Of a DNA stretch of 64,000 nucleotides, positions 1 through 64,000 are shown piece by piece; the first letter of the stretch is position 1, and every line of letters begins with the position of its first letter. This stretch comes from Laetmonice hystrix (taxonomy: Eukaryota), in contig OZ249436.1 of the NCBI GenBank assembly GCA_965235115.1, positions 26,786,001-26,850,000 of the forward strand, in the 5' to 3' direction. Below the pieces are notes generated by a model. The model had not been told where the DNA came from. It saw only the letters and a list, made by a program, of their open reading frames with translations, and searched no databases. The position numbers and the translations under genes are program-made.

Positions 1-209
1 GGATTGCACCACATCCAGCGTTGGCAACCACCTTTTTTTCCCCGTGCAACCTTCCAAATTGACCCCACTCAACCCCCGTGTCAGCCAGATATCCGCCCCC
101 CCCCCCCCCCCCCGTTTCTTAAATCCTGGATACGTACCTGGTGATGGCAGCAAATGGGGCTGAAGACATTTTTGTGGGATTTGGAGGGGGGTTACGCCTT
201 TGCTACAGA

Positions 210-290
210 CATGGTCATATCAAGGCGGTCAGTTTTACGTGTGGATGAAACCGGAGTACCCGGGGGAAACCCACAGACCTTACAGCATGT
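210..290 (-). mobile_element. SINE fragment, V-SINE-like core
   Basis: Reverse complement contains TGGGTTTCCCCCGGGTACTCCGGTTTC, resembling the V-domain core of V-SINEs. No head or TSD seen. Confidence 0.45.
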
Positions 291-1527
291 CTGAATTGAT
301 TAGATATAAACCTTTTAGGTCTCATAGTAAATAAGATCTAGTTCTAACTTGAAAGTCAGTTGGTATTGGAAAGAGTAGTGATCAGAATGCCTATCAAAGG
401 GCTGACACCTCCCCCTCCCCCCAGTTCAAGCAGGGGGTGGTGGACTGCTGCCTTCCCGACCTGCACCCTGTTCTAACGCGTATGAATGATGTAACTACAT
501 TTTTGTTATTACAGTTGTGCGGATTCCCCCACGGGGATACAGGCATGCGTCCTCGCCGCCCTCAAGACAGGAAGCGATTGCTGCGCACGCGCACAGCAGA
601 GAAGGAAAGGGACCGCCTGCTCGGCCTCGCTGTCATTCGGCAACCACTGCTGATGAACTGATAACCTAACGTTAGCAACAGTCACGTAGTTTGGTTTCTC
701 AGACAGAAAATGTACGTCATCGTTCAAAGACTGTTGAGATTAATCTAGATTTGGTCACGATGTGTAGGATCGGCCTATGTGTCGGGAGTTGTGTAGGATA
801 CCCACCTTGGACAGTAGCAGGAACCATGTCTTCGTACACTCACACAGTCGCACCTTCAACAATGTTTTAGTTATATACGTTTCAAGCACTGCAGTTATGT
901 AAGAGTTGATCAAATAAAAAGTAACAGGCTTCAAGAAACCCCTGAGATGGGTTCTCTGATAAAAAGGGAACACATAATATATAGACTTCTTGGTATGACC
1001 ATTTTGACCCCTCGCCCACTTCTGCCACGTTGGGCCTTTGACCCTCATATAGAAACTATTAGGCTGATTCAAAGCGTGCAGTGTAGGAGAGCCGTGTGCA
1101 AGCCTCTCTACTTTTGTCTCTAAAATATTGTTTAAAGAAAAGACAAGTTACATCCAGCGCAGAAATCGAGGAAATAACTTTAAGTGTGACGAAATACATT
1201 TTTCCATCAAATACAATGTATTAGAACATCTCAAACGACTTCGCTCCGATCATGGTACAAATCGTGCAGAACTAACATAAGAATAGTAAAGGAAATATAA
1301 ATAATTTATGTATTGTGTATTATACATTATGTATTGAATAAAACCTGAACATTGCAATTTGGTGGACGACGTATAGACCGAGAGATAGTTAAATATCTCT
1401 TGTAAGGAATCCTGGAAGAAATAAATGTTTTGATCACTTTATTGCTTACTGTATAACATTTAGTTAACATTACTAACGGAGTTGTGGGGGTGTTTTCTGA
1501 TTACTTCCCAAGTTTTGCTTCAGTTTT

Positions 1528-1827
1528 GGGGTCCGGGCTGGCGCAGTGGTTAGAACGCGGGATCTTCATCCAAAGGTTTTGATTTCGAGCCTCGCCAGAC
1601 TTTCGTGCAGAGCAGCAGAGGCTGGCCGTGTCACGATACGTCTATTTGGAGGGGCACGTTAAAGACCCCTGGTATCTATCGAAAAGAGTAGTGGTTCGCC
1701 CCGGTGCGAGGGTTTCTTCCTATCATCTCATCATTATCACCCAACAGATTTCATCGACTGAGTTAGTTACCTTGTTCTCGTTCTGATATCTGACTGGGCG
1801 TTAAACACCAACTACTCACTCAACCAC
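1528..1827 (+). mobile_element. Full-length tRNA-derived SINE (Meta-SINE-like core)
   Basis: A box TGGCGCAGTGG (~1539), B-box-like GATTTCGAGCC (~1581), core GGGGCACGTTAAAAGACCC...GAAAAGAGTAG, short CTCA-type tail. Flanked by a perfect 12-bp TSD TGCTTCAGTTTT (1516-1527, 1828-1839). Confidence 0.9.
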
Positions 1828-1954
1828 TGCTTCAGTTTTCGCACCAAGAAAATTGTCCGGTTCACGAAACTGGACGGCAGTAGGGCTTGTGAATGACAGT
1901 ACGGTGGCCGAATAATTTTACAATTCCGCCCGCAGTGGCTGCGTCAGCACGAAA

Positions 1955-2250
1955 TGACCCACGCAGCGGCCGGGTAAGCGCGGCAGGTTGAATTTCACCC
2001 GACCCGCGCAGCAGCCGGGTCAGCGCGGCTTTGCATTTCACCCGACCCGCGCAACGGCCGGGTCAGCGCGGCTTTGCATTTCACCCGACCCGCGCAGCGG
2101 TCGGGTCAGCGGGCAGGTTGAATTTCACCCGACCCGCGCAGCAGCCGGGTCAGCGAGGCTTTGCACTTCACCCGACCCGCGCAACGGCCGAGTCAGCGCG
2201 GCTTTGCATTTCACCCGACCCGCGCAGCGGTCGGGTCAGCGGGCAGGTTG
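1955..2250. repeat. GC-rich ~42-bp minisatellite
   Basis: About 7 units of TTTCACCCGACCCGCGCAGCRGCCGGGTCAGCG with an internal GACCCG/CGGGTC inverted repeat. Confidence 0.9.
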
Positions 2251-3494
2251 AAGATTGTTAAAGGGAATAGAAAAGTTCAAACTATCAATATAAGGGTGTT
2301 CAGCATGAACAAGCTTGTTCTTACCTACAATTCTGTGATTATCTCATCTTTAATAAAGGAATAATCAACCGAAATATAGAGACATTCTCCCGCTGGCTTC
2401 GTCCGTTTCTTTACCCTATTTGGCCCTTATCTCAATCTATTAATAGATATAGCTCCCGCTGTCTCCCGTGGGAAATAGCGAATGAAACGGGCGGTATTTT
2501 TAAAAAGTCGCCGTTGACAGTGTTCCACTTATCGGTGTGACCTCAGACACTTTATATTCCCTTTGAGATGTTATTTCAAACTGAACGATGATGTCCCTCC
2601 AGTTTTCTTATGTTGCAGTACTCAATTCGCCGTTTTCCGAATCTCCGATATGTAGCTTTAATCTCAGAGACTTTCTATTCACTGAGATGTACGGTCAGTG
2701 AACCAAAAGTACGAAAAAAAGAAGAGACCCATCACATCTTATGTGAAAAAGGTCATGTTGTGTTATACAAGCAAACTCTGCTCGACTTTCTGGAATAAAG
2801 GGCCATATACACAGGAGTTTCACACGACCGACGAAACGTGCACGATTTTTTCGTCGGTCGGGTGAAAATTTCACGTGACCGACCGACACAAGTTTCAACC
2901 GATTTTCTGTTTTTCTGCATATGCACAGAGCGGCTTTTCACACGACCGATTGTTTATAATGAATTTGTATTATAGGTGATGCAATTAAATCGGTCGTGTG
3001 AGCATATAGACTAGAGGACTTGCTTGACCGATTTTGCCACACGATTTCACGATTTTGAATTTGGCGTGACCGATATTGCCACACGATTTTTTTAATATTT
3101 TGAATTTAGTGCTAGATAAAGAGATTCGCGATAATTCACCACGTGGTAATTGTCATTTACATTCCTGCGGCCGTGGCCGCCACTGTTGCCATGTTATGTA
3201 TACAGTCCCCATCTTGGCCTGCTTCGAGGCGAGTTATATGTATGCGCCTTTGGCTCCGAGATCGGTACGATGCCTCACAGAAGAATACTGTATACAAACT
3301 ACAGCAGGAACTCATAGTGGCGGGTACCCTAGTCTGGTTTAGGCCTACATAATAGGTTTTGTAGAACTTCAATCTGAAACAATAGTAATTACTGTGTGCA
3401 TTCCAGGTGCGCATTAACGTCATGATATTTCAATAAATAAAAAGAAAACGTAGCCAGTATAGGGCCTATTATATAGATTCATTACGTGACTTGA

Positions 3495-4762
3495 CTGATG
3501 AGGGGGAGCGACGTAAGTGATGTGGGAAGTGACCTGGAGATGACGGGGAGTGACGTGAGTGATGTGGGCGAGTGATCAGTGATGTGGGGTAGTGACGTGA
3601 GTGATGTGGGCTAGTGATCAGTGATGTGGGGTAGTGACACGATTGATGTGGGCGAGTGATCAGTGATGTGGGGCAGTGACGTGAGTGATCAGTGATGTGG
3701 GGGAGTGACGTGAGTGATGTGGGCGAGTGATCAGTGATGTGGGGCAGTGACGTGAGTGATCAGTGATGTGGGGGAGTGACGTGAGTGATGTGGGCGAGTG
3801 ATCAGTGATGTGGGGGAGTGACGTGAGTGATGTGGGCGAGTGATCAGTGCTGTGGGGTAGTGACACGATTGATGTGGGCGAGTGATCAGTGATGTGGGGG
3901 AGTGACGTGAGTGATGTGGGTGAGTGATCAGTGATGTGGGGGAGTGACGTGAGTGATGTGGGCGAGTGATCAGTGCTGTGGGGTAGTGACGTGAGTGATC
4001 AGTGCTGTGGGGGAGTGACGTGAGTGATGTGGGCGAGTGATCAGTGATGTGGGGGAGTGACGTGAGTGATGTGGGTGAGTGATCAGTGATGTGGGGGAGT
4101 GACGTGAGTGATGTGGGCGAGTGATCAGTGATGTGGGGTAGTGACACGATTGATGTGGGCGAGTGATCAGTGATGTGGGGTAGTGACACGATTGATGTGG
4201 GCGAGTGATCAGTGATGTGGGGCAGTGACGTGAGTCATGTGGGCGAGTGATCAGTGATGTGGGGGAGTGACGTGAGTGATGTGGGCGAGTGATCAGTGAT
4301 GTGGGGTAGTGACGTGAGTGATCAGTGATGTGGGGGAGTGACGTGAGTGATGTGGGCGAGTGATCAGTGATGTGGGGTAGTGACGTGAGTGATGTGGGCT
4401 AGTGATCAGTGATGTGGGGTAGTGACACGATTGATGTGGGCGAGTGATCAGTGATGTGGGGTAGTGACGTGAGTGATCAGTGATGTGGGGGAGTGACGTG
4501 AGTGATGTGGGCGAGTGATCAGTGATGTGGGGTAGTGACGTGAGTGATCAGTGATGTGGGGGAGTGACGTGAGTGATGTGGGCGAGTGATCAGTGATGTG
4601 GGGTAGTGACGTGAGTGATGTGGACGAGTGATCAGTGATGTGGGGAAGTGACGTGAGTGATGTGGGCGAGTGACGTGAGTAATGTGGGCGAGTGACGTGA
4701 GTAATGTGGGCGAGTGACGTGAGTGAGGTAGACGAGTGACGTTAAATCATGTGGGGAGTGAC
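3495..4762. repeat. Compound minisatellite (~18-21-bp subunits)
   Basis: Alternating AGTGACGTGAGTGATGTGGGCG and AGTGATCAGTGATGTGGGG units over ~1.25 kb. Confidence 0.95.
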
Positions 4763-4768
4763 TTAAGT

Positions 4769-5038
4769 CAGGTGCCGGGTGTGGTGCCGGGTGTGGTGCC
4801 GGGTGAGGTGCCGGGTGTGGTGCCGGGAGAGGTAGCGGATGAGGTGCCGGGTGTGGTGCCGGGAGAGGTGCCGGGAGAGGTGCCGAGAGAGGTGCCGTGA
4901 GGTGTCGGGTGAGGTGCCGGGTGTGGTACCGGGAGAGGTGCCGGGTGAGGTGTGCGGAAAGGAGCCGGGAGGTGCCGGGAGAGGTGTCGAGAGGTGCTGG
5001 GAGAGGAGCCGGAAGGGGTCGGGAGAGGTGTCAGGAGA
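4769..5038. repeat. 12-bp minisatellite (GAGGTGCCGGGW)n
   Basis: Direct tandem repeats, degenerating to the right. Confidence 0.9.
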
Positions 5039-6021
5039 GGAGCCAGTCATTGTTCACGTTGGGAGGCGTGCAAAGACGAAACATACCGTAAAGTGCTAAA
5101 CCCACCCCCTTGCGACGGCCATGCGGTTTTTGATTTAATGGTGGAATTTCACTCTGAAATTTTTCATGGCTGGCCTTCTCCGTTCCAGGAAATGGGTTCC
5201 ATACTCTAATCTCAAAATTACAGTAAAATAAAAGGGTGATCTCAAAATCGCATGGGCGTCGCAAGAGGAATCGCCTTGGTGAGTTCAGCACTTAAAACTA
5301 CCGTGAATGACCAACATAAGGCAAAAAAAAACCGGTTTCTGGTCTGCGCCCGCATCCCTTTAGATGCCGCGCATCAGTGCTTTTTTTCTTGCCTTCCCCT
5401 TGGATGACTGTGAATTGTGCTGCCACATAGCGGTAAGGCCTAAAACTAACCATTGTTGTAATGGATATTTCATTCACCGACTGCAACGGAAGTGTGTTTG
5501 TATTCAAAGCGATGACAGCAAAGGTCATGGTCCTTATCTTTATGCAGGCAGAACTCGGACAAGTTATTGTTGTTAAGTGGGTGACACATTTATTAACTTG
5601 AATTTACATAAGTGATGTTATATAGTGGAATATTGGAGGTAAGTAGGACAGTGAGCCCACGCTGCACTGTCTGGGTTGAATTTAGGATGAGAAGGTATAG
5701 ATAAGGAGAGGAAGTAGGGCAGTGAGCCCCCGCTGCACTGCCCATAAGGTAGCTAAGTAAGTAAGGTTATAGGAGGAGATGTGTCACCGACCCGTTCTGA
5801 CTCTGAGCCCACGCTGCAGTGTCTCGGGTTTGAAAATTAGATCAAACGAAGTTGATATTGAAGTGGTAGGCTTTTCTTTGGCCGTGAGCCCACGCTGCAC
5901 AACCTTGGCGTCTTGGTTCAGCCTCATATAAAAGTTAAGAATGAAAAGTTACTGGGTTGTAAATTGTAACTGCAAAAGCCTGAAGGCTCTCTTATGTGGC
6001 GACCTTGGGCCACTAACCTGT

Positions 6022-6480
6022 CTATAAGACAGGTGGAGCCATAATATATCGTCGGAAGGCGTCCGAGTGCCCATTAGCTGAATCCCGGCATCGGAATAAC
6101 CTACCGTGCAGCATCGGAGGCTGCCCCAATCCGGAAACTACGATCCAGCGAAACTGACCTTTAAAACGTGTGGTGTCTAGACCACAGAAAACAAGTGTAA
6201 CGTAAGTATCGCCGGGATAGGTCTGCAGAAAATGTTGTTGAAGGACCGAGGGTGAAAAGCGCCCCGTCGTGATTTCCCCTCCAGTGGCTATATGCCCTTG
6301 ATGCCTGGACTGGGCAATAAGGAGAGGATGGCATGGCTGAGATGACGACATTGTATGGCTCTTTAGAATGTTTGTAATTGCGGAGGATGAAGGAAGCCTG
6401 GTCTTGCGAGAGTGTCATATCCCCATAGCTTAGCACATCTGGAGAAGTGGGGCCAAGTTATTTTGAACTCCCGGGATATG
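6022..6480 (-). pseudogene. Tyrosine recombinase C-terminal remnant of element A
   Basis: Frameshifted pieces: ILRNYKHSK (catalytic K region), YCPVQA, GLDTTRFKGQFR (degenerate GHSFRIG), HSDAFRRYI (catalytic Y). N-terminal part appears deleted. Confidence 0.8.
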
Positions 6481-6499
6481 GACGGCACGAATGGAAAAG

Positions 6500-7560
6500 T
6501 TATATTTGAGCATGGCAGACACCAAAATGGACCAGCTTCATGATGTTCTCTTTTGATGAGGAAGTAGAATTTATGATAGACACTAATGCTATATTGTCTG
6601 TGTGGAACTTGATGTTACTGTTCCTGAGCTTCTCGCCCCAAAGGAGGACAGCAAGGACAATCAGGTATAGCTCGAGAAGAGTTATGTCTCCACGGTCTAC
6701 GGAGGCTGGCCATGAGCGATACTTTGTCTTCTGGCAGCATGGCAAGGCCTCGTCTAACATCGAGGTCTATGCCCAAAAGGTAAGGGTCGGAGCAGGGCCC
6801 TCCGTTTTTTCTGCAACAATGGGTATAACACATTCATCGCGAAAAGCAATGAAGCGATCCAAGTGATCCTTTGCCTCCTGTTCTGAGTCTGCAATGATCA
6901 GGAAGTCATCCAAGACATGGACGATATGTGTAATATGAAGTTTGTGTTGGGCCACCCATTGGATGGCTGTCGAGAAGGCCTCAAAGATGGGGCACGACAT
7001 AAAACAGCCCATCGGGAGAGTGGTGTCATAATAGAATTGACCGTGCCAGATGAAGCCGAGCAGATGATGGTCAGCTGGAGTTATAGGGATGATCCTAAAG
7101 GCAGATTTAATGTCGGTTTTGGCCAGCCATGCATGATTGCCTAACTGGTTAATGTGGCCTATGGCATGGTCCAAAGTACAATACTTCACAGCAACTCTGT
7201 CCCTGGGGATGGAAGAGTTGATAGACGTGCCTCTTCGCATGGGTAGCTGAGGTTATGAATAAATCTGAAGCATCCTGGAGCCTTTTTTGGTATCACTTTA
7301 ATAGGTGAAACACGGAAATTCCTGAGAGGCGGAGATTGGAATAGACCCTTGATTCGGCCGGCCTGTATTTCCTGTAAGACCTTCTGTTCCAAGACGGGAA
7401 CCAAGGAATCGTAGCCCTGTAGATACTGACGAAGAACGTCTACTTTAACTGGGGAGCTGTTCGTTGGAGAACCAGGATCAGGCACTTGTGGGAACTGTTC
7501 TGTTTCGCTGTGAGGGGGTAGTGGTAGCGGAACGTTTACCTTCTGGCCGACGAAAAAGAT
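6500..7560 (-). pseudogene. Reverse transcriptase / RNase H of element A
   Basis: FRVSPIKVIPKKAPGCFRFIHNLSYP, LAKTDIKSAFRIIPI, LPMGCFMSCPIF, HVLDDFLII, EKTEGP; RNase H ITLLELYLIVLAVLLWG...FHTDNIALVSIIN. Several frameshifts and an internal deletion. Confidence 0.92.
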
Positions 7561-8262
7561 TGCGCTTCCCAAACTTGGAAGCCCAGTGGGGAGATCCGCA
7601 CACATAGCAGGCGTGGCTGAAGGAGCATCCCTCACAGTGTCTCCCGGAATGGAAGTCCCAACAGAAGTCAAATGGGTGAGTGGACTGCTGTTTAGCCCTC
7701 CTATCAGGAGTATGGGGCCTGCACGGGGAGATGGTAGCAAACGGGTTGCAGTGGCATATTAGATCGATGTTGATACTGCCGAACGATTCCCGTCCATTGG
7801 CATGGAGACGTCTAAAACAGTCATATACGTCTCCCAGTCGAACCCCTCCTCCTGTAAACCCTGGCAGAGCTGGAAAGACTACTGCAGCCTGGTAGCCCGG
7901 AACCTGCGGCATAGACTGAGGTGCGTCTGTGGATGGTGCAGCGACTGTGCGAGGACCGGCGTCTTGGCTGCGGAGGGCCTGTACCCCTGAGCGATGCCTT
8001 GAGTGAGCATTTGCCGCAGTTGGCCCAGGTCTGCCGTCGGTAAGGACCCAGTGGAACTACAAGGAGGCTGACCGAGAGTCGAAGGCTGCGTGAGTCGTTG
8101 ACTGGGCGGGTGGCACGGTCATCGGCGGTGTGGCAGGCTGGGGGGTTGGCGAAGGTAGGGGTTGTGCCGAATCTGTCCCATGAGACGAACTAGATTACGA
8201 CGCGTGCGCCCTGTACGTCCAGCTTCTCTCGCTCCACCACCACGTGACCGTTGAGGCGTCAT
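7478..8262 (-). pseudogene. gag-like ORF1 of element A with C-terminal Cys/His zinc knuckle
   Basis: Basic/Pro-rich N-terminus from ATG 8262; YDCFRRL..W-type motif region; CWDFHSGRHCEGCSFSHACYVCGSPH overlapping the start of pol, as in DIRS-order elements. Confidence 0.75.
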
Positions 8263-8501
8263 GTTATGACTGACTGACTGTTGGAAGAAAAACAAGATTG
8301 GCAAGTGGAAACATGGAAATGTAAGGGAGGCAAGTAGACATACTTAGGGATGTGGGCGAAGTAAAACAAGGAACAATAAGAGGATAACTACGGCGTAAGT
8401 ATGTAACCAGTCTAAGCATTGAAGAAAATATGAATACATGTAAATTGGATGATTAAGGAAGAGGCTCCAAAAGGATATGGTACCATGTATCATGGATAGC
8501 T

Positions 8502-9741
8502 ATCGTTGGTACAGCCGGGTCAGGTAGGCCAAAGTAGGGCATACTGACCCGGAAATGGCGTTGGTACAGGAATGTGTCGTTGGTACAAGTAACGTTGGTA
8601 TAAATATCGTTGGTACAAATTATCGTTGGTACAAAATATCGTTGGTACAAAATATCGTTGGTACAGCCGGGTCAGGTAGGCCAAAGTAGGGCGTACTGAC
8701 CCGGAAATGGCGTTGGTACAGGAAGGTGTCGTTGGTACAAATAACGTTGGTACAAATATCGTTGGTACAAAATATCGTTGGTACAAAGTATCGTTGGTAC
8801 AGCCGGGTCAGGTAGGCCAAAGTAGGGGGTACTGACCCAGAAATGGCGTCGGTACAGGAAGGTGTCGTTGGTACAAGTATCGTTGGTACGAAATATCGTT
8901 GGTACAGCCGGGTCAGGTAGGCCAAAGTAGGGCGTACTGACCCGGAAATGGCGTTGGTACAGGAAGGTATCGTTGATACAAGTAACGTTGGTACAAAATA
9001 TCGTTAGTACAAAATATCGTTGGTACAGCCGGGTCAGGTAGGCCAAAGTAGGGCGTACTGACCCAAAAGGATATCCAAAAGGATATGGCGTTGGTACAGG
9101 AAGGTGTCGTTGGTACAAGTATCGTTGGTACAAAATATCGTTGGTACAGCCGGGTCAGGTAGGCCAAAGTAGGGCGTACTGACCCGGAAATGGCGTTGGT
9201 ACAGGAAGGTATCGTTGGTACAAGTAACGTTGGTACAAAATATCGTTGGTACAAAATGTCGTTGGTACAGCCGGGTCAGGTAGGCCAAAGTAGGGCGTAC
9301 TGACCCGGAAATGGCGTTGGTACAGGAAGGTATCGTTGGTACAGTATCGTTGGTACAAATATCGTTGGTACAAAATATCGTTGGTACATCCGGGTCAGGT
9401 AGGCCAAAGTAGGGCGTACTGACCCGGAAATGGCGTTGGTACAGGAAGGTATCGTTGGTACAAGTAACGTTGGTACAAATATCGTTGGTACAAAATATCG
9501 TTGGTACAAAATATCGTTGGTACAGCCGGGTCAGGTAGGCCAAAGTAGGGCGTACTGACCCGGAAATGGCGTTGCTACAGGAAGGTGTCGTTGGTACAAG
9601 TATCGTTGGTACAAAATATCGTTGGTACAGCCGGGTCAGGTAGGCCAAAGTAGGGCGTACTGACCCGGAAATGGCCTTGGCACAGGAAGGTGTCGTTGTA
9701 CCTACAAGTAACGTTGGTACAAAATATCGTTGGTACAGCCG
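8502..9741. repeat. Composite tandem array inserted in element A
   Basis: Ten copies of CCGGGTCAGGTAGGCCAAAGTAGGGCGTACTGACCCGG separated by variable numbers of 15-16-bp AAATATCGTTGGTACA subrepeats. Confidence 0.95.
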
Positions 9742-10078
9742 TGATGTAATGGTAAACAATGAAACCAGAGAGTGGAAACACGTATCAAATGTAATACAGA
9801 CAATTACATAAACCTATGAAAATATGATGAACAAAAGGGAATGTGGAAGAGGCGCATAAAGCCCTCTCACGCTGAGATAGCAGAAAGTATAATTATTGAG
9901 GAAATAGGGAACACCCGAAGCGAATCTAGAGCCCCGTGACGTCACAATGTCGGGATAGAATATACGGTAGGGATATCTAGCTATGACCATCTAACCCAAC
10001 GCTAAAGTGGACCGGTGTACCTAGTTTATTTGGTGAGGAAGGCCAACCCCTGGACTGAGTACAGGCCCTCTAAGCGAC

Positions 10079-10545
10079 CTATAACTTGTAGTTACCCCAG
10101 TCATTAAAGTGTACACCATCAGGAGAGTGAACCGTAGGATTGTGACAATACAGGGCCAATAACTTCCAGAAAACGATGTCGGATTCTGTAGAAAGTATTT
10201 CCCTAAGGTAATGATTACAAGACTGAACCCTGTCTGGGTGGGAACAGTGCAAAATACACCCTCCCGACACCGAGGTGATCGATGCAATGGCGGGCGGAGT
10301 CATGCAGAGTACTGGCAGTGAGTAGGCCTAGGGGGAAGCTCCCGCAGTCCCGGGGAGAAGAGGTCGTTGCCGCCGATACACACAAGATCATACTGAATGA
10401 TATCCCCAACGAGTCGGCCCCCCACACCGTGAAGAGAGACCGACACATCATCAGCCCAGACTGGATTGACCCTTGAATGGTACTGATCGGGAACGTTCAG
10501 CATAAAATGAGACAGGCGACGAATGTGGCTGTCGCCGAGACCCAC
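10079..10545 (-). pseudogene. SGNH/GDSL hydrolase ORF of element A
   Basis: All four SGNH blocks across frameshifted frames: LGDSHIRRL, HGVGG, IGGNDL, SPDGVHFN. Confidence 0.85.
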
Positions 10546-10787
10546 ATGGCGGACATCGGGGAAGCCGGGCGAGTAGGCCTAAACAACCCAAACATATGTA
10601 ACAAAAACACCTAGCTTAGTCAGGCCGATCGCCTCCGAAGCGTCCAGTATCCAAAACCGCGTAAGTCGCAGATGTCTTTGGTAGCCCTGAGTACAGCCGA
10701 TGGCCCCCGAATATTTCAGATTAATGGAGATTGTTGACAGAGCTCTGGGTATATTTTTGGGATAATCTGGGATGGGAGAGTGACCTG

Positions 10788-10913
10788 GGCCCGGTTCACA
10801 AACAAAGTCAAGTCAATTTTAATTGACTTGAAGTCAATTTTACTTGAATCTGATTGGTTAAAATGGATTTCAAGCTAATTAAAATTGACTTGGCTTTGTT
10901 TGTGAATTGGGCC
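10788..10913. mobile_element. 126-bp MITE, PIF/Harbinger-related (CWG target)
   Basis: ~37-bp imperfect TIRs GGCCCGGTTCACAAACAAAGTCAAGTCAATTTTAATT; CTG duplicated on both sides. Confidence 0.85.
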
Positions 10914-11507
10914 CTGATTAAGAGAACGGAATTCTGGGGGAATTAGGATAATGAACCTGTCGCCCTCTAGCGGGATGCAGGAAAACCAAGGATGATGAGT
11001 CTCTAATGAGACTCTAGGGAGTAGGGGAGTTCTCCTGCATAAAATCCGTTGAACCAAGGTTCCAACGTGCCTATAGTGTACATGGCCCTTAAGCCTCTCA
11101 AACCGCGTATTGATATTTGATTATTAATATTGCTATAAAAATGCAGGCCCGTAGGGAGTTTTGAGGGTGTGCCGACCCCCCCCCCCCCCCCCGCAGGGGA
11201 GTAGACATCTGAAAAGATCGCTCACCACGTAGCCTCAGTCCCGTATCCAAGGGGGTGGCGGGGGTGAAATATGGCTTGTCTCTGCTTCTTGGTACTTGGG
11301 ATATTCGTATTCTAATGCATGTAGCAATACTCAGGTCGCATTACCATCGACTAAGTTTGGATTTGCGAACATAGAATAACTGATGGTGCAGGAGAGGGGG
11401 CCGACAGGAAAGATTGAGTTATTTGTGTGAAATCCCGTTTTTTAGCACGCTCATGAAAATACTTCATAAAAGAAGAAACTCATTATCCACTATGGAAAAC
11501 TTTCATT

Positions 11508-11513
11508 TTTATT
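11508..11513 (-). terminator. Putative polyadenylation signal of caveolin copy 1
   Basis: AATAAA ~290 nt past the stop; retained in the array copies and in diverged copy 9 (59946-59951). Confidence 0.6.
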
Positions 11514-11798
11514 TCGTAACACTTATTAATGCTACTTGTAGGATGCATCGTGGTTCAGAACACATAAACATAAATTGGTTATCTCATTATAGTGAGATTC
11601 TCATATCCGGATCAACTATGGCACCAAATCGATGCACGTGTCCCCAACGTGCCCAATCCTGCATGGCTCTTCCCTATTATCACGTTTTTTACTCTTTGTA
11701 AGTCGTTACCGATCATGGCAGTGTAAATAGTACCCCCATTGATTGTCTACTTTCGAGCTTAGCCTACTTTTGAGCCTACATTGATATATGTTAAATTG

Positions 11799-12603
11799 TT
11801 ATTTCTTAAATGCAGAGAAACATTTGCCAAACGACTCGGCCAAAGGATCGCAACAGTTCTGAATAATGATGGCGTAGATCTTTCCGATCAACTTGACGTT
11901 GATTTCGTATGCCCGGATGCAGGGTGTGATGATCCAGATGTGTTGGAAGGCCACGCAGGCGAAGTAACATCCCCAGCCAATCATGATACAGCATGAACAG
12001 AAGGTCGTGGCCAGGGTGTAGCAGAGGGCCTTCCACACGTTGAAACATTTAAAGGAACACTTCCAGCAGCAGTCCATACTCTTGGTGTGGTCCGGCTCGC
12101 CAATCAAGTCTTCCCAGGCGACCTATAGAACCGAAATGACAAGTAAAGGGGATGAGTTCTCAAGTTGGTAATAATGAAGACTTTCTTTTTTTGGCTAATA
12201 ATTTTAACTGTCAATAGATACACCAAGAAGGTGACGTATAACGTCACCGGTATATGGCACAAGTTATGATATTTGCGATTTAAACTTATGTCTTGAAATC
12301 AAGAAGAACATGCAGTATGGTACGATGACATGTAGCAAGGTCAGGTAAATATTTTTGGGGTTACAAACCTAAATTCTACATTGCTGTTAATGCCAGCGAG
12401 TCTATACTATGTTCTATTGTCTGGGCTCGTTTAAGTTCGTTTGACTTTTTCTATACTTTCTGCCGACCTTGTTAACTACACTGACTCATTGAATCATCAG
12501 TAAGGGGCTATAAACATGAACTCACCTGTAAGTGATCATTAATGTTGTTTGGGTCCCTGTTCTCAAAGTCGGGTTCCATGGCCCAAGCCTCGCCGATTCC
12601 CAT
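11799..12603 (-). CDS. cav: Caveolin, copy 1 (133 aa; exons 12526-12603, 11799-12122)
   Basis: Spliced protein MGIGEAWAMEPDFENRDPNNINDHLQ|VAWEDLIGEPDHTKSMDCCWKCSF...HIWIITPC...CDPLAESFGKCFS is collinear with caveolin (RDP motif, FEDVIAEP-like signature). GTGAG/TAG phase-0 intron just before the signature motif, as in vertebrate CAV1. Confidence 0.95.
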
Positions 12604-12701
12604 GGTTAAAGTTGTAAAGTGTTCCTCGTTAGAAGTACGAAGTAGCTATTGTTCCTCGGTAAGACCGAATCTCGATGTGGTCCTTCCTTTACGGATGCGG
12701 G

Positions 12702-12709
12702 TTTTTATA
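12702..12709 (-). promoter_or_regulatory. TATA box of caveolin copy 1
   Basis: TATAAAAA ~100 bp upstream of the ATG; present at the same place in all nine copies. Confidence 0.7.
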
Positions 12710-14966
12710 TGTTCACGTCGCCATGCAACTGGTATACTGTCGAGTATACATACGTCGCTAAGTAAGGACTAAGACTTAGTTTCTTAACCTCTTTAATGGT
12801 TGTGAACAACTCAGGCACAATCCGATGTTCGCCCATGTGTGAAATACATTGGATTAACGGTTTCTTCGCCACTTGGTCAACCCAGGCAAATTCGAGTTGG
12901 GCAAATACGCATTTTTATTCTTGGCCTTAAAGGCAGGGTCGCGTCTTAACTATGGGGCAAAGGGCAGCCGGGGCACAGAGCTGGGAGAGGCATCCGACTT
13001 TCAGAGAAGAAAAACAAGTCAAACTATGACACTCCAAAAGCAGGCTCATATCTTTGGCAGAAAGGCCCCGTGTCTTCCTGCCTTGTCTTGGACATAAATG
13101 TAGGGCCTATAGGCTAGGCTAGTAGGTCATTTGGGCCACTAGCCCCAACATATGAGAACTGCATTGTGCATCAAAGATTATCTTTTCACATTCACGCACT
13201 ACATGGGCTGAGTCATCTTTTGCGGCAATCGGAACTTCCGAGGCCATTTCCGGTTTCCGGTTGAGAAATAACCTCGGATGTAAGTCAGGCCCAAAGCTAC
13301 AGATGTAAAACGTCGATGTGAGGAGGCTCATCCACATCACCGCTCATGTTCTACCGTTCTATGCGTAGTTCTAAAGGATATAGAGAAACAGATCACGAAA
13401 CTTATGAATCTGACACCAATTTAGTGCATTTTGGTGTAGCCAGTGTTTTGGAGTGGGATTTTAACACAAATTTCAGTCTTAAAAAGTTGAAATCCGCGAA
13501 TCCTCGAAAGATGTTCGTCGTTGCCCTCAGCGTCCATACTTGATCTAGCCTGCCTGAGCTGCAGGCTCGGACTAAGCATACATAGTTATTGCGAAGTTTA
13601 TGCACTATGTTAGTTCAAACGTGACATTTATTATTAGCCTACCAAGTTCCAATAATTTCAAGCAACAAAAACAGTCACGGAGTTGTGGCGCTGTCCAGAA
13701 ACAAAACAGGTGCTGGGGTTATGCCTCCGTCATTTTAACTAAATCGGTCACTTGACTCCATCAAATCATGTGACTGGAAGTAGTTCAACATGGCAGCGCC
13801 CGTAATACATTCGAGATGTTTTGCGTACGGAAAGCCCGAGATGTTGCGATTGCTTTTGCAGATATAGGCTGCATATGCTGGACTTGCAGGTCTATTATTA
13901 CACTCTAAAATTAGATCCTTTGGCCCATTATTGGGTCACAATCAGGCAAAAGCAAGCATAAACCGCTTGGCTGCCGCCAGGGTATTTACCTCCAAGTCGG
14001 ACACAGGGGATGTCCTTCAAATATAATGTGTGCTAATCAGGCCAGCAATAAGGCGTTTCGCTCTGGCCCAGCGTAGGACTCTGTACTCCGAGCTTGGGCC
14101 TCAGTCATTTGGTATAATTCGGCGCCTAAGCAGGTGTCATCTGAATGTTGCCACGTCCTGGGGAATGACATGACACTTCCAGATGCACTGAGCAGGGCCA
14201 CAATATCTGATGACTGTCGGGCAGTTAGTTGCTAATGACCTTACAAGGACCATGAACCTGAACCCTGTTGTTGTCAATGATGCTCTGTTACTCTGAGCAC
14301 ATTCGTTTACCGCATCCCTGGCACGGTCAACCACGTCTTGGCAGAAGCAGGCCCATACGCCAAACACGGCAGCGAGGCAGAGGAGTGTAGTTCGCCTGAA
14401 ATGCAGGTCCGAAGGACCTGCTATCCCTGAAGTAGTCCGACAGGCCTGCATTCCTAAGACTTCAAGTCCGTGTTGTTGTATTATTTAAATATTCCTTCAA
14501 AATCCTATTCTTAATCCTAACCTTAACCCTAATCCATTTGTATTTCCTTAATTGTATTGTCTTATACCACGAGGTTGATGGTCTAGGACCTGCAAAGCCA
14601 TGGAATCCAGGTCCGGTGGACTTCCATTCCGGCGGAGTTACATTCATTCCCTTCACACTTGTGTGCACAAATGTGCTGCCGCCACGCTACTTCAAAGTTG
14701 GAGTAATCGGTGTCACAAAAAGTTCAGTTGAGGGATAGCTCCCAACAGTCCAGTTATTCACTTCTAAGGCTATGCTAATTATATAGATATGGTTGAAAAT
14801 TCACGCGATGTCGAACGTAGTATAACATGTAATATTCTATAACATTTTTAATTGAATACTGCCTTTGGATATCACTTGTTTATTTACTCAGAATAAAATG
14901 AAAAATAGAAGGTCTCTAATCCATTTACCTATAGGTATAGGCTGTGTAATGGTGTGGGCGTCCAAT

Positions 14967-15312
14967 GGGGTACATTAGATCCATGTGCAATAGGGATTTC
15001 AAGTCAAATCCGCAAGGCGGCAGCACTGTGCAAGCGGTCCTTGCTGCAGTACGTTAGCATAAGTTTAGAAAGGACGACGAAATGCTAATGTGCTGTAGGA
15101 TGACCTAACCTTATCATTACTAAATAATGTTAACTGATTTGGACTAAAGTCAATGAAAGAAGTTTAAAAATTGTCATTAGAACAAATGTCGGTATGGCAA
15201 CCAGCCACAGATTAGCAGATATCAGCCTATCTAATTCTATGCTAAAATGTCGCCTCCTGAACCGCTTGCACAGTGCTGCCGCCATGCGGAAAATGCGGCG
15301 ACCAAGTTCCCC
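14967..15312. mobile_element. 346-bp MITE with AT target duplication (ISL2EU-like), repeated in spacers 1-6
   Basis: GGGG...CCCC ends, subterminal IR GGCGGCAGCACTGTGCAAGCGGT; empty site GTCTA-AT-TGTCCC at 40084-40085 in spacer 7. Confidence 0.75.
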
Positions 15313-16053
15313 ATTGTCCCGGTGTCTAATGGTTCGGGTGCCTAATTGTACAGCGTCTAATTGTCCAATGTTAAATGAATCGTGTCGTTTTTATCCGGTG
15401 TGGCGTGCATCGATTTCCCACCCTGCATGAGTAAACAGATTGGAATAGATTCAAAATTATAAAAGCTGCACATGTCGCTAAAGAACACAAGATGACAATT
15501 AGATGACAATTAATAATTTTCAATGATGCCCTTTTTTGTTTTCTCTATCAGACAAAATTTAAAGTGGGCGGAGATGTTCGTATTCCAATGAATGTAGCAA
15601 CACTGAGTGTAGCAAATTTCGAACATAGAAACACTGAAGATGCAGGAGAGGGGGCCGACAGGTAAGATTGAGTTATTTGTGTGAAATCCCGTTTTTTAGC
15701 ACGCTCATGAAAATACTTCATAAAAGAAGAAACTCATTATCCACTATGAAAAACTTTCATTTTTATTTCGTAACACTTATTAATGCTACTTGTAGGATGC
15801 ATCGTGGTTCAGAACACATAAACATAAATTGGTTATCTCATTATAGTGAGATTCTCATATCCGTATCAACTATGGCGCCAAATTGATGCACGTGTCCCCA
15901 ACGTGCCCAATCCTGCATGGCTCTTCCCTATGATCACGTTTTTTGACTCTTTGTAAGTCTTTACCGATCATGGCAGTGTCAATAGTACCCCCATTGATAG
16001 TCTACTTTCGAGCATAGACTACTTTTGAGCCTACATTAATATAGGTTAAATTG

Positions 16054-16855
16054 TTATTTCTTAAATGCAGAGAAACATTTGCCAAACGACTCGGCCAAAG
16101 GATCGCAACAGTTCTGAATAACGATGGCGTAGATCTTTCCGATCAACTTGACGTTGATTTCGTATGCCCGGATGCAGGGTGTGATGATCCAGATGTGTTG
16201 GAAGGCCACGCAGGCGAAGTAACATCCCCAGCCAATCATGATACAGCATGAACAGAAGGTCGTGGCCAGGGTGTAGCAGAGGGCCTTCCACACGTTGAAA
16301 CATTTAAAGGAACACTTCCAGCAGCAGTCCATACTCTTGGTGTGGTCCGGCTCGCCAATCAAGTCTTCCCAGGCGACCTATAGAACGGAAATGACAAGTA
16401 AAGAGTATGAGTTCTCAAGTTGGTACTAATGAAGACTTTTTTTTGGCTAATAATTTTAACTATCAATAGATATACCAAGAAGGTGACGTATAACGTCACC
16501 GGTATATGGCACAAGTTATGATATTTGTGATTTAAACTTCTGTCTTGAAATCAAGAAGAACATGCAGTATGGTACGATGACATGTAGCAAGGTCAGGTAA
16601 ATATTTTTGGGGTTACAAACCTAAATTCTACATTGCTGTTAATGCCAGCGAGTCTATACTCTGTTCTATTGTCTGGGCTCGTTTAAGTTTGTTTGACTTT
16701 TTCTATACTTTCTGCCGACCTTGTTAACTATACTGACTCATTGAATCATCAGTAAGGGGCTATAAACATGAACTCACCTGTAAGTGATCATTAATGTTGT
16801 TTGGGTCCCTGTTCTCAAAGTCAGGTTCCATGGCCCAAGCCTCGCCGATTCCCAT
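16054..16855 (-). CDS. cav: Caveolin, copy 2 (exons 16778-16855, 16054-16377)
   Basis: Same intact two-exon structure; one I>V change versus copy 1. Confidence 0.95.
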
Positions 16856-19800
16856 GGTTGAAGTTGCAAAGTGTCCCTCGGTAGAAGTATGAAGTAGCTA
16901 TTGTTCCTCGGGTAAAACCGAATCTCGATGTGGTCCTTCCTTTACGGATGCGGGTTTTTATATTATTATGTTCACGTCGCCATGCAACTGGTATACTGGC
17001 GAGTGTACATACGTCGCTAAGTAAGGACTAAGACTTAGTTTCTTAACCTCTTTAATGGTTGTGAACAACTCGGGCACAATCCGATGTTCGCCCAGCAATG
17101 TGTGAAATACATTGGATTAACGGGTTCTTCGCCACTTGGTCAACCCAGGCAAATTCGAGTTGGGCAAATACGCATTTTTATTCTTGGCAAATATACCCTT
17201 AAAGGCTGGGTCGCGTCTTAAGTATGGGGCAAAGGGCAGCCGGGGCACAGAGCTGGGAGAGGCATCCGGCTTTCAGAAAAGAAAAACAAGTCAAACTATG
17301 ACACGCCAAAAGCAGGCTCATATCTTTGGCAGAAAAGTCCCGTGTCTTCCTGCCTTGTGTTGGACATAAATGTAGGACCTATAGGCTAGGCTAGTAGGTC
17401 ATTTGGGCCACTAGCCCCAACATATGAGAACTGCATTGTGCATCAAAGATTATCTTTTCAAATTCACGCACTACATGGGCTGAGTCACCTTTTGCGGCAA
17501 TCGGAACTTTCGAGGCCATTTCCGGTTTCCAGTTGAGAAATAACCTCGGATGTAAGTCAGGCCCAAAGCTACAGATGTAAAACGTCGATGTGAGGAGGCT
17601 CATCCACATCACCGCTCATGTTCTTCCGTTTTATGTGTAGTTCCAACGGATATAGAGAAACAGATCACGGAAACTTATGAATCTGACACGAATTCAGTGC
17701 ATTTTGGTGTAGCCAGTGTTTTGGAGTGGGATTTTAACACAAATTTCAGTCTTAAAAAAGTTGAAATCCGCGAATCCTCGAAAGATGTTCATCGTTGCCC
17801 TCAGCGTCCATACTTGATCTAGCCTGCCTGAGATGCAGGCTCAGACTAAGCATACATATTGCGAAGTTTACGCACTATGTTAGTTCAAACGTGACATTTA
17901 TTATTAGCCTACCAAGTTCCAATAATTTCAAGCAACAAAACACAGTCACAGAGTCGTGGCGCTGTCCAGAAACAAAACAGGTGCTGGGGTTATGCCTCCG
18001 TCATTTTAACTAAATCGGTCACATGACTCCATCAAATCATGTGACTGCATGGAAGTAGTTCAACATGGCAGCGCCCGTAATACATTCGAGATGTTTTGCG
18101 TACGGAAAGCCCGAGATGTTGTGATTGCTTTTGCAGCTATAGGCTGCGTATGCTGGACCTGCAGGTCTATTATTACACTCTAAAATTAGATCCTTTGGCC
18201 CATTATTGGGTATTTAACCTCCAAGTCGGACACAGGGGATGTCCTTCAAATATAATGTGTGCTAATCAGGCCAGCAATAAGGCGTTTCGCTCTGGCCCAG
18301 CGTAGGACTCTGTACTCCGAGCTTGCGCCCCAGTCATTTGGTATAATTCGGCGCCTAAGCAGGTGTCATCTGAATTTTGCCACGTCCTGGGGAATGACAT
18401 GACACTTCCAGATGCACTGAGCAGGGCCACAATATCTGATGACTGTGGGGCAGTTAGTTGCTAATGACCTTACAAGGACCATGAACCTGAACCCTGTTGC
18501 TGTCAATATGCTCTGTTCTCATACTCTTGAGCACATTCGTTTTCCGCCTCCCTGGCACAGTCAACCACGTCTTGGCAGAAGCAGGCCCATAGGCCGAACA
18601 CGGCAGCGAGACGGAGGAGTGTAGTTCCCCTGAAATGTAGGTCCGACTGACATGCTATCCCTGAAGTATAAGTCCGACAGGCCTGCATTCCTAGGACTTC
18701 AAGGTTGATGGTCTAGGACCGGCAAAGCCATGAAATCCAGGTCCGGTGGACTTCCATTCCGGCGGAGTTACATTCATTCCCTTCACACTTGTGTGCACAA
18801 ATGTGCTGCCGCCACGCTACTTCAAAGTTGGAGTAATCGGTGTCACAAAAAGTTCAGTTGAGGGATAGCTCCCAACAGTGCAGTTATTCACTTCTAAGGC
18901 TATGCTAATTATATATGGTTGAAAATTCACGCGATGTCGAACGTAGTATAACATGTAATATTCCATAACATTTTTAATTGAATACTGCCTTTGGATATCC
19001 CTTGTTTATTTACTCAGAATAAAATGAAAAATAGAAGGTCTCTAATCCATTTACCTATAGCTATAGGCTGTGTAATGGTGTGGGCGTCCAATGGGGTACA
19101 TTAGATCCATGTGCAATAGGGATTTCAAGTCAAATCCGCAAGGCGGCAGCACTGTGCAAGCGGTCCTTGCTGCAGTACGTTAGCATAAGTTTAGAAAGGA
19201 CGACGAAATGCTAATGTGCTGTAGGATGACCTAACCTTATCATTACTAAATAATGTTAACTGATTTGGACTAAAGTCAATGAAAGAAGTTTAAAAATTGT
19301 CATTAGAACAAATGTCGGTATGGCAACCAGCCACAGATTAGCAGATATCAGCCTATCTAATTCTATGCTAAAATGTCGCCTCCTGAACCGCTTGCACAGT
19401 GCTGCCGCCATGCGGAAAATGCGGCGACCAAGTTCCCCATTGTCCCGGTGTCTAATGGTTCGGGTGCCTAATTGTACAGCGTCTAATTGTCCAATGTTAA
19501 ATGAATCGTGTCGTTTTTATCCGGTGTGGCGTGCATCGATTTCCCACCCTGCATGAGTAAACAGATTGGAATAGATTCAAAATTATAAAAGCTGCACATG
19601 TCGCTAAAGAACACAAGATGACAATTAGATGACAATTAATAATTTTCAATGATGCCCTTTTTTGTTTTCTCTATCAGACAAAATTTAAAGTGGGCGGAGA
19701 TGTTCGTATTCCAATGAATGTAGCAACACTGAGTGTAGCAAATTTCGAACATAGAAACACTGAAGATGCAGGAGAGGGGGCCGACAGGTAAGATTGAGTT

Positions 19801-20179
19801 ATTTGTGTGAAATCCCGTTTTTTAGCACGCTCATGAAAATACTTCATAAAAGAAGAAACTCATTATCCACTATGAAAAACTTTCATTTTTATTTCGTAAC
19901 ACTTATTAATGCTACTTGTAGGATGCATCGTGGTTCAGAACACATAAACATAAATTGGTTATCTCATTATAGTGAGATTCTCATATCCGTATCAACTATG
20001 GCGCCAAATTGATGCACGTGTCCCCAACGTGCCCAATCCTGCATGGCTCTTCCCTATGATCACGTTTTTTGACTCTTTGTAAGTCTTTACCGATCATGGC
20101 AGTGTCAATAGTACCCCCATTGATAGTCTACTTTCGAGCATAGACTACTTTTGAGCCTACATTAATATAGGTTAAATTG

Positions 20180-20981
20180 TTATTTCTTAAATGCAGAGAA
20201 ACATTTGCCAAACGACTCGGCCAAAGGATCGCAACAGTTCTGAATAACGATGGCGTAGATCTTTCCGATCAACTTGACGTTGATTTCGTATGCCCGGATG
20301 CAGGGTGTGATGATCCAGATGTGTTGGAAGGCCACGCAGGCGAAGTAACATCCCCAGCCAATCATGATACAGCATGAACAGAAGGTCGTGGCCAGGGTGT
20401 AGCAGAGGGCCTTCCACACGTTGAAACATTTAAAGGAACACTTCCAGCAGCAGTCCATACTCTTGGTGTGGTCCGGCTCGCCAATCAAGTCTTCCCAGGC
20501 GACCTATAGAACGGAAATGACAAGTAAAGAGTATGAGTTCTCAAGTTGGTACTAATGAAGACTTTTTTTTGGCTAATAATTTTAACTATCAATAGATATA
20601 CCAAGAAGGTGACGTATAACGTCACCGGTATATGGCACAAGTTATGATATTTGTGATTTAAACTTCTGTCTTGAAATCAAGAAGAACATGCAGTATGGTA
20701 CGATGACATGTAGCAAGGTCAGGTAAATATTTTTGGGGTTACAAACCTAAATTCTACATTGCTGTTAATGCCAGCGAGTCTATACTCTGTTCTATTGTCT
20801 GGGCTCGTTTAAGTTTGTTTGACTTTTTCTATACTTTCTGCCGACCTTGTTAACTATACTGACTCATTGAATCATCAGTAAGGGGCTATAAACATGAACT
20901 CACCTGTAAGTGATCATTAATGTTGTTTGGGTCCCTGTTCTCAAAGTCAGGTTCCATGGCCCAAGCCTCGCCGATTCCCAT
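20180..20981 (-). CDS. cav: Caveolin, copy 3 (exons 20904-20981, 20180-20503)
   Basis: Same as copy 2, offset +4126. Confidence 0.93.
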
Positions 20982-23900
20982 GGTTGAAGTTGCAAAGTGT
21001 CCCTCGGTAGAAGTATGAAGTAGCTATTGTTCCTCGGGTAAAACCGAATCTCGATGTGGTCCTTCCTTTACGGATGCGGGTTTTTATATTATTATGTTCA
21101 CGTCGCCATGCAACTGGTATACTGGCGAGTGTACATACGTCGCTAAGTAAGGACTAAGACTTAGTTTCTTAACCTCTTTAATGGTTGTGAACAACTCGGG
21201 CACAATCCGATGTTCGCCCAGCAATGTGTGAAATACATTGGATTAACGGGTTCTTCGCCACTTGGTCAACCCAGGCAAATTCGAGTTGGGCAAATACGCA
21301 TTTTTATTCTTGGCAAATATACCCTTAAAGGCTGGGTCGCGTCTTAAGTATGGGGCAAAGGGCAGCCGGGGCACAGAGCTGGGAGAGGCATCCGGCTTTC
21401 AGAAAAGAAAAACAAGTCAAACTATGACACGCCAAAAGCAGGCTCATATCTTTGGCAGAAAAGTCCCGTGTCTTCCTGCCTTGTGTTGGACATAAATGTA
21501 GGACCTATAGGCTAGGCTAGTAGGTCATTTGGGCCACTAGCCCCAACATATGAGAACTGCATTGTGCATCAAAGATTATCTTTTCAAATTCACGCACTAC
21601 ATGGGCTGAGTCACCTTTTGCGGCAATCGGAACTTTCGAGGCCATTTCCGGTTTCCAGTTGAGAAATAACCTCGGATGTAAGTCAGGCCCAAAGCTACAG
21701 ATGTAAAACGTCGATGTGAGGAGGCTCATCCACATCACCGCTCATGTTCTTCCGTTTTATGTGTAGTTCCAACGGATATAGAGAAACAGATCACGGAAAC
21801 TTATGAATCTGACACGAATTCAGTGCATTTTGGTGTAGCCAGTGTTTTGGAGTGGGATTTTAACACAAATTTCAGTCTTAAAAAAGTTGAAATCCGCGAA
21901 TCCTCGAAAGATGTTCATCGTTGCCCTCAGCGTCCATACTTGATCTAGCCTGCCTGAGATGCAGGCTCAGACTAAGCATACATATTGCGAAGTTTACGCA
22001 CTATGTTAGTTCAAACGTGACATTTATTATTAGCCTACCAAGTTCCAATAATTTCAAGCAACAAAACACAGTCACAGAGTCGTGGCGCTGTCCAGAAACA
22101 AAACAGGTGCTGGGGTTATGCCTCCGTCATTTTAACTAAATCGGTCACATGACTCCATCAAATCATGTGACTGCATGGAAGTAGTTCAACATGGCAGCGC
22201 CCGTAATACATTCGAGATGTTTTGCGTACGGAAAGCCCGAGATGTTGTGATTGCTTTTGCAGCTATAGGCTGCGTATGCTGGACCTGCAGGTCTATTATT
22301 ACACTCTAAAATTAGATCCTTTGGCCCATTATTGGGTATTTAACCTCCAAGTCGGACACAGGGGATGTCCTTCAAATATAATGTGTGCTAATCAGGCCAG
22401 CAATAAGGCGTTTCGCTCTGGCCCAGCGTAGGACTCTGTACTCCGAGCTTGCGCCCCAGTCATTTGGTATAATTCGGCGCCTAAGCAGGTGTCATCTGAA
22501 TTTTGCCACGTCCTGGGGAATGACATGACACTTCCAGATGCACTGAGCAGGGCCACAATATCTGATGACTGTGGGGCAGTTAGTTGCTAATGACCTTACA
22601 AGGACCATGAACCTGAACCCTGTTGCTGTCAATATGCTCTGTTCTCATACTCTTGAGCACATTCGTTTTCCGCCTCCCTGGCACAGTCAACCACGTCTTG
22701 GCAGAAGCAGGCCCATAGGCCGAACACGGCAGCGAGACGGAGGAGTGTAGTTCCCCTGAAATGTAGGTCCGACTGACATGCTATCCCTGAAGTATAAGTC
22801 CGACAGGCCTGCATTCCTAGGACTTCAAGGTTGATGGTCTAGGACCGGCAAAGCCATGAAATCCAGGTCCGGTGGACTTCCATTCCGGCGGAGTTACATT
22901 CATTCCCTTCACACTTGTGTGCACAAATGTGCTGCCGCCACGCTACTTCAAAGTTGGAGTAATCGGTGTCACAAAAAGTTCAGTTGAGGGATAGCTCCCA
23001 ACAGTGCAGTTATTCACTTCTAAGGCTATGCTAATTATATATGGTTGAAAATTCACGCGATGTCGAACGTAGTATAACATGTAATATTCCATAACATTTT
23101 TAATTGAATACTGCCTTTGGATATCCCTTGTTTATTTACTCAGAATAAAATGAAAAATAGAAGGTCTCTAATCCATTTACCTATAGCTATAGGCTGTGTA
23201 ATGGTGTGGGCGTCCAATGGGGTACATTAGATCCATGTGCAATAGGGATTTCAAGTCAAATCCGCAAGGCGGCAGCACTGTGCAAGCGGTCCTTGCTGCA
23301 GTACGTTAGCATAAGTTTAGAAAGGACGACGAAATGCTAATGTGCTGTAGGATGACCTAACCTTATCATTACTAAATAATGTTAACTGATTTGGACTAAA
23401 GTCAATGAAAGAAGTTTAAAAATTGTCATTAGAACAAATGTCGGTATGGCAACCAGCCACAGATTAGCAGATATCAGCCTATCTAATTCTATGCTAAAAT
23501 GTCGCCTCCTGAACCGCTTGCACAGTGCTGCCGCCATGCGGAAAATGCGGCGACCAAGTTCCCCATTGTCCCGGTGTCTAATGGTTCGGGTGCCTAATTG
23601 TACAGCGTCTAATTGTCCAATGTTAAATGAATCGTGTCGTTTTTATCCGGTGTGGCGTGCATCGATTTCCCACCCTGCATGAGTAAACAGATTGGAATAG
23701 ATTCAAAATTATAAAAGCTGCACATGTCGCTAAAGAACACAAGATGACAATTAGATGACAATTAATAATTTTCAATGATGCCCTTTTTTGTTTTCTCTAT
23801 CAGACAAAATTTAAAGTGGGCGGAGATGTTCGTATTCCAATGAATGTAGCAACACTGAGTGTAGCAAATTTCGAACATAGAAACACTGAAGATGCAGGAG

Positions 23901-24305
23901 AGGGGGCCGACAGGTAAGATTGAGTTATTTGTGTGAAATCCCGTTTTTTAGCACGCTCATGAAAATACTTCATAAAAGAAGAAACTCATTATCCACTATG
24001 AAAAACTTTCATTTTTATTTCGTAACACTTATTAATGCTACTTGTAGGATGCATCGTGGTTCAGAACACATAAACATAAATTGGTTATCTCATTATAGTG
24101 AGATTCTCATATCCGTATCAACTATGGCGCCAAATTGATGCACGTGTCCCCAACGTGCCCAATCCTGCATGGCTCTTCCCTATGATCACGTTTTTTGACT
24201 CTTTGTAAGTCTTTACCGATCATGGCAGTGTCAATAGTACCCCCATTGATAGTCTACTTTCGAGCATAGACTACTTTTGAGCCTACATTAATATAGGTTA
24301 AATTG

Positions 24306-25107
24306 TTATTTCTTAAATGCAGAGAAACATTTGCCAAACGACTCGGCCAAAGGATCGCAACAGTTCTGAATAACGATGGCGTAGATCTTTCCGATCAACT
24401 TGACGTTGATTTCGTATGCCCGGATGCAGGGTGTGATGATCCAGATGTGTTGGAAGGCCACGCAGGCGAAGTAACATCCCCAGCCAATCATGATACAGCA
24501 TGAACAGAAGGTCGTGGCCAGGGTGTAGCAGAGGGCCTTCCACACGTTGAAACATTTAAAGGAACACTTCCAGCAGCAGTCCATACTCTTGGTGTGGTCC
24601 GGCTCGCCAATCAAGTCTTCCCAGGCGACCTATAGAACGGAAATGACAAGTAAAGAGTATGAGTTCTCAAGTTGGTACTAATGAAGACTTTTTTTTGGCT
24701 AATAATTTTAACTATCAATAGATATACCAAGAAGGTGACGTATAACGTCACCGGTATATGGCACAAGTTATGATATTTGTGATTTAAACTTCTGTCTTGA
24801 AATCAAGAAGAACATGCAGTATGGTACGATGACATGTAGCAAGGTCAGGTAAATATTTTTGGGGTTACAAACCTAAATTCTACATTGCTGTTAATGCCAG
24901 CGAGTCTATACTCTGTTCTATTGTCTGGGCTCGTTTAAGTTTGTTTGACTTTTTCTATACTTTCTGCCGACCTTGTTAACTATACTGACTCATTGAATCA
25001 TCAGTAAGGGGCTATAAACATGAACTCACCTGTAAGTGATCATTAATGTTGTTTGGGTCCCTGTTCTCAAAGTCAGGTTCCATGGCCCAAGCCTCGCCGA
25101 TTCCCAT
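24306..25107 (-). CDS. cav: Caveolin, copy 4 (exons 25030-25107, 24306-24629)
   Basis: Same as copy 2. Confidence 0.93.
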
Positions 25108-28100
25108 GGTTGAAGTTGCAAAGTGTCCCTCGGTAGAAGTATGAAGTAGCTATTGTTCCTCGGGTAAAACCGAATCTCGATGTGGTCCTTCCTTTACGGA
25201 TGCGGGTTTTTATATTATTATGTTCACGTCGCCATGCAACTGGTATACTGGCGAGTGTACATACGTCGCTAAGTAAGGACTAAGACTTAGTTTCTTAACC
25301 TCTTTAATGGTTGTGAACAACTCGGGCACAATCCGATGTTCGCCCAGCAATGTGTGAAATACATTGGATTAACGGGTTCTTCGCCACTTGGTCAACCCAG
25401 GCAAATTCGAGTTGGGCAAATACGCATTTTTATTCTTGGCAAATATACCCTTAAAGGCTGGGTCGCGTCTTAAGTATGGGGCAAAGGGCAGCCGGGGCAC
25501 AGAGCTGGGAGAGGCATCCGGCTTTCAGAAAAGAAAAACAAGTCAAACTATGACACGCCAAAAGCAGGCTCATATCTTTGGCAGAAAAGTCCCGTGTCTT
25601 CCTGCCTTGTGTTGGACATAAATGTAGGACCTATAGGCTAGGCTAGTAGGTCATTTGGGCCACTAGCCCCAACATATGAGAACTGCATTGTGCATCAAAG
25701 ATTATCTTTTCAAATTCACGCACTACATGGGCTGAGTCACCTTTTGCGGCAATCGGAACTTTCGAGGCCATTTCCGGTTTCCAGTTGAGAAATAACCTCG
25801 GATGTAAGTCAGGCCCAAAGCTACAGATGTAAAACGTCGATGTGAGGAGGCTCATCCACATCACCGCTCATGTTCTTCCGTTTTATGTGTAGTTCCAACG
25901 GATATAGAGAAACAGATCACGGAAACTTATGAATCTGACACGAATTCAGTGCATTTTGGTGTAGCCAGTGTTTTGGAGTGGGATTTTAACACAAATTTCA
26001 GTCTTAAAAAAGTTGAAATCCGCGAATCCTCGAAAGATGTTCATCGTTGCCCTCAGCGTCCATACTTGATCTAGCCTGCCTGAGATGCAGGCTCAGACTA
26101 AGCATACATATTGCGAAGTTTACGCACTATGTTAGTTCAAACGTGACATTTATTATTAGCCTACCAAGTTCCAATAATTTCAAGCAACAAAACACAGTCA
26201 CAGAGTCGTGGCGCTGTCCAGAAACAAAACAGGTGCTGGGGTTATGCCTCCGTCATTTTAACTAAATCGGTCACATGACTCCATCAAATCATGTGACTGC
26301 ATGGAAGTAGTTCAACATGGCAGCGCCCGTAATACATTCGAGATGTTTTGCGTACGGAAAGCCCGAGATGTTGTGATTGCTTTTGCAGCTATAGGCTGCG
26401 TATGCTGGACCTGCAGGTCTATTATTACACTCTAAAATTAGATCCTTTGGCCCATTATTGGGTATTTAACCTCCAAGTCGGACACAGGGGATGTCCTTCA
26501 AATATAATGTGTGCTAATCAGGCCAGCAATAAGGCGTTTCGCTCTGGCCCAGCGTAGGACTCTGTACTCCGAGCTTGCGCCCCAGTCATTTGGTATAATT
26601 CGGCGCCTAAGCAGGTGTCATCTGAATTTTGCCACGTCCTGGGGAATGACATGACACTTCCAGATGCACTGAGCAGGGCCACAATATCTGATGACTGTGG
26701 GGCAGTTAGTTGCTAATGACCTTACAAGGACCATGAACCTGAACCCTGTTGCTGTCAATATGCTCTGTTCTCATACTCTTGAGCACATTCGTTTTCCGCC
26801 TCCCTGGCACAGTCAACCACGTCTTGGCAGAAGCAGGCCCATAGGCCGAACACGGCAGCGAGACGGAGGAGTGTAGTTCCCCTGAAATGTAGGTCCGACT
26901 GACATGCTATCCCTGAAGTATAAGTCCGACAGGCCTGCATTCCTAGGACTTCAAGGTTGATGGTCTAGGACCGGCAAAGCCATGAAATCCAGGTCCGGTG
27001 GACTTCCATTCCGGCGGAGTTACATTCATTCCCTTCACACTTGTGTGCACAAATGTGCTGCCGCCACGCTACTTCAAAGTTGGAGTAATCGGTGTCACAA
27101 AAAGTTCAGTTGAGGGATAGCTCCCAACAGTGCAGTTATTCACTTCTAAGGCTATGCTAATTATATATGGTTGAAAATTCACGCGATGTCGAACGTAGTA
27201 TAACATGTAATATTCCATAACATTTTTAATTGAATACTGCCTTTGGATATCCCTTGTTTATTTACTCAGAATAAAATGAAAAATAGAAGGTCTCTAATCC
27301 ATTTACCTATAGCTATAGGCTGTGTAATGGTGTGGGCGTCCAATGGGGTACATTAGATCCATGTGCAATAGGGATTTCAAGTCAAATCCGCAAGGCGGCA
27401 GCACTGTGCAAGCGGTCCTTGCTGCAGTACGTTAGCATAAGTTTAGAAAGGACGACGAAATGCTAATGTGCTGTAGGATGACCTAACCTTATCATTACTA
27501 AATAATGTTAACTGATTTGGACTAAAGTCAATGAAAGAAGTTTAAAAATTGTCATTAGAACAAATGTCGGTATGGCAACCAGCCACAGATTAGCAGATAT
27601 CAGCCTATCTAATTCTATGCTAAAATGTCGCCTCCTGAACCGCTTGCACAGTGCTGCCGCCATGCGGAAAATGCGGCGACCAAGTTCCCCATTGTCCCGG
27701 TGTCTAATGGTTCGGGTGCCTAATTGTACAGCGTCTAATTGTCCAATGTTAAATGAATCGTGTCGTTTTTATCCGGTGTGGCGTGCATCGATTTCCCACC
27801 CTGCATGAGTAAACAGATTGGAATAGATTCAAAATTATAAAAGCTGCACATGTCGCTAAAGAACACAAGATGACAATTAGATGACAATTAATAATTTTCA
27901 ATGATGCCCTTTTTTGTTTTCTCTATCAGACAAAATTTAAAGTGGGCGGAGATGTTCGTATTCCAATGAATGTAGCAACACTGAGTGTAGCAAATTTCGA
28001 ACATAGAAACACTGAAGATGCAGGAGAGGGGGCCGACAGGTAAGATTGAGTTATTTGTGTGAAATCCCGTTTTTTAGCACGCTCATGAAAATACTTCATA

Positions 28101-28431
28101 AAAGAAGAAACTCATTATCCACTATGAAAAACTTTCATTTTTATTTCGTAACACTTATTAATGCTACTTGTAGGATGCATCGTGGTTCAGAACACATAAA
28201 CATAAATTGGTTATCTCATTATAGTGAGATTCTCATATCCGTATCAACTATGGCGCCAAATTGATGCACGTGTCCCCAACGTGCCCAATCCTGCATGGCT
28301 CTTCCCTATGATCACGTTTTTTGACTCTTTGTAAGTCTTTACCGATCATGGCAGTGTCAATAGTACCCCCATTGATAGTCTACTTTCGAGCATAGACTAC
28401 TTTTGAGCCTACATTAATATAGGTTAAATTG

Positions 28432-29233
28432 TTATTTCTTAAATGCAGAGAAACATTTGCCAAACGACTCGGCCAAAGGATCGCAACAGTTCTGAATAAC
28501 GATGGCGTAGATCTTTCCGATCAACTTGACGTTGATTTCGTATGCCCGGATGCAGGGTGTGATGATCCAGATGTGTTGGAAGGCCACGCAGGCGAAGTAA
28601 CATCCCCAGCCAATCATGATACAGCATGAACAGAAGGTCGTGGCCAGGGTGTAGCAGAGGGCCTTCCACACGTTGAAACATTTAAAGGAACACTTCCAGC
28701 AGCAGTCCATACTCTTGGTGTGGTCCGGCTCGCCAATCAAGTCTTCCCAGGCGACCTATAGAACGGAAATGACAAGTAAAGAGTATGAGTTCTCAAGTTG
28801 GTACTAATGAAGACTTTTTTTTGGCTAATAATTTTAACTATCAATAGATATACCAAGAAGGTGACGTATAACGTCACCGGTATATGGCACAAGTTATGAT
28901 ATTTGTGATTTAAACTTCTGTCTTGAAATCAAGAAGAACATGCAGTATGGTACGATGACATGTAGCAAGGTCAGGTAAATATTTTTGGGGTTACAAACCT
29001 AAATTCTACATTGCTGTTAATGCCAGCGAGTCTATACTCTGTTCTATTGTCTGGGCTCGTTTAAGTTTGTTTGACTTTTTCTATACTTTCTGCCGACCTT
29101 GTTAACTATACTGACTCATTGAATCATCAGTAAGGGGCTATAAACATGAACTCACCTGTAAGTGATCATTAATGTTGTTTGGGTCCCTGTTCTCAAAGTC
29201 AGGTTCCATGGCCCAAGCCTCGCCGATTCCCAT
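28432..29233 (-). CDS. cav: Caveolin, copy 5 (exons 29156-29233, 28432-28755)
   Basis: Same as copy 2. Confidence 0.93.
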
Positions 29234-32200
29234 GGTTGAAGTTGCAAAGTGTCCCTCGGTAGAAGTATGAAGTAGCTATTGTTCCTCGGGTAAAACCGAA
29301 TCTCGATGTGGTCCTTCCTTTACGGATGCGGGTTTTTATATTATTATGTTCACGTCGCCATGCAACTGGTATACTGGCGAGTGTACATACGTCGCTAAGT
29401 AAGGACTAAGACTTAGTTTCTTAACCTCTTTAATGGTTGTGAACAACTCGGGCACAATCCGATGTTCGCCCAGCAATGTGTGAAATACATTGGATTAACG
29501 GGTTCTTCGCCACTTGGTCAACCCAGGCAAATTCGAGTTGGGCAAATACGCATTTTTATTCTTGGCAAATATACCCTTAAAGGCTGGGTCGCGTCTTAAG
29601 TATGGGGCAAAGGGCAGCCGGGGCACAGAGCTGGGAGAGGCATCCGGCTTTCAGAAAAGAAAAACAAGTCAAACTATGACACGCCAAAAGCAGGCTCATA
29701 TCTTTGGCAGAAAAGTCCCGTGTCTTCCTGCCTTGTGTTGGACATAAATGTAGGACCTATAGGCTAGGCTAGTAGGTCATTTGGGCCACTAGCCCCAACA
29801 TATGAGAACTGCATTGTGCATCAAAGATTATCTTTTCAAATTCACGCACTACATGGGCTGAGTCACCTTTTGCGGCAATCGGAACTTTCGAGGCCATTTC
29901 CGGTTTCCAGTTGAGAAATAACCTCGGATGTAAGTCAGGCCCAAAGCTACAGATGTAAAACGTCGATGTGAGGAGGCTCATCCACATCACCGCTCATGTT
30001 CTTCCGTTTTATGTGTAGTTCCAACGGATATAGAGAAACAGATCACGGAAACTTATGAATCTGACACGAATTCAGTGCATTTTGGTGTAGCCAGTGTTTT
30101 GGAGTGGGATTTTAACACAAATTTCAGTCTTAAAAAAGTTGAAATCCGCGAATCCTCGAAAGATGTTCATCGTTGCCCTCAGCGTCCATACTTGATCTAG
30201 CCTGCCTGAGATGCAGGCTCAGACTAAGCATACATATTGCGAAGTTTACGCACTATGTTAGTTCAAACGTGACATTTATTATTAGCCTACCAAGTTCCAA
30301 TAATTTCAAGCAACAAAACACAGTCACAGAGTCGTGGCGCTGTCCAGAAACAAAACAGGTGCTGGGGTTATGCCTCCGTCATTTTAACTAAATCGGTCAC
30401 ATGACTCCATCAAATCATGTGACTGCATGGAAGTAGTTCAACATGGCAGCGCCCGTAATACATTCGAGATGTTTTGCGTACGGAAAGCCCGAGATGTTGT
30501 GATTGCTTTTGCAGCTATAGGCTGCGTATGCTGGACCTGCAGGTCTATTATTACACTCTAAAATTAGATCCTTTGGCCCATTATTGGGTATTTAACCTCC
30601 AAGTCGGACACAGGGGATGTCCTTCAAATATAATGTGTGCTAATCAGGCCAGCAATAAGGCGTTTCGCTCTGGCCCAGCGTAGGACTCTGTACTCCGAGC
30701 TTGCGCCCCAGTCATTTGGTATAATTCGGCGCCTAAGCAGGTGTCATCTGAATTTTGCCACGTCCTGGGGAATGACATGACACTTCCAGATGCACTGAGC
30801 AGGGCCACAATATCTGATGACTGTGGGGCAGTTAGTTGCTAATGACCTTACAAGGACCATGAACCTGAACCCTGTTGCTGTCAATATGCTCTGTTCTCAT
30901 ACTCTTGAGCACATTCGTTTTCCGCCTCCCTGGCACAGTCAACCACGTCTTGGCAGAAGCAGGCCCATAGGCCGAACACGGCAGCGAGACGGAGGAGTGT
31001 AGTTCCCCTGAAATGTAGGTCCGACTGACATGCTATCCCTGAAGTATAAGTCCGACAGGCCTGCATTCCTAGGACTTCAAGGTTGATGGTCTAGGACCGG
31101 CAAAGCCATGAAATCCAGGTCCGGTGGACTTCCATTCCGGCGGAGTTACATTCATTCCCTTCACACTTGTGTGCACAAATGTGCTGCCGCCACGCTACTT
31201 CAAAGTTGGAGTAATCGGTGTCACAAAAAGTTCAGTTGAGGGATAGCTCCCAACAGTGCAGTTATTCACTTCTAAGGCTATGCTAATTATATATGGTTGA
31301 AAATTCACGCGATGTCGAACGTAGTATAACATGTAATATTCCATAACATTTTTAATTGAATACTGCCTTTGGATATCCCTTGTTTATTTACTCAGAATAA
31401 AATGAAAAATAGAAGGTCTCTAATCCATTTACCTATAGCTATAGGCTGTGTAATGGTGTGGGCGTCCAATGGGGTACATTAGATCCATGTGCAATAGGGA
31501 TTTCAAGTCAAATCCGCAAGGCGGCAGCACTGTGCAAGCGGTCCTTGCTGCAGTACGTTAGCATAAGTTTAGAAAGGACGACGAAATGCTAATGTGCTGT
31601 AGGATGACCTAACCTTATCATTACTAAATAATGTTAACTGATTTGGACTAAAGTCAATGAAAGAAGTTTAAAAATTGTCATTAGAACAAATGTCGGTATG
31701 GCAACCAGCCACAGATTAGCAGATATCAGCCTATCTAATTCTATGCTAAAATGTCGCCTCCTGAACCGCTTGCACAGTGCTGCCGCCATGCGGAAAATGC
31801 GGCGACCAAGTTCCCCATTGTCCCGGTGTCTAATGGTTCGGGTGCCTAATTGTACAGCGTCTAATTGTCCAATGTTAAATTAATCGTGTCGTTTTTATCC
31901 GGTGTGGCGTGCATCGATTTCCCACCCTGCATGAGTAAACAGATTGGAATAGATTCAAAATTATAAAAGCTGCACATGTCGCTAAAGAACACAAGATGAC
32001 AATTAGATGACAATTAATAATTTTCAATGATGCCCTTTTTTGTTTTCTCTATCAGACAAAATTTAAAGTGGGCGGAGATGTTCGTATTCCAATGAATGTA
32101 GCAACACTGAGTGTAGCAAATTTCGAACATAGAAACACTGAAGATGCAGGAGAGGGGGCCGACAGGTAAGATTGAGTTATTTGTGTGAAATCCCGTTTTT

Positions 32201-32557
32201 TAGCACGCTCATGAAAATACTTCATAAAAGAAGAAACTCATTATCCACTATGAAAAACTTTCATTTTTATTTCGTAACACTTATTAATGCTACTTGTAGG
32301 ATGCATCGTGGTTCAGAACACATAAACATAAATTGGTTATCTCATTATAGTGAGATTCTCATATCCGTATCAACTATGGCGCCAAATTGATGCACGTGTC
32401 CCCAACGTGCCCAATCCTGCATGGCTCTTCCCTATGATCACGTTTTTTGACTCTTTGTAAGTCTTTACCGATCATGGCAGTGTCAATAGTACCCCCATTG
32501 ATAGTCTACTTTCGAGCATAGACTACTTTTGAGCCTACATTAATATAGGTTAAATTG

Positions 32558-33359
32558 TTATTTCTTAAATGCAGAGAAACATTTGCCAAACGACTCGGCC
32601 AAAGGATCGCAACAGTTCTGAATAACGATGGCGTAGATCTTTCCGATCAACTTGACGTTGATTTCGTATGCCCGGATGCAGGGTGTGATGATCCAGATGT
32701 GTTGGAAGGCCACGCAGGCGAAGTAACATCCCCAGCCAATCATGATACAGCATGAACAGAAGGTCGTGGCCAGGGTGTAGCAGAGGGCCTTCCACACGTT
32801 GAAACATTTAAAGGAACACTTCCAGCAGCAGTCCATACTCTTGGTGTGGTCCGGCTCGCCAATCAAGTCTTCCCAGGCGACCTATAGAACGGAAATGACA
32901 AGTAAAGAGTATGAGTTCTCAAGTTGGTACTAATGAAGACTTTTTTTTGGCTAATAATTTTAACTATCAATAGATATACCAAGAAGGTGACGTATAACGT
33001 CACCGGTATATGGCACAAGTTATGATATTTGTGATTTAAACTTCTGTCTTGAAATCAAGAAGAACATGCAGTATGGTACGATGACATGTAGCAAGGTCAG
33101 GTAAATATTTTTGGGGTTACAAACCTAAATTCTACATTGCTGTTAATGCCAGCGAGTCTATACTCTGTTCTATTGTCTGGGCTCGTTTAAGTTTGTTTGA
33201 CTTTTTCTATACTTTCTGCCGACCTTGTTAACTATACTGACTCATTGAATCATCAGTAAGGGGCTATAAACATGAACTCACCTGTAAGTGATCATTAATG
33301 TTGTTTGGGTCCCTGTTCTCAAAGTCAGGTTCCATGGCCCAAGCCTCGCCGATTCCCAT
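32558..33359 (-). CDS. cav: Caveolin, copy 6 (exons 33282-33359, 32558-32881)
   Basis: Same as copy 2. Confidence 0.93.
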
Positions 33360-36300
33360 GGTTGAAGTTGCAAAGTGTCCCTCGGTAGAAGTATGAAGTA
33401 GCTATTGTTCCTCGGGTAAAACCGAATCTCGATGTGGTCCTTCCTTTACGGATGCGGGTTTTTATATTATTATGTTCACGTCGCCATGCAACTGGTATAC
33501 TGGCGAGTGTACATACGTCGCTAAGTAAGGACTAAGACTTAGTTTCTTAACCTCTTTAATGGTTGTGAACAACTCGGGCACAATCCGATGTTCGCCCAGC
33601 AATGTGTGAAATACATTGGATTAACGGGTTCTTCGCCACTTGGTCAACCCAGGCAAATTCGAGTTGGGCAAATACGCATTTTTATTCTTGGCAAATATAC
33701 CCTTAAAGGCTGGGTCGCGTCTTAAGTATGGGGCAAAGGGCAGCCGGGGCACAGAGCTGGGAGAGGCATCCGGCTTTCAGAAAAGAAAAACAAGTCAAAC
33801 TATGACACGCCAAAAGCAGGCTCATATCTTTGGCAGAAAAGTCCCGTGTCTTCCTGCCTTGTGTTGGACATAAATGTAGGACCTATAGGCTAGGCTAGTA
33901 GGTCATTTGGGCCACTAGCCCCAACATATGAGAACTGCATTGTGCATCAAAGATTATCTTTTCAAATTCACGCACTACATGGGCTGAGTCACCTTTTGCG
34001 GCAATCGGAACTTTCGAGGCCATTTCCGGTTTCCAGTTGAGAAATAACCTCGGATGTAAGTCAGGCCCAAAGCTACAGATGTAAAACGTCGATGTGAGGA
34101 GGCTCATCCACATCACCGCTCATGTTCTTCCGTTTTATGTGTAGTTCCAACGGATATAGAGAAACAGATCACGGAAACTTATGAATCTGACACGAATTCA
34201 GTGCATTTTGGTGTAGCCAGTGTTTTGGAGTGGGATTTTAACACAAATTTCAGTCTTAAAAAAGTTGAAATCCGCGAATCCTCGAAAGATGTTCATCGTT
34301 GCCCTCAGCGTCCATACTTGATCTAGCCTGCCTGAGATGCAGGCTCAGACTAAGCATACATATTGCGAAGTTTACGCACTATGTTAGTTCAAACGTGACA
34401 TTTATTATTAGCCTACCAAGTTCCAATAATTTCAAGCAACAAAACACAGTCACAGAGTCGTGGCGCTGTCCAGAAACAAAACAGGTGCTGGGGTTATGCC
34501 TCCGTCATTTTAACTAAATCGGTCACATGACTCCATCAAATCATGTGACTGCATGGAAGTAGTTCAACATGGCAGCGCCCGTAATACATTCGAGATGTTT
34601 TGCGTACGGAAAGCCCGAGATGTTGTGATTGCTTTTGCAGCTATAGGCTGCGTATGCTGGACCTGCAGGTCTATTATTACACTCTAAAATTAGATCCTTT
34701 GGCCCATTATTGGGTCACAATTAGGCAAAAGCAAGCATAAACCGCTTGGCTGCCGCCAGGGTATTTAACCTCCAAGTCGGACACAGGGGATGTCCTTCAA
34801 ATATAATGTGTGCTAATCAGGCCAGCAATAAGGCGTTTCGCTCTGGCCCAGCGTAGGACTCTGTACTCCGAGCTTGCGCCCCAGTCATTTGGTATAATTC
34901 GGCGCCTAAGCAGGTGTCATCTGAATTTTGCCACGTCCTGGGGAATGACATGACACTTCCAGATGCACTGAGCAGGGCCACAATATCTGATGACTGTGGG
35001 GCAGTTAGTTGCTAATGACCTTACAAGGACCATGAACCTGAACCCTGTTGCTGTCAATATGCTCTGTTCTCATACTCTTGAGCACATTCGTTTTCCGCCT
35101 CCCTGGCACAGTCAACCACGTCTTGGCAGAAGCAGGCCCATAGGCCGAACACGGCAGCGAGACGGAGGAGTGTAGTTCCCCTGAAATGTAGGTCCGACTG
35201 ACATGCTATCCCTGAAGTATAAGTCCGACAGGCCTGCATTCCTAGGACTTCAAGGTTGATGGTCTAGGACCGGCAAAGCCATGAAATCCAGGTCCGGTGG
35301 ACTTCCATTCCGGCGGAGTTACATTCATTCCCTTCACACTTGTGTGCACAAATGTGCTGCCGCCACGCTACTTCAAAGTTGGAGTAATCGGTGTCACAAA
35401 AAGTTCAGTTGAGGGATAGCTCCCAACAGTGCAGTTATTCACTTCTAAGGCTATGCTAATTATATATGGTTGAAAATTCACGCGATGTCGAACGTAGTAT
35501 AACATGTAATATTCCATAACATTTTTAATTGAATACTGCCTTTGGATATCCCTTGTTTATTTACTCAGAATAAAATGAAAAATAGAAGGTCTCTAATCCA
35601 TTTACCTATAGCTATAGGCTGTGTAATGGTGTGGGCGTCCAATGGGGTACATTAGATCCATGTGCAATAGGGATTTCAAGTCAAATCCGCAAGGCGGCAG
35701 CACTGTGCAAGCGGTCCTTGCTGCAGTACGTTAGCATAAGTTTAGAAAGGACGACGAAATGCTAATGTGCTGTAGGATGACCTAACCTTATCATTACTAA
35801 ATAATGTTAACTGATTTGGACTAAAGTCAATGAAAGAAGTTTAAAAATTGTCATTAGAACAAATGTCGGTATGGCAACCAGCCACAGATTAGCAGATATC
35901 AGCCTATCTAATTCTATGCTAAAATGTCGCCTCCTGAACCGCTTGCACAGTGCTGCCGCCATGCGGAAAATGCGGCGACCAAGTTCCCCATTGTCCCGGT
36001 GTCTAATGGTTCGGGTGCCTAATTGTACAGCGTCTAATTGTCCAATGTTAAATTAATCGTGTCGTTTTTATCCGGTGTGGCGTGCATCGATTTCCCACCC
36101 TGCATGAGTAAACAGATTGGAATAGATTCAAAATTATAAAAGCTGCACATGTCGCTAAAGAACACAAGATGACAATTAGATGACAATTAATAATTTTCAA
36201 TGATGCCCTTTTTTGTTTTCTCTATCAGACAAAATTTAAAGTGGGCGGAGATGTTCGTATTCCAATGAATGTAGCAACACTGAGTGTAGCAAATTTCGAA

Positions 36301-36730
36301 CATAGAAACACTGAAGATGCAGGAGAGGGGGCCGACAGGTAAGATTGAGTTATTTGTGTGAAATCCCGTTTTTTAGCACGCTCATGAAAATACTTCATAA
36401 AAGAAGAAACTCATTATCCACTATGAAAAACTTTCATTTTTATTTCGTAACACTTATTAATGCTACTTGTAGGATGCATCGTGGTTCAGAACACATAAAC
36501 ATAAATTGGTTATCTCATTATAGTGAGATTCTCATATCCGTATCAACTATGGCGCCAAATTGATGCACGTGTCCCCAACGTGCCCAATCCTGCATGGCTC
36601 TTCCCTATGATCACGTTTTTTGACTCTTTGTAAGTCTTTACCGATCATGGCAGTGTCAATAGTACCCCCATTGATAGTCTACTTTCGAGCATAGACTACT
36701 TTTGAGCCTACATTAATATAGGTTAAATTG

Positions 36731-37532
36731 TTATTTCTTAAATGCAGAGAAACATTTGCCAAACGACTCGGCCAAAGGATCGCAACAGTTCTGAATAACG
36801 ATGGCGTAGATCTTTCCGATCAATTTGACGTTGATTTCGTATGCCCGGATGCAGGGTGTGATGATCCAGATGTGTTGGAAGGCCACGCAGGCGAAGTAAC
36901 ATCCCCAGCCAATCATGATACAGCATGAACAGAAGGTCGTGGCCAGGGTGTAGCAGAGGGCCTTCCACACGTTGAAACATTTAAAGGAACACTTCCAGCA
37001 GCAGTCCATACTCTTGGTGTGGTCCGGCTCGCCAATCAAGTCTTCCCAGGCGACCTATAGAACGGAAATGACAAGTAAAGAGTATGAGTTCTCAAGTTGG
37101 TACTAATGAAGACTTTTTTTTGGCTAATAATTTTAACTATCAATAGATATACCAAGAAGGTGACGTATAACGTCACCGGTATATGGCACAAGTTATGATA
37201 TTTGTGATTTAAACTTCTGTCTTGAAATCAAGAAGAACATGCAGTATGGTACGATGACATGTAGCAAGGTCAGGTAAATATTTTTGGGGTTACAAACCTA
37301 AATTCTACATTGCTGTTAATGCCAGCGAGTCTATACTCTGTTCTATTGTCTGGGCTCGTTTAAGTTTGTTTGACTTTTTCTATACTTTCTGCCGACCTTG
37401 TTAACTATACTGACTCATTGAATCATCAGTAAGGGGCTATAAACATGAACTCACCTGTAAGTGATCATTAATGTTGTTTGGGTCCCTGTTCTCAAAGTCA
37501 GGTTCCATGGCCCAAGCCTCGCCGATTCCCAT
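36731..37532 (-). CDS. cav: Caveolin, copy 7 (exons 37455-37532, 36731-37054)
   Basis: Same protein; synonymous change at 36824. Confidence 0.95.
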
Positions 37533-39548
37533 GGTTGAAGTTGCAAAGTGTCCCTCGGTAGAAGTATGAAGTAGCTATTGTTCCTCGGGTAAAACCGAAT
37601 CTCGATGTGGTCCTTCCTTTACGGATGCGGGTTTTTATATTATTATGTTCACGTCGCCATGCAACTGGTATACTGGCGAGTGTACATACGTCGCTAAGTA
37701 AGGACTAAGACTTAGTTTCTTAACCTCTTTAATGGTTGTGAACAACTCGGGCACAATCCGATGTTCGCCCAGCAATGTGTGAAATACATTGGATTAACGG
37801 GTTCTTCGCCACTTGGTCAACCCAGGCAAATTCGAGTTGGGCAAATACGCATTTTTATTCTTGGCAAATATACCCTTAAAGGCTGGGTCGCGTCTTAAGT
37901 ATGGGGCAAAGGGCAGCCGGGGCACAGAGCTGGGAGAGGCATCCGGCTTTCAGAAAAGAAAAACAAGTCAAACTATGACACGCCAAAAGCAGGCTCATAT
38001 CTTTGGCAGAAAAGTCCCGTGTCTTCCTGCCTTGTGTTGGACATAAATTTAGATCTCCGCACATAGGCTAGTAAGTCATTTGGGCCACTAGCCCCAACAT
38101 ATGAGAACTACATTGTGCATCAAAGATTACCTTTTAAAATTCACGCACTGCATGGGCTGAGTCACCTTTTGCGACAATTGGAACATTCGAGCCATTTCCG
38201 GTTTCCGGTTGAGAAATAACCTCAGATGTAAGTCAGGCCCAAAGCTACAGATGTAAAACGTCGATGTGAGGAGGTTCATCCACATCACCGCTCATGTTCT
38301 ACCACTCTATGCGTATAGTTCCAATGGATATAAACAGATCGCGGAAACTTATGAATCTGACACAAATTCATTGCATTTTGGTGTATCCGGTGTTTTGGAG
38401 CAGGATTTTAACACAAATTTCAGTCTTTCAAAAATTGAAATCTGCGAATCCCCGAAAGATGTTCATCGTTGCCCTCAGCGTCCATGCTTGATCTAGCCTG
38501 CCTGAGCTGCAGACTCGGGCTAAGCATACATAATTGCAAAGTTTACAGACCATTTGAGTTCAAACGTGACGTTTCTTATTAGCCTACCAACTTCCAATAA
38601 TTTCAAGCAACAAAACACAGTCACAGAGTTGTGGCACTGTCCAGAAACAACAACAGGTGTCAGTGTTATGCCTCCATCATTTTAACTAAATCGGTCACAT
38701 GACTCCATCAAATCATGTGACTGGAAGTAGTTCAACATGGCAGCGCCCGTAATACATTCGAGATGTTTTGCATACGGAAAGCCCGAGATGTTGCGATTGC
38801 TTTTGCAGCTATATGCTGCATATGCTGGACCTGCAGGTCTATAATTACACTCTAAAATTAGATCCTTTGGCCCATTATTGGGTCACAATCAGGCAAACGC
38901 AAACATAAACCACTTGGCTGCCGCCAGGGTATTAATCACCAAGTCGGACACAGGGGATGTCCTTCAAATATAATGTGTGCTAATTAGGCCAGCAATAAGG
39001 CGTTTCGCTCTGGCCCAGCGTAGGACTCTGTACTCCGAGCTTGCGCCCCAGTCATTTGGTATAATTCGGCGCCTAAGCAGGTGTCATCTGAATTTTGCCA
39101 CGTCCTGGGGAATGACATGACACTTCCAGATGCACTGAGCAGGGCCATAATATCTGATGACTGTCGGGCAGTTAGTTGCTAATGACCTTACGAGGACCAT
39201 GAACCTAAACCCTCTTGCTGTCAATGATGCTGTGTTCTCATACTCTGGTTTCTTTTGAGCAGATTCGTTTACCGCCTCCCTGGCACAGTTAACCACGTCT
39301 TGGCAGAAGCAGGCCCATAGCCCGAACACCGCGAGACGGAGGGGTGTAGTTAACCTGAAATGCAGGTCCGAAGGACCTGCTATCCCTGAAGTATAAGTCA
39401 AACAGACCTGCATTCCTAGGACTTCAAGTCCGTGTTGTTGTATTATTTTAATATTCCTTCAAAATCCAATTCCTAATCCTAACCTTACCCCTAATCCATT
39501 TGTATTTCCTTAATTTTATTGTCTTATACCACGAGGTTCATGACCGAA

Positions 39549-39745
39549 AGCCGCTTTCACATGCACACGGTTTGCGGTGTGCGCTTTGCGGCGTGCGTTT
39601 TTGCAAAAATGCAACAACTGAAAATATATATAACCGTTCACATACCCCCGGTTTGCGGTGTGCGGCGATTTACATTGGCTACATTATTAACAAAAACGCA
39701 CGCCGCATGCTGCACGCCGCAAACCCTGTGCATGTGAAAGCGGCT
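39549..39745. mobile_element. MITE, PIF/Harbinger-like, unique to spacer 7
   Basis: TIRs AGCCGCTTTCACATGCACA(C/G)GGTTTGCGG; TTA on the right, left target copy degenerate; absent from the other spacers. Confidence 0.85.
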
Positions 39746-40800
39746 TTAGACCTGCATAACCATGGAATCCAGGTCCGGCGGACGTCCATTCCCGGCGGAC
39801 TTACATTCATTCCCTTCACACTTGTGTGCACAAATGTGCTGCCGCCACGCTACTTCAAAGTTGGAGTAATCGGTGTCACAAAAAGTTCAGTTGAAGGATA
39901 GCTCCCAACAGTGCAGTTATTCACTTCTAAGGTTATGCAAATTATATAGATATGGGTCCAAATATAACATGTAATATTCTATAACATTATTAATTGTATA
40001 CCGCCTTTGGATATCACTTGTTTATTTACTCAGAATGAAATGAAAAATAGAAGGTATAGGGTGTCTAATGGTGTGGGCGTCTAATTGTCCCGGTGTCGAC
40101 TGGTTCGGGTGTCTAATTGTCCAGTGTCTAATTGTCCAATGTTAAATTGAATCGTGTCGTTTTTTATTCAGTGTGGCGTGCATCGACTTCCCACCCTGCA
40201 TGAGTAAACAGATTGGAATAGATTCAACATTATAAAAGCTGCACCTGTCGCTTAAGAACACAAGATGTCAATTAGATGACAATTAATAATTTTCAATGAT
40301 GCCCTTTTTTGTTGTCTCTCTCAGACAAAATTAAAAGTGAGCGGAGATGTTCGTATTTCAATTAATGTTGCAACACTGAGTTCAAATTTCGAACATAGAA
40401 AAACTGAAGATAAAGGAGACGGGGCCAACAGGAAAGATTGAGTTGAGAAATCCCGTTTTTAAGCATGCTCATGAAAATACTACATAAAAAAGAAACTCGC
40501 TATTCACTATGTACAACTTTCATTTTTATTTCGCAATACTTATTAATGTTACTTGTAGGAAGCATCGTGGTTTAGAACACATAAACATAAATTGGTTATC
40601 TCATTATAGTGAGATTCTCATATCCGTATCAACTATGGAACCAAACCCATGCACGTGTCCCCAACGTGCCCAATCCTGCATGGTTCTTGCCTATTATCAC
40701 GTTTTTTTGAGTCGTTGTAAGTCTTTGCCAATCATGGCAGTGTCAATAGAACCCCCATTGATAGTCTACTTTCGAGCATACATTGATATAGGTTAAATTG

Positions 40801-41607
40801 TTATTTCTTAAATGCAGAGAAACATTTGCCAAACGACTCGGCCAAAGGATCGCAACAGTTCTGAATAACGATGGCGTAGATCTTTCCGATCAACTTGACG
40901 TTGATTTCGTATGCCCGGATGCAGGGTGTGATGATCCAGATGTGTTGGAAGGCCACGCAGGCGAAGTAACATCCCCAGCCAATCATGATACAGCATGAAC
41001 AGAAGGTCGTGGCCAGGGTGTAGCAGAGGGCCTTCCACACGTTGAAACATTTAAAGGAACACTTCCAGCAGCAGTCCATACTCTTGGTGTGGTCCGGCTC
41101 GCCAATCAAGTCTTCCCAGGCGACCTATAGAACCGAAATGACAAGTAAAGGGTTGGAGTCCTCAAGTTGGTAATCAATCCAGACATTATTTTGTTAACAA
41201 TTTTAGCTATCAATAGATATACCAATAAGGTGACGTATAACGTCACCGGTATATGGCTCAGGTTCTGATATTTGTTATTTAAACTTATGTCTTGAAATCA
41301 AGAAGAACATGCAGTATGGTACGGTGACATGTAGCAAGGCGAGGTAAATATTTTTGGGGTTACAAACCTAAATTCTACATTTCTGTTAATGCCAGCGGGT
41401 CTATACTATACTATGTTCTATTGTATGGGCTTGTTTAGGTTCATTTGACTTTTTACATACTTTCTGCCGACATTGTAAACTATACTGACTCCTTTAATCA
41501 TCAGTAAGGGTCTATAAACATGAACTCACCTGTAAGTGGTCATTAATGTTGTTTGGGTCCCTGTTCTCAAAATCAGGTTCCATAGCCCAAGCCTCGCCGA
41601 TTCCCAT
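40801..41607 (-). CDS. cav: Caveolin, copy 8 (exons 41530-41607, 40801-41124)
   Basis: Same protein; three synonymous changes in exon 1; intron and flanks moderately diverged. Confidence 0.95.
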
Positions 41608-42317
41608 GGTTAAAGTTGTAAAGTGTCCCTCGGTAGAAGTACGAAGTAGCTATTGTTCCTCGGTAAGACCGAAACTCGATGTGATCCTTCCTTTACGGAT
41701 GTGTTTTTTTATATGTTCACGTCGCTATGCAACTGGTATACTTACGTCGCTATGGACTAAGACTTAGGGTCTTCATCTCTTTTATGGTTGCCAACAACTC
41801 GGGCACAATCCGATGTTCGCCCAGCCATGTGTGAAATACATTGGATTAACGGGTCTTCACCACTTGGTCAACCCAGGCAAATTCGAGTTGGGCGAATACG
41901 CCTTTTTATTCTTGGCAAATGTACCCTTAAAGGCTAGCTGGGTGGCGGCTTAACTGTGGGGCAAAGGGCAGGCGGGGCACAGAGCTGGAAGAGGCATCCG
42001 ACTTTCAGAAAAGAAAAACAAGTGAAACTATGAAACACCAAAAGTAGGCTCATATCTTTGGCAGAAAGGCCCCTGTCGTCCTTTCGTGTCTTAGACATAA
42101 ATATATAAGCTAGTAGGTCATTTGGGCCATTAGCCCCAACATATGAGAACTGCATCGTGCATCAAAGATTATCTTTTTAAATTCAAATTCAAATTCACGC
42201 ACTACATGGGCTGTGTCGCCTTATGCGGCAATTGGAACTTACGAGGCTATATCCGGTTTCCGGTTGAGAAATAACCTCAGATGTAAGTCAGGCCCAAAAC
42301 TACAGATGTAAAACGTC

Positions 42318-42839
42318 AGCCGATATGCATGGTCTCCTCTTCTTCAAGAAGAGAGACTGGCGTTAGTCTCCACTCCTTCAAGAACAGAGACCTTGCCCAT
42401 TCCGCCCAGTGGTGGGCGTAAGAAATGGAGACTTTCTTCTTGAAAAATGAGAGCAGGTGTATACATTTTAACAAGGAAACTAAATTCTATCCTATCCCTA
42501 TCCCTATACCTGACCTTAACCCTAACCCCTGCCCAAACATTTCGTGGAAAGTTATCATGGGGGAAGAACCCATTGGCTTAACTACCTAGGTGAAATATTC
42601 ACCTGCTGACCTGCTCGCTGAAGCGGCACCGAGGCGGCAAGGCTGACCTGCTCGCTGAAGCGGCACCGAGGCGGCAAGGTGATAGGACACCAGCAGCTAG
42701 TCTTCATTGGAAGAAGAAAGTCTCCATTTCTTACGCCCACCACTGGGCGGAATGGACAAGGTCTCTGTTCTTGAAGGAGTGGAGACTAACGCCAGTCTCT
42801 CTTCTTGAAGAAGAGGAGACCATGCGTATCGGGTGCAGC
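42318..42839. mobile_element. Non-autonomous element with ~120-bp TIRs
   Basis: Near-perfect long inverted arms; internal CCTAAC/CCTATC repeats and a 37-bp tandem duplication. Interrupts the array sequence AAAACGTCGATG with CGTC duplicated. Confidence 0.85.
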
Positions 42840-44444
42840 CGTCGATGTGAGGAGGCTCATCCACATCACCGCTCATGTACTTCGACAATATGATTAAATC
42901 TAAAATGTAAGATTTGTTATGAAACAGGGCCCTGTAGTCACTGCTGGGGTACCGGCCTTTGAGCGGCACTTATCCCTGAGAAACACGTCTATCTGCGACT
43001 TGAGGCTCGCCATCTGCTGTTACCATTTCCTTTGTCCTGCTCAACTGCTTCTCTCCACTCAAGACTGTCCATTTTCCAATCCGTTCCTTAGTGTTTCTTT
43101 CCCTGAGAATATTTATGAGGAGACACTGCAATGAAAATAATGTACATTTCTAATAGTAAAAAATTCACTTGAACACTTGAACATTTGAACCAAAAATATT
43201 CTACTAAAAAATGGCGACTTTTTTTTATTATATCCTCAACATAAAATAATGTTGTTTGGTGTTTGGTTCCTTTATTTACTCTTTATTAATAAGCAATGTC
43301 CTCCCGGGCCCCCCGACACGTTTTTCCTGCCGACCGAAGTCCCCTTGCTCATCCTCACCTCACCTTGTCTTAGCTCAGCTCACCCTTGCTCAGGGTGGAA
43401 AAGTAACTAAAAAAACAGGGCCCTGGGATGTCTTGACACATGGGTGATCTCTAAATTGAAAGTGACTTGATGCTGAGCTGAAGTGACCTGGTTGGTGTAA
43501 TGCTTCAGCTCCTTTCATTTATCTGGTTTGAGTAACATGCCTTGACGACAACGATTACGATATCATGCACTTAGACAGGCTTCATCAAATGTGTCCCTTG
43601 ACAGTCAGGGAGTTTGTTGAATACACCTGTACAAATGTTCACGACAGAGCAAAGGAATGTTAGCGGAATTTCGAAGACGAAATAGCATTTCAGTCCAACA
43701 AAGAGCGGGAAATTTTCCCCTTTAACCCGGAAATTAACTTTGAGCAGAGCATGGCGGGAAAAGTTATTCATCGGAGTACCTGCCCGCGCACTTTGAATCG
43801 GTCACTGTGCGGTTGGACATCGGAGAGAGACGACGTTAGGTTTGGACATTGTAGAGTGACGAAGGTGGTTGTAGGTCGAGGAACACCGGGAGATCGGCGT
43901 GGAGAGGAGGAAATGTAGCTAAGTTCTTCAATTAGCGTTCATGCTGCCCTGCCCCGTCCATGTTCACCGGTGCCATGCTTCGTGTGTCGCCGCACTTGGG
44001 GTTCAGTGCCTTGTGATACACATGGGGCAATCGTAGTTTGTATGTGGGGTCGGATATGGCGTGTGTATATGTCAGTCCTAAATGTTTGGGGTTTTGGGTA
44101 ATAATTTAGTGATTCATAGAGATGGCATTCCTGCTTGATATGATCAGTACTGGTGCGGGAAGGCGGGGGGGGGGAAGTTTTGGGTAATAGTTCACTGATT
44201 CATAGAGATAGCATTCCTGCTTGATAATGATCAGTACTGGTGCGGGAAGGGGTGGAGTTATTGGTGCTGTGGTCGCCAAGATGGTTTTGGTACTGCCACA
44301 CTATGAGTTTGGTACCCCGTGATACACATTGAACAATTGCAAAGTGTAACTTGTAACTTGCATTCCTTGAGATGTCCCATTCCCGCCAGTTTTAACAGAG
44401 CGTTTTAGGTGTGTTGTATCCATCTCTTCAGAAAGGAGCGAGTG

Positions 44445-44860
44445 ATGGCCGGTGAGTTATTCAGGATGCGGGCCCTCCTGGTGGGAGATTCCTATGTGAG
44501 ACGACTGGCGGGCTACATAGTAGATGGAGGGCGGTCACAGAATTTTGGCCGGCGCGATGTGGACGTCACCTTTGAGGGCATCAGTGGAGGCACCGTCGCT
44601 ACTTTGGAGCAGGACCTGTGGACGTGGTTGGATAACTATCAGCCGCATATACTGATAATCATGATGGGGGCGAATGATTTGTGTGATCCTGAGCTGCGGG
44701 CTGTCGATGTGGTGGACCGTTTACTAGTGCTGGCCCGGAGAGCAAGGGACGAGTACGGGGTCTGCCGCGTAGTCTGTTGCTCAGCTTTTGACAGGGGGAG
44801 GTATCCTCGGTCGGTGACGGAATACCCCCAGAAGATTTTTGGGTGCAACGTTCGGTTGAA
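44445..44860 (+). pseudogene. SGNH/GDSL hydrolase ORF of element B (C-terminus lost)
   Basis: LLVGDSYVRRL, FEGISGGT, PHILIIMMGANDL. Block V (DxxH) not found; the ORF runs on into inserted DNA. Confidence 0.88.
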
Positions 44861-44972
44861 GGGGGCCTGGGTTCGGAGTAGAGGGGGTAGCTTGCCATGT
44901 TCAAATGATGCTGTGTGTGTATTAGGAAATAGAAAACTTGTATGCTTTAAATCGTTGTTGTGTTATGTGTAT

Positions 44973-46008
44973 GGCCATTTACACATAAGCGATTTTCCAA
45001 GCGATGGGGCATCGCGCCAACATCGCTTGGCTCAAACGATGTCGGTGCGACATCGGTTTAGTGTAAATGACTTCGGTTGGCCATCGTTTGGCCAAGCGAT
45101 GGGCAACCGACGATATCAAAAATTTTTGATATTATCGCTTCAGTTCAGGCGATGCTGAGCATCGCTTGGGGAATTTTCGTTCTATTCTTACAACGAGATG
45201 GCAAAAGTTTCAACAGATCGTGCTAGGACTCCATGCAAGAAAGTATCACTAGGGTCCAGGCTTTCAGAATCACCCAAATGACCCACCCTGAAGTCAAATT
45301 TGATGTTTTCTCTATACTTTCATAATATGTTAGGTTTGGCATGAAGATTTAATTAGTTGTAGGGCTTTTAAGTTCTAAAATAATAGGTAAAGGTGAAGAA
45401 ACGTCAAGAATTAGATGGGTGACGTCATGATTTACAGCACTCAGGTGGTGCCCTCTGTTACAGAGTGATATATTCTATTGCTGAATGAAGCACTGACCAG
45501 TATAGGGCCTACATCTGCTCATGAAAAAAAATAGAAAACAATGAAAATGTGATTATATACATATGGCATTGCTCCGAGTGCGGGATGGGCCTATCACAGC
45601 ACGCGTCAGGCCAGTTCAGGCCGAGCCCTTTAGGTGAGGCCTAAAACTGGGGTAGATGCTATTCTTTAACCACTACAGGCAGCGTAATCACTACAGGCAG
45701 TGCCTATCAAAACATAAGCCACGCCAAGTCTCCGCCCAATTCGATTCTAGTGATTAGGCCCCTATATACCCATGCCTGTAGTGATTAGGAAACCTATATA
45801 TCACTATTTACAGCCCTCGGGTGAAAAAGATTTTAATATGAAGAAATCGTCGCTCGAGCATCGCATCAAAACCATCGCCTCAGTGTAAATGCTTATCGGT
45901 CGGCTGACCATCGGTCCTGTGGCCTATGCGATGGCCAAACGATGGTCAGCATCGCATGTGATTATCGCATGAGAGCATCGTCTGAGCATCGCTTATGTGT
46001 AAACGGCC
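44973..46008. mobile_element. Non-autonomous DNA transposon, Harbinger-like TIRs
   Basis: GGCCATTTACACATAAGCGAT ... ATCGCTTATGTGTAAACGGCC with CATCG-rich subterminal repeats; TSD not clear. Confidence 0.75.
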
Positions 46009-46011
46009 CGA

Positions 46012-46470
46012 GCTGGCGCTACACTAGGCGATTCCATTGCGATCCCGTTGAGATCCCGTTGAGATTTCACGTTCCCACGGTCGCATCGCATAGTGTAGCA
46101 GGCTCCGTCGCCCATCGCAAGGGCGGGGCAAACTCGTTGCGACCGTGGGAACGTGAAATCGCAAAGAATGAACATGTTCATTCTTTGCGACGACAATTGC
46201 AGCTGAATCGCACCGTTTTTCTGCTTGCTACAAGTGTAGCCATCGCCGTCGCTCGTCGCAATGACGTGTCTACTGGATCAACCAACCAGACTGCGGCTAG
46301 CGCATCGAAATTCGCCTTTCGCGCCATTTTGGTTGAAATGAGGCGGCAAATCGGGTGTGCGGTCCCCTGTTCGATCGCCAAGTGTAGCAGCCTTATCGAT
46401 GCGACCAGCATCCCCCCGGTTGCGATGTGTCGTCGCAAGCAAATCGCTTGTTGCGTCGCCTATAAGGCCC
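46012..46470. mobile_element. Adjacent/nested Harbinger-like MITE remnants
   Basis: GCTACACTAGGCGA ... TCGCCAAGTGTAGCAGC followed by TTA, then another TIR-like end ...CGCCTATAAGGCCC-TTA. Confidence 0.55.
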
Positions 46471-47157
46471 TTATGTCACATTTCCTGGTGGTTTCGCTCG
46501 ATTTCCTGGGGTTAGGCAACCTGCCACGGACAGGGCGTGCACGTCTTATTGTGCTGTGTGAATTATCATTTGGTTCTAATATTTTTGAAATATTCCCCAT
46601 GGTGACGCAACTTAAACCTCATATTAAAAGGGTTACTGAGTTACAATAACGGTAGACAAAACGAAATTAAGATGAAGTGGCGTTTCATGTCAGATAAATG
46701 ACTACAACAATACAATTCCGTACACGAACAACGATTAACAATCTTTATCACCCCAGCATGGTCCAAGGTGAAAAGTCTACATTGACAGGATACGATACAA
46801 TAGCTCATTTTTGCCTATTATGTACACTACAGTGATTTCGTACTGTTTTGTAACAGGCGGAGGCCCTCTACCTTAGCCTCCTTAGCTTCTCTCACGGAAG
46901 GATAAGGTCAATACTGGGTGAGGATGACCCCACAATGACAGAATTTCAGTGAAATGATCAACCTGCCTATATTTAAGACAGCCTCGGAGGTGTCTTAAAT
47001 ATAGGAGTCATTTTAAGTGGTTTGCACAACATAAGTAGCATATTAATTTCGACTTTTTCGGAGTGCCTAATTTGAGTGGGTACTTATTCGGTCTGCTTTG
47101 TCTTAAGTAGCTTTATGAATACGGACCCAGGGCATAGCGCAAGCGGAGGAGGAAGGG

Positions 47158-48187
47158 GTGTCGCAGGCTATGGCGGCCTTCATGCGGTTGCATGGGCAAG
47201 CGAGACAGGGTAATGCAGTTGGTGAATTGGAGGTGGAGGATCAACAGCCGGTCAGGCCCAGGCCAGAGGTTCAGATCCCGGTGTGGCAAGAAGATGATCC
47301 AGGGCTTCTGGGTTTTCTCCCCAATCCGATCCCGTTGGGTCTTCCTGCCTCAGCAGGGGCTCCTCCGGAACAAGGGGCAGGACCTCCAATTGTGTCGAGG
47401 GTTGCAAGCCGGTCGGGGCCGTCGTCTTCGGGGGATGCTTCCACAGTTCCAGGATTGATGAGTGAGCTTAACACGGCTTCTACGTCTCTCATTTCGGGTG
47501 TCCCAATGAGCCTGAGGACAAAGATTTGGGAAGGTCAGTATGTAGATCTGGCCTTGTTGATGGCGAAGCCAGAGGCAGCTTTGACCGTGGATGTGAGGCC
47601 AAGAGAGGGAGTCCCCCAATTGATAGTGAATAGGCCTGTGCCGGCGAAAGTACGTACTTTGGCGAAGTGGGACAGTGCGTTCGCGCGCTTCCATGCGATT
47701 ATGATAAGGGTACACCCAAAATTGTCGGAGGCATTAATAGGACATGGCCAGTATGTCAAGAAGGTTGCATCGACGGGGGGAATTGGCTGTTATATGATGA
47801 GAAATACCGTAGGGGTGTGGCCGATGGTACCATTAGATGGGGCAGATGAATGTGGAGTTGTCCCTGGTTGCGACCCTGTTTTCAATGTAGCTCGGAGGGC
47901 AGCTTCGCCAGGATGGGGGACAAAGCAGGGGTCGCCAGCCAATGACGCCAGGGTGCTCCGTCAAGATACCGCAAGGGTATTGCTTTGCGTACCATCGCTG
48001 GGGAACGTGTTATGTGCCTAAATGCAAGTGGAATCATCGTTGCCCAATTTGTGATTCTCTGCATCCTACATTTCGATGTTCAGGGGCCCGTCCGGATCGG
48101 CCCAGCAAACGCCCACGGATTGCCGATAACTCGGGGGACAGATCAAAAGGTGGGGGGCAGTCGGGTTCCTCTCGGGCTGACAGGTGA
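47158..48187 (+). pseudogene. gag-like ORF1 of element B
   Basis: LRTKIWEGQYVDLALLM, WDSAFARFHAI, then frameshifted GGNWLLYDEKYRR and zinc knuckle CFAYHRWGTCYVPKCKWNHRCPICDSLH. Confidence 0.88.
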
Positions 48188-49807
48188 GCCCCTTGCAGGC
48201 TCATGCAGGTCCAGATGAGGGGCGCCGGGTCCGCCTGCCTTCCCCGGTTCATGCTGAGAGATTGGGGGAGCTACTAAAAGAGGCAGGGTATTCGCCTGAG
48301 GACACTAATTACCTGGAGGAAGGGTTTACTGCCGGGTTTCGGTTGAGATACTCGGGCGCGAGATGTTATAAACCCAAGGATGGATTCTTCTGAAGCAGAG
48401 ATCATGGGAAAGAAGATCGAAAAAGAAAAGTCGCTGGAGCGTATTATGGGACCTTTTCAAGTGCCCCCTCTTCTAGAGTTTCGTGTTTCGCCTGTGCGGG
48501 TTGAGCCAAAAAAGGTGCCGGGTGAATACCGCTTTATACACAATCTTTCTCATCCTCATGGGGACCCCTCCTCCATCAATTATAACATACCGTTCCATGA
48601 GAAGACGGTTAGGCACTGGACATTGGATGATGCTGTGAAAATAATAAGGGGATTTGGGGGACAAGCATATGGCAAAAACTGACATAAAATCAGCATTTAA
48701 AATATTATATCAATGATTCCCAGGGATTATCATCTGTTAGGATTCAAGTGGGATTCAAAGTATTATCATGCAACCACACTCCCTGGGGGCTGCGTCATCC
48801 TGTGCCATATTTGAGAAGTTCAGTATATCCCTGCAGCACTTGGCGATTAATCGTCTAGGAGTTTCGGCCTGCGTCCATGTGCAAGACGATTTTCTATTTA
48901 TAACACCAACTGGGGAACGGTGTGCCCGCGATCTACGGTCGTTTTTTTTGCCATGTGTGACTATTTGGGGGTCCCAATTGCCCACGAGAAAACCGAAGGA
49001 CCCAGCCAAGTCATGGAGTTTCTTGGTATAACGGTGGACATACCAAGGGGGCTTTCTCGTCTACCCCAGGACAAGGTGGAAAAGTGCAGGGCTCTTATAG
49101 ACATTTTCTTGGTCAGTAGGAAAGTGACTCTCCAGCAGCTTCGGCAACTTTTTAAACTTAAGGCAATAGTCCCGGGGCACCCATTTTTGGCGGCAATGTA
49201 TGCATTAACTACAAAATTATCTCGACCGTATTTCAAGGCGAAATTGACGGCTCCAGTAAAAGAAGACTTGAGAAAATGGTCGGGGTTTCTGGACCACTTT
49301 AATGGGTGCTCAATTTTTCTGACTGAGGCCCACAGCACGGACCCTGGGGTGGAATTGTACACGGATGCTGCTACTACGGTGGGGTTTGATGTGTGTTGTA
49401 GTAAGGAGTGGACTTGTGGGAAATGGGTACAACATTGGGTAGGAAAGGACATTCTTGTGTTGGAGACGTATCCTGTGGTTTTGGCGTTGGCAAATAAGTC
49501 CATAATATTTCACATAGATAATCAGGCTTTAGTTCAGATAATTAACAATCGGCATTCTTCCTCTTCGGAAGTTATACCACTCCTACGTGTATTGTTTCTC
49601 CTAGGTTTGAAATATAATATTGAAGTCAGGGCCCGTCATGTCCCAGGAGTTTTCTATGTCTCGGCTGATTCATTATCACGTTTTGAATTTCAGGCCTTCC
49701 GTCAATCATTGCCGGGTGCGGCCTTCCTGCCCCGCCAGATTCCTTCTTGGGTCAGCCCGGAGTCGTTCAACCCCTGGATTCAGCCATTAGCTACTTACCT
49801 GTGGTAA
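48184..49807 (+). pseudogene. Reverse transcriptase / RNase H of element B
   Basis: LEEGFTAGFRL, FRVSPVRVEPKKVPGEYRFIHNLSHP, KTDIKSAF, LGAASSCAIF, HVQDDFL, EKTEGP; RNase H LYTDAA...LETYP...HIDNQAL...ADSLSR. Multiple frameshifts. Confidence 0.93.
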
Positions 49808-51333
49808 AAGACGCGTTGAGGTCTTCTTTGGCTCCTTCTACTTGGGTACTGTATGAGAGAGTTTGGAAATCGTTCACGGAGTTTGTGGTTGGTATCAAAG
49901 GGAAAGCCCCTAGTTTGCCGGGATGTCATGTATTTTGTGGCTATAGTTTGTCCGGTAGGGGGTCGGCGCCTTCTACGGTTGTTACGCAGGCTTCTGCAAT
50001 TTCGTACCTTCACAAAATCAATAACCTCCCAGACCGTGTATCCTCCCCGGTTGTTCAAAAAATGTTTCAAGGGTTGAGGAAGCAGTTGTCGGTACCGGAT
50101 GTCAGGCTTCCAATAACGGCGTCCCTTTTGTCTCGTGTGTGTGTGACTGCTGTGTCGGTTTTTCCTTCAGAGTACCGCTGTAGGATGGTTCGCTCGTTGA
50201 TCACGATGGCCTTTCATGGGGTTTTCAGAATGGGGGAGCTTGTGGGAAAAGGGTCTTCAAGGGTGGTCCAGTTGGGAGGTCTGGTTTATACAGATTCGGG
50301 GGTGACGATTACCTAATACCCCCATCACACTAGAAGGCGATCTAGCTGCGCTCTAGAAAATGGGACAGATCGCCGTAGAGCGTGGATAGAGTGCCTTGAG
50401 GTCCTTCTGAGCGTCATAGGAGCGAGATAGTGTCTCCCTGGGTCGTCATATGGTCACCATGAACGCCATTAGCGGCGACCAATTTTGAACATGCACAAAA
50501 TTTACGCTGCAGGGTCGCCGTGGATCTAAAAGCGCAGTTAGATCGAAATGCGATCACCATCAGCGTCCTAGGAGCGCAGTACCAGATTCCTGAGAGCGCA
50601 GGTCGAGCGCCAGTGAACGGTGTAGCATCGGCCTTCCCATCTCATGGCGCTGGCCCGACGCTCTTACCACGATGCTACGGAGACCTCGGTGACCCTAATG
50701 AGCCCTTTACACGCTGCGCACGGTGCTGCCGCTGCGCTCATGACGTCAGAGCTGCGTTCTTGCTGCGCAGTGAGCGCAGTGTGATCGTATAGGACGTGGT
50801 AGTAACGCCATACGACGTGGTAGGGACGGCCTAAATTGTCCGAGAATTGCATTTTTCCACGTCGTGGCAGCAGGGTGGGAGCGGCATTGCAGTCACACTT
50901 GGAGGGGTTTTCTGATGTTGACGGCGACCAACGGCGATCTGCGAGGTCGCCGTGGTCGCCGTAAGGTCTTTATCCAGTGTGATGGGGGTATTACCGGCGT
51001 CCAAGGCTTCATATATCCCACAGAGGGTTCAACTGTCTTGGGGTCAAGATCGCTCCGCTTGCCCAGTAAGGTTGCTTAGGGAATTTAGGTCTAGTCCCAG
51101 GTCCACTTTTTGTGAATCAGGCAGGGGTTCTGTACAATTATGCCCAGGTGTTGTCCTTGCTCAAACCTCTTTTCTTGTCCTGCGGCATGGACCCATCGCA
51201 TTACAAAGGGCACAGTTTCAGGATTGGGGCAACGTCAGAAGCAGCAAGAGCGGGGTACTCGGATGCACAGATCAGGTTGATGGGCATATGGCGATCCAGC
51301 GTGTTCCGGAAATATATCCGTCTTCCGTTTTAG
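49747..51333 (+). pseudogene. Tyrosine recombinase of element B, split by a MITE
   Basis: SLAPSTW..Y, SAISYLHK, RLPIT, AFHGVFRMGEL (R), T-L-PASK (K, across the insertion), CPVR, GHSFRIGATSEA (HxxR), MGIWRSSVFRKYIR (W, Y). Confidence 0.93.
50317..50990. mobile_element. 674-bp Harbinger-like non-autonomous transposon in the YR ORF
   Basis: TIRs TACCCCCATCACACT(A/G)GA with TAA/TTA flanks. Removing it restores the reading frame GVTIT-L-PASK. Confidence 0.9.
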
Positions 51334-51506
51334 GGGGGGGGGGTTGTTGGGCCCAGGTTGAGGTCACCCGGCCCAACGATTGGACGAATAACGCCTTACG
51401 TAACCGTAGCAACGGGCGTAACGGGCGTAACGGGCGTAACGGGGAAGGATTATCCTGCAAAGCTACATGACAATATGTTACCACCGGGAGGGACCTAGTG
51501 TAATTA

Positions 51507-51717
51507 TATCGGGTGGATAAAAAAACGCCCCGAACTTTAAATAGATTTTCGTTTTTAGCGCCAGGGGATTAATATCAAAGCTATTGAGCTGAAACTTTAA
51601 CATACCAGAGATAATATCATGAAGTGATACTAAGAGAAATTTTATTGAATTATAGTGCATAGTTTTTGAAATATTAAAGTTTAAAGTTCGGGGCGTTTTT
51701 TTTTTATCCACCCGATA
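51507..51717. mobile_element. Tc1/mariner-like MITE
   Basis: TIRs TATCGGGTGGATAAAAAAACGCCCCGAACTTTAAA with TA flanks. Confidence 0.88.
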
Positions 51718-53609
51718 TATTAAACCTTTCCCGGACAATACACATCACAGACAGTGGATAGATAGGAATATGTTACTTGGGGAGAGTAATAGATGGACAG
51801 ATTGAGATACAGGATGGCTTGTCCTTACCCGAGGCTTCGGGAGGACGATACACGGGATCTACGGATCTCTATCTACATGGAAATGTCCTTATATGTATTA
51901 CGGAAAATTATAATAGAAATAAGTAACTTGGAGAGACTAATTGGCGGACAATAATGTACAGGGGCTTGTCCTTGCCCGAGGCATCAGGAGGACGCCACAT
52001 GAGGTTTTTTCAGACCTCTAGTTACAAAGCCTCGAAATAAAATGTGGTAGAAATAATAAAATTTCTAAAAAACGGGTATGAACGCGTTTGTTGGACTGAA
52101 AATGTAATTTCTTTCTTCCAGCGTTGAGGTCTGTGTTCAGTCAAGGCAGAGAAGCAGTCCGTAAATAAAGGTTACGCAGCCAAACAAAATACGATTTATG
52201 TTAGGTAAATAATAGCCAAGGCGCAATATGTGTGATGCAGTAGTTTAGAAGTTATTCAACTTTAAAAGTGTCAATTTTTTACACCTAGCACTTGATCGCG
52301 CTGTCAAATTCATATTAACATAAATCAACATTGGTCATTGTTTTAATAATTAGGAAAATCTAACTGGTAGGCTAGCGTGATATGCAAATTTGGCATTGAA
52401 GCGTTTCTGTATCTCAGTGGCTTCATCGCAACGCATAGTGTGGCAAGGATAGAAATGATACAAAACTTGCAAGTGTAACACAACAGTTTTACTGTTGTGA
52501 TGATTTTGCTCCAATAAGAAGAACGTTATATAACCAACTTAAGTTATGACACAAAGAACATTAATATGTGGAGGTTAATTCCTAGTCACCAACGTTAAGA
52601 GCCATGAACACGAAGGGAGTGAGGCCAGCCTCCCTAGTGTTATATATACACCCTTATACACCCAGCTTTAAACTGGAATAAGCACCTCAAACAGCGTATT
52701 AATATATTTGATTATTAATATTGTTATAATAATGTCAATTGCAATAAAAGATTTTTTATACGTCGGAATATTGTCAAATTGTGGTTGATGACACTTTTGG
52801 CTGACGACCGCTTTAATTTGTATCTGAAAAATTAAACGAACTGTACGCTTTACTTCACTGATTATTTATGTTCATCTAATGTTGCGTTCGGAATAAATAA
52901 AAATAATGAGACACTGAGTAGCCTACAGTTCCAGGCTACCATAGGCAAATATACTTACATAATGATTGGCAGAGCAGGACGGGTACCTTGCGCCTTCTGA
53001 AATAATCATGCATCCATTAACCAAATGTTACCCATTTTTTGAAATAATACAAACAAATCTCTACATTCTACTGCGCAGAGGAACAAACTGAAAACGATAG
53101 CCTAACATCAAAACTCAGAGTGAGATCATCTATTAAAAATGTAGTTTCTCAAATGAAATTCACCTCCTCTCGTACTCGTGTCCTCTACGTCACCGTTATC
53201 CTGTAAAAACGCACATAATTTGTATCAAAGTGTACACTGGGTGTTGAAATAGGTAACACTCTTTTCTATATCAAAAACTTTAATAGATAATATTATATAT
53301 TATACAGTAGCTGCTTACATATAGACCTAACGTTTTTCTATATGCGCCTAAACATTTAAAGGCATCCCGCATAGTATATTTCCATCAAAATTAATAACCT
53401 GCCTCTAGTTTTCTCATCTAGACGTTGTGGAAAATATTGGAAATTCTTATTATTGTCATAATTTTTATCATTTTCGCCAACCGTAGCAATAACATCAACC
53501 ATACCAACACAAGGCGATATTGGCGATGCTACTGACCTCATATAGCATATTAGAAAAGCGTAGTCAAAATTTTTAGGGGAATATACGATAACTTGTTCCT
53601 TCCTAATAC

Positions 53610-56600
53610 CTGATAAAACCTCCTTCTGAAGAAATAACGGAGGTAGAAGACGGGGAAGTGGGCCGCCTGTCCGTCCAGCATGCAGCCCTGGGAGAACGTG
53701 CTCTTACCAACGTGAAGGAGAAGAAGCAGGATGATACAGATCACGTGGTTGGTCCACAGGACGTCCACTGACGGCCGGCCTCCGAGCCACACGTCCATGT
53801 ACGTCCAGACACCACGCCACGCGCTCACCACGCCAACTGGAAATCGGACAAAAATAGAACAACGCTCTACGTCACGTCACGTCATGCCACGTCATGTCAT
53901 AACTGTACAGTACACCGGTGTAGGGACTGGTGGGTTGTGTTATTGGTCTATATAACGTCCAGGCAATAGTGGCGCCCATTTGGGGACGACATAGAACAAA
54001 CAGAAAAGAGTTAGGTCAAAAGCTTAGAGGCCTCTGTAACAAGCTCCATACTTCTTATGATATAAATTGGGAGGAGGCGAAGAGGGGGCTAACCAAATTT
54101 TGAGGGAGGCATTTGCCCGATATACTGGGTGTATCAAGAAAGTCTACACTCAGAAAAATGAATCAGAAACGAACCTTTCATTATTTCAGCAAATCTGTCC
54201 AGACATATTGGTAGACGAACGTTTCACGCTTTTATTAATGTTATCAAACAAGCCTCTGGCCGCATGAAAGGATATACTGACGAGGGTGTAAAGCTGTATG
54301 TACAGAAATGCGGTAATATGGAGGACTAAGAGTTTTCTTTTTCAAAGAAATTGGTAGTAAGCACAGGACATATTAAATTTGCCTCTCATGGTCTCTGATC
54401 CTGTACAAAACCTTGTTTACACAGGCGTGACATGCTGTTGAAAATGATATGATCATTATGTTATAAGCGTGAAACCTTCGTTTGCCAATATGCCTGGACG
54501 GACTTGCTAAAAATAATAAAAGGTTCGTGTCTGGTTCATTTCTTTCAAGTATATAATTTTTTCATACACCCTGTACATTAAACAGAAAAGGGAAGAGAAC
54601 CTTTGACAGTGTGGTCCGAGCATACAATTATTAATACGGTATTCAAATATTTAAACTGGCAATACTCTGAGATAAATATGGTCTGCCTCTGCCTCTCGGT
54701 ACTTTGGGATTCCTTCTGTCTGCTTGGGTACAGCATCCAAGACACCTTTTATGAGTTTACATACAAAGCCGAACACAAATATTCTGCAAATAGGTTCCTT
54801 GGGGATCACCATTTACCTAACTTCCTTTTTTCCTTACCGGCTGCGATTGTAACAAGTACATCTTGAAGTGCGATACGCATGATGTGTGGAAAGTCTTTAC
54901 CCATGGCTTCAGAGCTTGACTGTGCGGAATACTGAAAGATCAGTGCCATGACGACACATCCATAGCCTAGTAGCACTGAGACCATGGCACTACGGGCCAG
55001 GTCAGCTGGATACACAAGTCGGTCCTGTACTGTCCAAATCCCTCGCCACAACGATATAACCAAAACACAAACGATGATTGTCGTCAGCAGTGTGTCTAGT
55101 ATGTATAATAACTTATTCTTTGAGGGGTTTGTCCTAAAGCGGGTCGAACAATCAAAGTAATTGTCCGACGTGTCCACTGATAGCACCAACGGGGAAGCAA
55201 GGGCGTTTAGGAGTGAGCGGAGTAAAATCAAACCTCCCCAGCCGACTGCCGCCGATGCGATTGCCGATATTTTGCCAACGCCCGTCAATATGTCCCATAC
55301 CATCCACACTCCACGCCAGTACGAAATGAAAGCCGGGCCAGCAATGTAAGCGTACAACCTTGAAGTGACCAGCCACACGGCCATGTTGTCCTTACAGATG
55401 TTCTTCTTGAAAACGCCCTGCAAGGCGCTCAACAGGGTGTGGACAGCGACGCCGATGCCAACTGACGCCCATGCCGAGGAGGAAGGATCACTCGGGATTA
55501 GGTACACATCGAATAGATACCACGTGCTGCGCCAGTAGGTGATGACTAAGGGGGCGATGATGAGGCACGAGGTGATGTAGTCGACCACTGTGAGGAGTCG
55601 GAGTTTTAACGGAACCTTGGGGCCATCGTAGACAGGTGGAGGTGGAGGTGGAGGCGGTGACAGTGGGGAGGGTGTCCTGGTGAGTTCCTCTGAGGGAGAC
55701 GGCAATTCTTCAGGGACAACACCTGGCTCTACCCTCTATAAAATATCGTAAGAGATGTCAGATGTCAGCATATTTACATTTGGAAGGTGGCAAGACTATT
55801 GAAAGACCTAAGCCGATGGGAAGGGGGAGTCATGTCCCCATCGCATGAGTTGGAGAGTCTGAGCCCTTCCCCTTCTTCTACACTCAATTCCGTCGCGTAC
55901 ACTTTTGATTAGGCCTACGTATTTCTTTATTTTAGGCTACATAATGTATTTTGAATTGGGTTCAATTGGTCATCTCCAAAACAAAATGAAAACGTTCAAT
56001 CACGTCAGTTAAAAATTGTAAAACACAAAAAGAAGCCAAGGTCATTTTGATGTGCAGTGCGCCACCTGGCGAGAAGAGAAGGTACCACACCTGATGCCAC
56101 GCCGTCTGGTGGTAGAATGCGATAAGCACATCAAGCGATGCATGATCTCACCGATTAAATTTTGTCTCCAGCGGTTCACGGACTAATTACCCAGGGACAC
56201 CAGAATGGGGAGCTAACCCCTCCACCTTTAACAGAGCTTGAACGATTTTACAGATACAAATTATCGATAGAATTAAGAATTCATTTACAATATTTACGTC
56301 GGGAAAAATGCGTTCAGAAAGGCGTTTTAAACTGTTTAATAATTACGGTAGTCCGATCCCTGAATACCTTTCTAGTTTTTTGCTGTTTACACGGAGACCC
56401 ATTTACCCCCAAGGTACACAGAGGAAGTGCAGGTTGAGTTGGATTTCAGCGATTATAGCGAGTGTGTGGTGACGTAAATGATCGCTGACGGCCTCATGCA
56501 TGCCTCGATCATGACACATCGATTCCCTGAGGCAAACGACAGTCATGGTTTGAGACCGGCATGGGTGTTGACCTCATGAACATCATTGGTCAATGTCAAC

Positions 56601-57107
56601 AACCGTGGGGCTGACGATCACACACACACGGTGGAGTCGATCCACGTTTATAACAGCATATCTGGCCTTCTAGAAATATAGGCCTACACTGGAATCTCTT
56701 AATACATGAGTGACTCCCGGCCTTAGAACTTGGCACTCCTATTTTCATGGAAAGCCTCGACCTTCGTCGACTAATTAAGAACTCTATTTTTCATCCATAT
56801 TAATCCTCTAATGCGATGTTGGATTTCATTATACGATGGAGTATAGCCATTTATTCAAGTGGATTTTTAAGATTGGTTAATTCAGTGACCGTTGTGACGT
56901 AAATGATGTTCTTCTTCTTCCTCCTCTTCTTCCCCTCCTTCTTCTCTAAGAAAGTGTTCTTCAAAAGTGAACTGAGATGACTGTTTGAGCACAAATTAGA
57001 CCTTATTCGAAACCCCTGTCTCCAAACCACGTTAATCTGCATGCTAAACTGTGACATCGCAAAAATTAGCACACATACACACAATGGCCACTCCTTACCT
57101 CTGTCAT
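53610..57107 (-). CDS. fusl: Fuseless-family multi-pass membrane protein (exons 57099-57107, 54838-55735, 53610-53836; 3' end uncertain)
   Basis: Four WRxxW repeats (YWRSTW, YWRGVW, LWRGIW, AWRGVW) with hydrophobic helices and a C-terminal FPVFYLRYFF, typical of Fuseless. GT/AG sites give consistent phases (MTE|RVEP; AA-V). Tentative further small exons at 53164-53200 and 52959-52996. Confidence 0.8.
54125..54573. mobile_element. Tc1/mariner-like MITE in a fuseless intron
   Basis: TA|C(T/A)GGGTGTAT termini with ~110-bp imperfect TIRs. Confidence 0.85.
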
Positions 57108-58067
57108 GATGGGTGGGGTATTGACGACCCAGTTATATAACACCAAAGGACGCCTGATGACACCTTTGGTCGCCTCGTCCACACAGGCGGAGTGACGGCA
57201 AGTCTCTCAGATGCAACCTATTCACCGTTGTGTGTGGGCCCTGCCAGCCAGAGTTGTCTAGTTTACACAACACACCTGAGCGAGTAAGTAGGGCGAGTGG
57301 TCAGGTGGGGACGAGCCTGTGGCTGGGGGGTTGGGGGGGGGGGGGGTTAGGGTGGGAGGGGGTGGCTGCAGTGTCATCACACGGGCCAGCCCGCCGTCGG
57401 GTTATATTAACGTATGCCAGCAGTCGACGACGTCAATCTACCTCTGGAATGGGACCGACCATTTAATAAAAATAGGGGAGGGGACAGGAAGGCTTTCTGA
57501 AGAAATATACCCCGCTCCAATTTCTCTGAGAAAAAGTGATCTACCCCTAACCCTCTGTGGTTGAAAAAAACTTTCCCATTTTGAAAAAAAAGGCTCATGG
57601 ATGTCGTGGCATGGTGGGGTAGATTAACCGCAAAATAAGGTATAAAACAAAAACCAAGTTTTTCTTCGTTTCCTGGAACTATTCACTTCCACTTCGACTT
57701 CCAGCATGTAAATACTTGCATTTTGTTCGTGCAACATATCTTTAGGTTTAAAATGGGCGACCCCTTTAGGAGGGATGAGCGTCACGTATCATAGTTTGGG
57801 CCACTGCACAATGTTTGCGCACCGTCGCTCAGTTTGGACAGCTAGTTCACGACAATGCAAGAGTCTGACTGGTTGTCAATATCAATAGAATTAGAAGATT
57901 AGCACATTATTTGCAAACCTCTCTCTTAAATGTCATTTTATGCACACAAATACAACTTATCATAGGCCTACGTGTGCATTCAATGAATCCGCGATCGAGA
58001 GGCGAACACTCGGCGGACTCAGGAGTGTCTGTAGGCCTAAATGGTACCGGGCTGGTGACGACCTGCG

Positions 58068-58398
58068 CCGGTGTCGCGGTCTCAGATCTCCGTGGTCTCA
58101 GATCTCCGGGAGGTTAGCTGCATAACCGTGTGTTCTAGTCTATCCGAAATAGGTCTCAGTTGAATCACACGTAATAACTCTCATCTCCTCTGCGATATTT
58201 GGTTTACAATTTGCCTATCCAGACTGTCATTTATTCTTGTTGGGAAGAAAACTCCATCGCCCATCAGGTAGACGACCGGAGGTATGAGCCCAAACAGCGA
58301 CTCGCGCGTGCTCACTTAGTCAGATTCAGCATCTAAACAATAGGAAACCATGCTCCCGGAGATCTGAGACCAACGGAGATCTGAGTGCGCGACACCGG
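58068..58398. mobile_element. MITE with ~45-bp TIRs
   Basis: CCGGTGTCGCG..CTCAGATCTCCGTGGTCTCAGATCTCCGGGAG and its inverse. Confidence 0.8.
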
Positions 58399-60182
58399 GT
58401 CCCACTCTGCCTCGAAGGTTGGGCGGTAGGGAGGGAGAAGGGGCGACCTTCTGGAGGGCCTACACCCCACCCTCATGTTGTAGGCTACTTAGAAGATAGA
58501 GAAATTTAAGTTTGACTACTTTTTTCATTTGGAACATTCTGGCACAGAAATAATGAATACAGTACTGAAATTGAGGGCCGAGCCAAAATGAACATTTTGA
58601 GGTAAGAGGGTCACCAAAAAATAAAAAAGCACGGGAGCAGTATATTTTTTTAAATATTCTGTTTAATTATGTCTAATATACCGAATCGTCTATCTCTTAG
58701 TTCAATGACTCACAAATGAAGACATGGGCTGTTATGCCTACGATAGTCTTGGATGAAGTCTAGGTTCCTTTTGCTGGCGCTATGGCAAAGAGCAAAATGA
58801 CCAGTTTCTGGTATGAAGAACATTTCAAAATGACGCGGTTTTTTTTCTGTTTGTTACTTTTTGTGTGACCCCAGCTGACTAAAATGTAAAAGATGTATTA
58901 TAAAATATTATAATATTACGTACATAGGAAAACTTTCTACATACATAAGAATTACCATGTAAACTGAACCCATAAATAGGGAACATGACCGTACCTGTCA
59001 TCGCTTTTACGCTTTTACGCTTAACGCTAGGTGGCAGCACAATTCACACATTCATGCAATCCGAAAACCTCGAAAACCTTCGAAAGTAGCCTCGGGTGAA
59101 TTGAGCGCCATTTTGAGCATTGCATCGCGGGTACTTCGAGCCGGGACTCTGGCCATCATAGCAGTGCTTGCAGTATTGTGTCTGCATCAGGCATGGAAGC
59201 AACTGAAATAGGACTCCAGTGCTTTCCCCAAAGTCAGTGAGCAATATTACGATAGTATCATGTTCATGATACAAGTAGCCCTACCATGTGTCGTGTTGTT
59301 TTCGTTCATGCATGGGCGCGACCACATTGCTTCCCATAATTTGATAAATTACCGTATCACGCCGATTTATGTAAATTAGGTGATTCATTTTTCTTCAAAC
59401 GTTTCCCTTCATATCAGAAATTTATATTTGCGAATACAACCCTGAAGGAGCAGGTTTCAATAATGCACTATTTCCTGGCTCGATTGGATATGACGGTTCA
59501 TTCAGTGCCTCGCTACACAGGTCCTTTTTGCCATGTATCTGGTTGCCACAATGGCGCTCAATTCACCCGAGGGTATTCGAATAGCAGGAAGTGACGTCAT
59601 ATGCCTGAGGAAATCCCGAATAACCTTAATGCTAGGTGGGGGCAAGAAAAACACACTGATGCGCTGCTTCTAAAGTGAGGCGCGCATACCGGAAACCGGG
59701 ATTGGGGGGGGGGGGGGCTTATATTTCCTGTGTAGATTGATAGTCAGACATTTCGCAAGGGGGTGGTGGTGGTAAAAGGTAAAGGTTTTGCATGCTTACA
59801 TTTTGGAATTGAGTCTTTTCTCATACCCCCCCCCCCCTTATAAATGGCGTGGGAGTTCCATTGCACGTGTAGCTGTGTGTCTCCCGTTTTAAAACAAATT
59901 CATGAAAACGCTTCTTTAAAGAACTCATAATGTGAACATTTCATTTTTATTTAGTAAAATGCTGCGGGTAGAATGCATCCTGTTTCAGACCATGAAATGT
60001 AATGGTACATTTCGTTGTAAACCAACGATGGCACCAACCCCCTCGTGTCCCAACGTGTCCGATTGCGGTATTCCCTTGATATTACTCTGTTTGAGTATTA
60101 CGAAGTCGTTTCCAAGTCATATGCAATGTCTATCAAAGCTACAATGATGACCTCATGTCGAGCTAAATTGATATTGAAATTA

Positions 60183-61222
60183 TTATTTCTTAAATGCAGA
60201 GAAACATTTGCCAAACGACTCGGCCAAAGGATCGCAACAGTTCTGAATAACGATGGCGTAGATCTTTCCGATCAACTTGACGTTGATTTCGTATGCCCGG
60301 ATGCAGGGTGTGATGATCCAGATGTGTTGGAAGGCCACGCAGGCGAAGTAACATCCCCAGCCAATCATGATACAGCATGAACAGAAGGTCGTGGCCAGGG
60401 TGTAGCAGAGGGCCTTCCACACGTTGAAACATTTAAAGGAACACTTCCAGCAGCAGTCCATACTCTTGGTGTGGTCCGGTTCACCGATCAAGTCTTCCCA
60501 GGCGACCTATAGAACCGAAATGACAAGTAAAGGGTATATTAGTCTTCAGGTTGGTATTACTCAACACATTTTTGCTGACCACTGCAGGTCTCCAATTGCC
60601 TAAGTTCGGCTCCATCAATCAATATACCAATAAGTTGGCGTATAACGTCACTGTGCTGTGGCACACGTTATGATATTTATGATCAAACTTATGTTGATGT
60701 GATTCCTTTAGCCAGTTTCTACAGAGTATGTAGAAAGATTTCCTATGTACGTAATATTAAATATGAATATTAATGATATAATCAGATGGCATGAAATATA
60801 TATGCGTCAGGAAAGCAGGAAGAACATGCAGTGTGGCATGTTGGTGTGTAGCTAAATTAAATTCTCTGTCTTAAGCGTGAAATTGTAAGAGTCACCTTTG
60901 AAATTTGCACGTCATTCTCAGTCCAAAATCATATTTTGATGACTCTGCCTTAAGATCTGACTCTGCCTTAAGATCTGAGGCTAGGCCTTCCTTCTAGGTT
61001 ATTTCCGCCCACATCTTAAGTCAGTGTGCAGTGTTAGAAAAGATCACACACCCCGAAGCCTGCGAGCCCTGTCCAATTATAAGCCTGCTCCACGCCTATA
61101 AACTATACTATATATATAGTAAGGGGCTATAAACATGAACTCACCTGTAAGTGATCATTAATGTTGTTTGGGTCCCTGTTCTCAAAGTCAGGTTCCATGG
61201 CCCAAGCCTCGCCGATTCCCAT
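60183..61222 (-). CDS. cav: Caveolin, copy 9 (exons 61145-61222, 60183-60506)
   Basis: Protein identical to copies 2-8; 638-nt intron; TATA box and AATAAA retained. Confidence 0.95.
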
Positions 61223-63223
61223 GGTTGAAGTTGTAAAGTGTCCCTCGGTAGAAGTACGAAGTAGTTATTGTTCCTCGGGTAAGACCGAATCTCGATGTGG
61301 TCCTTCCTTTACGGATGCGGGTTTTTATATGTTCACGTCGCCATGCAACTGGACGCATGTATACATACGTCGCTAAGTCCGGACAAAACTTCTGCTTAAG
61401 TTCTCCTTAATGGTTGTGAACAACTCGGGCACGATCCGATGATCGCCCAGCACGACAGGAAATGTGTGAAATACAAATGACTAACGGGTTTCGACACATT
61501 ATTTGGCACTCGTACAACCCATGCCAATTATTAATCCAGCCAGTTTTCTTATCCTAGCAACGTTACGATAGCATAGCGTCTCAGTAATCTTAGCGGGTTT
61601 GAGTGGAGCAAAAAAGGTTTTTTATTTTGGACAACAGTAAACCTTAAAGTAAACCTGCTAATTTGTGTTTGAAAGTTACAGGCGAGTATTTGATACGACT
61701 CCAACTTGAACCCTGCCAGCGGGATATTGTGACGTATGAGGCGCGTTATGGTGGGACGCTTGGGGGAGATGACAAGTGGTTGAGCCTCTTACTGTATACT
61801 GAATCATAATTAGATCTATATATGTGGCAAGATGAGTTCTTGCCAGTACCATTTTCTCTCATTTGTGGCTAACCAGTGCTCTGCAACCGTGTCACCAGAG
61901 CCTTCATGATGCCTAGCCGTAGGCCTATATGTGTAAAGAAGAATGGCAACAACAACAACTACTACACCAGTCTAAAGTCTTAAAACCCATTTGTATGATA
62001 CTTGCAGGTCTTAACTATATAATGCTGCCACGAATTACATAATTTTGTGTATACGTCCTGACGAGATTTGGGGACCAACTCGGATATTCTTCATTGAATT
62101 AACGGATTCACTAATTTCACCTTTCCGCCACTGCCTATAGAATTGACTGCTTTAATTCATCAGATTTTCAACTGCAATCTATCAATGTACAATGTATTCT
62201 GATGGGCCTACTAGGTTTTGTAAAAGGGTGGAAAAAAATGTCCTGTACAAAGTAATCTTTATGCTATTGCCTAGGGGACTTGATAAATATAATTGGCCTA
62301 TTTAAGTCTTATCAATCCTAAAACCACGTGTATTAGGCATATATAGCGAGGCGCACTAAACAAATGCCCGTTCAGTGCCATCGCGTGAACTTTCGGACTG
62401 ACTATAGGAAATCCTGATAAACGGAAGAAGGCAGCACTGTCGGCCATACGCCGCTGTGCGGCAGCACCACTGCGGAACCGCAGTGTCACTCGAGAAACCT
62501 CATGTTGCCATACACCCGGCTGAGTCTGTGCTTCAAATATGCGCGTCTTTTGTATGAGAGGATTGGAGGCAAGCACTAGCCTCCAGAAACATCAAATTGC
62601 GTTAGATTAAAATGCGAGTGTGTGTGTGTGTGTGTAGGCCCCCCCCCCCCCCATTCGGAAAACCTCGGCCCAACTTCCGGTCGCTTCGCTGTAGTCTCTA
62701 CATCGTAAAGGGCTCGGTGTTCCGAATGGGGGGGGGTGCATGGCTGCGTGGGGTGGTGGCAAAGAAGTGTTATGGAAAAGAGCAACTTTAGGCCAAAATA
62801 TATAGTCGAGTAGACGTCCTAACCATTTCTATTAGGGACCCGGAAATTTTTAGACCCGCAAGAGATTATGATTGATTTGTGTCCACATAGGCTCTGTGAA
62901 GATTTTCAGCTTTGTTGGCCGAAGTTGGCTGTTGAGGAGTTTTTTTTTATAAGCTAATTTGCATAAATTAGCATAATTAATAACAAATCTTCATAAGCTC
63001 AGGTAACTTGAAAACCATTTGACCTAGAATCATATGTAGAGAATCTAATAGCACTTTTCCATACAATATCAACACGGGGAATCCATTTTTGACATTTGTT
63101 TTGTGATTCAAGGTCAAGGTCAAATATCAAGGTCAAGGCCAAAAATGGCAAAAAAAAAACTGGGGTTTCCAGGACAGTTGGCCTAAAATCACATTTAATG
63201 GCGCATTCCAGTGATATCCGCGT

Positions 63224-63500
63224 GGCGGCAGCACTGTCGCCCCGGTCCTCTGGACTGCAAATTAGCATGACGTTATATAGAACGACGAAATGCTAATCTG
63301 TGGCAGGATGCATTTAGACTATTAATGTTATGAAAATTAATAACTCGATAAGCTTCGCCATGTTGAATAGCTCCTAAACGCACCATAATATTTCATAGCA
63401 AATAGCTCTACGGCACCCAGCTACAGATTAGCATTTCGTCGTCCTATCTAAAGTCATACTAATGTGTAGTCATACGGGACCGAGGCGATAGTGCTGCCGA
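63224..63500. mobile_element. Palindromic repeat related to the 14967-15312 MITE core
   Basis: GCGGCAGCACTGT...GACGAAATGCTAATCTGT and its inverse; shares motifs with the array spacer MITE; flanked by TCAAGGTCA repeats. Confidence 0.6.
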
Positions 63501-63683
63501 CACTCGGGAAAGACGGGAACTCCATTATTTCGAGTCTCCCATTGTGGCATACGTCTTGTGATTCGACATTAAAGTCAAGGTCAAATGTCAAGGTCAAGAC
63601 CACAAAGGGCACAAATAGTCGGTCCGAAGTCCTTCCTTCCTGTAGTATCAGGGACATTTCAGCAGGAAACAAGCTCAAATTAC

Positions 63684-64000
63684 GGACTACATGACTGGGG
63701 CGGGGTGTGGGTGGGACTACATAACTGGGAGTGTGGGTTAGTGGGGTGTGGGTGGGACTACATGACTGGGGGTGTGGGTTAGTGGGGTGTGGGTGGGACT
63801 ACATGACTGGGGGCGGGGGTTAGTGGGGTGTGGGTGGGACTACATGACTGGGGGTGGGGGTTAGTGGGGTGTGGGTGGGGCTACATGACTGGGGGTGGGG
63901 GTTAGTGGGGTGTGGGTGGGACTAGGCCTACATGACTGGGGGCGGGGGTTAGTGGGGTGTGGGTGGGACTACATGACTGGGGGTGGGGGTTAGTGGGGTG
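63684..64000. repeat. ~41-bp G-rich minisatellite running off the window
   Basis: GGGACTACATGACTGGGGGTGGGGGTTAGTGGGGTGTGGGT units. Confidence 0.92.

Follow-up and report, generated by a model that had tools for sequence, protein, structure and literature searches.

Two decayed tyrosine recombinase retrotransposons of Laetmonice hystrix and a widespread lineage of relatives with a 5′ SGNH hydrolase, short inverted repeats and a predicted folded junction

Retrotransposons of the order DIRS combine a gag-like ORF, reverse transcriptase/RNase H (RT/RH) and a tyrosine recombinase (YR), without a DDE integrase. In the sections of PMC3266345 and PMC7192593 drawn on here, DIRS1-like members encode a methyltransferase (after RNase H), need an internal complementary region (ICR), share a short NTT core with their target and have inverted terminal repeats (ITRs), which among the table rows listed are conserved over about 100–200 bp; some members carry a terminal extension on one side, complementary to the ICR. 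The cDNA of DIRS-1 is single-stranded and able to integrate, yet the DIRS model assumes a duplex circle (PMC7192593, in the same sections). PAT-like elements have both a methyltransferase and split direct repeats. Ngaro-like elements, as described for DIRS-53_XT and DIRS-54_XT of Xenopus in part of PMC9210276, show the order gag, RT/RH, YR, no methyltransferase, an extra SGNH hydrolase ORF after the YR, and split direct repeats of 236 and 152 bp. Priming, the restoration of ends and the form of DNA that the recombinase accepts are open questions for DIRS-order elements.

We analysed a window of 64,000 nucleotides of Laetmonice hystrix (assembly GCA_965235115.1, contig OZ249436.1, positions 26,786,001 to 26,850,000), in which a first-pass annotation had described two divergent elements, A and B (Table 1). 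Both are decayed YR retrotransposons with the order SGNH-gag-RT/RH-YR and no methyltransferase. This order, claimed from the outset, was recovered domain by domain in each, together with the combination of gag-like ORF, RT/RH and YR without DDE integrase. The two elements were also said not to align as DNA, and indeed no blastn match was obtained at E<0.01; they are alignable as protein (tblastx). No methyltransferase was found, Pfam searches with two pol proteins giving RT families only, and in intact relatives pol stops after RNase H and is directly adjoined by the YR. Among the matches listed for B there was no RNA holder.

Table 1. Features of elements A and B, in positions of the window.
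Feature	Position	Strand	Remarks
Element A, decayed YR retrotransposon	5539..11072	-	Corrected limits; left end approximate, by analogy to relatives
A: SGNH hydrolase, frameshifted	10082..10566	-	GDS and DxxH motifs kept
A: 121/136-nt minisatellite between SGNH and gag	8497..9745		Native expansion or insertion
A: gag-like ORF, broken	7490..8262	-	C-terminal Cys/His zinc finger at 7681-7586
A: RT/RNase H (pol), frameshifted	6451..7489	-	Internal deletion; pol recovered at 7395-6451
A: tyrosine recombinase	6025..6379	-	C-terminal remnant
A: four hairpin repeats of 3′ UTR	5641..5902	-	
A: 5′ terminal hairpin (arm 2 of predicted site)	11047..11067	-	Outside earlier limit; weak alone, z -1.4 and -0.7
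A: left inverted repeat	11027..11043	-	Starts TTT
A: right inverted repeat	5539..5556	-	Ends AAA
Element B, decayed YR retrotransposon	43656..52101	+	Corrected limits; AATGT at either end
B: 5′ terminal hairpin	43668..43683	+	Outside earlier limit; z -3.2 and -2.2
B: left inverted repeat	43688..43702	+	
B: SGNH hydrolase	44445..44857	+	PF13472 E 5.6e-9; C-terminal third not found
B: foreign high-copy repeats separating SGNH from gag	44858..47127		Read depth; joint 44857 to 47128
B: gag-like ORF, broken	47119..48142	+	Zinc finger; gag recovered at 47419-48142
B: RT/RNase H (pol), frameshifted	48241..49807	+	Pol recovered at 48241-49771
B: tyrosine recombinase split by nested insertion	49800..51333	+	Parts 49819-50244 and 50986-51327
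B: nested TA-flanked inverted-repeat element	50314..50990		Within YR
B: nested very high-copy MITE-like element	51503..51718		3′ UTR
B: right inverted repeat	52087..52101	+	Ends AAA

Related loci with the same domain order numbered 80. The SGNH hydrolase lay upstream of pol in 42 of them, and only one of the other 38 was long enough for this test. It was found downstream of the YR only behind a head-to-tail junction (4 of the 41 loci that extend 700 nt or more beyond the YR, plus L067). Eleven related families, all from other animals, have ends like those of A and B, giving 13 families in all. The YR of one family had 1320 relatives; the residues R, K/H, HxxR, W and Y are kept in at least 90% of 81 relatives, and the best fold match among the Foldseek rows listed was Cre, with no integron integrase among those rows. 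A quick tree, made without curated references, grouped A and B with related loci and a lizard protein and left two fish proteins outside. Viral contigs yielded no relative; some 820 stretches with a junction-like pattern in them were treated as chance in AT-rich DNA. Genome contigs yielded five related loci, of which four were in one bacterial MAG and are probably host DNA. An Rfam scan of eight related loci gave no match up to E 0.5, and therefore no known ribozyme is found there.

Compared with DIRS1-like elements, the A/B lineage has in common inverted terminal repeats, a one-sided terminal extension, a short core shared with the target and, if the mechanism discussed below holds, a single-stranded cDNA. 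In contrast, it has no methyltransferase, its ITRs are only 10–18 bp long, its ends share a core A instead of NTT, no ICR is found and its extension is self-complementary. The PAT-like pairing of methyltransferase and split direct repeats is absent. With Ngaro-like elements it shares the order gag, RT/RH, YR, the lack of a methyltransferase and the extra SGNH ORF, but this ORF precedes gag, as in a circular permutation of the Ngaro order, and where Ngaro has split repeats, a 5′ hairpin and short, imperfect ITRs are present in the full copies tested; this separation from Ngaro follows published descriptions of the group. In a literature search, with curated Repbase families and Goodwin & Poulter 2004 outside the comparison, no paper describing such a lineage was found. 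These observations support a widespread YR lineage with a 5′ SGNH hydrolase and short ITRs, without ICR or visible split repeats. The initial proposal of a distinct and perhaps undescribed lineage thus gained 80 loci, while its 5′ boundaries proved wrong and one relative (L037, see below) contains a join of the split-repeat kind.

The limits of the elements were set by copies with differing flanks in related families. The first-pass annotation took the TTT repeat as the 5′ limit and named copies running past the ITRs as evidence against its reading. Among related copies this does occur at the 5′ end, homology beginning 28–38 nt upstream of TTT, and the true layout is A-spacer-hairpin-spacer-TTT-ITR...ITR′-AAA. 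Because the 5′ extension is a conserved hairpin, the case for a distinct integration route is strengthened. The left end of B is placed at 43656/7 by an empty-site joint, which connects 43656 with 52103 and occurs in three of four runs of one sample; the short side of this joint is only 22 nt long, and it contains 4–7 extra T-rich letters that the folded-site model does not predict. The reported absence of a target site duplication is true only loosely, since every case shows a duplicated A, frequently AA(A), and AATGT occurs at both ends of B (43656–60 and 52101–05). The motif AATAAA(A)TGTG, described as marking the end of both elements, was rejected as a common terminal feature: the hexamer ends 50 nt before the end in A, 60 nt in B and 125–143 nt in seven of eight relatives.

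The short TTT...AAA repeats themselves are real in both elements (B, perfect 15 bp; A, 17/18 with one indel). That they are chance matches in decayed elements is hardly credible, and for B it is contradicted. The 15-mer of B alone is within chance expectation over 9.8 kb (E 0.28) and the match in A needs the indel, but in 11 further families repeats in this arrangement likewise pair within their own family, and the ends of B agree with a depth step as well as with the empty-site joint. The repeat of B is significant because of its position and of family-specific pairing across the 13 families: beyond the T/A run, a mean of 9.6 of 12 positions pair within family versus 4.9 across families (0 of 20000 permutations). 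The hairpin preceding the ITR had a mean z, from mononucleotide shuffles, of -3.9 versus +0.3 in flank controls, with z below -2 in 9/13 and 0/13, respectively.

The absence of ICR and split direct repeats in A and B was borne out. Comparison of the terminal 150 nt with the interior of ten full elements revealed no ICR matching the termini themselves, and A1-B1-A2-B2 split repeats were absent from all ten. Flanks of 53–3151 nt contained element sequence in none of 17 on the right and in one of 17 on the left, and that exception is a junction. One locus, L037, does contain an A-to-B join of the split-repeat kind: part of module A (+132..+217), 110 unique nt, the last 240 nt of module B, a junction and a full element. 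In L009 a junction is followed by 213 nt of module A, so that module A stops at +217 and +213 in the two loci, both directly before the splice donor. These two breaks, the L037 join, the lack of a methyltransferase and the SGNH ORF, known from amphibian Ngaro (PMC9210276, in part), would fit an ordinary Ngaro logic, in which active masters have split direct repeats (A1-ORFs-B1-A2-B2 or a permutation), junctions are B/A joins and lone copies are either secondary products or the result of assembly collapse. Even then the folded site described below may be real, as an overlooked feature of Ngaro junctions and not a new replication route. We consider this explanation, the chief rival of the model favoured below, rather unlikely, in view of the empty flanks and of the lack of A2-B2 modules around A and B in the contiguous 64-kb window. 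Moreover, second copies after junctions break at several places (about +213, +613, +1240 and +3640), the two unique spacers are unlike each other, and a screen of 85 loci with the ends of 12 families turned up only one A-to-B join.

Natural head-to-tail junctions, 60–70 nt long, exist as DNA in six families, all in short-read assemblies, where tandem copies, circles and collapsed split repeats look alike. None was from A or B among the joints listed (15 of 53). In all six, folding gives two stems with an asymmetric loop between them (z -2.6 to -5.3 for the plus strand, 0–3 of 200 shuffles), the plus strand folding better than the minus in five. Wobble in the ITR pairing points the same way, G.T against A.C being 8:3, a small bias. 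A covariance model of the six captured the ITR stem only and is uninformative; no part of the window matched it below E 6. The spacer between the 3′ arm of the hairpin and the left ITR measures 6 nt, and arm symmetry peaks at this spacing (43/70 matches versus 14–27 at other spacings, 14 left ends), whereas the crossover-side spacer has no fixed length (best 16/30). The crossover maps to TAA/A: a position after arm TAA fits 13/13 left ends, a third A is present in 11/11 right ends, and one A at the crossover is always common to element and target. As YRs cut at the arm/spacer border, leaving a 5′-OH (PMC4246890, in part), the plus strand is indicated as the cut strand. The arm motif presumably resembles the inner arms of bacterial dif.

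A double-stranded circle, excised by the YR or made by RT, might instead be the substrate, the YR binding either the junction as duplex or a cruciform extruded from it, and this DNA also serving as template for terminally redundant RNA in pararetrovirus-like fashion. The classical DIRS model is indeed a duplex circle (PMC7192593, in the sections cited), L047 was assembled as a circle (55-nt overlap), and the poly(A) hexamer lies 125–143 nt before the end within a covarying stem, the 3′ strand of which is found downstream of the hexamer. However, tandem copies also yield circular contigs; in duplex form the ITR arms are 28–34 nt apart, and the ends do not map to the sole duplex site whose spacer has the proper 6 nt; the crossover-side spacer varies. 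We regard the duplex circle as improbable.

Integron attC is a folded single-stranded site similar to attP(+) of the CTX phage. In attP(+), recombined by XerC/D, a single hybrid site forms when two core-like sites in inverted orientation, of which one has an over-long central region, fold together; cutting takes place at the arm/spacer border and homology is required only beside it (PMC4246890 and PMC5357621, in part). Junctions of the A/B lineage have this arrangement of two inverted core-like sites with a crossover at the arm border and homology only next to the cut, but the likeness is one of predicted layout only. CTX, according to the same parts of these papers, is bacterial and uses rolling-circle DNA, a host-encoded recombinase and the fixed chromosomal target dif, whereas the A/B lineage consists of eukaryotic retroelements that encode the Cre-like YR themselves, have loosely defined A-rich targets and show a short loop separating the sites.

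We therefore favour, at about even odds, a model in which the substrate integrated by the Cre-like recombinase is folded plus-strand DNA, itself copied from RNA that spans a junction, and in which each of the two ends supplies half of a recombination site. In the folded junction, the duplexes formed by the ITRs and by the hairpin would serve as the two binding arms of this recombinase; it would cut the plus strand behind the right arm and exchange one strand with a target starting with A, and replication or repair would complete the insertion, as for CTX phage. Promoter-like and poly(A)-like signals, from which transcription start and poly(A) site were placed, lie inside the ends, so that a copy standing alone is probably unable to supply the template for its termini; strict TATA-like matches near +120–135 occur in only 3/14 5′ UTRs. 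If lone copies are sterile, the copied RNA must span a head-to-tail junction, which might be provided by copies in tandem, by a circle or by a short A-B module. That RT synthesises the minus strand first speaks against a plus-strand substrate, and the weakness of the hairpin of A alone speaks against a folded site.

The hairpin could also provide the primer itself: the minus-strand cDNA would fold back at its 3′ end and prime the plus strand, the YR would open and join the resulting hairpin-ended linear duplex, and RNA would arise by read-through of lone copies. The hairpin does sit at the exact 3′ end of the minus-strand cDNA and folds on that strand too, and the RT primer of DIRS is given as unknown in the sections of PMC7192593 cited. 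Nevertheless, this is very unlikely: an unpaired loop would part the 3′ tail from the stem, the RNA would have to include the first nucleotides of the element, and the fixed 6-nt spacer and plus-strand crossover are left unexplained.

In its widest form, the folded plus-strand model would mean that, besides ICR and split repeats, a third type of end organisation exists, namely in a large, overlooked animal lineage in which lone copies are sterile, RNA arises solely by transcription across a head-to-tail junction or a circle, and folded single-stranded DNA is integrated in the manner of CTX and integrons; we put this forward tentatively, as something that may well prove wrong. Because the A/B lineage offers intact recombinases and a 60–70-nt junction in which the crossover is mapped and one spacer is fixed, the question of the substrate is testable with oligonucleotides. 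As far as our searches reach, integration of folded single-stranded DNA has been demonstrated only in bacteria. Annotation tools that seek ITRs with an ICR or split repeats would overlook or mis-trim elements of the A/B type, so that the corrected ends matter for the annotation of these abundant elements. If the prediction is true, hairpin-type ends would represent an undescribed insertion route for YR retrotransposons, and, with a eukaryotic recombinase that inserts folded single-stranded DNA at loosely defined A-rich sites, the CTX/integron mode would no longer be confined to bacteria.

The two decayed tyrosine recombinase (YR) retrotransposons of the window, A and B, could not be aligned with each other as DNA, as the first-pass annotation had remarked, and at the protein level they did align, across SGNH, RT, RNase H and YR. 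The order proposed for both, SGNH-gag-RT/RH-YR, was borne out. A has undergone frameshifts, a deletion in RNase H and reduction of its YR to the C-terminal part, and contains a 1.25-kb minisatellite; B is frameshifted, its SGNH is cut, and it has received three foreign inserts. The short terminal inverted repeats (ITRs) were likewise recovered, with 17 of 18 matching positions in A and 15 of 15 in B, the latter within chance when taken alone (E 0.28). Elsewhere in the window, a caveolin-like array with core units about 99.9% alike either expanded recently or is an artefact of assembly.

Coordinates of the features (window positions unless a related locus is named)
Feature	Sequence	Position	Strand
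Element A	window	5539 to about 11072 (left end by analogy with relatives)	minus
Element B	window	43656-52101	plus
128-nt inverted repeat with 56-nt arms, 5′ UTR of A	window	10787-10914	
Repeated short hairpins with GCGT in the loop, 3′ of the YR of A	window	5641-5902	
Tandem array of ~4.13-kb units (8 copies), caveolin-like exon in each	window	11361-42317	
Further caveolin-like unit outside the array	window	60183-60503	
Fuseless-family gene exon (PF15993)	window	54806-55735	
GC-rich minisatellites	window	1956-2252, 3486-5044, 63702-64000	
Conserved 3′ RNA structure, examples	L014	5500-5772	
	L027	6942-7236	
Intact DDE_Tnp_1_7 transposase adjoining an element	L003	8118-9887	
Repeat parts followed by a junction	L037	1-440	
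Junction followed by a second repeat part	L009	5316-5528	
Families with natural head-to-tail junctions (one seen in three loci)	L029, L067, L011, L018, L006, L037		

An alignment of seven RT/RH homologues, used as query against metagenome contigs, matched 359 stretches, of which the best 80 were kept; these form 35 families, and the named proteins near them come from stony corals. SGNH lies 5′ of pol in 42 of these 80 loci, and just one of the remaining 38 has at least 2.6 kb of upstream sequence. It was found 3′ of YR solely where a head-to-tail junction precedes it. Intact members encode an SGNH of about 200 aa, a gag with a zinc finger, a pol without methyltransferase, and a YR whose catalytic residues are each conserved in 90% or more of the 81 relatives and whose predicted structure (pLDDT 87.6) best matches Cre (E 2e-10, TM about 0.49). 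A quick tree lacking curated references resolved A and B as deep branches of a 44-row group (SH-aLRT 95) that leaves two fish proteins outside. The group that A, B and the related loci define also takes in a lizard protein, P0008, which could connect this lineage to vertebrate Ngaro. Four loci, L081-L084, place relatives of animal retrotransposons within one bacterial MAG, where this sequence is likely host DNA; in L084, SGNH stands ahead of gag as elsewhere in the lineage. Short hairpins with a GCGT loop, like those of A, also occur at the 3′ ends of L081 and L082, which belong to another host.

Element ends were mapped by same-family copies sitting in different flanks. On the right, homology stops at the terminal AAA, as proposed; on the left, it starts 28-38 nt before the TTT that had been taken as the limit. 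From its outer end, this left extension has an A and then a few nt leading to a hairpin, which a short spacer separates from the ITR. Its mean folding z is -3.9, versus +0.3 in flank controls, and z is below -2 in 9 of 13 families versus none of 13 controls. A and B each have a hairpin directly outside the earlier limits (11043 and 43688), significant in B (z -3.2) and weak in A (z -1.4). Within a family, the ITRs pair at 9.6 of 12 positions on average; between families the figure is 4.9, a difference reached in 0 of 20000 permutations over 13 families. The same mismatches recur in different copies of one family, so neither arm is templated by the other. Element sequence was present in none of 17 right flanks and in one of 17 left flanks (16 without). 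With the 5′ limits thus corrected, we hold it highly probable that the anatomy is genuine and lineage-wide.

Both ends could be determined in 11 related families, and six of these show a DNA joint between the right and the left end. For B, contigs of one sample gave a summed depth of about 300-590 over the insert-free parts of the element versus 80-160 in most flank bins, and a joint of 43656 to 52103 appeared in three of four runs of that sample, its short side being 22 nt with 4-7 letters unexplained. Ngaro-type split direct repeats might underlie the junctions, lone copies being derived, or collapsed in assembly, as short-read assembly can do. L037 has part of a split-repeat unit A, 110 unique nt and part of a unit B before its junction, and L009 a second unit A of 213 nt after its own, both unit-A parts ending directly before the splice donor. 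Second copies stop, however, at four different points, and elements A and B are lone copies in a contiguous window; we consider this explanation rather unlikely.

The six junctions are predicted to fold into an ITR stem, an asymmetric internal loop and a hairpin stem (z -2.6 to -5.3 on the plus strand, -0.6 to -4.6 on the minus strand). Symmetry between the 3′ arm of the hairpin and the left ITR is greatest, with 43 of 70 matches, when the spacer measures 6 nt; other spacings give 14-27. The crossover site, TAA/A, lies on the opposite side, where spacer length is not fixed and the ITR arms are 28-34 nt apart. A cut after the AA of the arm fits all 13 left ends, 11 of which have one further A, and a third A is present at each of the 11 right ends (among these, two pairs share a flank). 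Tyrosine recombinases cleave between binding site and central region, and CTX phage has two inverted sites, with centres of 12 bp and 5-7 bp, neither usable as duplex, which fold into a single site in the plus strand (PMC4246890, in the parts consulted). The junction layout corresponds to this folded site and, by analogy, the cut position would indicate the plus strand.

According to the portions consulted of PMC9210276, PMC6681497, PMC4157794, PMC3783388, PMC3266345 and PMC13465315, DIRS-like elements have ITRs, an ICR (internal complementary region) and a methyltransferase; split direct repeats characterise Ngaro, PAT and VIPER; and the SGNH of amphibian Ngaro lies 3′ of YR. In DIRS-1 the ICR is essential, and the cDNA, which is single-stranded, is for the most part linear (PMC7192593, in part). 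Ten full elements contained neither ICR nor split direct repeats, in line with the first impression. The elements examined thus differ from DIRS1 and, in split repeats and SGNH position, from Ngaro, although their working most resembles that of Ngaro. The layout is not described in the consulted parts of PMC2632668, PMC12440569, PMC5357621 and bioRxiv 10.64898/2026.02.25.703748. In the literature covered, no element is described that combines an SGNH in the 5′ position with either short ITRs or a hairpin at its terminus; such families may already be deposited in Repbase or Dfam or described in Goodwin & Poulter 2004.

The last 300 nt of related elements share a conserved RNA structure of three helices, with two-sided changes in 9 of 22 pairs, whose long stem encloses the poly(A) hexamer. 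Eight related loci gave no Rfam match up to E 0.5, and a profile of the structure's first part had no match in A or B. In seven of eight relatives the hexamer, within this covarying stem, stands 125-143 nt from the end; the distance is 50 nt in A and 41/60 nt in B. In the 5′ UTRs of relatives, a conserved splice-donor-like motif is weakly indicated at about +205 to +275 from the element start, 5′ of the SGNH start, and suggests, from its sequence, spliced gag/pol mRNAs that skip SGNH; a loose promoter-like stretch, as weakly indicated, precedes it. If these promoter and poly(A) signals are used, RNA of a lone copy would lack both att arms, and the RNA that serves for copying would have to extend across a junction. 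The best mechanism, which we believe about as much as we doubt it, is that RNA for copying would be drawn across head-to-tail junctions and that the element's own recombinase would integrate the folded plus-strand junction.
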